NCBI GenBank assembly: GCA_002633005.1
Contig: NMRA01000180.1
Span: 619,955 to 683,954, forward strand
DNA from: Phoronis australis
Lineage: Eukaryota > Animalia > Phoronida
Direction: 5' to 3'
DNA: 64,000 nucleotides
A program made the position numbers and the translations under genes. Shown piece by piece: positions 1 through 64,000 of the stretch. How positions within the stretch are numbered: position 1 is the first letter of the stretch; each line of letters opens with the position of its first letter. Under the pieces are notes generated by a model, which worked only from the letters and a program-made list of their open reading frames with translations, was not told the origin of the DNA and made no database searches.

Positions 1-1435
1 TTGATGTAGACGTTTTCATAACCTAAGGGACACATGTCCGAACTTTAAGTGAGGGCATATTTATGTGACTGTCTAAATGTCCTCGGGCAGACACTCGCAA
101 TGTTTTGAACTCACTGGATAGATTCCTAAAGAAACCGGTTTCCACAACCTATTGATAGACTAATCAATTGTTCAAAACGATTCAGATACTGTGATTTAAA
201 ACTGACCTGAGAGGGACGTTTCTTCAAACATTCGAGCAATGAATACTAGCACATTCAAACCTTTTGTTTAAGGAGATCAGATGTATTGACTCCCTACGTT
301 TAAAGGTGATGGTGTGAGACAGCCTTCTGTCATAAAATTTAATGTCATTTAGGCTATTTGATAAAACTTGTTTCGACTTGTTCCTTACAGAGATCAGAAG
401 TGAGTTCATGATTTGGGAAGAACTAACAGTTAAGAGAAGGCTCAAAAAATTTACTTGACACTGCGGGTGGTTTATGCCCTGAAGAAGTTCTGATCACTTC
501 TAATCTGAGTAAGAGTGATAGTTGCAGCGGTTCCACATTTTGAGAACTAGTTTTTTCGTATGACTAACGAGCATCAAGCGGGTTCTCAAAATCTGTTACC
601 CCTGTAAGTTACCATTGCACTGAGCAAGAAGAAAGATGAAAGCAGTTTTATGGTGTCCCTAATCAATCGTAATTTTTGACAGAAAATGAGTTTATAGCAA
701 CTTGAACATACCATAGATACAGGTTTTGTTATTTTGAGCTGTTTCATTTTTGTTGACAGCTTATATGTAGCGCTGTGTTGCCGATCCTGGGAATGGCATA
801 GTTCAATCCTTAACTTCATTATCAGATGTATGCAACAAGCACGATGTGAAACCGTTTTCCCTCGACAGCAAAGAACACTCGCAGTATTTCATCACGAACT
901 ACCTCTGGGACTGTATGGAAGTGGACTGGTGATATGTACTGACTTGGGGACTGGTCATCTGATCTGCGCAAATCATGCGCTGTGATGTTTTGTGAAGTGT
1001 TGACTCTTAGAGATTTTCACAAATGGTATGGTTTCTTCACTCTACATGTTATGGTCAGCTGACAAGAAGAAGATTTGTGATTGGCTTCATGAAGATGAAT
1101 CAACGTTGTAAATGTGACTGCCTAACCACAGATACTTTGTGTACACAGCGAAAAAAATCTGTGTCATTTTCACACTGTTCCAGGTAAATGCCGTGGTATT
1201 TGTTTAAAGTCAAGTTGTGTTGTGCTTCTGTCTGATTCTTTGGTTTTGAGCCTAGTATTGGCCCATTACCTTATGAGAAATTTATGAAAACCACACGAAA
1301 TTCTTTTCATCAAGCCCATGTCTATGGTTCATAGTACATGCTTAGTGCTGGTCTGACACTTTCAGACCAGTCGTGACTTTCCAAATGAGGAAGTCTATAG
1401 CCAGAAAATTTACAATATTTTCAGCTTACACAAAG

Positions 1436-1684
1436 CATACGCCCACCCTGGGGGGCTCAGGGCTCAAACGGGCCCCCCAATTTGGTGAAGTGGGCAAAAA
1501 GGTCCGCCTCTGAGAAACTCCAAAAAAGTAGCAAACGAGATAAAAGTCCACTAAAAAGGCAGGAAATACCAAAATTCCGCAAATGAACAATTCATAGCTC
1601 TGAAGGTACCATGTGAATCTTAGTAAAAGGTCCACATTCCCAAAAATTTGAGCCCCCCCATTGTTTAGGCTGGGTGCGCGCATG
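1436..1684. mobile_element. MITE, CATGCGCGCACCC-terminus family, copy 1
   Basis: Inverted termini CATACGCCCACCC...GGGTGCGCGCATG with a 5-bp direct repeat CAAAG on both sides. Internal motifs (aaaaggtccgc, aaaaggtccac, tttgagcccc) are shared with the copies at 46436 and 54525. Confidence 0.75.
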
Positions 1685-1884
1685 CAAAGCACACTGGAGA
1701 CTGGAACTCTCTGTAGCTGTGTTTATTAAAGTAAAACCACAATTTACATTACAATAAACACTTAAGAGTTAACAATATGCAGTTATGAATGTACAACAAC
1801 ACAGACTCGCTCTGGGATAAAAAATCTAGAGTTTTAGCTATAGAGTAAATCTACAAGGTGCCATCTTATTTTCAAATTCAATAT

Positions 1885-3990
1885 ATTTAAAGTTTTTATT
1901 AAAAAATAAATTTTTCAGCTTTGAGGTGATCTAGAATTAATATTTTTGTTGATCTAAACTGAGGGTTGGGGGGGGGAAGTTATATTATTAGTCTACTTTT
2001 ATATAATGTGAAATGTAGTTAAATAAATTATGAGATTAATATGTGGTGTGCCAATTTTCACAAACAAAATATCTATAAGTGTTAAATTAAGGGCTTCTGA
2101 TGGTTTTCCAAGAAAATCATAATTCGAAAGAATGTCAAAAGTGTTTGATAATAGGACAAAACCAGAAAAGATAAATGAGGCGTTCAGATTCCTCTTTACA
2201 AAAAATGCATGTAGTCCTTGAGTCCAATTTTATGTAAAACGGAATTGCAGCTAATTATATGGGATGTCTCAATTGAAAGGATACCAAACCCTATGAACAG
2301 TTACTAAAAACGAATTTCCCGTCCAGTTCTCAGAAACAAAATATGTCTCTGTAACCCTCAAAAATTGGGAGGTAAATTTAAAAGCTCCTTTCAAAGTCTG
2401 CTAAAGGGGCACGCGTGACCTACGCTTTTAGCCAATTACATATCAACTGTGGCAAAAGACCACCCACCAAGGGCCATCATGTCTAATTTGTGAAATAGGG
2501 GGTGTGAGTTTTTAGATTGACGGCAATGGTGCATTAGCAGATGACAGAACGAGGATTGGTTGAAATCATGTAACAAGGTTTAATATCCTTTTAAGTTGTG
2601 TATCCGAAAAAAACAAAAAGATGATTTGTGTATTTTTCCCACCACTCCTGCCCCGGAGAAATATTGAAGCAGTTTCCCCACTTGAATTCAGATCTTGTTT
2701 TTTACAGGAACTGTTAATTTAAGTGAGTATAAGATTTTTATTTGAATACTCTCTAAATTAGTGGGAAAAAACAAATTTGACGTACCATCCTCTGAAACGA
2801 GAAGCATTAGGAAATTTTGAGTTGTACCATAACGGCTCGGACACGAAATCGTGTTTTTCTAATTTATTTTTTGGGATAACCACATGGGTGTGCAAAAATC
2901 TCCTTCAGGAAGTACACGTAATTAATTACCTTTTTCGCAAAAAGCTTTAAAATAGAATCACTAAAGTGCAACAATTTACAAATTGGTGAGGAAAAACAAG
3001 TCTTAATTGCCGTAATGGTCCGTCTTTGTTAAGATTTAATTTGTTGGTCCATGAAAATTGTTTTAAAAGAGATAAAACTCTTAACGAAGGATTCAACATG
3101 CATTAATTTACAACCCAACTGCCTTAGAGAACTCTTACCATTGTTATTCTACTGATTGTATCAATCGTAGCCTGCCAAATAAAAACAAGAAACTAATTTT
3201 TATTGTTTTCGGTGATGGTGATGTGGTAGAAATAAATGACCGGGCCAACTTAGAAATCATGACAAATGATTTCAACAGTTATTCCACCAAAAGTTGTTAT
3301 ATTCCTTGTTGACCATATTTTCCAGTTTCTCCTAGTTCTCACCGAAATTGAGGCCAGGAATGTCCGAAAGAGTTAAGCTGAACTTTCAATACAGAAAAAT
3401 GAGATTTAGACCAAACAAGACCGGAATCTTAGACATAAGCAATCGTCCCTGAAACGTTCGCTACCAATCCACACACACAGTTTTTATCCATATTTGGTTT
3501 AACCTGGATATTTAAAAATGGTCCAACAATTTTAAAGGATGTTTTAGAGATTCGCAGAAGCCATCGAGTATCAAAATCATGTCATCGTTTTGGTTTTATG
3601 AATAAGTTCATTTATTACTATTAGACATGCCGTTGAACAATAAAACTGGATAGAATCTTATAATTGACAATGAGCAAACATATAGACCTCCATTTTTTTT
3701 CTAATACTCTCTTTGCCAGGCTACTTTTGGTTTCACGGAATGCCACCTATTAATTTCCATGGAAACTAATTGTTCGGGGCTACTTTTCAGTTTCAGATCA
3801 GTAATGGTCTGAGGTTCCACCAAAGACTACGACAGGTCTATGGTTCCACGACAGTTGAACTTTAGCAAATTTTTATTAGTAGCATTGAGTAACTTTAAAA
3901 CATTGAAAATAGAATGGCTAATTCGATATAACGAAACTTGTCAATTGACAAATCTTGACAAACCCTTCCTCATTTTCAAATTCTCGGAGG
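1885..3990 (-). mobile_element. Decayed L1/Tx1-type non-LTR retrotransposon fragment (ORF2 RT domain to C-terminus)
   Basis: Manual minus-strand translation gives interrupted motifs: NDDMILILDGFCESLK (YADD region, ~3590-3540), VWIGSERF (~3480-3455), WSTRNITTFGGITV (~3320-3275), SEPLWYNS (~2845-2820) and CIFCKEESERLIYLFWFCP (zinc knuckle, ~2210-2150). Many stops and frameshifts; ends are approximate. Confidence 0.75.
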
Positions 3991-5312
3991 ATAGGTACTT
4001 GGCGTCATAACTGACAGAACTCTTGCAGCAATAGCTTGGCTGAAACGGCGTATTCTGGTAACCTCTCAATATACATGGGTGCATAAGTTGCTGTCGTCTC
4101 TGTCCGGAGGGGGGGGGNTCAGTTGCTAGCTGTATCTCCCAATACCCTTGTATTGGAATCTCACTGAGATTTGGCAGACTGTGTGTCTATGAACCTTACG
4201 TAAGACTGACCTGTTTCGGATCGATACGACTACGCTGATTAGTGGCAATTCTATTTTTTAGGTTTGCCTCTTTATCGTGGAAGTTCCTTGTTGGGTTCTC
4301 TAAAAATTTAGTACATAGGTGTCTATTAAGGAGATAAAATTGGGGCAGATTAGACGTAGTTTGCGCCAACTAAGTAGTGGACATTTTTGTTATTTAAAAG
4401 TCCGTTTGGACGTCCGCCTCTCTGTCTTCGAAACTGCTTTTGGACTGTACTTTGTAATAGAAACATTTCCCGTGGTGATCACAGTATCTCAAAAAATAAC
4501 TGTGGAAATTGTGCTGATTTGCAGAATTTGAGGTAAGGACTGTATTGCAATTAAGAGGCAGATTTTACGCTACGGCCGGGAGGCGACGGAGAGTTGAACA
4601 CTGCGAGCAGAAGGTTACCTCAGTAAAAAAGCCCAGGTCTTAACTTCTTGTAGGGACCTTGGCTCTCAGTGTAGATATACTGTATGCACCCATAACGAAA
4701 CGTTTTTGTTGGAGTTGAGTTAGATTTTGTCTGATTTTACTGGCCGGTGACGTTATTTAGCTTGATCTATTTACATGATGTATGATGACCAGACTGAAAC
4801 TTCAGCGAGGCCCAAAAATAGCCACCTGATCACTATGCGTCGAAATTTTCATCGCTAAATCTTTTCTGTTTTTAGAGCAGTAAAGCTGCTATTTCAGGAA
4901 GGATGGCTTGACTAATGATTTAGGTAACCTAAATGATTGAGCCCAATAAAATTTGGCGTTGTACACGCGAATTTACTCCACCACCGGACTGCACACCAAC
5001 CGTGATATACAGCTTCTACCATTGAATACGGCCTCTACCGTGATCTACAGATTGGTTCTACTTTCCCGTATATCACACTTGAATACGTCACATGTACAAT
5101 GACTATATTTTCATATATATGGGATAATTCTTGTTTTATGTAAATGATTCAAATATCGTATTAATGACATATTTGTTCGCGGCTCACAACGTAATTCCCG
5201 TTATCCGTACGCTATCAAAAAGCAAATATAACTACATATAACTAGTCTGCCGTCGACAACCAGAAACCCCACACACATATTCGAAACAGTTAAGAACTGG
5301 AGCTATACGAAA

Positions 5313-6455
5313 ATGGGGTTCTCCGTTTCGTCGTGCTTCCTTTTCTTCTTGGTAGGAGTGTACGGTTCCAAGGCGTTGTCATTTCCACCAACTGCCCGTC
5401 CACCAACGACTCATCCACCAACTAGACCTACGATAAACATCGGTTGTTACGATGGCATGAAATTGTATCCACCGGGGTCTAAAGTTATAGAAGGGCTATG
5501 TCCGAAATACTGCAGAGCTGGCGGGAGGTGGCAATACGTTGATACATTTGAGTGTATTTTCGGATACAAATCGACGACATCACCAAAGACAACCGTTCCT
5601 AAGACAACAGTGGCCATGACAACCGTGCCATCTGGATGTTTCTATAGACTAAGATGGTACACCCATGGAGATGTTATTCGATACGTTGCATGTGAAGTGA
5701 AGTTTTGTGACCACGGTAACGTGAGATTCATCCGCTTGCATGCATGTACGACACCACCGACACCAACAACAACCACGAGATCTGAAAATTGCTTCTTCAA
5801 CAATAAATGGTATAGGAATGGAGACCCTATACCATCGAGAGGTTGCGAGTACAAGTACTGCCACTTCGGCGGCGTTAGAACTACGTTCCTTCCTTGCACT
5901 AGGCCACCTACAATAATTGCTTCAACTCCATCTTTTTCGAAGACAGACGGGTGCTTTTACAATGGTCGCTGGTACAAACCGTGGGAGCAAGTGGGTAGAG
6001 GAGACTGCTGGGGGTCTTATTGCCATCCTCATTCTAACATGGTTACTCGATGGGACGACTGTAATAAAACTACACCTTATCCTAAACATCCCACTACCAT
6101 GCCTTTGGGCTGTTTTGAAAATGGGCGCTGGTATGCTCCTGGAGCAGAAATTTCACGAGGGCAAACAGGAAACTGGTGTTATGGTACCACGTGTTCTAAC
6201 GGTGGAGTAATCACGTCATGGGACAATTTCAATTGTTTCACCACCCGCACGCCTCATACAACGATCCTGCATTCCACCCGACGTTCCCCGCGCCAGGCCC
6301 CTACGGGGTTCCAGCCAACCACTCCCTTTGGGTGTTATGAGAACGGTAAACGGTACGCACCAGGGGAGGAAATGTCCCGCAGTAAGAATGGCTGTTCCGG
6401 TTCGTACTGCTCATGGAATGGAATGATTCTGCATTGGGACAAGTTTAATTGTTGA
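5313..6455 (+). CDS. Secreted Cys-rich repeat / mucin-like protein (380 aa): signal peptide plus six 4-Cys modules separated by Pro/Thr-rich linkers
   Basis: Single long ORF with hydrophobic N-terminus MGFSVSSCFLFFLVGVYG and an AAAATGG start context. Six repeats of GCxxxGxxYxxGxxI...C...C..xG...WDxxxC, loosely like VWC/FN1 modules, with TT/PT linkers. The frame continues beyond the TGA (see findings). Confidence 0.85.
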   Translation: MGFSVSSCFLFFLVGVYGSKALSFPPTARPPTTHPPTRPTINIGCYDGMKLYPPGSKVIEGLCPKYCRAGGRWQYVDTFECIFGYKSTTSPKTTVPKTTVAMTTVPSGCFYRLRWYTHGDVIRYVACEVKFCDHGNVRFIRLHACTTPPTPTTTTRSENCFFNNKWYRNGDPIPSRGCEYKYCHFGGVRTTFLPCTRPPTIIASTPSFSKTDGCFYNGRWYKPWEQVGRGDCWGSYCHPHSNMVTRWDDCNKTTPYPKHPTTMPLGCFENGRWYAPGAEISRGQTGNWCYGTTCSNGGVITSWDNFNCFTTRTPHTTILHSTRRSPRQAPTGFQPTTPFGCYENGKRYAPGEEMSRSKNGCSGSYCSWNGMILHWDKFNC

Positions 6456-6775
6456 ATAAATCAGCCACCAAGCCCATCGTCACAGACTACACCACCAACG
6501 ACTTCACCCCAACCAAGCACTACTACGCGTCCTCCAACGACAACATGCGGCGGTAATTGTCCGTTGTACTGTTACAAAGATGGTCAACTTTTCCCCAAAG
6601 GAAAGGAGTTGTCTCGCAGGACAACTTTCAGTCCCAACGGTCAAATCATCTGTTACGGCATTTATTGCAGCGACAATGGTAAGGTCTTCTGGAAGGATCC
6701 CACCTGTAGAAAGACCACACTATCTTTGTTGATACGTCTCCACCTACTACGATTCTACACATTATAAAGCCCTAA
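6456..6775 (+). pseudogene. In-frame post-stop extension of the Cys-repeat gene (Pro/Thr linker plus seventh 4-Cys module)
   Basis: After TGA 6453-6455 the same frame reads INQPTSPSSQTTPPTTSPQPSTTTRPPTTTCGGNCPLYCYKDGQLFPKGKELSRRTTFSPNGQIICYGIYCSDNGKVFWKDPTC up to TAA 6767. Confidence 0.6.
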
Positions 6776-6931
6776 GCTAGGAGGATAACAGTCTAATGAC
6801 TGTTTGTCATGTGAGGAAAAATAGTTGAGACTTTTGAAAATGTTCATTTGGAAAAATCATCAGATTTAGAACGTGTCCAAACTTAACCAGGAGGTAAAAT
6901 TTTGGTAGCAATGAATGTTTTGTGATCATGG

Positions 6932-7322
6932 CTCGGGGTCGAATCGTTTTTGCTCGAAATCGAACTCCGATTATTTTTGGTAATTTCTATTCTACCATTA
7001 AGCGAACTCAAGACAAGTGTATATTATCTTGGCCTCGAGTACATAACAGCTTACGTGGATAACTGCATTTTAATTTTCATGACCCCATCATCAAGGCTAA
7101 AAGCTCGAATCTGCAATCGACATTAATTTGTGTTTCCAATCAAGTTGGGAGGTTGAGTTTAGGATTCATGAAGTACGAACTTGGACTAAATACTCCCGCA
7201 TAAACCATAACGTTATCGAGTACAGACTAGTAGACTCATATCTTGAGTTCACACAAAGGTAGAACGAATAATGCAAAAAGAAATTTCGAGTTCAGTTTCG
7301 AGTACAAAGATTAGACCCCAGG
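6932..7322. mobile_element. MITE-like element with ~35-bp imperfect terminal inverted repeats
   Basis: Left ggggtcgaatcgtttttgctcgaaatcgaactc; right gagttcagtttcgagtacaaagattagacccc. A related partial copy lies at ~15460-15625. Confidence 0.55.
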
Positions 7323-8715
7323 ACGGTGCACTGATATTGTTTTCCTGATTAGTCTCAATAAAGAACGATGCGGCAATGCAAACTAATTTTGTTCTAATTT
7401 GTACTTATTCGCGTCAGCTGGATTACCAGTAGCAAGTATCTTTCAAATGGTTTTACACTTTCGCCATCGCCTTGATGAATTCTGAGGGTGTTACACTTTT
7501 AAATGCAATTTCTATTGCAACGTTTTTCAAACATTTTAAAGCAGGTGTAAACAGGCACTCAATTCAAGGTTTAGATTTAAACCCCTTACCGATATAAAAT
7601 TGGTTTCAAGTTGTCCCTTTCACAAATGAGAAGGGATTTCTGGGTTTGAAAGAACTGACGGTTGGTCATTCTTTGAATCCTCACGCGGCGCATAAAATAA
7701 CACACGGTGTGACAAGTTAACTTGTAGAGACTGGTCGGGAGCAATACCTTGATTCCACTTCCATTTTTTTGCAATACTGTTTGAGACCAATTTCAAGACC
7801 GTGATTGTCAGTGGTTTAAATCAAAAGTTGTTTTTTGAGATGGAAGGTGGGTTTAATACCACTTTAACGTGATTTAAACTTATGAGATTTTAAAAAGCTT
7901 TAATTTTATAAAAAAACATCAGCGGTCTTCTGGTTGAATCAAGCAAAACACCAAAAATGTCATGGTCACATATTTAAGAAGTAATATTTATGGAATTGTA
8001 ATTATTGGCCATTTGAATGACTCGACTTTCGACGACTCTCTATGGTAATTTTATCAAAATACGCGTATAAGCTAATATACAATCAAAATCACAATTTAAT
8101 TTGAGATACTCTGTACGCACTTCTGCCTTGGGAACGCCGCCATAGGTTCGATTGATTTCGACATCTGAGAATATTTGCTGCTGAAGACAGTGTCACGTGA
8201 TCTAGAAAGTCGGCAGTCCTGCTGACGAGAACAGTAACACATTTGTGAAGCGAATTTTTGAGATTTTCGGTTCTGCTTTAAAAGGCCCGTAGCCAGCTTT
8301 CTTGGGGGGTGGTTCGAATGTCTAGAACGGTGGACCTTTGAAGTTTTGCAAACTTCGACACTATTGAGTTTTCGGTAAGGCCCTTGACGCAGCTTAATTA
8401 GGGGGAAGGGAAATCTATATACACAACGACGACTCTCAGCCCTATGTTCCCAAGATCAGACGGAATTCGTAGTACCAGAAATGAGGGTTGCTTGCAAAGA
8501 ACGGGACTCAAATTCAGGTGTAGCCTAATGTCCACAAAGAGAACGTTCTCGCCATACCTCCTGCCAAACTTTCAAATCATGCGTGCTTATACGAGTAATT
8601 ACACCTCAGTACATACTCGGACGGAAATATTTAGTAGTATGACAACTTGACGAATTTTTTATCTGGTTGTAGTTTTGCATGTTTTGCTTGTTAGTTGCTT
8701 ACATCGCTGGAAATG

Positions 8716-10252
8716 GGAACACGCCACTATTCCGAAGGTTCACTATTCCGAATGTTCACCATTCCGAAGATTTACTACTTCAAAGGTTCATCGTACTCCG
8801 CAAGTTTCACTACTCCAAAAATATTTGAAATTTCGGAATCACATGTATTTTTTATACTTTTACATGCAAAAATAAATGATACTTCAGTTATCAGATGCAT
8901 TGAATGGTGTACCCATGACAGCGTTTTCCCGTTCTGTGACTTTTCCAGACGAAGGGGGGTTCTGAGCGTGTGATAACATCTAGCTTCTTTGTTAACTGCC
9001 AAGCACACTCTTTTGACTGTTATGACAACAGGCACGCCAATTATGTACGAGGCTTATCTACAAACCACGTGTGAACTCCGTCAAACCCAGAGTGAATTGG
9101 TACCTTCGGAAAGAATAGATTATCGTAACTTCGGTTGCAGTTGGGCGATTTTGGCGATTCAAAAACTAAACATAATCACCATTTGACGAGGGTTTCAGAA
9201 ATGCTATTGGCTTATGTTCAAATATGTTATAACTTAACTTTTATTTTTAACAGCATAGCCCAGTCAGGGTAGATAGGACTTTTAGGAGATTAGAGCAATT
9301 ATCAGAGTTGGCCCTCCAGCCATAAATGTCGGAGTTAATCAGTCGTGTAAGATATTGGTTACAGGGGTAAACTTCCCAACTTGTTGTTGGGCTACAGAAT
9401 CGAACAAGTTGGGAGCAACGGGATAACGCCGTAATGTATACCGAAAACAACGCCCGAGTTCTATGCGTATGTGAAATTGCCTGGTACGTACTTGGTTTTT
9501 AAGAAATATATGAAGTAGGAACATTCGTCAGTTATCAACCACGATACATTCATCAAATCCATGTCGAGGTCACATCATTTCACAGCGCGACTGAAAAGTT
9601 TTGCGCCTCAACCTCACCCTCCGGAACCACGCGCACGGCCGGGTCCAAACTAAATGTAGTTATAGTAAACAATATAATCAATGTTTTAAGAACTATTCAA
9701 CTCTTGAATGCCCTTTAATGGTTACTAAATGGGCATAAATACACAACTTTATCATGTCAATTCCTACTCATTAGCAGACAATCAGAGTAATGACTGTCGG
9801 AATTCTCGAGAGCATGTTCGCTTAGATTTCCAAGATGGCGCCCTGCGAAGGCTTCACGTCTGCAACATATGAACCCATTATGGTTCTGCAACACGAAAAC
9901 TAACCTCAAAAGTTGACCGACTCATCCGAAACTGCGACTTAAATTGCGGGTCGCTGTAGCGAGGAACAGTTTCCTCGACATAATTTTCGATTCTTGTCGG
10001 GCCAAAGCCTTGACGGTTGTTGTCTTGGGCTGCCGATATTAATAATTATTGGCAAAGATTAATCATATTTATCGCTCAGTACGCCATAGGAAGACTGTTA
10101 GTGTTAAGCTCATCGGCTAAGACGTTCAACACAATCTGCTTATCAGTCACCATACTGGATCGCACAGTGAGCGCAGCGAACCTTCGGAGGAGTGAACCTT
10201 CACGGTAGTGAACCTTCGGAGTAGTGACTCTTCGGTACAGGTAACTTTGGAA
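8716..10252. repeat. Inverted arrays of a ~15-bp unit (TTCACTATTCCGAAG) bounding a putative foldback-type element
   Basis: About 6 tandem units at 8722-8820. Reverse-complement units (gtgaaccttcggagtagt) at 10178-10250, with a degenerate set near 9095-9135. Confidence 0.5.
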
Positions 10253-10419
10253 TGCTTTCCATCAATGTTGTTGCTCGTATGAAGTCTGCGAGGCCGTGCA
10301 TCATTGACACTGATTGACAAGAGAAGACTTTCTTCATTTATTAGGCCTAGACCTGCTTTTCCATAACGACGAAGACTGCCTGTAGTGTTCTTGATACCGC
10401 CGGGGTCTACTGAATTTAA

Positions 10420-12103
10420 AGGAGAATGCCACCCAAAAAACAATCTATTCAATTTAGATCGAATAGTTCTACTCGATAACGGCACGTTCGGTTGCGTTAC
10501 CTGACACCTGACGGCAGACAGAGGTCGGGTGTTGAAATTATCCAATGACGTAATTGGTTTCACACGCAGTCTGTTCAGCAGTTCACAACACGGGTTACTG
10601 GTGTCAGCTTATCGCTTAAATTCATCGTTTAACAGCAATTAATCATCAAACTTCGATGTAAAACCCTTAAAAACACACCGAGTTCTTATAAAAACGTGTT
10701 GTTTTATTTCGCTGTTACGTGTTTACTGGTATTTGGACACACCGTAGCCTACAAAGTTAGGCAGGCCAATTTACCAAGGTCCGTAGCAGGAGTATGGGGT
10801 CTGTTCGGAGATAATTTCAAAGTATTCTTCCGTGAAATACAGACAATAGAACCTAGATCTGTGTTGTTTATACTTGTGATTTTTTAGTTCTAAACACGCA
10901 AAACGCTTGTTATCCCGGCCAGTGGCTCGGAGCCCGATCACTAGGCCCGGCGTCGCGGCCGGCCGGACTGACTCCGCCCGGCCCGAGTGGCTTGGAACCC
11001 CATGAGGCCCGTCGCGGCCACCGGGACTGGCACGAACATAAACCAGCTTGAGTTGGAAAATAAACCTCCAGTCACGAAAATACTACAATAGTGAGCCAAA
11101 ACAATAATGTGCAACTAATTATTTAGCCACGAAACTGAAAATCTACTTACTTGTCGGGGGCCGCGAAGTCGGGTTCCCCTTCCACAGACAGTCATTGCAA
11201 AGGTTGTACAGTAACAATGATTTGAATAATGTATTTGTATTTCTAAATAAAGATTCCCCTAACATGTGACCATAGCATATAAAATCGAGTAATTGTTTCA
11301 CAACAGCTTTCTGTCAGCGAACACTGAATTAGCATGCGCTTACATCCAAGGCGGCCTCGGTGCCCGGTCAATTACCGTTGTTGCCGGCATCAAAAGTGAT
11401 TTATCCATTGCTGGCTTCTCAAAACATTTGCACTCACGAGCACTCCAAGGCATTACAAATTGTATCTAATGAGACAGACTTTGTTTCAGTTTCATAAGCA
11501 TTGATTAGGATGAGAGTAATTCATTTTGAAACAGAACGCAGAATAACAAACGTCCACATGGCAACTCGCCCGGCGCCAATCCCGATTTAGTCAAGAGCTC
11601 ATCCAACGAAGACTTCACGAGTCGGATCGTTAGGTTTCACAGGCTATCAGTTCGAACCGGAATACACTGATCAAGAAATACTAGAGAGGCGCCGTGATCA
11701 TGCACAGGTAACGGAACATATGGATCGTTCTTTGGTAAGCCGGGATTCGTCAGAGAAATCACTGTCGACGAAATGCCGGCCACAGACACGGAGATGTTTC
11801 ACGGCCTCATACTTGCTATTAACAGCGTACCTTTCATTTTTCACCTCCACCAGCCACTTCATAAGCATTTTGGGCTCTCGAGGAAGTCGAAAAAATGATA
11901 TATCCGCTTTCTTCGCAGCTTCATAGTTCGGACAAGCTGGGACGATGCATCACAATATAGCGGCATTCACTCTGCAGACGAACCACTGACGTTGCTGCGT
12001 CGTTTCTCACCTTCCTCACAGGTTAACGCTACACCTCTCGGCAAGGTGAGGTCGACCGATTAAGACGGTAAAAAAGATTAATTAAATCGGGTGGCATTCT
12101 CCT
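10420..12103 (+). mobile_element. Non-autonomous Kolobok-type DNA transposon (TTAA target duplication), copy 1
   Basis: TTAA|AGGAGAATGCCACCC ... GGGTGGCATTCTCCT|TTAA. Near full-length inverted homolog at 46947-48501. Internal remnant GFTGYQFEPEYTDQEILERRR at ~11633-11695. Confidence 0.85.
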
Positions 12104-12562
12104 TTAATAGAAGGGAAACGCACACACGTGTACACGCGTGCATGTCAATCCACCATTCCACAATCAAAATGGACACAACATATTGGACGGTCACTTTCAA
12201 ATCGAAATTTGAAAATGCCTGCATTTTACAGTATTATGCTAGCAAGAACACCAACGTAGGAAATAACAAACATAATTTCTGCTCTTTTGTTTCTCAGTCG
12301 ACTTTTGACTTGAGGCAGTCAGACGCACTACTTTTGGGATCTCTCGCGCGCTGCTTAGCTGAGATACGCACAGACATTTACTTCTAGACTCCCTATGTAG
12401 CCACCACGCGCGTTCAATGTCGATGAATAATATAAAGTCGCCTGTAATCGTCTGCACGATCCTGTCATCTGCGCAAATACCATTCGGCGAAGTTGGCCGG
12501 GTACGGCTCGGTGATCAGGTGACGCGCTTTGAATCAGAAGCAAATTCGAGTCAAAATTATTA

Positions 12563-14730
12563 CTTTTTTGAATAAGTAAATATTTTATTTCTCAAAAGAA
12601 GGAAAGTAACAGCAAATGGTAACTAATAACTATCCAGTAATGGAAAAGGTAGAACAGTCACACACCATTCATGTATACACCCACGCACTCTTAATGTACA
12701 TGTTACTTACAAAACTATACATGTGCAAGTAAATATATGTCTAAGTATTTACAGAGGGCTTCCCAAAAGGTCAAAATCAGGAGTTTTTTAAAACTGATGA
12801 TCAGGTTTCGTCTAACGTTGTTGTAATGATACAAGGAATATAATTTGTTTTCAAATGTAGGCTTGCTGTGATCCAAACATTATTGAAATATAAAGTACTG
12901 GCATAAAAATAGTACAGTATTAATCTCTTCAAAATTAGGTCCAAAATACGCGTTTAAAATGTTAGTCTTCACCAAATCTATGGTTTGTTTTGTTACATTA
13001 CTTAACAAAGCTTGAACTATGGACCACAGCGCCTGTACAAGTGAGCAATCATAAAACAAATGATCAAAAGTTTTGACAGCATTACAGGACAAACAACTAT
13101 CATTTCTTATAATCTTCATCTTTTTCAAGAGATACTTTGTGTAAAGTCTTTTAAACAGTACTGATATTTAAAAGTTTTAACTTTGGGAAAGAGTACAAGT
13201 CTTAATGGCAAATCATAAATCTTTCCAATTTGTTGTTCTGAATAAATTTCACTTAATCTGTATTCTACATCAGGTTGTGAAATCGTTTTATATAAAAAGT
13301 ACTTTTAGTTAATTGTGTATTAATCTGGCTGTACTGAAAGTCGTCCAATGAATTTGTCTTGGAAGTGTTCATTCCATTAGGTAACTTAAGTGCCTTCATC
13401 AAAGCATAGTATTGTAACCAACTAAATAATTTGTACCTTTGTTTCATAACTTCCCAAGACAAAAACATGTTTTGAACATCTAATATATCGTTTACATAAA
13501 CTATACCAGCCTTGTAGAACCCACTGAAAAACACAGATTTGCCATCAACCAAAATGTTTCTGTTGTTCCACATGACCTGTCTAATAATATCAATTTCGCT
13601 GTGTAAGACAACGCTAACATTTTCCCATGCATTCAACAAGTCACAATAAAAGTTGGTGGTGTCATCCAAACGCAACAACTTGACAGAAAAATTGGATTTA
13701 AAAAGCAATGCACACCCATACCTCCTAAAAAGGAAATTTGGAAAGGCTTTCCAGTATTTGTTATATTCTTATACATAACGCTGAACCCATTTTACTAACA
13801 ATGAGTTATAGGTAACGTTTATATCTGGTACTGCCAAGCCACCATCTGCACGGGTATTTACTGTCACAATTCTCTTCACACTAGGGGTCTTATTTTGCCA
13901 AACAAAATTGGATATCAAAGAATTAATCTGTTCTCTACGAGCAGTATTTATACCCGAATTATTGATGACATAAAATAATTTTAGATAAGGCGAAAGTTTT
14001 TACAACGTCAATTCTGCCCAAGAAACTAATATTGCGTCTTTTCCAAAAGCCCAAAGTTTTCTTAAAATTTTTAACTTTAAAATCATAATTTAATTGATCA
14101 TTTTCCTGTTTATTGTGGCCAAAAAAACCCTAAGCACTTGATTGACCTGCCAGTACATTTAACCCCGTGCAATGGCTTGGAACAAGCTTTTTCTCTTCCA
14201 AGATACAGAACTTCACATTTTTTTATCCAAAAATTGAAGACAATTAAATCCTGAAACTTCATCGTCTAAAAATATTGTTGTGTCATCCGCATCTGGACAA
14301 GCTTTATTTCAGTATTAGCAATTTTAATTCCTGAAATAACATCACTTGATCTGATATAATTTGCCATAACCTCAACTGCTAAGCAAAACAAGGGGCCAGA
14401 GACAGTGACTCTCCCTGTCGCACTCCACGTTGGAGGGGAAAATATAGTAAAACTTTTGTTGATTACGCAAGCCATCGGGCTCTTATAAATTATTTGGATC
14501 CATTTTCTGAAAACAAAGCCAAATTTAAATGAGTTCAAAGATTTTGAAAGAAAGTCCCATGAAAATGCATCGAATGCTTTACAAAAATCTAAGAAAAGGA
14601 TACTGCCTTGACAATTTTGACTTTTGGTATAGGAAATTATGTCTTGTATAATACGGATGTCACATCCAATGCATCTACCTTATACTCCCGTTTGATTTTC
14701 ATGGACTAACTTATCAATAACACTATTACT
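12563..14730 (-). mobile_element. Decayed, 5'-truncated L1/Tx1-type LINE ORF2 (reverse transcriptase plus C-terminal zinc knuckle)
   Basis: Minus-strand motifs ILFLDFCKAFDAFSWDFL (~14600-14550), FKFGFVFRKWIQIIY, PLFCLAVEVMANYIR, IRQVMWNNRNI and CLSCNAVKTFDHLFYDC. AATAAA plus a short A-run at the 3' end (~12563-12590). Frameshifted. Confidence 0.9.
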
Positions 14731-15851
14731 AACTTAGTTATCAGTGTAGTTAGTAGTATCAATTACCTGCAGCTACAATTGTTCTTGTTGTTGCCCATCT
14801 ATAACGGATAGGTTGGGGCTGGAGCGTGAGCTGGGGGGGGGGGGTGGGGTTCGATTAAACCACCGAACCCCCCGGGTCTGTTCAATACAAACCCAAGATA
14901 AATGTCCTCTTTTATTCAATGCTTGAGTATGTTAAGGCATAGAACTATGGTTCACGCGAACATGATTATCTAATCCTAGTTCCATAGCTGCTGATGTTGT
15001 ATTCACTTCTGACTGGTTGTCTGATTATTCTAGATGTTGTGAGTCCCCATATGGTCAGTCAACTATTGTGTAAAACTATTCAGTGTTTGACCTAGTTTCT
15101 GGCATGTTGGGTACATGACAAGGTGCAAGGGATCACTTTCATGTAAGTTTCTCTATGCTCTTTGATAGTTTGTTATGGGTGTCATTACCTTGTAGTATTA
15201 TATGTATTGTTTTGGAGACGATCAGAAGCTGAGGACGCCTGTGGGTAGACTGTGCTGGATGTCTGGTATCAGATGCCTAGTAACTACCTTGTAGGCCTAC
15301 CTACAAAGTGTCCACAAGCATTAATCCTGTATCAACCTCAATTAATGTTTAAACGTCGTATTGCCAGTGTTGTAACGTACTGACAATAAATGAATGTAAA
15401 GCTTGCTTCGAGTATTATGGTTCACTGGCAGGCTGCCTTGCACTATAAGCTGGTCTCATAATTTCGATTTTCTTACTCGAAATCTCTAGTTTTTTATCGA
15501 GAATAGAGGTTACCAAGTGCACACTTAAAACTCTTCTGTTGGAACCATGGCGTACTACTCTAGCACAGGAGTTCAAATGACAAAAAATTTCGAGTTCGAT
15601 TTCGAGTACAAGTAGTCCCCGGGCCCAGATACCTTTTGAAACAACTGTGAAGGAAGAATATTCTGTAAATTTCTTTGAAAACCGTTGATCGCGAAAACCG
15701 CGAGCAAAGCCAACACACATGAGTAGCATTGGAATGTGATGTTCATATAACCCGGCCGAGTTTATCGTCTAGATGATGACTCGCTTTCGTGTTTCGTCAG
15801 TTTTAAGATTTAATTGTAAAAGGATAATTTTTATGTTCATCCGACTTATAC

Positions 15852-16003
15852 CAGCCTCCCGTTCAGTAACGCTAGGACCTCGCTTAAAAGCAAGACTTCG
15901 CGAGATTACGTGAGGTATTGCCGTGTTTGAAAACACGTGATTTTTTCTAAATTTTATCTAGGTCCAAAAGCGTAGGTCCTAGCGCTACTGAACGCACGCC
16001 CGG
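15852..16003. mobile_element. Short MITE (GTTCAGTAACGCTAGGACCT termini), copy 1
   Basis: Inverted termini cgttcagtaacgctaggacct / aggtcctagcgctactgaacg. Reverse-complement copy at 20401-20546 and a more diverged one at ~22555-22710. Confidence 0.7.
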
Positions 16004-16531
16004 TTTACATGCTGGCTAACACGCTAGCACTTTCACTAGCAACAAAGACGCCAGTAACGTACGTACAGCCTGCGAGGGTCACTTTTGCTGCTGCTTTGCT
16101 GGAGGTTTGAGTTACACCGAAACTACTGGCGGTTTTCGCTATTCTATAGGATGAAGTGAGCGTTGAAAGTGCAAGTGTTTTAGCCAGACAGAGGAGTTGT
16201 GCGAGGGTCATTATAGCAAGCAGTTTACTGAGTTCGTTTGTTTCCCCCCATCACCCGAATCGCTTATAAGCCCAAATTAATATTAATACACGTTCCCTCT
16301 CGGCTGCCATCGCGACAAAGGCCTTTTCTTCTTGCCCATCTTTGTCCTTTGAGGTAAGTGATTTGGCCATAAAATTGATAGCGCCGAAAAACGCCAACAG
16401 TTTTGGAGTAACCCAAACCTCCAGCAAAGAGTCAGCAAAAGTGACCCTTACGACCTTTCACATTACTGACGTGTTTGCTCCCAGCGAAAGTGCCAGTGAA
16501 AACGCTAACATTTTAGCCTGCATGTGAACCA
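16001..16531. mobile_element. MITE with ~150-bp imperfect terminal inverted repeats (Harbinger-like GGTTTACATGC end)
   Basis: 16001-16150 is the reverse complement of ~16375-16531. This explains why ORFs 16005..16211(-) and 16342..16527(+) share SFGVTQTSSKxxAKVTL. Confidence 0.7.
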
Positions 16532-18199
16532 AGTATTAGATGCAAGTCTCTTCAGCATAGCATTGTTAACACTTTACGAATCTGTTCTCGCTCAAACACG
16601 ACCCAGTCGCTCAATAAATTCTTACACTCGCGACGTGATGAGAGCCGGTCCGACGGTATTAGACTACTCGTGGGATAAAACTAAACAGAGTTGAGCTGTC
16701 TCAAACATGCAATATGAACTCAAATTTTTTATTTTCATATTGCATGAATCTCGTCTTTATTACTAAAATTAGCAATTTTTCAGCGCATCATTTGCCATGT
16801 CATATATTCATACGCGTTGTTTGAGACTTGACACTGACAGGTTTTCCTTTCAAGGAGTAAAAGCCGCGGACGACGCCGGGAAGAACTAGTTTGTGATCTG
16901 TTTTTAAATCAAAAAAGTCCTTGTCAGCTTGGTAAATATCGGGAGCGTAAAAAGTTGTTGAGCGACTGGGTCGCGTTTGCGTTTCTCGCTTCACCAAACT
17001 AAGGTGCAAATTTCAGTGAAACGAGACCCAAATGTCGCCCTTTACTGCCTCAAGTGATCAAGTCCGAGCGTCCTTTGCATCTATGTTTTGCCAACAGAGA
17101 TCCAATGTCTATCCCAGAAAATTCCTCTAACTATTAGTTCCGACAGAAATCAGTTGTAAACGTTTTTTCACATCTACAGCTGACGACTGAGTGAAGATTG
17201 CATCAAGTGTTTAAGTCCGTCTCAGTATTAACAATATGATATCAGTTTTACACCTTTATTTCATTTTGATGAGTGGTCTAGATTTTAGTCCCGTTTAGAC
17301 ATCAACTTTGGGCCCGGCGCAACTGATTGTCGGTGGGCCAGATCTCACAGCAATCATCCTTGTGAGTACTTTAGGGGGGCAACCTAGTTCTTTCTATGTG
17401 GGTAGATGTGGTACACCCATCAATCAAATTCCACTTGCACATTTTTTAAGAAGGTGTTGTTGTTGCAATAAATATTGTGCTCATACCTGTCACTTGATGG
17501 CGTTTTTCTACTAAATTGACCAATCAGAGAGACAGATTGTATTGTTGTGCTTAATAACTTCAACATGGCAGCTCCCATGGAGTGTGATGCTTGTATAATC
17601 CACGGTTTATCAAACAGCACTAAATTGTGACAACCAGCACTTGGGGAAGCTTAGAGAAGCATTCTGACGAAAGGTGATGGACAGGGCAACTCTCTGGATC
17701 ATTTTAGATGGAAAAGAAGAGGTGTCACAAACGCTTGTGCCGAAAACAGCTGCATTGTCCAACGGGACATGTCCATGTAGCTATACTGGTGTAGAAGTCT
17801 AAGTGTTAGACCAAAAATTGGAAGGACATAGAAACGAATAGCAACGTTTCAAGACACCAGCAGTAGCACTTAAGCGGAAGCTGCTGAAAGTGACATAGAT
17901 GTAAATTGTTATCCCAGATTTCCTCAAAAAATCAATTATACTTCCAAAATCTGAAACACCAAATTAACCTGTACAAGATTGGAACACTCTGACACATGAG
18001 TACACCATTTAGTGACCCTGCCATTTAGCAGTGTCTCTTTATGCTTATTGACCGGGATCGGTGTCATTGACCCAAATCTCTTTGTTATGGATTTGTGACA
18101 TACACCGGTGTACACGAATGCACGATTTGTTTTGAAAAACGTTGCTGTTTTCAGACGTTTGTAGTTGACGAACTTACCTACCGAATACCGAAAACCAAC

Positions 18200-18222
18200 A
18201 TGACAAGCACCAAGGATAAGGG
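18200..18222 (+). CDS. LOX-A putative exon 1 (MTSTKDKG)
   Basis: aacATG context and a GG|GTAAGG donor in phase 2, which matches the exon 2 acceptor. Confidence 0.55.
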
Positions 18223-21200
18223 GTAAGGAATTTTGCCTAGTATACTTCTAAGTGCAAACGAAACAGAGAAAGGTGGCTGACAAATTTAAAAATCGAGTAT
18301 GAGACAGAATAGAACAACTGAAACAGACTAAATAGCCGCTGCTCCTTTAACGTTGTTCTTCAACGCCGTTGGAAAGTACGACTCTGATCGGAATGTTTGG
18401 TCGTATGTCATTTCAGCATATCTAGCCTAAACTATTTATTCCGTCTCATGGTGCTATTGCTATTGTTGTTGTTGTTGTTGATTCGAAAATGCGAGGCGTG
18501 AAAGTACAAACCTTGTCAAGTATTGCTCAGCTTATTCGCTTCCTTGTACCAAGACTACGCTTTTCCATCAAAGCGAAAGTTTCCGAAAATGCTATGCGCT
18601 CTGGGAGTTTGTTGGTTGCGGAAGTGAATCATCACAAAGGGGTTTACTTTTAATTTCAATCAGCGATATCATGACTCTTATCATAATTTCCAAAACCCAT
18701 AGGCGTAACTACATGTATTTGCATGCTCCTAACTGTGCTAATGTATAGCAGGAACTAAACGACTATGTTATTTTAAAGTAATCTACGATAAACAAAGTGC
18801 AGTAGTATTTATTGACAATTTGTAAATGTGAAAACAAAAAATTCGCCATATAGGTGACATTTACACTAATAACGTACCTCGCGGGCTCACATAGCCGTGT
18901 TGCACCACGTCACAATACTTACTGGACTCGTTTCAGTGATTTGCGGCGGATGATTTCGCCACAAAACTCGTTCTCAAAAACATTTGGCAATTTTCAACCT
19001 ATTTCATATTCACATTGATGTGTTTCTAATTTGACCAAGGAATCACAGAGATATGGATTTAGCGTGCAAGTTCCACTTTAAGGCCGTTATCCGCTTTTTG
19101 TATTTTCTGAGTAAAGCACCGTTCACCTGCATGAATTAACCACTTGGAATTTTAGCTTCCCCTCTCTGTTGTCCTATGTCACAATGCATTCTTGGACAGA
19201 TGGAAATGTTTCCACTGATGGCTTCAGGCATTCGGAACAAATAACGTGTGCACACCATTATTTCAGTGGACCAGTTTACACCGCAGAAGTGTACACAACG
19301 GACGAAAAGGAATGGAAAAGAACAGGGACAGATAACAATGTCTACCTGTCCTTATGTGGTGAGAACACGCGTTGTCATAGGTTTGCGAATTTTTGACAAA
19401 TCCTTTAATAAAACTAGAAGTGAAAAAGCTAATAGTCACTCGTCCTGTGCTGCATTCCTAAACGCACGGTACTCGCGACACACTTGTGGCAAGAAATCTC
19501 GGCAAGTACCAATGTATTTACGACCTTTTCTTATCATCCTTGCTGAGTGGCCATTTCGGTGGCGATCTTCTGTAAGATCCCGATTGTACTCGCGAAATTA
19601 TTTTCATTGCTTTCACGTGATTTTGCGTGATCTTGTGTGGTATCACCGAACTGAAAAGAAGTTGTTGGAAAAAAACGCATTGTAGGTATGACTGACGTAG
19701 TTATCGAAAGGTTACGCCGCTAACTAGCACACTTCTGATCCGAATCGATAGCGATTCAAAACGATCACTCGGCCTGTCATCTGTATGGAAACTTTGCAAC
19801 CCACTATTGTTGGCGTTAAAATGACAGAAGATAACTAATTGATGAGCACGGCACCAGACAAGAGTCAGGCAGGTGCCCTACGGATGCACAGCAACCTATC
19901 TAAATATTACACAAGCACTGTAGAGTTGTGGTATTTCGGGATGTGGCTACTGGTATATCACGATTTGCATTATCTGTGCACAGTAGGACTAAGCTTTTGT
20001 GACATGACATTTTTGTTGACTAACTCCCTCGCATTGTCAAAAAATCATAGCTAACAACGTTCGCCAAAGAAATTAATGTTGATTTAAAATATCTATGTTT
20101 TCAAAAGGTGTTCATGGGGTGACGGAGCGCGTTTTATTGGATAAAAGATGGCACGACGACTTGGAGGCAGGTTCGCGGGAACTCTACCAAATTAATGGCG
20201 GCGATGTCGGTGACCTTTTATATATGACATTAGAAAGAGAAGGACAAGATGATTGGCGTCTTGACAAGGTGAGGTGGCGAGTGTACGCTCCTAACCTTAT
20301 TTTGGTCCATTCTTTACGTCCTACTGATAACGCCATAACCATAATCATTTGATCAGCATACGTTGTACCAGACCGCCTGAGGAGTTAGAGGAGTTAGAAA
20401 CCTGGGGTGCGTTCAGTTAACGCTAGGACCTAGCTAAAATCTAGTCAAAGTCACGTGATCTCATTTGAAATACACGGAAATATCTTAGGTAAATTCGCGA
20501 AGTCTTGCTTTTTAGCGAGGTCCTAGAGTTACTAAACGGGAGGCTGATTCAAGGGTCTAACAGTGTGGCCCAGTGGGACTCGAACTCACGACCTCGAGTA
20601 AAGAAGGCGGGCACCAATCACATTGGGCCACACTGCCTCCTTCTGCGTGTATTCTCACTAGACATGTAGCTTTGAACATCTAGGTGGAATGATTAGTAAC
20701 TGAAATGCTTTTACTATCAAATTTTTAAAATTGACACTTTGTCTATGATAACGCCACTACTTTCATTGGCAGGTTATCATAACAAATAATGTTACTAACG
20801 TAACGACACTGTTTCCTGTGTATGCCTGGATAGAGGCCGTGATGAGAATTCGGCCTGGCAATGCTTTGTTACCGTTCCAAGAAATCAGCGACGAAACGAG
20901 GAAACTTCGTAAAGAGGAGATAAAGAGGCAAAAAGAGGTGTACCGGTACAAAGAAGGGAATGCCACTCGGCCTGGATACATTGAAATAAAGGCACACGAA
21001 AACCTGCCCAAATTTGTACGATTCTTTGATGCGAAACAATACGATATCCAGGTACGAAGTTTATGCATAACATAGGTTAACATGACCTCTTTATCCTTGA
21101 CCGAGACGAATAAGTTTGATGCTATAATAAATGTACACACAAAAGTATGATAATTGTCATTTAAAAAACAATTGCTCATGTACCTAATAGTCCTTATAAC

Positions 21201-24200
21201 TGAGGATGGTAAATGAGCAATTGTTTTTTAAAGCGACATTATTGTTTTTGCGGCCAAGAAACGCGTTGTTGGGACTGTTGTAGGACAGTATAGACTTTTG
21301 AAGTTATGATAACCAGAACAACAAAACCAGAAAAATCTGTTGTTTTTGTTACTACAAATCGTCAAGTCTCCCCGAAGTATGCCAGACAGTTGCTGAATTT
21401 TAGGCTGTTTCCTTAAACAGTTTAATACGCTCAAAATCACGCTCAACACATTCGTCATATAAGTGCATATAAGTAGAGCTTGAGAAACGTTTTTGGTGCC
21501 AAACTGGACCGTTCTCTTTTCTAACGGAATTTAAGGAACAGGACTGTTTTTCGATGGCATAAAACCATACAAGCGTATGCAGTGACGATCAAATTTCTTG
21601 GCCTACACTGTGACCATTCACCACTAACTTCAATGTCCAAAATATTCCAACGATTAGCCGGCGAATTTAATTTTTTATACTTGCTAAAGTTTCTTGTCAC
21701 TTCTCTAAACTTGAAGGAAACCCTTTTCCAAGAAACACACTTTTTTTAATCAATCGTATCAATCTGAATACTTTAAAAGCCAGGACGATTGAACATTTTC
21801 TCGACATCCTTCTTTCACTGCACTAATACTCAAAGACAAAGTTTGGCCACGCCTTGTCGCCAAAGGGGAATGCTGCAGCACGTTATTGTGATGTGTAAGA
21901 GCTGCTTATTGTATCACGTACTGCCAGACTGTATTAAGTGGATCGAGAACTAATTCTAGTGATCAAACAGAGCCTATAACATCAATAGGGCAATAGTAAG
22001 CCAGTAGACAAAGCAGGTGATCTGTCGTGTCGTTTTAACGACCTCTGCACCAGAGAGGCATGCGCGCGCGCGGGCGTGTGTGTGTACGTGCGCACGTAGG
22101 TGTGTACCGGAATAAATATTACAGCACAACTTTGATGTGGCCAAGAAGAAGTTTGGAATCAGCACATTGATAGAAAAACTGCACACGTGGGATAAGCCCG
22201 AGCATGTAGCGCATATTGGTATGAGGTAATACAGGAAGCGTTTTACAGTCACCCAAATCATTTGAAGCATTTATTGTTGGTTTTGCGGTACAGGATGACA
22301 GGTATTAAGTCACTTCATGCCAATTTTGAACGTGTTTTGGCCAATTAGCTGCATGAATAAAAAATCTATTTGCACATTTGTGATCAATATGATTAAAATC
22401 CCAAACAACCCCTTACTTGAAGATGAATGTTTGAGGTTCAACTATTAGATTGGAACCCAATGGCTTGATTTTTGATAGTGTTCATGAGTCGCTTATGACT
22501 CCGTGACCTAATTAGCGGAAGTGACGCTGTGGCCACATTTCAACATCGTCGGCCAGGGCAGAGTTCAAATACCGCTAAAACCTCGGTAGGAAAGCAACAA
22601 GACTTCACTAGAGTACGCGAGACATTGCCGTGTAGGGTACTTTAAATGAGAGCACGTGATTTTGACTACATTTGTAACCGCGTGACAGCTACTGAATTCA
22701 GTATCCAGGTCGCGTCAGCTGTATTACAAAAAGCGTAATGTTACCGTTGTATTCTTACTAAAAGTCGCCGAAAAACAAATCATGTGGTTACCACAGAAAC
22801 TTATGTACCCTTGTCAGGTTTTTGTGGTTAATTGTGTGGGAAGTACCCGATAGCCTGTCTCCCGTCATTTTGGGAGTTACAGACTCGGCAATGAANAATG
22901 ACGACGTTAAATTTTTCGCAGTTTGTCTATGTCCTCCAATATTGTTTTGAGAAAACACAACACTCATACCTTGGCCTATTTGCCTCACAGTTATTTGTCT
23001 ACATCTGCATTGAAACTTATAGACGCGCCTCCTCCCTTACTAATAATCGACGTCTGTGGTTCCTCGCCTCAGTGTTTTGTGCCTCTGTCTTCATGTATGT
23101 CTGTACATACTGATGATATCCGAAGATATCATTCAAGTAGAAAAATCTTCATCGACGTCGTAGTCGTCAGTATTGTCGTCGTTGTTGTTGTCGTAGTTCA
23201 ATCCGTAATTCCTGTCGACTTCCGGAAGCGAACCCTCTGCGTCAAGTTTGTTTCATGGGCGAATTAGATCAATTTGAAAACGTTGCACGTGCGCGTGATT
23301 ATGAGTTTGGATCCCTTGAGCAGTACTGAACCAGACCGAAGAGTTGCTGATTCCAACTATTGCAAACTAGTTTATTTGATCCTAACGGCCAGTATAATCG
23401 TAGCTGAAAACGTTTTTAATGGAAATCCACTACCGTTATAATTGTTCAAAACAAATTTATCTAGCTCGAATGACTGTCAACCTTGACATGACGTGTACGC
23501 AAACAGCGTGTAATAAAGATGACTCATTTTCCATGTGCTTTAATCCCCAGTCCTAAGTATTGTTTTTATGTGTGTTAAGGTTTACTTCTGGTGAAGATTT
23601 GGAGTTTCAACAATTTTATCTTGAGAAGTGGGACGATGATGTTGTATTCGGGACTATGGTTTTGAACGGACCAAATCCTGCCATGATCAGGAGATGTTCC
23701 AAACTTCCGGAGAACTTTCCGGTTACCAGTGACATGGTGAACAAATCTCTACAACGCAATCTTGCTCTGGAGGCCGAGATGAAGGTAGGGAAGTGTTCTG
23801 GTATAAGAATAGGTAATTTCTTCTCATTCCACCCATCTTTTGAAATTCATGTCTTTCCCCTTTTCTCTGAGGCCGTGAAAAATATGGCACAAATAATTCA
23901 AAGTATAGGCAATAGATGCAACTGTGTCTAAATTGTCATTCCCGGAAAATATTCTCTGTGAGGAAGAAGATTCACCAGTCTCGAAATGTGGCCGTCCTTT
24001 TAACCCTTAGTTATAATGTCTATTGGAAAATTGCTCTAAATCTATGTTCCTTACAGTAAATGTGTGTATCACGAATTTGGGCTATACATGTAGTTTGCTA
24101 CGTGTTCTCTGTATGTAAGGAGGACCCTGTGTCTTAAAACGATTTGTCACCATCAACAAACGTTTATCACGACACCTGTTATATATCTATCACTTGAACT

Positions 24201-27200
24201 ACGAAGATGTGGATGGTATGAAGTTTGAGTACGTGCATGTAGATAGAGTGACGCCATGGTCTATATTTTTCAGGAGGGACATGTCTATATTCTAAACTAC
24301 GAAGATTTGGTTGGCCTTGGGAGATTCAGGAAAGGAGAGGACGTCCGTCACTGTGCCAATGCCATAGTGCTCCTCTACGTGCGCCCTTCCGGTCATCTGG
24401 TGCCCATCGCCATCAAGCTGGACCAGGACGACGGACCGATCTGGACCCCAGAGGACGGTCTTGGATGGACCATGGCCAAGATGTACGCGAAGAACGCCGA
24501 CGTTCAGATTCATCAAATGGGAAGCCATCTGATGGGAACACACTTGGTGATGGAGGCCGTGATAATGGCCACATTGCGAAATTTGTCCAGTGTCCACCCC
24601 ATCTACAAGCTTCTTCTGCCGCACACTCGCCTCACCATCGCGATCAATACCCTTGCCAGAGCGAAACTAGTTGGACCTGGCGGTGTAGTCGATAAGACCT
24701 TTTCCGTTTCAGGAGGTTAGCTTAATTTTGAAGTTTACTTCATGCCAAGTCCAATGAAAGAGATAAATTCAGACGAAATCTTGTGACGTAAAGCAACCAA
24801 AATGTGTATAACGCTCGTCAGTGTACAATGCCTGAAATGTGGCCAATTTATTTCGGCAGTACCTTCAACATTGTTGTAGGAAGCGGGCAGATGATGACGG
24901 GTGCCATTGTTAAATGAGTGTTGACGTGTTCATCGTGAACAATGTTCGTACAACAAAGGTTTTATTTGTTACCGGGAAGTCATTACTAATAAGTGACAAG
25001 TATTTTCACGTGTTTTTGAACGTGATTTGAGAACGAGCTGATCAAATTGTCAACAATATAAATATTATCGACTACATGCACGCAGCACCGGTGTGACAGA
25101 AAAGTGACATTCTATCTATAACTAGCATCTTTCGAATAAGTTTCAGGTATACCGCGGATATCAAAAAAGCTGACTCGGATTTCGAAAACTCTGGACAACC
25201 AATCTATGCGAATTCAACTGTATTTGATTTCAACGCCATCACACTAACGGTATACCCCGTACGCGTGTAGGAACTTCTAATAGCCAACATTTTAGAAAAA
25301 TCACACTTGTAAGCCAAAGAGATCGGCCACAGTCTGTGGACAAATATCTTTTCTTTCTAATGACAATAAATATTTTATTTTCAAAGCTTCTGCAATTACT
25401 TTGGCGGAAAACCCGACAAATCGTTGTTTAGACACCTGGCCCTTTTTGATAATTTTTGTTGGTGTTTTTGATTTTGCTTGTACACACATGCAAACTTCAA
25501 GTTCTGGCAGCGCCTCATCGAAGAGACCGTGAAGTGCTCATATGCAGAAATTACGTGATCCAAATTGTGACGGTGTAATTAGCAATGGCAGTAGAACAAA
25601 TTCATCTATCTACGCACCAATATAAAAAAACCATTTGTATGCGAACACAGGACAGCTTTGTAGTTGATCTAATGAGTCTGGCTAAATGTTCCAGGTTAGT
25701 GACAAACTGGAGATAAAACCTACTTGTCCTATGCATGCTGTTGTTGCAGACGGCTATCACATCAAGTTAGTCGAGAGATGTTACCGGAAGCGTTTCCAGT
25801 GGAATAACCTTAACATCCCAAACGAGCTCGCGAGTCGTGGCGTCGAGGACGCCAAGCTACTTCCAAACTATCACTACCGTGATGACGCGCTGCTGCTTTG
25901 GGACGCCATCTTGGAATATGCCAGACAGATGGTTGCTATTTACTACACGTCAGACCGTGATGTGATAGCAGACGATGAGCTGCAAAACTTTATGAAGGAG
26001 GTAAGCACAGGTATGCCGGTAGGTCTGCCGAAATGCCGTCTATAAATTTCCTCCTGTCGTTATATTAACGCCTCATGGTATCTCCCACTAAGCCTTAGTT
26101 TGTATTACAAGCTGATAATCGGTGATTTATCTCCTCAAATTTGTTGTACTAGTTTTGAGTCTATACATACCGTTATATAGACATGTCTGTTCAGTGCGAC
26201 TAAGTATATCAGTATTGATTGTTATGTTCACACTTCTCAAAGTTATTGAATTACCTCTACTGCTTGTGTGTAACTTCAGCTCCACTTGGAGGGCTTCCCA
26301 TCCGCTGAAGGTGACCTTGACAAGCAGTGTCCAGACAGCGTCCGTACAGTGAGCGACTTGACCACCACCACGGCTATGATCATTTTCACCTGCTCTTGCC
26401 AGCATGCGGCTGTCAACTTCGGCCAATTTCATCACATGTCGAACCCACTAGCTTATCCACTAGCGCTTCGCGAGCCTCCTCCGCAGGTTAGTTTTCTACT
26501 GGGCTCCGTGGTAATCTAGTATGCAGCATGCAAGTATGAGCACGTGTGTACTGGAATGAGAATGGGAACCAATGACAAAACACTCTTTTACTTTCATTAG
26601 CGCATAGAACTCAAGCCCTGGAATGCATCTGCGATCTCGCAGCCGCTGAAGTTGCGTCCCGCATGCGTGAGAGTTGTTTACATTAATTTGTTCAGGCGTA
26701 TATACTTGCTATGGAGTTTACCGTCATTTTAATGACACTAAAATCTTTTACACAAAGCGAATTTGGCAAAAACCCGAAAAATGTTGGTAGGGTCTTGAAG
26801 TGGGATGGTATCCTAGATGGATTTAGAATCAAAGAAGCTTCGTTACGTTGAACTGATAATGCTTTAAATTGTTGTGAAAAGCGGCTATAAAGAACGAGAG
26901 GGTAGATATTTCGCATGCATGAAACCTTACGTGCGTTCAGTAGGGACCAGAATCTCGCGAAAACACAGGAGCACGCAAGACTCGCGATATATCGCCATGC
27001 CTTACACGCGAAGCACGAGATCACACTAGCTTCATTATCGAGAGATTCTATGCGTCTACGAAATTGTTAGTTTTTGAAATACGGGCGAATAAAAATTCTA
27101 GTCACCACAGAGTTTCTAATTTTCCTCCCACTTTTGATAAATGCGCGCATGCGCTGTCAGGCATTCAACTAACAGCTGACTGACCTGAGGAATGTTATGG

Positions 27201-30200
27201 CAGATTATCATTTGTGGTCGCATTCTGAATCTGGGCTCGACAGCACATAATGATGCAAGCCGGTGAAGCAAAATAATTCCATGTCCATTTCAGAATGTAT
27301 TTGAATACTGCTACACTTCTATAACTAATTTTTAGCAGTTAGGACTTAATCAATTGCCTCTTAATCGGATTGACTGCTGCTTGAAGTTGCCATTGCTTTG
27401 TTTACATCAAAGGTCAAAGATCACATTCTCCATACAAGGAAATGCACTCCATGTCTTAATTGCTATACCAAATAAGGAGACGTTCTTTGCCTTGTGGAAG
27501 AAAAATCGACAAGTAGGCAAATACACTTAATTTTGATGTGAGCACCTCTCAAAATATATAGAAATGACACATTGATAGTTTTTGGGATACCCTGTAGGCC
27601 TTCAATTCAAACAAAATCCAGTATAGTACAATAACAAGCTGACAGCAACGGAACGGGTGAACAGAAGCTGCAAAATTGTCGGATGGGTTTTCTTCCAAAA
27701 TGACATGCAGCGTGAAGCGTGAGGAAATATTGAGTTCAGCAACTAGGACCGGTAGCGGACGAGGGAGNTGTTCCGTTTTTTTTTTTCTTGAACACCTCCG
27801 GCCCCCGCCCCCACAACTTTTGGGCCACTGTGCACGTACAACCACACTTTGTCCAATTCCCCGAGGCAACATGCTGGGCCCCCCGTCATGGTATCCTAGG
27901 TCTGCCACTGACCAGATACTTTGCTTGTGAGGGCCCGGTACCCTAGAAGTGCTTAGCTATGCAAGTTGAAGAGAAGGCTAAATGTTCAGCTGAGACTATA
28001 CGGGACACGTCTAGACAACCAGCTAGGGAGAAAAAATAGCTGTCTCAGTGTAACATTATTCGTTTTACCTGAGCAAACCTTTTTTGAACAAATGCAATTT
28101 GTAAATAGTGACAAAGGAGTAATATAGTTGAAGTTAGATCCCTGCAGGGTCGGATAGAATGTGGCATTATCGTGGAATTACAATGCTGTGGTTCTAAACT
28201 TTTGACTTAATCAGACTGGGCTTCTGATATTCAACATGTTGTGTAGTTCTTTATACAATGTACATCCAGGTACAAGGAGGCGCATTATCCCGGTCAAAAT
28301 CAACGACAGTGAACTTACAAACCGACGTAACAAAGAAAATGAATCCTGAGTTCACCATTGTTAGTTGGATATTTTAGGAGCATTACATTTCCTGATTGTT
28401 CCATAAAGGCGAATTCGTCAATGTCAAAAAATTCAAGCAATCGTATAATCCTCGGTGGTTATTTATCTCTCCGGTCTGTGAAAATGTCGACTCCACACAC
28501 TCACTAACATGTCGGTCCCACTGAGTCGGCGGTGTTCGTCTCTGGGACCTACTTCCCAATGTCTCATATACTTCATTATAATACGTTAGCAACAATGAGG
28601 TACCAGATTCCACTGCGAGTACTGGAATCTGAATCAGGTATCTATAGGTATTTTCAAAACAGAAGTGAAAACTTCCAAAAAAGTATAACACTCCCCAATC
28701 GACGGTCTCTCTATCGGCTCGACAGTTACCTGAAAAAATGCAACGTAAACATTTCAACCGATTAATGTCATAGTTTGAAAAGTTTCCTTCCTAAATTTAG
28801 TCATCAGTTAAAGACTACCTGAATAATGCCTCCACGATTACGTGTACTAAAGTACGATTGTCTTTATAATATAATGACGTTTGCTGATCGAATGTAACAT
28901 AGGCCTACTGATAATGTACTGTACATATCCGAGAGGGCTGGAAGTGCAATTACATGATCGAGCCGCGGCCGACTGAACTGCACTGGCAGCCATATGGGGC
29001 CATCTTTTCATTAAGAGGCCAACCCCCGGAAAGAGTTTACATGTACGTCAAGCCAGGACAAAAAAACTTGGTAAATATCCCGTCTGATCTCGAGCTCGCG
29101 TGGCGTACTACGAGGTCACATTTTAGTAGATGCCGCAGTTGGAAAATTAGCGGAATACCACCCAATCAGAACAATGGCAGATTTAGGGGGGGGGGGCATG
29201 CCCCCTAAAATTACCATTTGGCAGTTCAGGGTGCGAATTACTGACTAGCATATGCGCGCACCCGGGGGGGGGGTCGGGAGGGCGAATGCACAATGCATAG
29301 GCCTTGAACAAACCCCCCTTTACCTTTTTTGTTTTAGTAATAAGGTCCACAAACCCAAAAATTCGAGACCCCTGCATCCTTACATTTTAGATTGGACGCG
29401 CGCATGTGGCAAAATTCTGGTTATTCCTGTGCCCTGCCCCCCTAACTCAAAATCCTGGATCCCCCTGGATATAAGCTGCATAAATGGTTTCAGCAGAATT
29501 TATCCTGTACAAGACAAACGTAACAAATAGAGGTATTTTAATCGTTGTCTCTGTGAAAGCGACAGCAACGAACCCGTCATATTTCTATTTGTTGTCGTAC
29601 TTTTTCAAACTAAGGGTGTGCCTGAAGAGCGAAAAGTGTATTTTTTCGTAACAATACTTTCCGTTCAACATTACAGCTGCAGTTATTCGAGAAAATGGCA
29701 CTGCTATAGACCTTATTCACGCAGTATTGAGCCTCTTTTTATGTTTAAAAACAATACATTTGAGACATGAATATAACGAGGCAGGCGAAAAATCACTCTT
29801 TGCGCTGTATTAAGCGCAAAATGCATTGCTTTAAAACCTAAAAAGAGGCTCACTACTAAAATGACGACTGCGTGAATGCGGTGTATGTTGAGAATGAGTA
29901 AAACACACGTGCATTATACAAACAGCTTTCCTTAACACAATTGTTATGTTTATACTATTCTTTCGAAATGATTTTTGCTTGATTCGCTTTCTATTATGTA
30001 GCACAAGCGCAACTTCCTAGTAGAGGACATCATGGCCGCCCTACCAGACGAGATGTTAACTGTGGCCGCGGTTGGAATGACGTACGCCTTGACGCGGTAT
30101 AGTGACACAGAGGTAATATTCAAAATGCAGTGTACGCGTTCATACTGGTTTTTCATGTTTCGTGCACCGTCACAAACTAAACATGACGCTATCTTGATCA

Positions 30201-31091
30201 ATACAACAAGTAAATGTTCATTCCTCTCAGATTGTGAGCTCAAGTTGGGGTACCTTTACTACGGGCGGCCACGTTACAAGTACGCAGTGTCTCGGATAAT
30301 GTGTTTACATTTCAGCTACCTGCATGATTTCGATTTGTGATGAGTGAATGGAATGTGCCCGAGCATTCGTTTATTCCAACTTTTGCATTTTTATCATTTA
30401 ATTAACAAACCGGGCACCAGCATCTTAACTGACATACCCTTGCGAAGTGAGTTCATTGCCTGAGCGAAATGTTTTCTATTTACAATGACTGGACTTGATT
30501 GACTTCTCCGGTTTTGTATGGTCAACCGGCTAAGACATTTGATTGACTTGTAAGCCAGAAGTCTTCATAGAGAACCAGCGGAGCCGGCGAAGTCAATCAA
30601 GTCCATTCATTGTTATCTTTTAATCAAAAATTCTCTCACGCATTGATTGGATTGCATTGTCTCAGTAGAGTTAATGAAAATTTTTAAATGTACGGACATA
30701 TCCCCCGATATACTGTTTTTTAGAGTTTGTGTTTTTATACCCGACTCCATTTTTGATATCAAAAAATTACTTGTCAAACATAGCGGTGTTTTAAAAGACG
30801 CATAACCTAAGATATGATATAGAACGACACCAAATTTAGATATTACGAATAATTATTAACATAGACCCATGCATACATGGCAAATGACTATTGCTATCAT
30901 TGCACACATAGGTGTATTTGGGTGATTTCCCAGAGGAACTGTTTGTCGAAGATGCAGCCAAGGTGGCTCAAGCAAAGTTCCGGCAGAATCTCGGCGATAT
31001 CTCGACAAAAATCAAAGCAAGGAATGATGGAAGAGAGTTCAAGTATTTGTATCTACTGCCTGAGAGAGTACCATCCAGTATCGCTGCTTGA
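18200..31091 (+). CDS. LOX-A: animal-type PLAT-domain polyunsaturated fatty acid (arachidonate) lipoxygenase, 11 coding exons, ~683 aa
   Basis: join(18200-18222,19267-19358,20108-20268,20773-21051,22125-22225,23580-23784,24274-24715,25750-26000,26280-26486,30002-30112,30912-31091) = 2052 nt. All introns GT-AG with consistent phases. PLAT motifs (YTAEVYT, GTDNNVYL, DDLEAG, DVGDL, DDWRLDKV), NGPNP, iron helix HQMGSHLMGTHL, NYHYRDDALLLW, QHAAVNFGQ and C-terminal YLLPERVPSSIAA. Exon 1 is the least certain. Confidence 0.93.
19267..19358 (+). CDS. LOX-A exon 2 (start of PLAT domain)
   Basis: tttcag| ...GPVYTAEVYTTDEKEWKRTGTDNNVYLSLC |gtgag. 92 nt, as in the LOX-B exon. Confidence 0.85.
20108..20268 (+). 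CDS. LOX-A exon 3 (PLAT)
   Basis: GVHGVTERVLLDKRWHDDLEAG...DDWRLDK|gtgag. 161 nt. Confidence 0.9.
20401..20546. mobile_element. Short MITE (GTTCAGTAACGCTAGGACCT termini), copy 2, in LOX-A intron 3
   Basis: Reverse complement of 15852-16003. Confidence 0.7.
20561..20640 (-). mobile_element. tRNA-derived SINE head (not a functional tRNA)
   Basis: The minus strand reads GGAGGCAGTGTGGCCCAATG...GAGGTCGTGAGTTCGAGTCCCAC, with A-box and B-box-like motifs but no clean anticodon arm. Confidence 0.6.
20773..21051 (+). CDS. LOX-A exon 4
   Basis: ggcag|VIITNN...FPVYAWI...LPKFVRFFDAKQYDIQ|gtacg. Confidence 0.9.
22125..22225 (+). CDS. LOX-A exon 5
   Basis: acag|HNFDVAKKKFGISTLIEKLHTWDKPEHVAHIGM|gtaat. 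Homologous to, and the same length (101 nt) as, LOX-B 50621-50721. Confidence 0.85.
23580..23784 (+). CDS. LOX-A exon 6
   Basis: WDDDVVFGTMVLNGPNPAMIRRCSKLPENFPVT. 205 nt. Confidence 0.92.
24274..24715 (+). CDS. LOX-A exon 7 (iron-binding helix, Coffa site Ala)
   Basis: LVPIAIKL...WTMAKMYAKNADVQIHQMGSHLMGTHL...HPIYKLLLPHTRLTIAINTLARAKL. 442 nt. Confidence 0.95.
25750..26000 (+). CDS. LOX-A exon 8
   Basis: RGVEDAKLLPNYHYRDDALLLWDAI...DDELQNFMKE|gtaag. 251 nt. Confidence 0.95.
26280..26486 (+). CDS. LOX-A exon 9 (third His and Asn iron ligands)
   Basis: IIFTCSCQHAAVNFGQF. 207 nt. Confidence 0.95.
29172..29467. mobile_element. GGCGGATCCAG/AAATCCGCC-type MITE containing a nested CATGCGCGCACCC MITE (29251-29406)
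   Basis: The outer element is the reverse-complement homolog of 45553-45716. The inner element has termini tatgcgcgcaccc / ggacgcgcgcatg with a near-perfect 5-bp flank TAGCA/TGGCA. Confidence 0.6.
29707..29887. mobile_element. Hairpin MITE (ATAGACC...TTCACG terminus)
   Basis: Outer arms attcacgcagt / actgcgtgaat. Inner arms gagcctctttttatgtttaaaaacaatacatt / aatgcattgctttaaaacctaaaaagaggctc. Confidence 0.65.
30002..30112 (+). CDS. LOX-A exon 10
   Basis: HKRNFLVEDIMAALPDEMLTVAAVGMTYALTRYSDTE|gtaat. 111 nt. Confidence 0.9.
30482..30613. repeat. 132-bp hairpin (MITE-like) in the last LOX-A intron
   Basis: acaatgactggacttgattgacttctccgg ... ccggcgaagtcaatcaagtccattcattgt, with ~30-bp near-perfect arms. 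Confidence 0.7.
30912..31091 (+). CDS. LOX-A exon 11 (terminal)
   Basis: VYLGDFPEELFVED...FKYLYLLPERVPSSIAA-TGA. 180 nt. Confidence 0.93.
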   Translation: MYLGDFPEELFVEDAAKVAQAKFRQNLGDISTKIKARNDGREFKYLYLLPERVPSSIAA

Positions 31092-33689
31092 TGACATCTA
31101 TGTTAACTTCAAGAGTATCTTATAAAGAGTAATGACGACGAGGTGGCTTAATGTTTGAAAATAGCTTTGAGGTTTTTAATTTTACTAACTCTACACCGTT
31201 TAATTAAATTTTATATTTATCGCATACCTGTTAAGGACGTATCTTAAGTTTATTTTAAAACAAATGTATTAATGTTTTCAGTGTTTGCAATGAAATATTT
31301 TAAAAAATAGTTAATTTTCTATAATTGTTCTTCAATGAGAGGTGTTGCATTTTCGAAGCCGCTTGTAATACGTTGTGGTTATTTAAGTGAGACTTGTCAA
31401 TCGAAAACAAATGTCAGCCAAATTTCTCTCACTGTGCAAAGCTCTCGAATAACTTCTCCACAAACATAAACCCGCCGCAGAAATGGGCTATTGCTAAGAA
31501 GTCGTTGAAGAAATCGTATCTGTTGACCATAGATTATAGACTACAGATTCGCAACTCCGGCATATCCTTACGTGCTGAGTTAAACTCTCCTGACCTATCT
31601 GCTGCAGTTTCCGGTCAGTGCATTTTAACAAGAAATACTTGCATCTACTTTACTGTCCAAAACAACAAAAAAATATTAATTTCGGCATTGAAACGGTTTT
31701 CAAAGTCTTTCAATAGTAGAAGTGTTGGTATTGTGAGTACTTTTGGCAATGCTACTGGTAATTAATTACAAAATTCAAATTTCGGTGCCGACTGATTATG
31801 TCGTCTGCTTGCCCAATAGCAGCATAGTTATCGGAAAGTTTTTGATTTATGGTTCATGCTGTTGACTGAGCACAGTGCGCATGTCTGGAGTAGTGTTTAT
31901 TGCTACCGCTTGGAAGTTTGTTGTAGTAAATTTTTTTAGTATTATAGTCATTCTTGCTATGTAGGGTAAACAGTTACTTATTAGCCCGACCTACTTTTGT
32001 TGGAATGGTCGACTAAGCTCTCGTAAAATCAATAAGCCTGACGAAATCGTTCTTTTGTGATATAGGTCGTTCAACCCATTGTGACCTACTGCGTGCCGGG
32101 GTCAAACGTTATCACATAGTTGAAAATGTTCTCTTGTTTGCGGCGAACGAGCTCGTTGAAGCGATGCTGGTCACTTGGTTTCGTTCCCCGTTCACGGGAA
32201 GGCCTGCAGTTTGGTGAGGACTATAAAAAGACCAACTGTATTTGCACTGTGCCGGATTCAGGGTCTGCAGTGCCCTAAGCTATCAGAATTCCGGCGACGC
32301 CACTTGCCGTTAGTGAGGCTAGTCTAGTTTTTGCACAAAACTTAAATAGCACACGGAATAAACTTATCAAACTGAAAGTTGTGGAATAACCAATGTATTC
32401 CTACCGGGAAAGCTGTCTCTCTAGTGAGCATTTATACGAATGTACACCTTAAGCTTATGCGCGTTAACGGCGTGACAACTATAATAAATAGATGTTTTTA
32501 CCGTATATGGGTGTGTTATTAGCCGGGGGTGCTGCGCCATGTGAACATTTTGACGAGGCCGAAGGCGCAGTATGAATAAGAAAGAATTCGAGGCCAAATT
32601 TATAGCATAAAGAGGGCGAATTCAAATGCTCGCTTCTTAGACGGAACGTGGGTTTATTACCCGCTCGACCCGAATTTGGCGAGTAAGACGGTTGAAATTC
32701 AAATTAAACCGATTTTTGTATGTTATACATCGACACCAATCATGCGCCTAAACTTAGTGTTAACAATTAAAAATAACAACAACAAAAACAAATCCGTTGG
32801 GATCAAATGGATACAACGAACTTCTCAACAGAGCCCCTACACAGAGGTGCATTCCACAAGATCACTGTTGGAGTAGCACAGTAAGGCTGAAGGGATACAA
32901 TATGATACAGTGGAAACTGGGAAAAATAATACAAATATTCCCTCCAGCGCACGTAAATTAAGCCCCTATGAATAAAACTTGACATAAATAACATGCAAAA
33001 TCAATTATTCAAGCTAATATAAAGGCACTGACCTAATTTTCGGGACCATAAAAATGACTTTATTACAACTGAATATTGCAGTTAAACAGGGTGCCATGTT
33101 CTGGTAAGCAGTTTGACCCCAGACTGATTAGATCACTTGTTTGAACAAATAAATATCAATTCTTTTCAATTACAACATCTCGGTCTTCAATTCATTATGT
33201 GACAAAGTAGTTACGCCGCTATTAAGGGTTACGCAGACTTTTTTCTTCAAAATCCATGGTTGACCTCCTCACAGCATCCTTCAGTAATCAGCCAGTGCCT
33301 GTGCTACTGACAAAAGGATCACCCTGTGTTTTATTGACGTGACCCTTCATGAAAATTTGTAGACTCTAGTTTCAAAAATACAACCGAATAAAATTTTGTC
33401 AAGTCATTCTCCGACTAAATGTTTCCGTCCGAGTACGCGATGGGGTGTAATCATTCATGCCCGGTTTCAAAGTTTGACTGAGGGTGGCGATAATCCTGGC
33501 AGTTATCTTTCTGGACCACATCACACTCGAATTTGCCGGGACCCGTTTTTGGAAGCACTGACTGGACATTGTCGTTCGCATTTCTGTTATTACGAATTCT
33601 GTCTCATCTCAGAATCGTGGAGCCAAGAGTTATCGTCGTCAGTGTACACACATTTCCCACCCCCCGAGTTTAGCTGTGTAGAGGCGCTG

Positions 33690-33888
33690 CCTAAAAATCC
33701 ACAGTCTCGACGTTTGCAACATATCATCGAATTCGAGACACACCTCGAGCAAAGCGGGCAAGTGTCTGACACAAATAGTAGAAAAATTGAATACGGAACT
33801 GTTGTTAAATATTGCTAAAGCACTACGTGAATCAGGCCCGAACCCCCTCCCCCCGCGGGAAAGGTACAACCCCAGCCTCTCCGTTAAA
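33690..33888 (+). repeat. ~195-bp dispersed repeat, second copy at ~62440-62633
   Basis: Near-identical blocks, e.g. attgaatacggaactgttgttaaatattgctaaagcactacgtgaatcaggcccgaaccccctc. Confidence 0.8.
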
Positions 33889-34219
33889 GCTAGTACATAA
33901 ACGAAATTGTTGCAGCTACTCGTACTACTAACTACAACGATAACCAAGTTAGTAATAATTTTGAATTATGATTCAAAGTGCTTCACGTAATCATCGAGTC
34001 GTACCTGGCCAACTTCACCCGAGTTGGCAAAACGTAGATGACAGTATCGTGGTGGATAATTCAATAGTCCTACTTCATTCTCTTTTATAAATGTATGTTC
34101 GTACTCATTTTTCTCGTATTCTGATGGCATGCCGGCAATTTCCATGTGCATGAAATCCAAATAAAGGGTTTCATTACACGGGCGTTGTTTTCGGTATAGC
34201 TGCAACACTGAATGCATCT

Positions 34220-34410
34220 AATAACGCTCGTAATCACGATCAAGAGTTCGTTCGTGTTTTACAACCGAAATCCTTCGTCCATAATTACGCTCGTGATTAT
34301 GATTGAGACTTCGCTCGTGTTTCGAGACCGAAACCGTTAGTCCATAAGCACCCCGTGATTACGACGAAGACTTCGCTCGTGTTTTGCCGCTCAAATCGCT
34401 ATATCCAATA
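34220..34410. repeat. Degenerate ~59-bp tandem repeat (about 3 units); the region ~34300-34810 has a diverged copy at ~36870-37345
   Basis: Recurring gacttcgctcgtgttt...gtccataa. The motif gagtgatttaccaccaac.tttagac occurs at ~34590 and ~37127. Confidence 0.6.
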
Positions 34411-35529
34411 AGAAATTGTTTTGTTGGTCTCGTAAGCTCTAAAGACGTTTTACCATCGTATTTTTCGCTCGTAATTTTAGTCATTATATTTAAGTACGAG
34501 TCCACGAAACCAACAATCATTAAATCTATACGCAGTTGATATTGTTTTTATTATGCAAGTGGTTTGTTTGCAAATGTCTTGAATATAGAGTGAGTGATTT
34601 ACCACCAACGTTTAGACATTCTACTACACAACCCCCAAAAAGCCATTTTGAACCAATGTTTTTTTGCAACGTTATATGTCCTCTGCACGCATTGTTCAGA
34701 GTAAGAGAATGAAACTTTGCGTAAATAAATGAAAAAGCATGGTTATTTTAATAAACAATGTAAAAGCTTTGTCAGACAGCCTGCTAGATATACATTTTGG
34801 GACATCAACATGCACTAAAACGGGCCACTTTCAAGTGCCTGGGATAGATAGGGCAACAAATAAAAACATTTCTGTCAGTCTTTGATATTTTCCAGCTTTT
34901 GTACTTATGCTTCGCACCTGAGGTTTTACCTTCTGAATAGTTCATAAAATGTAACAAATACGAGCGTGAAATTACGAACGTAAAACTACGATCGAAAAGT
35001 ACTAGTGTAAAATTACGAGTGTGACTTCCTCAGAGCTCACGTAACCAATTAACCACGAGCAAAGTTTCGGTGGTAATTACGCGAGACACTTTCACTGGTA
35101 CGGCCCGCGATGGGTTCTGGGCCATATTACATCCGAATTTGAGCTGCCTTCTTTGCGAGCAACCGTTATGACCTCCTGATTTCTGGTATTACAACCTTCG
35201 TCTGATCTCAAAAACGTAGTGCTGATAGCCCCCTAGTTCAGCTGCGTGAAGGGCCTTACTCTACGCAAAATATCAAAGGTCCACCCTTCTAGAAATCCGA
35301 ACCACCCCCGCGCAATGCTACAGGACTCCACTTGGCAAATTACATTTGTCACCCCTAAACTAAAACTCTTAGTTTCATGACACGTGAAGCATGGTATAAA
35401 AAACACACGCGTGACGTCGTCGCCACGACAAACATGTAACAATACATTAGACGATTTATCTGAGCCAATACAGCCGGAAATGTACTTCATTCAGCGATAG
35501 ACACTGAAATAATGAAACATTGACCTTTA

Positions 35530-36840
35530 AGTAAGCCAGTAGGTTGATGACAATACTTGTTGATATATTACCAGTGTGTTTCTAGCCTCATCATATATGC
35601 GGCATTCCAACAGAAAACGGTGTTCTTTTTCAATACAATTCATGCTGCAGCACGGGCATATTATCTTGTTGACTGTGAGACCCACGTGTCTCCCTTTAAC
35701 GCTCTTAATTAAGAGAATGGCCACATCATTTAAGTCTAGCCAAAGCGGATATGAGCAAAACACTATCAAAATGCCTTATAGAAGCTTGCGACGAGAAATC
35801 ACTTTGAACTAGTTCATACACATATAACGACCGTGCAAAAATTTTATCTTTCCAATGTTGCACGCCAATGTCAATACATCGTCGCTTGAATTCCTTGATA
35901 AAATTACTCACATCTCCTACGCCTTGATTCAGGCACACAATTCTAAAACCATATTCGAACAGAATTTTCTTCACATTTGTTACCGAACAAAGTCTATTAA
36001 ATTTAGCCATTTCCCACTGTACATCAGCGGTGATTCGAGAACTCTAAACCAGTACTTTTAAGTAATTGAAATTACTCTGCTGAACATCCTAACTTATATA
36101 GTTGTTCTTCCATGTTCACCTCTTGCAGCAGCATTGGAGTAAGGCATTCAGATCAAGCTGTAACAGATATTTACATAATTTATTATGAACCGTTTCTGTC
36201 TGGCTTTGGGTTCATGGAAACCCCATATTTCGGAGCCATATAATAAAACTGGAAAAATTTCAGAGTCAAACAATTTGTACCATAATCATACCTGCATGTC
36301 GACAAATTTTACGACGTTACTTTTCAAAACAAATGATGTTTTTTATGCTTTTTCAAAAAGTGTTTTATGTTCCTTTTTAAAGACACCTTTCGTTGAGAAT
36401 GTTACGCCTAAATGATTAAATTCAGAAGCTACGTTATTTTTTTCCATCGAATATCTTCCCTTGTTCATAATGTCTCAAATAACCACCTTTCTAAAAACCA
36501 TAATTTTTGTCTTGGGCTTGTTTACGCGCAGTTTCCACCTGTTACAGCATTCTTCCACTTTTCCAACCAGTCTTTGCATTAGCCACTGCTGTTTCAGCAA
36601 ATAGAACCAGATCATTCAGCAAATACACTCTGAATAGTCTTACACGATCCACTACCATTTTTAGGTAGTTTTCTAGGTCACTCAAAAACATCGAAATTAA
36701 AAATGTCAAAAACGTCAGTTACAAAACCTGTATCACTAATCAGGACACGGGCTTTAAGGTTTTCATGTATATTTTTCAATATATTGTACATTTTACCTTT
36801 GATACCAAAACAAATGAGTTTATATTTCAATCCTTCTAAA
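35530..36840 (-). mobile_element. Decayed non-LTR retrotransposon RT and C-terminal fragment (L2/CR1-group-like)
   Basis: Minus-strand motifs DLVLFAET, WKLRVNKPKTKIMVFRK, KLFDSEIFPVLLYGSEIWGF, VKKILFEYGF and ICPCCSMNCIEKEHRFLLECRIYDEAR. Frameshifts and stops are present. Confidence 0.85.
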
Positions 36841-37696
36841 TGTCTGGCTTGTAAACGTTCATGTGAATGTGGTCCATAATTTCGATCGAGACTACGCTCT
36901 TGTTTTACGACCGTAATCGTTATATTTAATGATAAATTGATTTATAGGTTACTTGGTGTGTGCAGAAGTTGCACGTTTGTAAATTTAGGCTAGAATTTTT
37001 CGCTTATAAATTTAGCAGGACGTCGAACTAAATTTCAAGTTTAAGTACCAGTCCCCGAGGCCACCAACCCTTCAACTAATACTCATTTGATATAGTTTTG
37101 TGGTGCAAATGTTTTGAATAAAGAATGAGTGATTTACCACCAACATTTAGACTTTCCACTGCATTACCCCCCCCCCGAGAAAAGTTTTCAATCTTTGTTT
37201 TTTGCAATGTTATATATCATCCGCACACACAGCTAAGAGCAAGCGAGTTATATTTGGCCTAAATATTGAAAAAACCTGGTTAGTTTCAAAAAATAAAACA
37301 AAAACACATGGCCAGACAACCTGGTAGATGTACATTTTGGCACATATGGATGAACTGTGTACCTCGGGAGCAAGTTTTCGGTTATACAGAATTTGTTAAA
37401 TGCACGACACTTTTCATTGTTCACAGTCTTTATTCAGTTACGTTCGTACTTTCGGAACAAAACTCTACTCTCAACTGAACATAGATACAGTAACTGACCT
37501 AGCTACATAATTAAAAGACACACGATATTTCGAAACATACCCGTTTCATTCTCAAGTGAAGATAAAATGACACAGTAATGCCACCACAGAGTATAAGCTG
37601 ACGACACACACAGTGAGACACGGCGGGTGTGAAATACTGCAAAGAATGACTAATGAATTGGGGTAACAGGAAAGTCACGCAAACAAGTGTAACGTG

Positions 37697-38218
37697 NNNN
37701 NNNNNNNNNNNNNNNNNNNNNNNNNNNNNNNNNNNNNNNNNNNNNNNNNNNNNNNNNNNNNNNNNNNNNNNNNNNNNNNNNNNNNNNNNNNNNNNNNNNN
37801 NNNNNNNNNNNNNNNNNNNNNNNNNNNNNNNNNNNNNNNNNNNNNNNNNNNNNNNNNNNNNNNNNNNNNNNNNNNNNNNNNNNNNNNNNNNNNNNNNNNN
37901 NNNNNNNNNNNNNNNNNNNNNNNNNNNNNNNNNNNNNNNNNNNNNNNNNNNNNNNNNNNNNNNNNNNNNNNNNNNNNNNNNNNNNNNNNNNNNNNNNNNN
38001 NNNNNNNNNNNNNNNNNNNNNNNNNNNNNNNNNNNNNNNNNNNNNNNNNNNNNNNNNNNNNNNNNNNNNNNNNNNNNNNNNNNNNNNNNNNNNNNNNNNN
38101 NNNNNNNNNNNNNNNNNNNNNNNNNNNNNNNNNNNNNNNNNNNNNNNNNNNNNNNNNNNNNNNNNNNNNNNNNNNNNNNNNNNNNNNNNNNNNNNNNNNN
38201 NNNNNNNNNNNNNNNNNN
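37697..38218. other. Assembly gap (522 N)
   Basis: Run of N. The poly-X ORFs over it are artefacts. Confidence 0.99.
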
Positions 38219-38989
38219 CCCCCCCCTAAATCCGTAGTCATGAAAATACAACCTGGCTGGCCCATTCTCTGGTCGTTACTATGATGCTTGACAACTGACC
38301 GAGATGCGACAAAATATGATCTAACTTTTCGAAAACATTTATTTTACACGGACACATTTTGCTTCGTCGGCGTATGGCAACGACCCAACGCTTCCGAATC
38401 TAAACGTCTTTAGAGATTGTGAAGCGTGTACATATTTTTCCTAGCCGTTCGGGGAACAACACGGACTGAAACACAGACTCCTATGCCGATAAGCTAACAG
38501 AGCTATCGTAGCGAGCCTCGTTTTGGAACGCGCCTCCTGTCGGCGTGAATAGGGTCTATGTTAAGAGCTTCGCTTTTAGCCCTCTAGTGCCATAAATTGC
38601 CAAATGTAACGAAATGTTAGGCGTATTAGCTTGCTTTTGTCTACGTCACCGCGAGAATCACCTTTTTAATTTAAACAGCTGCGAATAACACTCGTACGCA
38701 GTGGTGTTCTATTAAGACCCCTATTCAACACAACCTTTTGTTGTTTGTGCTGGGATCTCGCGGTGACCCAACATGGCACGAAAAGGCAGGCTTCACTTAG
38801 CATTTGACGGGCTTACAGTTGAGTGATTGAACTTGCGTTTTCTTATTTTACTAAGTCTTTGCTAGGACTATCTGGTTAGCCTAATACATCTAAAGTAACA
38901 AAATTCCGTTGAAGTTAGGCTTTAGGCAGCGGCAAGTCCCTGGCTTTGAATATATAGGGCTGTCCCGGATTACACGGCTACTGATAGAG

Positions 38990-39849
38990 AACTCTCCTTG
39001 TCGCGGAGATAAGAAAGCGTGTGACCTCGTTTTGGAAATCAGGCGCATTTTCGTGTTTCTCATTGATGTCGGGAAGGCAAAGAATTTCAGATCACGCATC
39101 CACGGGTATTTGTCCAGTGTAACAAACTTTCTCGCGTCGGAGTTGCAGGCCACAGCACAGCAGTAATCACCTCGTTGGCATTGGAAGTACGAATAGAGTA
39201 ATGCAACAGAGAAAAACTTGTAAGGAGTCAGACAACAACAAATAACATGTGAGAATCCACGAAAACGAAGCAGCAAATATGCCTGACGGATGTTTACGCC
39301 GGGCATTGTGAATAAATACAGCGAGAATCGAGTGTCACTGTGTTATCCGGGAAGATTCCATTAATTCCAATCTGTCCCGGAGGAGATTATAACGCCTAGG
39401 GACTTGCACTTTGTTGCAAACAAAGTCACACCGCTGTATTGCATGTAAGCAATGAATCACACTGCATTGTGCACGAAGCAACTCGTACTTAGCCTGGTTA
39501 TGCATATTTGGTAGAATACATTTGGAGTTTCCAATATTCCGACATCTGTGGAATGCCCGGCCGTCTATGCATTCAGATTCTCAACTTCATGAACGAAAAC
39601 GAAATCGTATACGACAATCGGAGTGTGTCAATAGTGGGCTGAGTGTCATATAGTCGAACAATCACAATCGGAACAAAATCGGATGTTATCTCTGTTTCAC
39701 TGAGCCGATAAATCTTATTCCACATTTAGCTCGAAAAGTTGTGTCAGTACATCTGTCTTGATATTCAGCCCGTATACGCCTAACCGCAGTATCTAAACAA
39801 GGCTTAAAAAGCAGCCCCCCCGGAATTTTCTCAGAGAATAGAGGCTGCT
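38990..39849 (-). mobile_element. DNA-transposon remnant with a degenerate THAP zinc finger and a Kolobok-like terminus
   Basis: Minus strand ~39182-39040 reads MPTR/GDYCCAVACNSDARKF...DLKFFAFPT...R, a frameshifted THAP-like C-x4-C and FP motif. GAGGCTGCT|TTAA at 39841-39853. The other end was not located. Confidence 0.5.
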
Positions 39850-39913
39850 TTAATGAATAGGCATTCAAGTTTGTGAGTGCTCAACGAGTTCTCAGCTACG
39901 CTAGCGGCTTTTC

Positions 39914-39930
39914 ATGATGGCGATGCAAAG
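39914..39930 (+). CDS. LOX-B putative exon 1 (MMAMQS)
   Basis: ATGATGGCGATGCAAAG|GTAGGA, phase 2, matching exon 2. Confidence 0.45.
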
Positions 39931-42900
39931 GTAGGAGTTATCGAAATTGTACTCCAGTTGTCCTATATACCATTGTTGTTTCATTACCTGAAATGTTACT
40001 CTTTAGCAACTAAAACTTTCAATTAGTATCTTGATTCTTTTTAAGTTGTTTGGTTTCTGTTGTCACTGCGAAATTAACATGAAACAGCCCGAGTTCATGT
40101 CCTGGACGACTTCATACAAACATAACCTGGACAACTTGATGCAAACCAATTTAAGGACACGTTTAGGTGATTCCTTATTTCCAATAATGTTAAAAATTCA
40201 ATGTAGAGTTCACTATCGATTTGTGTCAAAGTCAAAAAGTGAGTAGTAATGAGACTCAAACAGCATAAGAACTAGGACAATCAGTGTTTTCACAAGTCCA
40301 CAGATACGCAGTAGAAGCGAGGATCTTAGTCGAGTCCCTATTAAGGACTGTTTCATGCAACAGGGCACGGGAATTCAAGGGCGCGAGATGCCCACCACTA
40401 GGCCTGGTTGAATTTCTGTATTCGAGCGGTGGTCCAGATGGATTAATGGGCTAGAACGTCTGCACTGTTAGCAGAATGGCCAGAGTTCGGGTCCCGCGGA
40501 AAGAAAACTTTGCAGACTTATATTCAATAAGTCGCGTGATGTGATCTTAGAAGTGTTTAAGAGATCCAGCTCATTATAATTGCGACACAATTTTAGTGCG
40601 TCTGCTGGCCTGAGTTCGGCAATCACAGCTGCTTCAATAAAAATATGCCCATGACGTGGTGACGGTACCGAAATTACCAATGGACATGTCTTGTGACACT
40701 GAAGTAAAAAACAAGGGCCTATTTCTGATGGTTTTATGTTCCGCACGTCTATTTCTGAAAATAACTTAATTTCATTTGTGCAACTTGTGCAAAGTCTGAG
40801 AGTATACACATAACTGCCTTTTAATTAGATAAGTTCTTTAAATTATTTTTAAACTGATGCACACACCCTTCTTCAACAATTATACCAAATTTCTTTCTTA
40901 CGCAACTTTTCATGAAACACACTAGATACTAGATCATGTAGTTACTTATGACACTCATCATGCTCATCACTCTCTTTATCATATAAAAAGCCATTCTTCA
41001 CACAGTCACTGATTTCTTATTTGAGCGATAAAACATTTCTGAAGAGACTAATGTTCTGTCTGAAACTGTAGGGAGCAGTCATGCATAGTAACACATATGG
41101 AGGCAGCTATATTGAAATAGTTTTGCACCTTCTCATTTTTTCGTGATTGGCTAAAGAAGCAGGATACAGCGCTAACTCTTGCCCAGTTATGTTATATTAG
41201 TAGGGCATTAAATTTGATTTTTAAAAATGTACAAGTTTAAATGCGAGGACTTCTCAAGTGTTGAAAGCTTGAAGATATATGATGCCACACAATACTGAAA
41301 AATTAAGTTGCCCCCCTGACATGGTCACAATATGAATAGACTGGAACTACAGTCAATGGACAATTGCCTCCGAACATTGTATTGTTATTATACATATTGT
41401 GTTTCTGCATTTCTTACTTTCTAAAACCACTCTGTCTTTATGCATACATTTGGAAAATGAGGTCAACCATACAGTGCGTGCTATACGTGATTCTGTCAAT
41501 GAGGACAGTTATACCGGCTGTGGGAACACAAAAGTGCTTACAAATTACACCACGACTACGTAATCGTCTACCTGAGGGAGGATTGGAGTGATGTAGACTA
41601 CAAAGTAATGTCTCAACTATAGACTTTACATTAAAAAATCAGACCAAAGTCTTCTCACTGCTACAACACCAAATTATTTTTAATTCTTGTACCCCTGAAT
41701 TCCACCATTTTTCGCAAACTTTGGGCAACTGCCTCTGCAAAGAATCGAAGTAAAATGACACTAAAAAAAAAAAACTTATGCCAGGCCTTCACGAGCGACT
41801 GCTTCGATTAGGTGTGCCTTGAACACTTTGCAATTTTCTAAAGCCGGCATTGGAGACAATCCCTGAGCATACAAAAACACCTGTTTTGAAAAATTGTATT
41901 TTTAACTGAGTTACTTAATATTGGAACCTTAAACTTCTCTTTTAGTCATTACACAGCAGAAGTGTACACGAGTGCCAAGAAAACCTCGGGCTGGAAAGGA
42001 ATAGGCACAGACGATGACGTTCACTTGTCAATACACGGTATGCACGAATTTGACGGTGTTAGATTTCCAAACACTGACTATTTTGTATAAAACATACGCC
42101 GAGTTGAATAACATTGTAGCTGTTATTCCTACTTATATAAAACCCTTGGCGAAAAGAAAACCACATTTTTAGCTTCATTTCATTGTTTAGCTGGATAGAA
42201 ATTGAAAATAGATTTATGCCGTTCACTTTACTAACATCGCTCTCCTAATATATGGCCTTATCGTGATGTGATTCTGTTTTCTTTTACCAGTAAGAACATC
42301 GGATCAGCGTCTTAATAAAACCTTACTTGAGTTGGTAACGGACAATCAGACGGCAAAGGAAATTACGAGATCAAGTTTATGAAAGGAAAAAACTAATTCG
42401 AGTTTCGATTTTTAGCCAGCTGAACAGGGTGAAATGTCGCTGTAATCACTACAACATCAGTTCCTAAACATGAGACACCGGTAAGGCAAAAGAAGCAGTC
42501 TTGGTTCTATTCTCTACCAAGACTCACTAATTTTAAGACACCAACGTGCATCAAGTTCAACCGCTATACAAAGATACGTCAGCAAGGATAAACAAGGTTT
42601 GAAACGCCATGATTTGCCAAACGATGAAAAAACAAACAGGTTACACATCATTTTTGTTCTTGTGAGGTTTATTTTCTTTCTTAAAAATGAGTAACAAAAG
42701 AATATTGCACTCCCGACTCGCGTTAAAAACAGAGACCAGAAACCATTATGTTTTTTTAGCTGATCAGACTTCATTGTTCAGTGTAAGTGTCAGAGTAAAT
42801 AAAGCTCCCTTCATGATTGAAAAAAAGACCAGAAACCATTATGTTTTTTTGAGCTGAGCAAACTTCATTGTTCAGGGTAAGTATCAGAGTAAATAAAGCT

Positions 42901-45900
42901 CCCCGCATGATTAAAAAAAAATCGGCAGCCAAATTGAAACCAAGGGAGTCAATAAAAAAGACACGTCATCAATTTATAATTATTCCCCCCAGGCAGGAGT
43001 TTTTTGATCAAATTTCCTTTAGTTAGGGGTTTGGTTTTCATTTTCTTTGAGACTTGAAAAAATGTTAGGACGCAATCATCTCATTTTGATATAAATTCGA
43101 CGTATTCTGCCACACCTAGTGGTGTTCCTATTAAGAAGTGGACGACTGACGTCAGTTTTCAGACCCGTTCGACTACTGTCGCCCATCCCAGTGGCAAATG
43201 TTTGCGTCCGCGGCTGTGTCTTTTAAACACCTTTAAGGACCTTTGTGAAGTTAAACAAACGTAATCCTATGAATGTGACAACGGATGACAACGAGTTTGG
43301 ACGGATCCGACTACCACTGTGTCTCCTAGTGATAATTTTAATGTTTATATTTTCCTCTGCATCTTTGAAGGGCCTTGGCGCTTTTTCATGAAATTTGGCA
43401 CATATGGGTTTCTATTAAAAAGAAATTGTCATTTTCCCGTTTCAGGCGGATTCGAGGTATTCTGAGCCACCTAGTGGCCATTTATATTTGTGAATTTTGG
43501 CGTGAACTTTCTATCATGGAAACCACTTAGAAGAACGTTATGAAATTTGACAGATGTTTTACCCTTGGGGGGAGCACTGCTGCCGGTGATTTTCAGACCG
43601 GCCCTACTGCTATGGCAATTTTCCTTTCTACCAAGCTCTTTGATGGATCTTTAAGGAATTTGACTTAATGTGTTCCTATTGTGGAGAGCAACTGACATGG
43701 ATTTTGGGACAAAGACAACTACTGTGGGGTCTCCTAGTGGCAGCTACGTTTTTTTCGTTTGTTCCTATATCTGCTTCTTTGGTGGATGTTCATCAAATTT
43801 GACATATGCGTTGCTATCACGAATGCGACAGCACATGCTTCGTTTCAGAACGATTTGCCTTCGCTGTGCCCCCTAATGGGCTATTTGTTTTTTGTCGTCA
43901 GTTTTACTTTCCGACAAACTGCTTGAAGATTGAATCATGATGGAAGGTGGTAGATGTTTTCCTGTCTAGGAAAGAACAGGTGACTTGCTCCCTGTTCCCC
44001 CGGTGTAAATGTTTAAAATATTGACCATCCCTTGTTGTATCTGGTACAAACAGTGGGCGCTTATGAACTCTCCGCGTTGGTCTTGTTTATTTTGTGAAAC
44101 ACTTCAATGAGGTAGTTTCAGCGAACTTTTTCATTGGATAATTTGAATATTTCAGGTACACATGGTGTAACAGAACGTACCATGCTGGATAAATGGTGGC
44201 GAGATGATCTAGAGCCTGGTGCGTGTGACGTCTACAAGCTCCAGGGTGGCGATGTAGGGGACATCCTGTACCTGACTTTAGAAAAGCAGGGAAATGATGA
44301 CTGGCATCTCGCTAAGGTAAAACAACATCTGCAAGAGGGAACCTGCGTTTCTGGCACTGGGTATCTGAATTAAATGACAACCCACTCTGAAATGCTGCCC
44401 TTTGTGCTCCTTCTAAAGATGATTGCATTTATGTTTCAAAAAGAGCAGATACCTTACTATCGCTGGCAAATGTAAAGTTCAGATGTTCACATAACAAGTT
44501 TCTTTGATACGAGATGTTCCTTTCATACATGTACATCGGCATCAGTGTATGTGAAGGGGAATGCGCCCCTGGACGGTGATGAACGCTATGTAAACAAAAG
44601 CATGGTGGCCTTATGGAAGCCGGGGAATTTTCAGAATAAAATTTGAAATTTTAAAAACTAACGAGGTTTTAAAATATTGGTAACGTAAGGCAATGTAAAC
44701 CTGTGATCCACGCATTACTTAAACGATCATATAAGCCATTGCAAAGACAAAATTACTAAAATTACTGAAATTCTCACGGAGTGCTGCTAGCTGAGCGCCT
44801 GGGAGGTTTTGCCGGCTCAATCGAAAAGACAATCACTGAAATGTGTAAAGTTTAAAAAATGGTATTATACAGTGACAACCTTTTTCGTTGTTATGTTTTT
44901 ATGGTACCTATTTTTCAGTTGTTTATAAACCGACAAGGCGATCAGCTGTCAAGGGGGCCGCTCTCCGGTGCGCCCTTACATCACTGCATTCCCAAAGTTT
45001 TTACTATCGGTCTAAAAATTCCTTGACCCTACGCCACTTGAGATTTATTATAACAAAAAGATTTGAGGCATGCGTTCATGTAAAACACTTGAACATTAAG
45101 TAGAAAAAAATTAATAAAAACCCATGGAAATTGATGATCATACAAACAGCAGTCAGTATGCGTGCATGGAAAGTCGTGTCAAATTGTATGCAACAATGAT
45201 TGACCAATTGTGTACATGTGCATATTTAGAATTGAGGGCATAGGCCAGTTTGAATAAAAGCTGGGAGCAAACTTTTGCAAAACGATAGAGCTATAGAAAC
45301 TGATATGTTAACATTAAGTATTTCAATGAAAAAAGAAGAATGCACGATACCAAGAACATCCTGTACTGGTTGGTAAGACACGCGCTTTGGATCGGTTAGC
45401 CGCGTGTGCCCTGAACACCACTGCTTGGGCGGCCGAAGCCGGAGGTCGGAAGTGTGCATTTGCTCAGACCCAATTTCCCGAAAGGTGATTGGAATTGTCT
45501 ATTTCAGTTTATACCAAGAAATAATAAATAATAATTACACTAATATGCAGACCAGGGGCGGATCCAGGATTTTTAGTTAGGGAGGGAGGGGAGCAGAGTA
45601 TTACCTAGTATTTTGCCTGTCAGACATTCGCACCTGGGAACTGCCAAATGTGATCTGGTAGAGTTTTAAGGGAGGAAGGGCATGACCCCCTTGGCCCCCC
45701 TCTAAATCCGGCACTGCGGACGTTTTTTTTAAAAAAAAAAACGCATGTAAAGGGTGTTGAGGTGTCTCAAGGAAAATTACTTCAGCGATAGGCTACTTTT
45801 CTTTAACTATCAAGTATCACATGTCCTAGTACCGAATTCATCTTAGCGAGTACAGTCTGAAATGACATACATGTAGTCTCATAGTTCAAATAGTTTTGTC

Positions 45901-48900
45901 ATAGACTCTGTTGTAAAACAACACGCCGATGAACTATAGTTATAAAAAGTCGTTCGCAGTTATGTTAATTTTTACACCAATTAATGTAACCCTTTTATCC
46001 GACCATGATGTGCGGAATCGCAGATTTTTTCTGTCAATAACAAGCACACTTCCATCTGATTGGCCATCCAGAACGAGAAGGACAACAAAAAGTTCACACA
46101 GAAGCAACACATTGAGATACTGTAACCATTTCAAAGTTTTGATTTATTTCAAAATATACTAATTTCAAAATATTACCATCTCGCAGTAAAATAGCACCGT
46201 GATAGTAAAAGGGAAATGTTTATCTGGTTGAAAGTTACTGTACCGTAATGGTACATGCACCCCATTTCAGCAAAAGTCAGATTTCAACCAACTCTAATTT
46301 AATCCCTCAATTTAGTTGGATCCGACTTTTACTGGCACACAATTACTTACTAGTATATTTGTATTGACAACACCCCGCCACAAAATAAATATGACAAAAC
46401 TCAATGGTCATAAACTCTATCTGCCCTGCCCTACACATGCGCGCACCCAGGGGCGCTCGGGGGGCAAAACGGTCCGCCTCAGAAAAACAAAAACTCCGAG
46501 TAAACGAGCCAAAAGTCCACTAAAAAGGCGCAAATGCACAATTTATAATTCTGAACGTGTTACCCCGTTTTTTGTCCTCCCGCTCAGTAAAAGGTCCACA
46601 TCGTCAGAAATTCGAGCCCCCCATATTAAACGTTGGGTGCGCCCATGCTACATACCCAGGCATTAATACACTGTAAGTATCAGAAGACCCATGATAAACA
46701 GGACAGAATCTAAAAATGATGTTTTTCCTCAAGTAAGACAGTTGCAGATTTTAATAACTTGCCAGGCTACATAACATTTGTCCCATCTCTTGAAATCTAC
46801 AGAAACAACCCATCCACCGTCCCAATATAACATTGTGGTTTGTAGCATTCTTGGGGTATCCCGTCCTTCGATCCTGCCCTATTTGTAAAAACTTGGCTAT
46901 AAATCTTCGAATCGGTGTCCACTCTGTAAAAATGTACAGCTATTAAAGGAAAATGCCACCCCATTTAATTAGTCTTTTTACCGTCTTAATCCGTCTGTAT
47001 CCACATCGCCTCTTCTAGGGTCGACCTCACCTTGTCGAGAGGTGTCGCGTTAACCTGTGAGGAAGCTGAGAAGCGACGCAGCGACGTCAGTGGTTCGTCT
47101 GCAGAGTGAATGTCGCTATATTGCTGTGCATCGGTTCCCGCTTGTCCGCACTATGAAGCTGCGAAGAAAGCGGGTATATCTTTTTTTCGACTTCCTCGAG
47201 AGCCTGAAATGCTTAGGAAGTAGGCCTAGCTCGCGGTAGTAAAGAATGAAAGGTACAAGAACTATCCGTACGTTCCGTTGCCTGTGCCTGTTCACGGCGC
47301 CTCTCTAGTATTTCTTGATCAGTGTATTCCGGTTCGAACCGGTAGCCTGTGAAACCTATAGTAACGATCCGACCCGTGTGGTCTTCGTCGGATGAGCTCT
47401 TGACTAAGTCAGGATTGGCGCCGGGCGAGTTGCCGCGTAGACGTTTATTATTCTGCGTTCTGTTTCAGAATGAATTATTCTCAAAACCAATGCTTACCTA
47501 ATCAATGTCTGTCTCATAAGATACAATTTGTATTGCATTGGAATGCTCGTAAGTGCCAGTGTTTTAAGAAGCCAGCAATGAATAACACACTGCGTTACCG
47601 GCTTTTGATGCCGGCAGCAAAGGCAACGAGGCCGTGTGCATGCTAATTCAGTGTTCGCTGACAGAAAGCTGTTGTGAAACAATTACTCGATTTTCTATGC
47701 TATGGTCACATGTTAGGGAAATCTTTATTTAGAAATACAAATACATTATTCAAATCATTGTTACTGTACAACCTTTGCAATGACTGTCTGTGGAAGGGGA
47801 ACCCGACTTCGCGGCCCCCGACAAGTAAGTAGATTTTCAGTTTCATGGCTAATTCACATAAATAATTACGTGCACATTATTTCTTTGGCTCACTATTATA
47901 GTCTTTCGTGACTGGAGGTTTAGTTTCCAACTCAAGCTGGTTTATGTTCGTGCCAGTCCCGGCGGTCGCGACGGGCCTGATCGGGTTCCGAGCCACAGGC
48001 CGGGATGACAAGCGTTTTGTGTGTTTAGACCTCAAAAAATCACAAGTATTAAATACACAGATCTAGATTCTCCTGTCTGTATTTCACGGAAAAATACTTC
48101 GAAATTATCTCCGAAAAGACCCCAAAATCCTGCTACGGACCTTGGTAAATTGGCCTGCCGTACTTTGTAGGCTACGATGTGTCCAAATACCAGTTAATCC
48201 GTGACATGGAAATAAAACAACAAGTTTTTACAAGAACTCGGTGTGTTTTTAAGGGGTTTACATCGAATTTTGACAATTAATTGGTGTTAAACGATGAATT
48301 TAAGCGATAAGCTCACACCACTTATCCATGTTGTGAATTGCTGAACAGACTGCGTGTGAAACCAATTACGTCATTGGATAATTTCAACACCTCCGTCTGT
48401 CGTCAGGTGTCAGGTAACGCAACCGAGCCTGCCGTTATCGAGTAGAGCTACTCGATCTAAATTGATACAGAATAGGTTGTTTTTTTGGGTGGCATTCTCC
48501 TTTAATCTTGTGGTAACTTTTTGTGTTTCTTCGTTGCTAGAAAACAACAGGTATATTGGTCACTAAACCCTTAAAGACGTATCAGACTAAGAAGGAAAGT
48601 CAAGTAAAAGACCATTAAACATTGACTTAAGTGGGTGTTCTAGGAACAAAATGAAGTTGAACAATATTGTTTCTGCGATCGGATTCTCATCCACAAAATC
48701 ATTTTATTTCAGTTTCAATTTTTAAACCTCAAAAGACAAAAAATACATCATTGATTCTGGGTCAAACTTTGACATCTACTGTATTTCACCTAAAGTGAAA
48801 GTACCTGCGTGACGGCAAATGGTCTAAAGTTGAGTTTATCACTTTATCACGGTGTATATGTGTTGATAACCACGGCAGAATAATTGACTAGGGTCGTATT

Positions 48901-51900
48901 TGAGGAAAGGGAGACTATTTTCAAGAATTCTATAGTTTTGAATCGTGTGTTGAGGCTTGGGTCTCGACAGTTTTATAACCAATCTAAAGTCGAAGGTCCC
49001 ATATCTGTGGGATTTTTAAATGTACACGACCGAGAACAGCGTCCCCTTTTGAAGTCACGTGCTCGATCGTTATTGCCTACTTTCAGGTTGTTATTACCAA
49101 CAATGAAACCAAGTGGAAAACTTCGTTTCCATTTTACGACTGGGTAGAGTCGGGCGCAACGAAAATACCAACAGCCAAAGCTGTGTTGCCTTTCCAAGAA
49201 ACCAATGAAGACCTAAAAAACCTTCGCGGTGAGGAAGTCCGCCGAAGGCAGGAAATGTATCCATTCAGTCAAGGGAACGATTCTCTGCCTGGTTTCATTG
49301 GAATTGAACAGCACGAAAACCTGCCCAGATTCGTCCAGTTCCACGATGCAAAGGCCTACGATTTCAAGGTAATGCTATCTTACAAGCTGTAAGAGTGGTG
49401 TGTTACAGATAAGTTACTCTGGTCTATCCCTTCTCCAATAGAACTTTTTATGAATAGGATGAACCGACGCATGTGCTTCCTAGATCATGGATTTGTAGGA
49501 GTTGAGTCCAGAATCAAGGAAGTGCCACCAAGGCGATCGTATGCCCCGTATGCTGGCAGACGATATTGGATAGATGCTACCTGTTCATTCTTGTGTCTAT
49601 TAAAAACTGAACTCGTGGTTGCTTGGAATGCTACCGAAATGAGGTGATCCCTACTCGGGATAACAGTCCTCTGTGTACATTGTGCAAAAGATACAATAAA
49701 GCACACGCCTTTTTACAAAACTAATGTAGAGCTGTTTGCAACTGTAGTCTGTATGTATATTACATAACACCATGTATTGACTTGAGCAGTGGACTGGTTT
49801 TTAGGCTAAGGTCGTTTTGCTCAGAACATGTATAGAAAGTAGGATTTTGACGCTTTTGTGCCATTTAAGGCGATTTGTTATGTTTTGATGAGCCATACTA
49901 ACTCAAAAGACCTGCTGGAACTTATTTAACATCTTAAGGACCTGGTCCATTATCACGTTAGGCCGGGGAACTCCCTAACACTTACGATATGCATTTGTTT
50001 GACTCTGGTCTAAAATCATTTTTTCACATCTTCGACAATTTTGACTAAGACACATCTGGTATAGTCCATCAGAATAGGCTTTTAACTAATTTCTTAGCTT
50101 GTGTTCATAAAGGTTAAACATTTCCATTTGATGGAACAACGATTCAAAGGGGACTAAAAATATGGCCACTTCACAGAAGTTCAATGGCTCGATTTCAGAA
50201 ACCACCAAGAAGCATGTTATTGTGAGCGCTTCTAAGAAAGATAACAAAACAGATAAGATATGTTTAACAAGTAGATCAGTTACAACCATTACAAATAGTT
50301 GATATGAAGAAATCTTGTACAGAGCAACACTGACATTTCACTGCTGAGGTCAACACACATCTGTTGTTACGTAATTGACTGTTGAACTGAACTCGCAGTT
50401 GTTGCTTTTCTGACCAACTGCGAAGGTTTCTCTGGTCTGTGAATTTTAAAGTACTGTTCCAATAGAATTTACTGTGCGAAATCAACCTGTGAAATAAGGT
50501 TGATTTTACAATATCAAGCATATCTGTTACACTAGTTCTTCATGGTCCATTAGCGCATAAGAATGTTCAAACATCTTTTTGAGGCGCCTCTTTCCTGACA
50601 TTTGCAAACTATTCCCGCAGAATAACTTCGATGAGGCAGTAAGGAAGTTCGGAATAAGCTCCGTAATTGAAACGCTTCATTCGTGGGATAAACCTGAAGA
50701 CCTGGCACACATCGCTAGGAGGTGAGGCAAATGGGCTCGTACTGATTCATAGGTCTATATTCGGCTTACGAGACATGACATTCAAACCTGTTCATGCACC
50801 ATGCTGATTTAGCTCAAGTTACTGTTGGAAATGTTCATCAACTTTTTCCTCATTCAGTTTCAGGGCTTGGAATTGTCATCTTTTTCATCTTTTTTGATTT
50901 CCGATTTCCTCTTTTCCGTGTCTTTTTATCGTTATTTTGACTTTATTCATAAAAACACATTTATTTCAGTAAAATGTTACAACATCAAAATATTTTTTGT
51001 GGAATGATATACCGCATGGTAATTTTCCTCTTTTTGTCATTGGTCACTCCAGGTTAAACGTAGTCTTTGGCTTGGGTGGAACGGCACGTCGTAGTTGTTT
51101 TCGGCCAAATTTGTTTACTGTCATGTTTTTTTGAAATTACAAAAGGACTTGAGAAATGTACAAAACCGCTTTGTGACTTTCTTTCAAAATTTCTGGTAAC
51201 ACGTCTTATGAAAAATTTACAACGGTTTGGATTTACCATTGATTTTATATCTTAAAATGTTAACTCATTCATTCGAAATTTTACAACAGCGATAGTCTGC
51301 GTTTAATTAAAAAAGGTTTAGACGAGGATGCATGTAACTTCGTTTGGGAGGCCTTCCTTGCGTTTCACTGACAAGGAAAATCTGTTGATTTTCTACATAT
51401 TTAGGGTTTCCTCTTCTGAGGAGAAAGAATTTCAACAGTTTTACGTGGACAGATGGGACGACGATACTGTATTCGGCAACTTGTTTCTGAGTGGACCTAA
51501 CCCCGTTCTGATCAGGAAATGTTCCAAACTTCCTGATAACTTCCCTGTAACGGACAAAACAGTCAAGGCATCTTTGCAACGTGGTCTCACACTTGAAGCA
51601 GAAATGCAGGTATTTGTTGGTGTAAAAGGGGTACCAGAGCTATCGTAAGTGGATCGATAGCTGGAACATAGGTTCTTGAATAATTCCAGGACTGCTATTT
51701 GTCATAAATAATGCTTTCTGTGAGACACAGCTTCATAAAAAAGTTGTGCGGTACTTAACAATGCGGTTGTGGTTCGTGCATTTCCCAAAAATGTGCTAAT
51801 GTCAGCAAGGCTGCAACCAGTCTAGTTCATATCCGTCTCCTAAACATTTTGTAAAAGTTGTGCTGCAAACTAAACGGTCACCTGGAAACGGCCTCGAGAT

Positions 51901-54900
51901 CTTTGAATAATCGCTTGACGTCTACCCTCGTTTGTTTCGAACTCAAAGAACCACTAAAAAGACGTGACTTCTATGATTCAAGTTTGAGTTCTTACATGTA
52001 TTTAGAGTGGCGCCATGGTCTATATTTTTAGGAGGGACATGTCTATATTCTAAACTACGAAGATTTGGTTGGCCTTGGAAGATTTAGGGCAGGAGAAGAC
52101 GTCCGTCACTGTGCCAATGCCATGGTTCTCCTCTACGTGCGCCCTTCCGGTCATCTGGTGCCCATTGCCATCAAGCTGGACCAGGACAACGGACCGATCT
52201 GGACCCCAGAGGACGGTCTTGGATGGACCATGGCCAAGATTTATGCAAAAAATGCCGATGTTCAGATCCACCAAATGGGAACGCATCTTATGGGAACGCA
52301 TTTCGTAGCAGAAGCGGTTGCAATAACTTTGCTTCGCAACATCCCGTGTGTCCACCCCATATACAAGCTTATTATACCGCATACTCGCCACACCATTGCC
52401 ATCAACACCGTTGGCAGGCTCAAACTTGTTGGACCAGGTGGTGTCGGTGACAAGACTCTTTCAATTTCTGGAAGTGAGTATCTGACGAAATGTTGACATT
52501 TTAAGTATTGCTATTTAAAATTTCAGTCAGATGACAGCTCGTACCGCTATCTCGTCTCTTCTCTTTCTCATGGAACATTTGGCATTTGTTATACGAACGT
52601 GTTTGCGATTATTTTTTATTCCCTCTTAACCAACCCTAGAACGACATCTGATGACTAGAAAACTCGGTTGTTAAAAAGCGATTTCATACAACCATTCCCA
52701 TTTATTGTTAAAAGGCCAACGTCAGTTGAGACGTGGTAAAAAGAGGTTATTTTACAAAGGCAAATGAAAATATCTTCAATATTGAGACTGTAACTCTATT
52801 TATGATGGACTTGAACAATTACAAAAAGCGAAACACAAAACAAACTAGTGAATTATTACTGACAATTTATAGAACCACGAAGATGTTGAAAAGAGTAAGC
52901 GAAAGCAACCATAATTGTCTTTTCACTTATTCCCAACTAATGAGACACAAAGTGAGGTGTGCATTCACGAAATACGACGGGATGTTGGACCTTGTTTCAA
53001 GATTTGTCCCTGACTTGTTTGTTTCCAATCAGCCGATTTTGAGTCTTTGCTGTTCGCCCAGGTCAGTAAAGAGCGTGCTTTTTCTTTCTGAACACTGTCA
53101 GTGACCCAGTGACGGACACACCTGGTNACAAGCTTATTATGCCGCATACTCGCCACACCATTGCCATCAACACCGTTGGCAGGCTCAAACTTGTTGGACC
53201 AGGTGGCGTTGGAGACAAGACTCTTTCAATTTCTGGAAGTGAGTATCTGACGAAATGTTGACATTTTAAGTATTGCTATTTAAAATTTCAGTCAGATGAC
53301 AGCTCGTACCGCTATCTCGTCTCTTCTCTTTCTCATGGAACATTTGGCACTTGTTATACGAACGTGTTTGCGATTATTTTTTATTCCCTCTTAACCAACC
53401 CTAGAACGACATCTGATGACTAGAAAACTCGGTTGTTAAAAAGCGATTTCATACAACCATTCCCATTAATTGTTAAAAGGCCAACGTCAGTTGAGACGTG
53501 GTAAAAAGAGGTTATTTTACAAAGGCAAATGAAAATATCTTCAATATTGAGACTGTAACTCTATTTATGATGGACTTGAACAATTACAAAAAGCGAAACA
53601 CAAAACAAACTAGTGAATTATTACTGACAATTTATAGAACCACGAAGATGTTGAAAAGAGTAAGCGAAAGCAACCATAATTGTCTTTTCACTTATTCCCA
53701 ACTAATGAGACACAAAGTGAGGTGTGCATTCACGAAATACGACGGGATGTTGGACCTTGTTTCAAGATTTGTCCCTGACTTGTTTGTTTCCAATCAGCCG
53801 ATTTTGAGTCTTTGCTGTTCGCCCAGGTCAGTAAAGAGCGTGCTTTTTCTTTCTGAACACTGTCAGTGACCCAGTGACGGACACACCTGGTGTGGTATTC
53901 TTAGTCACGATTTCCTATGGGTGTTTGACTGCAAATCCTTTCAGCTATCATTTAAATTAATTAATTAATTAATTAATACGTGTTACCAATATCCATGTCC
54001 TCATAAAAATGCATTATAGATTTCAAGATCAACCTTTGTCTGCAGTTCACATTTCACTTCTGACTTCAAGTTCTCTCTTGCTGGTAGGAAGCTGCAAGAA
54101 AGGTGCTTTCCCGTCAAAGTTTGCAACAGTCGATGTCAAATTCTTAAAATATGTTAAATCAATAACGCATGGACCTTCCCAAGCACGATGATGCAACGTT
54201 TAGACTGGCCGCAGTGCGTGTTTTTTCGCATTAAGTCACTTACTTCCAATTTTTCAAAGTGATGCCCTCTAAAGAACTGGTAACCTCGTCTAAACACTCT
54301 CAGCGGAACATTCCACTCTGCGTGCAACATTCCCCACCTGCTTAAACGTCAACTTTGGCATATCTTTTGACAAAACTTCCACCATTGTTTAAGCATGGGT
54401 AACCTCGTTTTGAAATCCGATAGTCGGAAGTGCGCTTGCTTGTGATACATGAATATGAATGCCATTTGGTTTACGGAGTGTGCAGCCTATTGTACAACAA
54501 GTGAGCACAGGTCACTTACACACTCATGTGCGCACCCAGGGGGGCTCGGGGGGTTCATTCGAGCGAAGTGGGCAAAAAGGTCCGCCGCAGAGAAGCAAAA
54601 AGTCCGAGAAAACTAGACCTAAATTCATTAAGATGGCGCAGACACACAGCTCACAATTCTGAAGGTGGTACCCCGTTTTTTTGTTTCAAGTCCTCCCGCT
54701 TTTTTGTCAACAAAAGGTTCACACCGTCAGAAATTTGAGCCCCCATATTAAAGGCTGGGTGCGCGCATGACACTGAACTGTAGTTACTGTTGCTAGGTTA
54801 TGTTGACAGGTAAAAATCTTCATTGTTGCGTTATGCTTATGCTTTTACGCTGACAGGCTTTGTTTTGCAGACGGCTATCACATCGAACTTATTAAAACGC

Positions 54901-57663
54901 GTTACCGGAAGCGTTTCCATTGGAATAAGCTCAACATCCCAAGTGAGCTCGCGAGTCGTGGCGTCGACGACGCCGAACTCCTGCCTAATTACCACTACCG
55001 TGACGACGCACTGCTACTGTGGAACGCGATCTTGGAATATGCTAGGCAGATGGTCACCATCTACTACCTGTCTGACGCTGATGTAGTTGCAGACGATGAA
55101 CTGCAGAACTTTATGAAGGAGGCAAGAATAACAATTCATACTATTTTGAAAGAATTTTACACTTGCTAAGCTCGCGCTCTCATTTACAATCACCAATTTA
55201 ATGTTGTTTGCGTGTGTAAGAACGACAGTTTGTGACTGTGTTGGGAAAAATTAAGTATCAATGTACATAAAAGCAGTAGATATTTTCTAATTCTAAAATA
55301 CCAAAATATTATCACCCGGAATGCTTCGTCTCATATTTCAGCTTCACGCTCAAGCTTTCCCATTTGCTGAAGGTGACCTTGACAAGCAGTGTCCAGACAG
55401 TGTCCGTACATTGAGTGACCTAATCACCTTGGTCACCATGGTCATATTCAACTGCTCCTGCCAACACGCTGCGGTCAACTTTGGCCAGTTCCACCACATG
55501 TCCTTTCCGACAGCGTATCCACTGGCTCTTCGCCAGCCACCACCAGATGTAAGTCACAGTCTAAAATTGCTTTGCTCTGTATGTTTGTTATGACGTCATT
55601 GTAACATTTTGGGCATACTTGTAGGGAGCGTGTAATAACCCCCATAAATTGACCACATTTACGTATCACTGTAAATTGCTAAGGAATTGTAACATTATTA
55701 CCTGGCTATGGACACTGCCAATCCTTCTCAACTCCCCTGGAGCATAAGATGGATGCAACCGTTGTAAGGTCACACGGGTCAATCCAAACACATAATAATA
55801 AAAATTCAAGTGCTAAATTGCCCCCGAGGTCAACTGAATCTGAAAAAATCCAATACCTGCAAATGTTTTTGAAAATGTGATGTGACTCCACGATTCTATT
55901 CCTATTTGTGCCAAATCGCGTCATAACTGGCACATATGTCATCACTGAACAACCGAATACTGCGGAGTAGTTTCAGACATTTGTGCACTTTTAGGTCTAG
56001 GGAACGGAAACAAAAGCACATTAGAAAGTTTTGCGACGTCATTGGCAGAATTATTCTCCGCTAGTCACACGACTTTCCGATCTAGTTTTTACTCAAAATG
56101 CACGAACTGGTTGTACGGCAGAATTCACCTATGTGAGTTTGCAGCCATTACAAAGCGCTTTACGGCAAGGTTTTTGATGGTGGATTACGGAGCTTAAGAT
56201 GCCCGACATTCTAGAAGAGTTCTCACCATTCTTGCATTGGTCCTTAGTGCTGTTGCCTCGGCCAGCGTGTGTCTGCAATCTTTGAAGCGAAACACGTACA
56301 TGCATCCTTACACACGTGTGCTTCACGAATTTTGAGTGGCTATAGTTACCAAGATCTAGTTAACACCAGTAAAAATCCTCAGCAGGCGCACATTCGTATC
56401 CTATTAGGGCTGGACCGATTGGTTTCCAATTTTATGGGAGCCAATCATTGGTGGCTCTTTGTTGACGAGTCATTTAGTGGGCATAAAATATGTAGCAATT
56501 TAGGGCTACAAAGCTGTTGGCTAAGATAGAGGACTTTAGTTTTGTCTGATACTGATCATGGAAGTCAATAATTTCAGACACATTTGCTTCAAGGCTTCAC
56601 GATGGCATTCCGTGGCAGGGAGCCTAGGAAACACAATTAGACATGCAGATTTAGATTTGCTCATATTTCATGACGTACACTAATTCTTCGTTCTATGGTT
56701 GTGCAGGAAACATTGAAACGGTAATGCGTTCTGTAGAAGCACTGCAACACTAAAAGCCAGATCATTTAAGGCCACGCAAAATTTACGGGAGTGCGACATC
56801 TATTGGTTTGCGGGTATGCTGTAAACCTTACTATTGTAGCTTTTTGAATTGCCGGGTAAAATTCACTGTTTCCATTCCACAAGCGAAGAATTTTTGCCCT
56901 AGGTGCTTCACGAGAGTCTACGGAACGCATCCCTGGCTTCCCTTTGCCAAGCTTCTGAAAATACATTTTATCTATGAACTGTTTTGCAGCGGAAGTGGAA
57001 CATAGAAATGATAGACATTATGGCTGCGCTACCCGACAAGACACTAACTGTAGCTGCAGCGGCCATTACGCATGCTCTGACAAGATATACCGACACAGAG
57101 GTAATTTGTTGTACTAGAATTTTAAAATTCCTACCTCCTGCATTCAGTCACGTTTTTGCATGGTGTAGTAACGGGGAACTCGAAATTAACCAGAAGTCGC
57201 AGATGGAGCAACAGATCATCCGATAACAGTGCCTGATTTCTACTAAATCATCTGGGTCCTTTATCACATGATCGTCCAAATGATGACGAACCGATTTACG
57301 CTCTCAGTCCATTCAACCATTCAGTGAATAGGCAATGGTTACCGTAGTTAGTTGTACAAGTGATTTCAAATGACATTGGAGAAGTAATCAACGATTGGGC
57401 TGACGTGTAGCCTACATTTCGGTCTTCCCAAGTAGAACAGGTTTCGTCAGTTAACTGATCAAGGAACGTTTGATTCATTTCAGGTGTTCCTCGGGGAGTT
57501 TCCTGAAGAAATATTTGTCGAGGACCAGGCTCTGGCTGCGCAGGCGAATTTGCGACAAAATCTCTACGAAGTCACGCAAATAATCGAAAGAAGAAATGTG
57601 GATAGAGAATTTAAATACCTCTATCTTCTCCCTGAAAGAATTCCATCCAGTATTGCCGCTTAA
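39914..57663 (+). CDS. LOX-B: animal-type PLAT-domain lipoxygenase, tandem paralog of LOX-A, 11 coding exons, ~682 aa
   Basis: join(39914-39930,41946-42037,44156-44316,49087-49368,50621-50721,51405-51609,52032-52473,54871-55121,55342-55548,56990-57100,57484-57663) = 2049 nt. Intron positions and phases match LOX-A, and intron 8 needs a GC donor. Motifs HQMGTHLMGTHF, QHAAVNFGQ and C-terminal YLLPERIPSSIAA. Exon 1 is tentative. Confidence 0.92.
41946..42037 (+). CDS. LOX-B exon 2 (start of PLAT domain)
   Basis: ttttag|...HYTAEVYTSAKKTSGWKGIGTDDDVHLSIH|gtatg. Not present in the ORF track. Confidence 0.85.
42730..42920. repeat. Tandem duplication of a ~93-bp unit
   Basis: agaccagaaaccattatgttttttt...tcagagtaaataaagctccc..catgatt occurs twice. 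Confidence 0.85.
42980..44090 (+). mobile_element. Putative Helentron-associated (HINE/DINE-like) non-autonomous element with internal degenerate repeats
   Basis: Recurring ccacctagtgg, gaaatttggcaca and gactactgt...cctagtg units. ttattccccc start and gggcgcttatgaactctccg...ttgttt end. Family assignment is by resemblance only. Confidence 0.4.
44156..44316 (+). CDS. LOX-B exon 3 (PLAT)
   Basis: GTHGVTERTMLDKWWRDDLEPG...DDWHLAK|gtaaa. 161 nt. Confidence 0.9.
45553..45716. mobile_element. MITE CAGGGGCGGATCCAG...AAATCCGGCACTG
   Basis: Imperfect terminal inverted repeats with 5-bp flanks CAGAC/CGGAC. Homologous to 29172-29467. Confidence 0.6.
46436..46647. mobile_element. MITE, CATGCGCGCACCC-terminus family, copy 2
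   Basis: CATGCGCGCACCCAG...TTGGGTGCGCCCATG with 5-bp target duplication CTACA. Confidence 0.8.
46947..48501 (-). mobile_element. Non-autonomous Kolobok-type DNA transposon, copy 2, in LOX-B intron 3
   Basis: TTAA|AGGAAAATGCCACCC ... GGGTGGCATTCTCCT|TTAA. Reverse complement of 10420-12103 with some indels. Confidence 0.85.
49087..49368 (+). CDS. LOX-B exon 4
   Basis: tttcag|VVITNNETKWKTSFPFYDWV...LPRFVQFHDAKAYDFK|gtaat. Confidence 0.9.
50621..50721 (+). CDS. LOX-B exon 5
   Basis: cgcag|NNFDEAVRKFGISSVIETLHSWDKPEDLAHIAR|gtgag. 101 nt. Confidence 0.88.
51405..51609 (+). CDS. LOX-B exon 6
   Basis: WDDDTVFGNLFLSGPNPVLIRKCSKLPDNFPVT. 205 nt. Confidence 0.92.
52032..52473 (+). CDS. LOX-B exon 7 (iron-binding helix, Coffa site Gly)
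   Basis: HQMGTHLMGTHFVAEAV...PHTRHTIAINTVGRLKL. 442 nt. Confidence 0.95.
53128..53891 (+). repeat. 764-bp direct duplicate of 52363-53126 across a single N (probable uncollapsed haplotype overlap)
   Basis: Offset 765 with about 6 substitutions. It begins mid-exon immediately after N 53127, and ORFs 52733 and 53498 are identical. Confidence 0.9.
54525..54769. mobile_element. MITE, CATGCGCGCACCC-terminus family, copy 3
   Basis: CATGTGCGCACCCAG...CTGGGTGCGCGCATG with 5-bp target duplication ACACT. Confidence 0.82.
54871..55121 (+). CDS. LOX-B exon 8 (GC donor)
   Basis: ttgcag|...PNYHYRDDALLLWNAI...DDELQNFMKE|gcaaga. 251 nt, as in LOX-A. Confidence 0.92.
55342..55548 (+). CDS. LOX-B exon 9
   Basis: VIFNCSCQHAAVNFGQF. 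207 nt. Confidence 0.95.
56990..57100 (+). CDS. LOX-B exon 10
   Basis: RKWNIEMIDIMAALPDKTLTVAAAAITHALTRYTDTE|gtaat. 111 nt. Confidence 0.9.
57484..57663 (+). CDS. LOX-B exon 11 (terminal)
   Basis: tttcag|VFLGEFPEEIFVED...FKYLYLLPERIPSSIAA-TAA. 180 nt. Confidence 0.93.
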   Translation: MFLGEFPEEIFVEDQALAAQANLRQNLYEVTQIIERRNVDREFKYLYLLPERIPSSIAA

Positions 57664-57981
57664 AACATTGGGTTTTATTTTGTAGGGCTTATAGAAAAGG
57701 ATACTTTTTCACTTTTCAGTATCACAGTATGCGCTTAATGAAATAGCACACTGAAAATCGAATTGTTCTGTAGTACCAGAAACATACTATGCAACGTTCA
57801 AGAACATCGTTATATTATTGCATCAATTTTATTGTGTAGCATAGAGTGAAAAATTCTTTCTGCCGAGGCTTTAATGTGATTTCTTAGAAAAGTATTTAGG
57901 TGATTATATATATGGTTAGTGATGTCTATGTGAAGTTCATGTATGCAATTTCAATTTCTGACTGATGAATATTTAGGTGAA

Positions 57982-57987
57982 AATAAA
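57982..57987 (+). promoter_or_regulatory. Candidate polyadenylation signal of LOX-B
   Basis: AATAAA about 320 nt after the stop codon. Confidence 0.35.
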
Positions 57988-58434
57988 CACGTTTGAGGAA
58001 ACATTTTAGATATTTTACAAAAGTTGTAGGCTCTCTACGTACAACTGTTTTGCATGTTTATAATTGTCTAGAAAGAATCTAGGTGCACTCAACACTCAAG
58101 AATACTTTGGAGGCGTCAACGTCGAAACTTTTGTGGCAAAGAGGCATAAGAAATAAGATAATGGCTGCTATATTTCAATACTGGCCATGTCTTATCACAA
58201 GGCAGAAATAAAATGAAACAATGATAACATTTACAAAAGCATGTAACGAAAAACACAGGGCACACTGAACAATACGGAACTCGATTGCAGGCATGGAGAA
58301 CGGAGCTTACGATCTGCACGTCCAAGGTAGGCTTTTCACAATTAAGTAGCAAAGTCTTCAAATGAAGGTCATTCTTTACATACCGAATGGAGTTGTTATC
58401 TACTATCTAGTGATTCTCCGGCTGTGCAAGGTCA

Positions 58435-58710
58435 GTGCATACGAATGTATGTATGCATGTACGTCTGTATGTATGCACTTGTGTACGTAGGCCTACTTAT
58501 GTGAGTTCGTATGTATGCATGTGCATTTGGTCGTATGTATGTATGTGCATGCATGCATGAATACAAACGATCAAATGCACATGCACCCATGCTACCACAA
58601 ATAAGTAGGCCTACGTACACAAGTGCACAAATGTATGCATGCAAACGTTCATGCTTACATACACACATGCACACATACATACATACATACGTACCTACAT
58701 ACGTACACTA
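58435..58710. repeat. Long palindrome built from (TATG)n/(CATA)n-like sequence
   Basis: tgcacttgtgtacgtaggcctacttat (58474-58500) is the exact reverse complement of 58601-58627. Inner arms are also complementary, with the centre near 58552. Confidence 0.85.
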
Positions 58711-58744
58711 CTAAAGCAAACTTCTAGCATTACATCTCAATTAA

Positions 58745-59076
58745 AGGGAAATTATAGGCGAGAGAAGTTTTATTCTCAGAAGAGCTTCAGCACGGATTCG
58801 ATGAAACTGCAACATCCTTGGTCACAAAGTCACACTCTAACGGCAGAGCTAGAATCTCAATCCATAAATGGCAGATTATTTCAAGCGGAATTTGTAAAAT
58901 CACCGGCCTTGATTTCAGCAAATGTCTGACAAACAGCGACGAGAAACGGCATTTTGCAATCTTAAAAAAGCGCCTTTTTGTTTTGTGTTTTAGTCAAAGT
59001 TTACTTCAAGAAGTCTCTATCATCTAGCAACAATATCAAACAAGCGTTTTTCGGTAGTAAAACGGACAACGTCCCT
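58745..59076. mobile_element. Small TTAA-flanked Kolobok/T2-like MITE
   Basis: TTAA|AGGGAAATTAT ... ACAACGTCCCT|TTAA. Only a short imperfect terminal repeat. Confidence 0.45.
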
Positions 59077-60824
59077 TTAAATGACGGCCCATGACTCAAA
59101 ATTTAGCTTGAAAAGGCATTTTCACTATTGCACGCTTAGAACACCTTCAGCTGTCATACAGAGTTTTATAATTTGTTCAACCTCGAAGTTTCTTTGTTGT
59201 TTGGGTTTGCTGACGACTCCAGTCTCATCACCTGGAACACAATTTCACTTTTACTTTTCTATAGTACAAGTATTTACTTTTGTTACTTTGAACGTAATTC
59301 CGACACTATTTTGAACTTTATTCTTAAGCGGTAGCGCCAGTTGTCGATTGGACGAACAGTAAAGCCTGAACCGTCTTTTTTTGATGGGAAAGAGTAAAAT
59401 TGAGCTGTACAACCCGAATGGTCTTATGCAGGAAGTTTGAATTTAGGCTACGTATTGTCATAATATTAGTCTGGGTTTGTTCCTCATTCAGGTTAGAGCT
59501 GAGTTGAATGCTTGATAAGAGTTGCCACATAGTTATTGCTGAAGAACAAGATGGTCAAGTTGTTGGTCACGGTTGCTTCGATATAGTGTCTCTGGTGGGA
59601 GCAGTATGGACATCAGAGAAATCACAGAAGTTTTATAATAACCATCAAGCAAGGAAGAAATATGCGTTAACAGTGGGGTGGAAAACGCCTGTGAAGAAAG
59701 TGAATTTTGACACCAGACTATGGTGGATACATCGGCTTTAGACACTTCCGGTCACCCTAAAAGTAGCCTTGGTGCAAAGCTGTAATATATTAATAAAGCA
59801 TAAAAATATTTCTAGGTGATCAGCGCACGTCTGGTACAACGTGTATCAGACCGCCTACAATTAAAAAAAAGCTGTACACTAAAGGTTAATTAGTCTTTGT
59901 ACAGCTTGGTGACGGGCTATGTACTGAAATAATGCAGTACTCACCATAGTTTCAGGAGAACGGTTATATATGTATCTCGTCTCCAACAACGCCTATGTAA
60001 CTGTCCGCTGGTAGTGGGCCAAAGCTGTAAAACATTTTTATTCCGATGTTTAGTGATAACGTATCTGCCACTATTATGATTCCAAAATTTTGAAGGTCTG
60101 AGATATTTTACGGTTCAGGTAACCACGAGGACAATTTGGTACAGGGAATTTTTTATAGAGTTATGTGTTTGTGGGTAAATCGGTGTGCTCCGACAACGGT
60201 TGAATCCATTACATGCTCCCAGGAAGTTAAAAAGTGACCACGTGCTTCACAGCTAATGATGGTTATCTGGTAAACCAACCCTTAAATTAATAGATTTAGA
60301 AGTCCGCACAGTGAAAGTGTAAAATCAAGAGCCATACTCATCACACTCGAATTGCACATCAAACATTAACCCGTAGGCGTCGAAAATGCAATCGTGTGAG
60401 CACATTTATCTTAAGAAATAATACAGCGAATATAACTGCAGGGAAATCAAGCTCTTCGAAAGAACTTATTCACTCGAAGATTCGACTTTTTTGTCACTCC
60501 GCCATTTGCACTGTTTAATCTACCGGTGAACTCACTGCATGGCGTCACCAAGTCAAAAACTAAGGATAGAAGATGGCAGCTGTTATTAGAGCAAGGTAAA
60601 AAGAATCGAAATATGACCGGTAAGACTGCTTGCGGTTTTCTAAACGTGTCAAGAGAATTTGATTTTGTTAGTACTAACTCACTGAACAATTTAAGTTCCT
60701 AACATTCTTTTGGTTTACATCCACTTCACCAAGTGGTGAAAAGCCCCCCTGGTGGAACTTCAGTTCTGTACAAGAGCTGAGCATTGACTACTTGATTGTT
60801 ATGAAACTCCAAGCCTGTCACTTC

Positions 60825-61338
60825 GAATTCCAAGTCTGACACTAGGTAACGCGTGTGTGTTTTACACGTTTACGCGTGCATATTTTAGACGTTTACGCGT
60901 GAGCGTGAACTTTTAAATTGATGCGGTTTCCGATTCCTGAGCCAATGAACGGAGGAAGTACATTCACCAGATGACGTCAACGATCGCGTAATTAATAACC
61001 CCACTTGACACCTCCATTAACGTGTAAAATTCAGAATTGTGCAGGAGAATGGGTAACAGACTGCGAATTGACGACATTTTGAGAGAACTGCAAGGGTTTC
61101 ATGTCCATAACTCCCGGTGATGTCATTGTGTAACAAGAACTGTCATTCGGCACTTCATGTCAATTATATGACTTGGGGTCAAGCACCTTTCGGGGTTGGG
61201 CTGAATTGCGTTCAGCGGTCGCGTTAACTCGTCTTGGCAGAGCATTAACCGGTTACAAAATAGATTAACGTGTAAATGAGTCAACGCGAAAGTATTGACC
61301 TGTAAAGCCCGCGTTACCTACAGATAGACTTGGCATTC
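60825..61338. mobile_element. MITE-like element with ~30-bp terminal inverted repeats and ACGCGT/TTAACG-rich internal repeats
   Basis: gaattccaagtctgacactaggtaacgcg vs cgcgttacctacagatagacttggcattc. Confidence 0.55.
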
Positions 61339-63264
61339 CATACTGCCAGTTGTCAACGCGTGTGGGTTTTACACGTTAATGTGTACAGGCTTGACTCATT
61401 AACGTGCTTATTTATTCCGTAACGGTTTAATACGTTGCAAAGATGGGTGTTCACCACGACCGAGGCTGGTACATAGAGGCCAGAAGGGGTTCGTTATTTA
61501 GACTTCGGTATACATCCGCACTTAAATACGACAGCTTGACCCTTTCATTTATGGGTGAATATTATCCAGTAACTTACAGAAGCAGTAGAATCCGTTACTG
61601 TTGCTGTCTTGCTGAAGTTAATATAAATAATGCAATGAGAAATGAACCCAGAGAAGAGCCTTGTGGCCGAGGGGGGCTGAAGTGTTAATGATATGGTGAG
61701 CGGACGGTTTCCCAGACACTGATTTCAACTCTTTGAAGCAATCATAATAATAACTAGCTGGAACCCGTGCTTCGCACCGTTACCAGCTAGTGTAAGCGAA
61801 TCAGCTTTAGTCAGTTTACCCTAGACATGGGAAGTTGCCCTTGTTATACATGCTTCAGTTAACAAACCAAAACATCACCTATGAAAGCTGTGCTGTTATC
61901 AATACTTTTAAGTATTATTTGCTATTGTCGTCCATTTTGTTACCTTATCGAATTTCATTTTTTGTTGAAATCCATCGTTATAGTTATTTCACCGTACACA
62001 AATGTGATGGTGGCAATACCACGAAGTAGATACACGTATTGTGTTTTTATTACCATTCCTCAAATTCACATGTACAGGTCTTTTCATGAATGTACGTTTC
62101 ACGTGTTTAGCTGCAGTGAACGAAGTCCTCAATCAAACTTGGTGCTATTCCCATCACAGTAGAGCATAGAGTCGATTGCTGAGCAATTAGAATGTGGCAA
62201 AGCCTGGAGAAAGCGCAGGGGCATTGGCATCATATAAAAACAGCTTCTGCGGGACACGTGTCACACAGTGTTCGTCTTTCAGCAACTAATAAATGTGCTG
62301 GCCCACTGGGTCAGTTACTTGAATATGAGATCGCATCCACATACGGCCTATATATGAAAGTTTACGGGCCCCGCCTTAAATCTACTGGCCCAAGGCCACC
62401 ATGTATTTCGAACGCTGGTCTCACACTGTGTTTTCTTCCAAAAAAATCTACAGTGTCGACGTTTGCAAAATATCGAATTCGAGACACCCCTCGAGCAATG
62501 CGGGCAAGTGTCTGAGACAGATAGTCGAAATATTGAATACGGAACTGTTGTTAAATATTGCTAAAGCACTACGTGAATCAGGCCCGAACCCCCTCACCCC
62601 GCGGGAAAGGTACAGCCCCAGCCTCTCCGTTAATTAAAGCGTGAATATGAGTCCCTACCCCGTGTACTTGGGTGCGTGGATCGTGTTTCGTGAGGCTGTT
62701 CCCGTGTTTGTGAGTTAGTGGACGGTGTTTGCAGGTCCGTGAGTCGTGTTCATGCGTCCATGCTCCGTGTTTATGAGTCCGTTGACCGTGTAGTCTAGGT
62801 ACCTTGAATAAGCTGCCGGTATTTGCCATGAGTAGTCGAAACACATGTCTGTTGTGTGAGCATATTTTATATCCGGAACTTGAAAACTTCATGCACATTG
62901 TAGTTCAAAGGTCAGCACAATAAACTGAGAAAGAGCAAATTGCGCTACGCTTTCGCCGGATTTATAGCATGAGGAACCCTTTCCAGCTGAAAATTGACCG
63001 TCGGACGGCCTTCGTCCGACGGTTGGAGTTTGCTAATGCGATCACAATAGCCCATTGAATTCAGTCCAGCTGCCTGGCCTGCTTGGTCACGTACGTAATC
63101 CTTTAATGACACCTCATTATGCCATAAAACTACGTGCCTGTCGACTATTGGCAAAAAAATAAAGTTTATTTTAAAAATCTACCTGCCTAACCGAATTCCT
63201 CGCGAAAATCTAAGCATTTTAGAACTTTGAATTTTCTTTCTAGGCCAGAAAATAAAGTTTTTAN

Positions 63265-64000
63265 GATGTGATAGCAGACGATGAGCTGCAAAACTTTATG
63301 AAGGAGGTAAGCACAGGTATGCCGGTAGGTCTGCCGAAATGCCGTCTATCAATTTCCTCCTGTCGTTATATTAACGCCTCATAGTATCTCTCACTAAGCC
63401 TTAGTTTGTCTTACAAGCTGATAATCGGTGATTTATCTCCTCAAATTTGTTGTACTAGTTTTGAGTCTATACATACCGTTATATAGACATGTCTGTTGTG
63501 CGCGACTAAGTATATCAGTATTGATTGTTGTGTTCACACTTCTCAAATTTATTGAATTACCTCTACTGCTTGTGTGTGACTTCAACTCCACTTGGAGGGC
63601 TTCCCATCCGCTGAAGGTGATCTTGACAAGCAGTGTCCAGACAGCGTCCGTACAGTGAGCGACTTGACCACCACCATGGCTATGATCATTTTCACCTGCT
63701 CTTGCCAGCATGCGGCTGTCAACTTCGGCCAATTTCATCACATGTCGAACCCACTAGCTTATCCACTAGCGCTTCGCGAGCCTCCTCCGCAGGTTAGTTT
63801 TCTACTGGGCTCCGTGGTAATCTAGTATGCAGCATGCAAGTATGAGCACGTGTGTACTGGAATGGGAATGGGAACCAATGACAAAACACTCTTTTACTTT
63901 CATTAGCGCATAGAACTCAAGCCCTGGAATGCATCTGCGATCTCGCAGCCGCTGAGGTTGCGTCCCGCATACGTGAGAGTTGTTTACATTAATTTGTTCG
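63265..64000 (+). pseudogene. Partial third LOX copy (end of exon 8, intron 8, exon 9 at 63586-63792), ~97-98% identical to LOX-A 25959-26694, with the exon 9 acceptor mutated
   Basis: Starts right after N 63264 and runs off the window. The acceptor reads ttcAA (63584-63585) instead of ttcAG. Could be an allelic haplotig or a recent paralog. Confidence 0.7.

What the first reader, a model, noticed from the sequence alone, without database searches (positions are those of the whole stretch)
24655..52415. Tandem lipoxygenase pair with opposite stereo-determinants: Ala (predicted S) in LOX-A vs Gly (predicted R) in LOX-B
Seen: at the same exon 7 offset (+381), LOX-A has TIAINTL-A-RAKL (GCC, 24655-24657) and LOX-B has TIAINTV-G-RLKL (GGC, 52413-52415). 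The duplicate segment after 53128 also keeps Gly. Established: this is the Coffa-Brash position, Ala in S-LOXs such as mammalian 5-LOX (TIAINTKAR) and Gly in R-LOXs such as coral 8R-LOX and 12R-LOX, although exceptions exist. Other pocket residues also differ: DKTF vs DKTL at the Sloane positions, and Met vs Ile at the Borngraeber-2 equivalent in exon 10. Both have Val at the Borngraeber-1 equivalent. Inference: a local duplication produced an S/R (and probably regio-) divergent enzyme pair, i.e. an undescribed invertebrate oxylipin module making distinct or sequentially oxygenated products.
Basis: partly seen in the sequence, partly recalled or inferred. Interest (0 to 1): 0.82.

Follow-up and report, generated by a model that had tools for sequence, protein, structure and literature searches.

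The report
Tandem lipoxygenases differing at chirality switch
Two neighbouring, intact and transcribed fat-oxidising enzyme genes (lipoxygenases) of an invertebrate differ by alanine versus glycine at a known active-site switch, so they likely make different oxygenated lipids, an arrangement already known from the human gene cluster.

Summary
LOX-A has GCC (Ala, 24655) and LOX-B has GGC (Gly, 52413) at the same exon offset, in register with coral 8R-LOX Gly427 and ALOX5 Ala410. Both genes are open reading frames (683 and at least 676 aa, 70% identical, dN/dS about 0.12) and are transcribed. The copy after 53128 is an assembly overlap, not independent support. The S/R reading is about an even bet: the rule fails in four Gly-bearing fish enzymes and is only partly switchable in others. 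If it holds, products differ in position as well as handedness (15S/11R or 12S/8R). An Ala/Gly split between relatives is common (at least 14 changes on a 99-protein tree), and humans keep both types in one cluster. Nothing supports a sequential 'module'. Both proteins end in Ala instead of the iron-binding Ile/Val (1 of 87 homologs). Their closest named relatives are nemertean allene oxide synthase-LOX fusions, yet no such domain lies in the window. A gene-conversion tract stops just before the iron and specificity helices. Verdict: new members of a known family, modest interest.

The parts
18200..31091 (+). LOX-A gene, 11 coding exons (18200-18222, 19267-19358, 20108-20268, 20773-21051, 22125-22225, 23580-23784, 24274-24715, 25750-26000, 26280-26486, 30002-30112, 30912-31091), 683 aa; the first exon is inferred
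   Evidence: GT-AG borders and no internal stop; PF00305; strand-specific RNA depth over exon-bearing bins
41946..57663 (+). LOX-B gene, 10 coding exons found (41946-42037, 44156-44316, 49087-49368, 50621-50721, 51405-51609, 52032-52473, 54871-55121, 55342-55548, 56990-57100, 57484-57663), at least 676 aa; first exon not found; GC donor after exon 8 inferred
   Evidence: three GT..AG joints seen in RNA reads
24655..24657 (+). Coffa-Brash codon of LOX-A, GCC, Ala415
52413..52415 (+). Coffa-Brash codon of LOX-B, GGC, Gly
   Evidence: no variant at the equivalent codon in RNA reads
24274..24480 (+). Likely gene-conversion tract shared with 52032-52238 (about codons 288-356), reaching some 55 bases into the upstream intron
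   Evidence: 2 of 34 four-fold sites differ vs 95 of 171 elsewhere; borders chosen after seeing the data
31086..31091 (+). LOX-A last codon (Ala) and stop; Ala stands where Ile/Val normally gives the terminal iron ligand
57658..57663 (+). LOX-B last codon (Ala) and stop
53128..53891 (+). Assembly overlap repeating 52363-53126 (3' part of LOX-B exon 7 and intron); not a gene
   Evidence: 99.2% identical, follows a single N at 53127; single-copy depth and one contig across its end in X1
63265..64000 (+). 97.8% copy of LOX-A exon 8 end, intron and exon 9, after a single N; the exon 9 acceptor reads AA instead of AG. Other haplotype or third, decaying copy; unresolved

Best explanation
These are two intact, transcribed lipoxygenase paralogs from an old tandem duplication that likely oxygenate opposite ends of the same activated fatty-acid diene, LOX-A (Ala) predicted to give an S and LOX-B (Gly) an R hydroperoxide. 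Shown: gene structure, iron-ligand His/His/His/Asn, clamp Leu, site register, purifying selection, transcription. Inferred from established LOX chemistry: Fe(III)-OH removes a bis-allylic hydrogen; the Ala methyl shields one end of the radical while Gly opens it, so the products would differ in position as well as handedness. The pair I think most likely with arachidonate is 15S (A) and 11R (B). Both lack the carboxylate-binding Arg182 of coral 8R-LOX and have Leu where its small Ala589 deepens the pocket, and A has the bulkier pocket floor (Phe, Met). 12S/8R is nearly as likely because Borngraeber-1 is a small Val. The two enzymes would act in parallel rather than in sequence.
For: Register with 8R-, 11R- and 5-LOX. 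H372, H377, H560, N564 and L419 are present in both. No stops; dN 0.19 vs dS about 1.55 over 673 codons. RNA on the coding strand for both, with splice joints for B. The rule and the paired products 8R/12S, 12R/8S are stated in PMC13059375 section 7. Mutant data (15S to 11R, 8S to 12R, 8R to 12S, 12R to 8S) are in PMC11582214 passages. The closest solved structures are coral R-LOXs. Arg182 and Ala589 equivalents were read against the legend.
Against: Four Gly-bearing fish enzymes make mainly 12S-HETE, and the switch has minor effects in some enzymes. Even responsive mutants give 1.4-1.8:1 mixtures. The triad positions do not predict specificity outside mammalian ALOX15, so the regiochemistry guess is weak. 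Pocket divergence is not above background (5 of 20 vs 153 of 559). The terminal Ala departs from the usual Ile/Val ligand and could lower activity. The Ala codon was not verified in reads. No activity or structure was obtained.
Confidence: 0.5

Rival explanations
1. Both are active, but the Ala/Gly difference does not set chirality here. They make the same main product, or both S or both R products, and were kept for different expression or substrate preference.
For: Published exceptions. 15 of 20 pocket positions are identical. The site changes often across the family (at least 14 changes). Depth over A and B exons differs between the three RNA samples (low counts, different likeness thresholds).
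Against: The rule held for the coral R-LOXs, which are the closest characterised relatives. The label is conserved on the tree (14 changes vs a shuffled mean of 26.8, range 21-32), as expected of a functional site.
Confidence: 0.3
2. One or both proteins are weak or non-canonical enzymes (for example a hydroperoxide isomerase like ALOXE3, or poorly iron-loaded) because of the terminal Ala or other changes.
For: Terminal Ala in 1 of 87 homologs that end at that column. Reviews give Ile, occasionally Val. ALOXE3, an Ala paralog beside the Gly enzyme ALOX12B, is mainly an isomerase.
Against: The chain ends in exact register, so the main-chain carboxylate is available. The Ala is kept in both paralogs despite near-saturated synonymous sites, and all other ligands are intact. 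13 of 87 homologs end in residues other than Ile/Val (activity unknown).
Confidence: 0.12
3. One reading: the pair is a coupled pathway in which one enzyme's product is the other's substrate (double oxygenation, or an ALOX12B/ALOXE3-like relay).
For: Adjacency, and transcripts of both types in the same RNA runs. The vertebrate cluster is a precedent (the relay itself is recalled).
Against: Adjacency is explained by tandem duplication. No co-expression, localisation or product data exist. No partner domain in the window.
Confidence: 0.08

Closest known systems
Coral 8R-LOX domain of the allene oxide synthase-LOX fusion (Plexaura; PDB 3FG1/4QWT) and coral 11R-LOX (PDB 3VF1)
   Same: Best solved-structure matches for exons 7 and 9; same iron ligands, clamp Leu, and Gly at the switch in LOX-B
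   Different: No AOS domain in the window; Phe in place of Arg182; Leu in place of Ala589; terminal Ala instead of Ile; Ala at the switch in LOX-A
Nemertean (Tubulanus polymorphus XP_074649222, XP_074651699) and bivalve (Potamilus, Mya) LOX proteins
   Same: Nearest named relatives: the two Tubulanus proteins group with A and B at 96/93; the bivalve group joins at only 90/57. LOX-A is 38% identical to XP_074649222
   Different: They carry an N-terminal AOS-like domain (E 3.6e-56 and 1.3e-39 to Acropora AOS), have Gly at the switch, and the Tubulanus proteins end in Ile; none was found characterised in my searches
Human ALOX12B / ALOXE3 / ALOX15B cluster on chromosome 17
   Same: Clustered paralogs with Gly (12R) and Ala at the same site
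   Different: Independent duplication: A and B fall outside the clade (100/100) that holds the named vertebrate ALOX proteins
Human ALOX5
   Same: TIAINT motif, Ala410 equivalent in LOX-A, aromatic residue at the Tyr181 position; best match for the last exon
   Different: Not orthologous; Trp599/His600 are Ala/Ala and Phe359 is Val

Membership tests
Animal-type non-heme iron lipoxygenase | Lipoxygenase catalytic domain (PF00305) | tested here: met
   exon 7 of A E 1.7e-29, of B E 2.5e-21
Animal-type non-heme iron lipoxygenase | N-terminal PLAT beta-barrel | tested here: met
   exon 3 of both matches the N-terminal part of a profile of homologs annotated PF01477 (E 1e-10 and 4e-10); a single exon did not reach Pfam PLAT itself, only a sub-threshold ATS3 hit
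Animal-type non-heme iron lipoxygenase | Three His plus His/Asn/Ser iron ligands | tested here: met
   H372, H377, H560, N564 in A; equivalents in B
Animal-type non-heme iron lipoxygenase | Chain ends in register so that the terminal carboxylate can bind iron | tested here: met
   last residue aligns with the last residue of 5-LOX, 8R-LOX and 11R-LOX
Animal-type non-heme iron lipoxygenase | Terminal residue Ile or Val (usual, not invariant: 13 of 87 homologs differ; not used as a defining test) | tested here: not met
   Ala in both genes
Animal-type non-heme iron lipoxygenase | Dioxygenation of polyunsaturated fatty acids | not testable with these tools
   needs enzyme assay
S-lipoxygenase (LOX-A) / R-lipoxygenase (LOX-B) | Ala / Gly at the Coffa-Brash position, clamp Leu four residues on | tested here: met
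S-lipoxygenase (LOX-A) / R-lipoxygenase (LOX-B) | Chirality of the product | not testable with these tools
   needs chiral HPLC; exceptions known
Allene oxide synthase-LOX fusion | N-terminal catalase-like AOS domain | tested here: not met
   AOS profile finds nothing in six frames (best E 3.4), while the LOX profile from the same 12 proteins finds 8 of 11 exons of A and 8 of 10 of B at E<0.01; a 522-base gap and B's missing first exon remain
Coral-type 8R-LOX | Arg182 carboxylate anchor and small Ala589 | tested here: not met
   Phe and Leu in both genes
ALOX5 orthologue | Groups with vertebrate ALOX5 | tested here: not met

The most novel reading that the evidence does not exclude
A spiralian lipoxygenase lineage shed the allene oxide synthase domain of its fusion ancestor, switched its terminal iron ligand to Ala, and split into an S- and an R-specific enzyme through the single Ala/Gly base. 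Gene conversion homogenises the sequence up to, but not into, the specificity helices. This would be a natural, 70%-identical test pair for the Coffa-Brash rule and an active Ala-terminated lipoxygenase, in a group where my searches found no cloned enzyme.
Probability: 0.3. Interest if true: 0.5.

Novelty: new member of a known kind. Interest (0 to 1): 0.3.

Why it matters
If the prediction holds, one invertebrate would make both R and S hydroperoxides from sister enzymes. Among the 6 Ala/Gly-discordant sister pairs on my 99-protein tree (a library thinned to 50% identity) this is the closest, so it would be a clean natural test of stereocontrol and a possible source of biocatalysts. Activity with a terminal Ala would widen the accepted iron-ligand rule. 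None of this changes what lipoxygenases are known to do, and clustered R/S paralogs already exist in mammals.

Tried and rejected
No whole genome is held, so paralogs elsewhere could not be counted. Treating 53128-53891 as a real duplicate: rejected. AOS exons upstream of either gene: none by tblastn with 44 N-terminal pieces or by profile with a positive control. LOX-B first exon: two scans gave no credible candidate. Enrichment of differences in the pocket: none. Profile search for more invertebrate relatives: the 120 listed of 359 hits were nearly all vertebrate ALOX5, and no listed protein was the window's own. Near-length search: 2 hits of 35 candidates. Exon 10 alone found no PDB match. 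The direction of the Ala/Gly change is left open: the unnamed sister P0011 has Ala, the next relatives Gly, and two histories are equally short. No RNA holder was listed by index; RNA runs came by species label. Earlier-findings look-ups returned nothing. Paper searches listed no biochemical study of a spiralian LOX pair and no experimental test of a terminal Ala; the only hit was a computed Ile673Ala ligand-binding energy (PMC11311652), which says nothing on activity. The library lacks most subscription papers. No structure or complex prediction was run.
Full report
Observation. The window holds two lipoxygenase genes on the + strand. LOX-A has GCC (Ala) at 24655 and LOX-B GGC (Gly) at 52413, each 381 bases into a 442-base exon. 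Exon 7 of A aligns with coral 8R-LOX with the Ala opposite the Gly that precedes R-K-E-L, which are Gly427 and Leu431 in the legend of PMC13059375. Through a fish ALOX5 (P0046) that is collinear with the human structure, it aligns with Ala410. Coral 11R-LOX also has Gly there. Ala and Gly codons differ by one base. For B, no variant was listed at the equivalent codon in 3-7 reads per RNA run, in a complete table. For A the table was cut (373 rows hidden), so the base is taken from the assembly alone.

Gene models. A has 11 coding exons and 683 codons without a stop. B has 10 found exons and 676 codons, with one GC donor; its first exon was not found. They share exon phases and 470 of 673 aligned residues. 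Synonymous sites are near saturation (pS 0.66, dS about 1.55) and dN is 0.19, so the duplication is old and both copies were under purifying selection. About 18-19% of each of three RNA runs with the same species label was laid. A shows depth on the coding strand only in exon-bearing bins, mainly in X5 and X6; no A splice joint was among the rows shown (101 hidden), and its exon 7 depth is inflated by B-type reads. B shows three GT..AG joints: exon 7-8 (0, 1, 4 reads), 9-10 (6, 13, 18) and 10-11 (2, 3, 0); the GC-donor joint was not seen. X5 and X6 express a B-like variant with 5 differences in the 111-base exon 10, also present in DNA run X1. It keeps Gly, and may be an allele or a third gene.

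Artefacts. 53128-53891 repeats 52363-53126 at 99.2% across a single N. In X1 one contig of depth 49.7 runs through its end, the same depth as unique DNA beside it, so it is an assembly overlap. 63265-64000 is a 97.8% copy of part of A, after another N, with a broken acceptor; allele or third copy is unresolved.

How unusual is the difference? Among 153 of 159 homologs whose alignment covered the site, 88 have Ala, 44 Gly and 21 something else. On a FastTree tree of 99 proteins (the two window proteins, P0011, P0161 and 95 long-aligning homologs) the Ala/Gly label changes at least 14 times, against a shuffled mean of 26.8. 6 of 28 sister pairs are discordant, this pair being the closest. The site is conserved yet switches repeatedly. 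In humans all ALOX genes but ALOX5 lie in one cluster, including the Gly enzyme 12R-LOX and the Ala enzymes ALOX15B and ALOXE3 (passages of PMC11582214, and PMC3840004).

How good is the rule? Brash and Oliw (PMC13059375, sections 6 and 7 read) give it a general role with a few exceptions. [quoted passage not shown] Mutants convert 15S to 11R and 8S to 12R only as 1.5-1.8:1 mixtures, 8R to almost pure 12S, and have minor effects in murine Alox5 and human ALOX15. Zebrafish LOX1 and three other fish enzymes have Gly and make mainly 12S (PMC10531496 passages). The original 2004 paper was not read. Coral Gly enzymes gave 8-HETE as predicted (PMC3925239 passages). I put main products of opposite chirality at about 0.5.

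Mechanism. All iron ligands and the clamp Leu are present. Inferred: ordinary LOX catalysis with O2 added at opposite ends of one pentadienyl radical. Neither protein has the Arg182 of 8R-LOX (Phe in both), and both have Leu for its pocket-deepening Ala589. A has Phe and Met at the pocket floor. This leans to 15S for A and 11R for B. Small Val at Borngraeber-1 leans to 12S/8R, and the aromatic pair at the ALOX5 cork positions leaves head-first binding (8S/12R, 5S/9R) open. Triad positions predict poorly outside mammalian ALOX15, so this is a weak guess. Pocket positions (list matching the 5-LOX site residues tabulated in PMC11311652) differ at 5 of 20, against 153 of 559 in the domain: no sign of concentrated change.

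(1) Both proteins end in Ala, in exact register with the terminal Ile of 5-, 8R- and 11R-LOX. Of 87 homologs (among 96) that end at that column, 56 have Ile, 18 Val, 6 Leu, 2 Met and one each Gln, Lys, Pro, Arg and Ala. Reviews say Ile, occasionally Val (PMC11593649 passages). The ligand is the main-chain carboxylate and both old paralogs keep Ala, so tolerance is likely but untested; the 3' end was not checked against a spliced transcript beyond read depth. (2) In an IQ-TREE tree of 39 proteins, A and B are sisters (100/98), joined by an unnamed exon-sized fragment with Ala (P0011, 100/99) and then two Tubulanus proteins with Gly (96/93). Those, and the bivalve relatives, carry an N-terminal domain homologous to coral allene oxide synthase. 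No such domain is detectable in the window, whereas the control profile finds most LOX exons. Loss of the domain is the simplest reading; a 522-base gap, B's missing first exon and an open frame upstream of A's ATG (from 18155) keep it short of proof. The organism is thus likely a spiralian (inference from the tree). (3) The first 69 codons of exon 7 differ at 2 of 34 four-fold sites against 95 of 171 elsewhere (p 2e-8, borders chosen after inspection), and the likeness extends into the intron. This looks like gene conversion ending just before the iron-binding and Coffa helices, where 15 of 31 such sites differ. One tract cannot show that selection guards the boundary.

Literature coverage. 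Nine searches (listings and abstract starts only, except for the papers named) showed no study of this pair or of a spiralian recombinant LOX. The library omits most subscription journals and no supplements were read. PMC12586643 (passages) uses the same sequence-only inference for dinoflagellate LOXs, so such predictions are routine.

Verdict. Real and correctly aligned; functional divergence plausible; not a new kind of system. New members of a known family with two sequence oddities worth an assay. Interest 0.3.

Noticed in passing
window 31086-31091 and 57658-57663: Both lipoxygenases end in Ala rather than the Ile/Val iron ligand; 1 of 87 homologs does so (P0076, a distant unnamed protein).
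   Followed up: partly
window 24221-24480 vs 51980-52238: Likely gene-conversion tract between the paralogs covering the intron end and first half of exon 7, stopping before the iron-binding helix.
   Followed up: partly
window 5232-6767 (+): Long open frames (407 aa plus an adjoining 103 aa in another frame) for a signal-peptide-like, Thr/Pro-rich protein with about eight short Cys-containing repeats; no Pfam hit above threshold, Atlas leads only to pacifastin/VWC-type clusters at 0.79.
   Followed up: partly
window 56990-57100 and 54871-55121: RNA runs X5/X6 and DNA run X1 hold a LOX-B-like variant about 4-5% diverged (including Ile to Val, Ser to Asn and Glu to Lys changes); divergent allele or third paralog.
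   Followed up: partly
window 63265-64000: 97.8% copy of LOX-A exons 8-9 whose exon 9 acceptor reads AA; runs off the window end.
   Followed up: partly
window 55122-55123: LOX-B intron 8 begins with GC where LOX-A has GT; not confirmed by reads.
   Followed up: partly
window 18155-18222: A strong acceptor at 18153-18154 and an open frame of 15 codons precede the proposed LOX-A start; there may be a further upstream exon.
   Followed up: no
window 10416-12110 vs 46940-48505: Two inverted copies (80-88% identical) of a 1.6-kb repeat, one inside LOX-B intron 3; probably a transposon.
   Followed up: no
window 12880-14679 (-): Broken LINE-like reverse transcriptase fragments (weak RVT_1 hit, E 8e-4).
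   Followed up: no
P0016, P0174, P0175, P0319, P0024 (homologs): The AOS-like domains of the bivalve proteins and one Tubulanus protein appear to lack the distal His that P0001 and the coral proteins keep (alignment), suggesting decay of the fusion partner in several spiralian lines.
   Followed up: no
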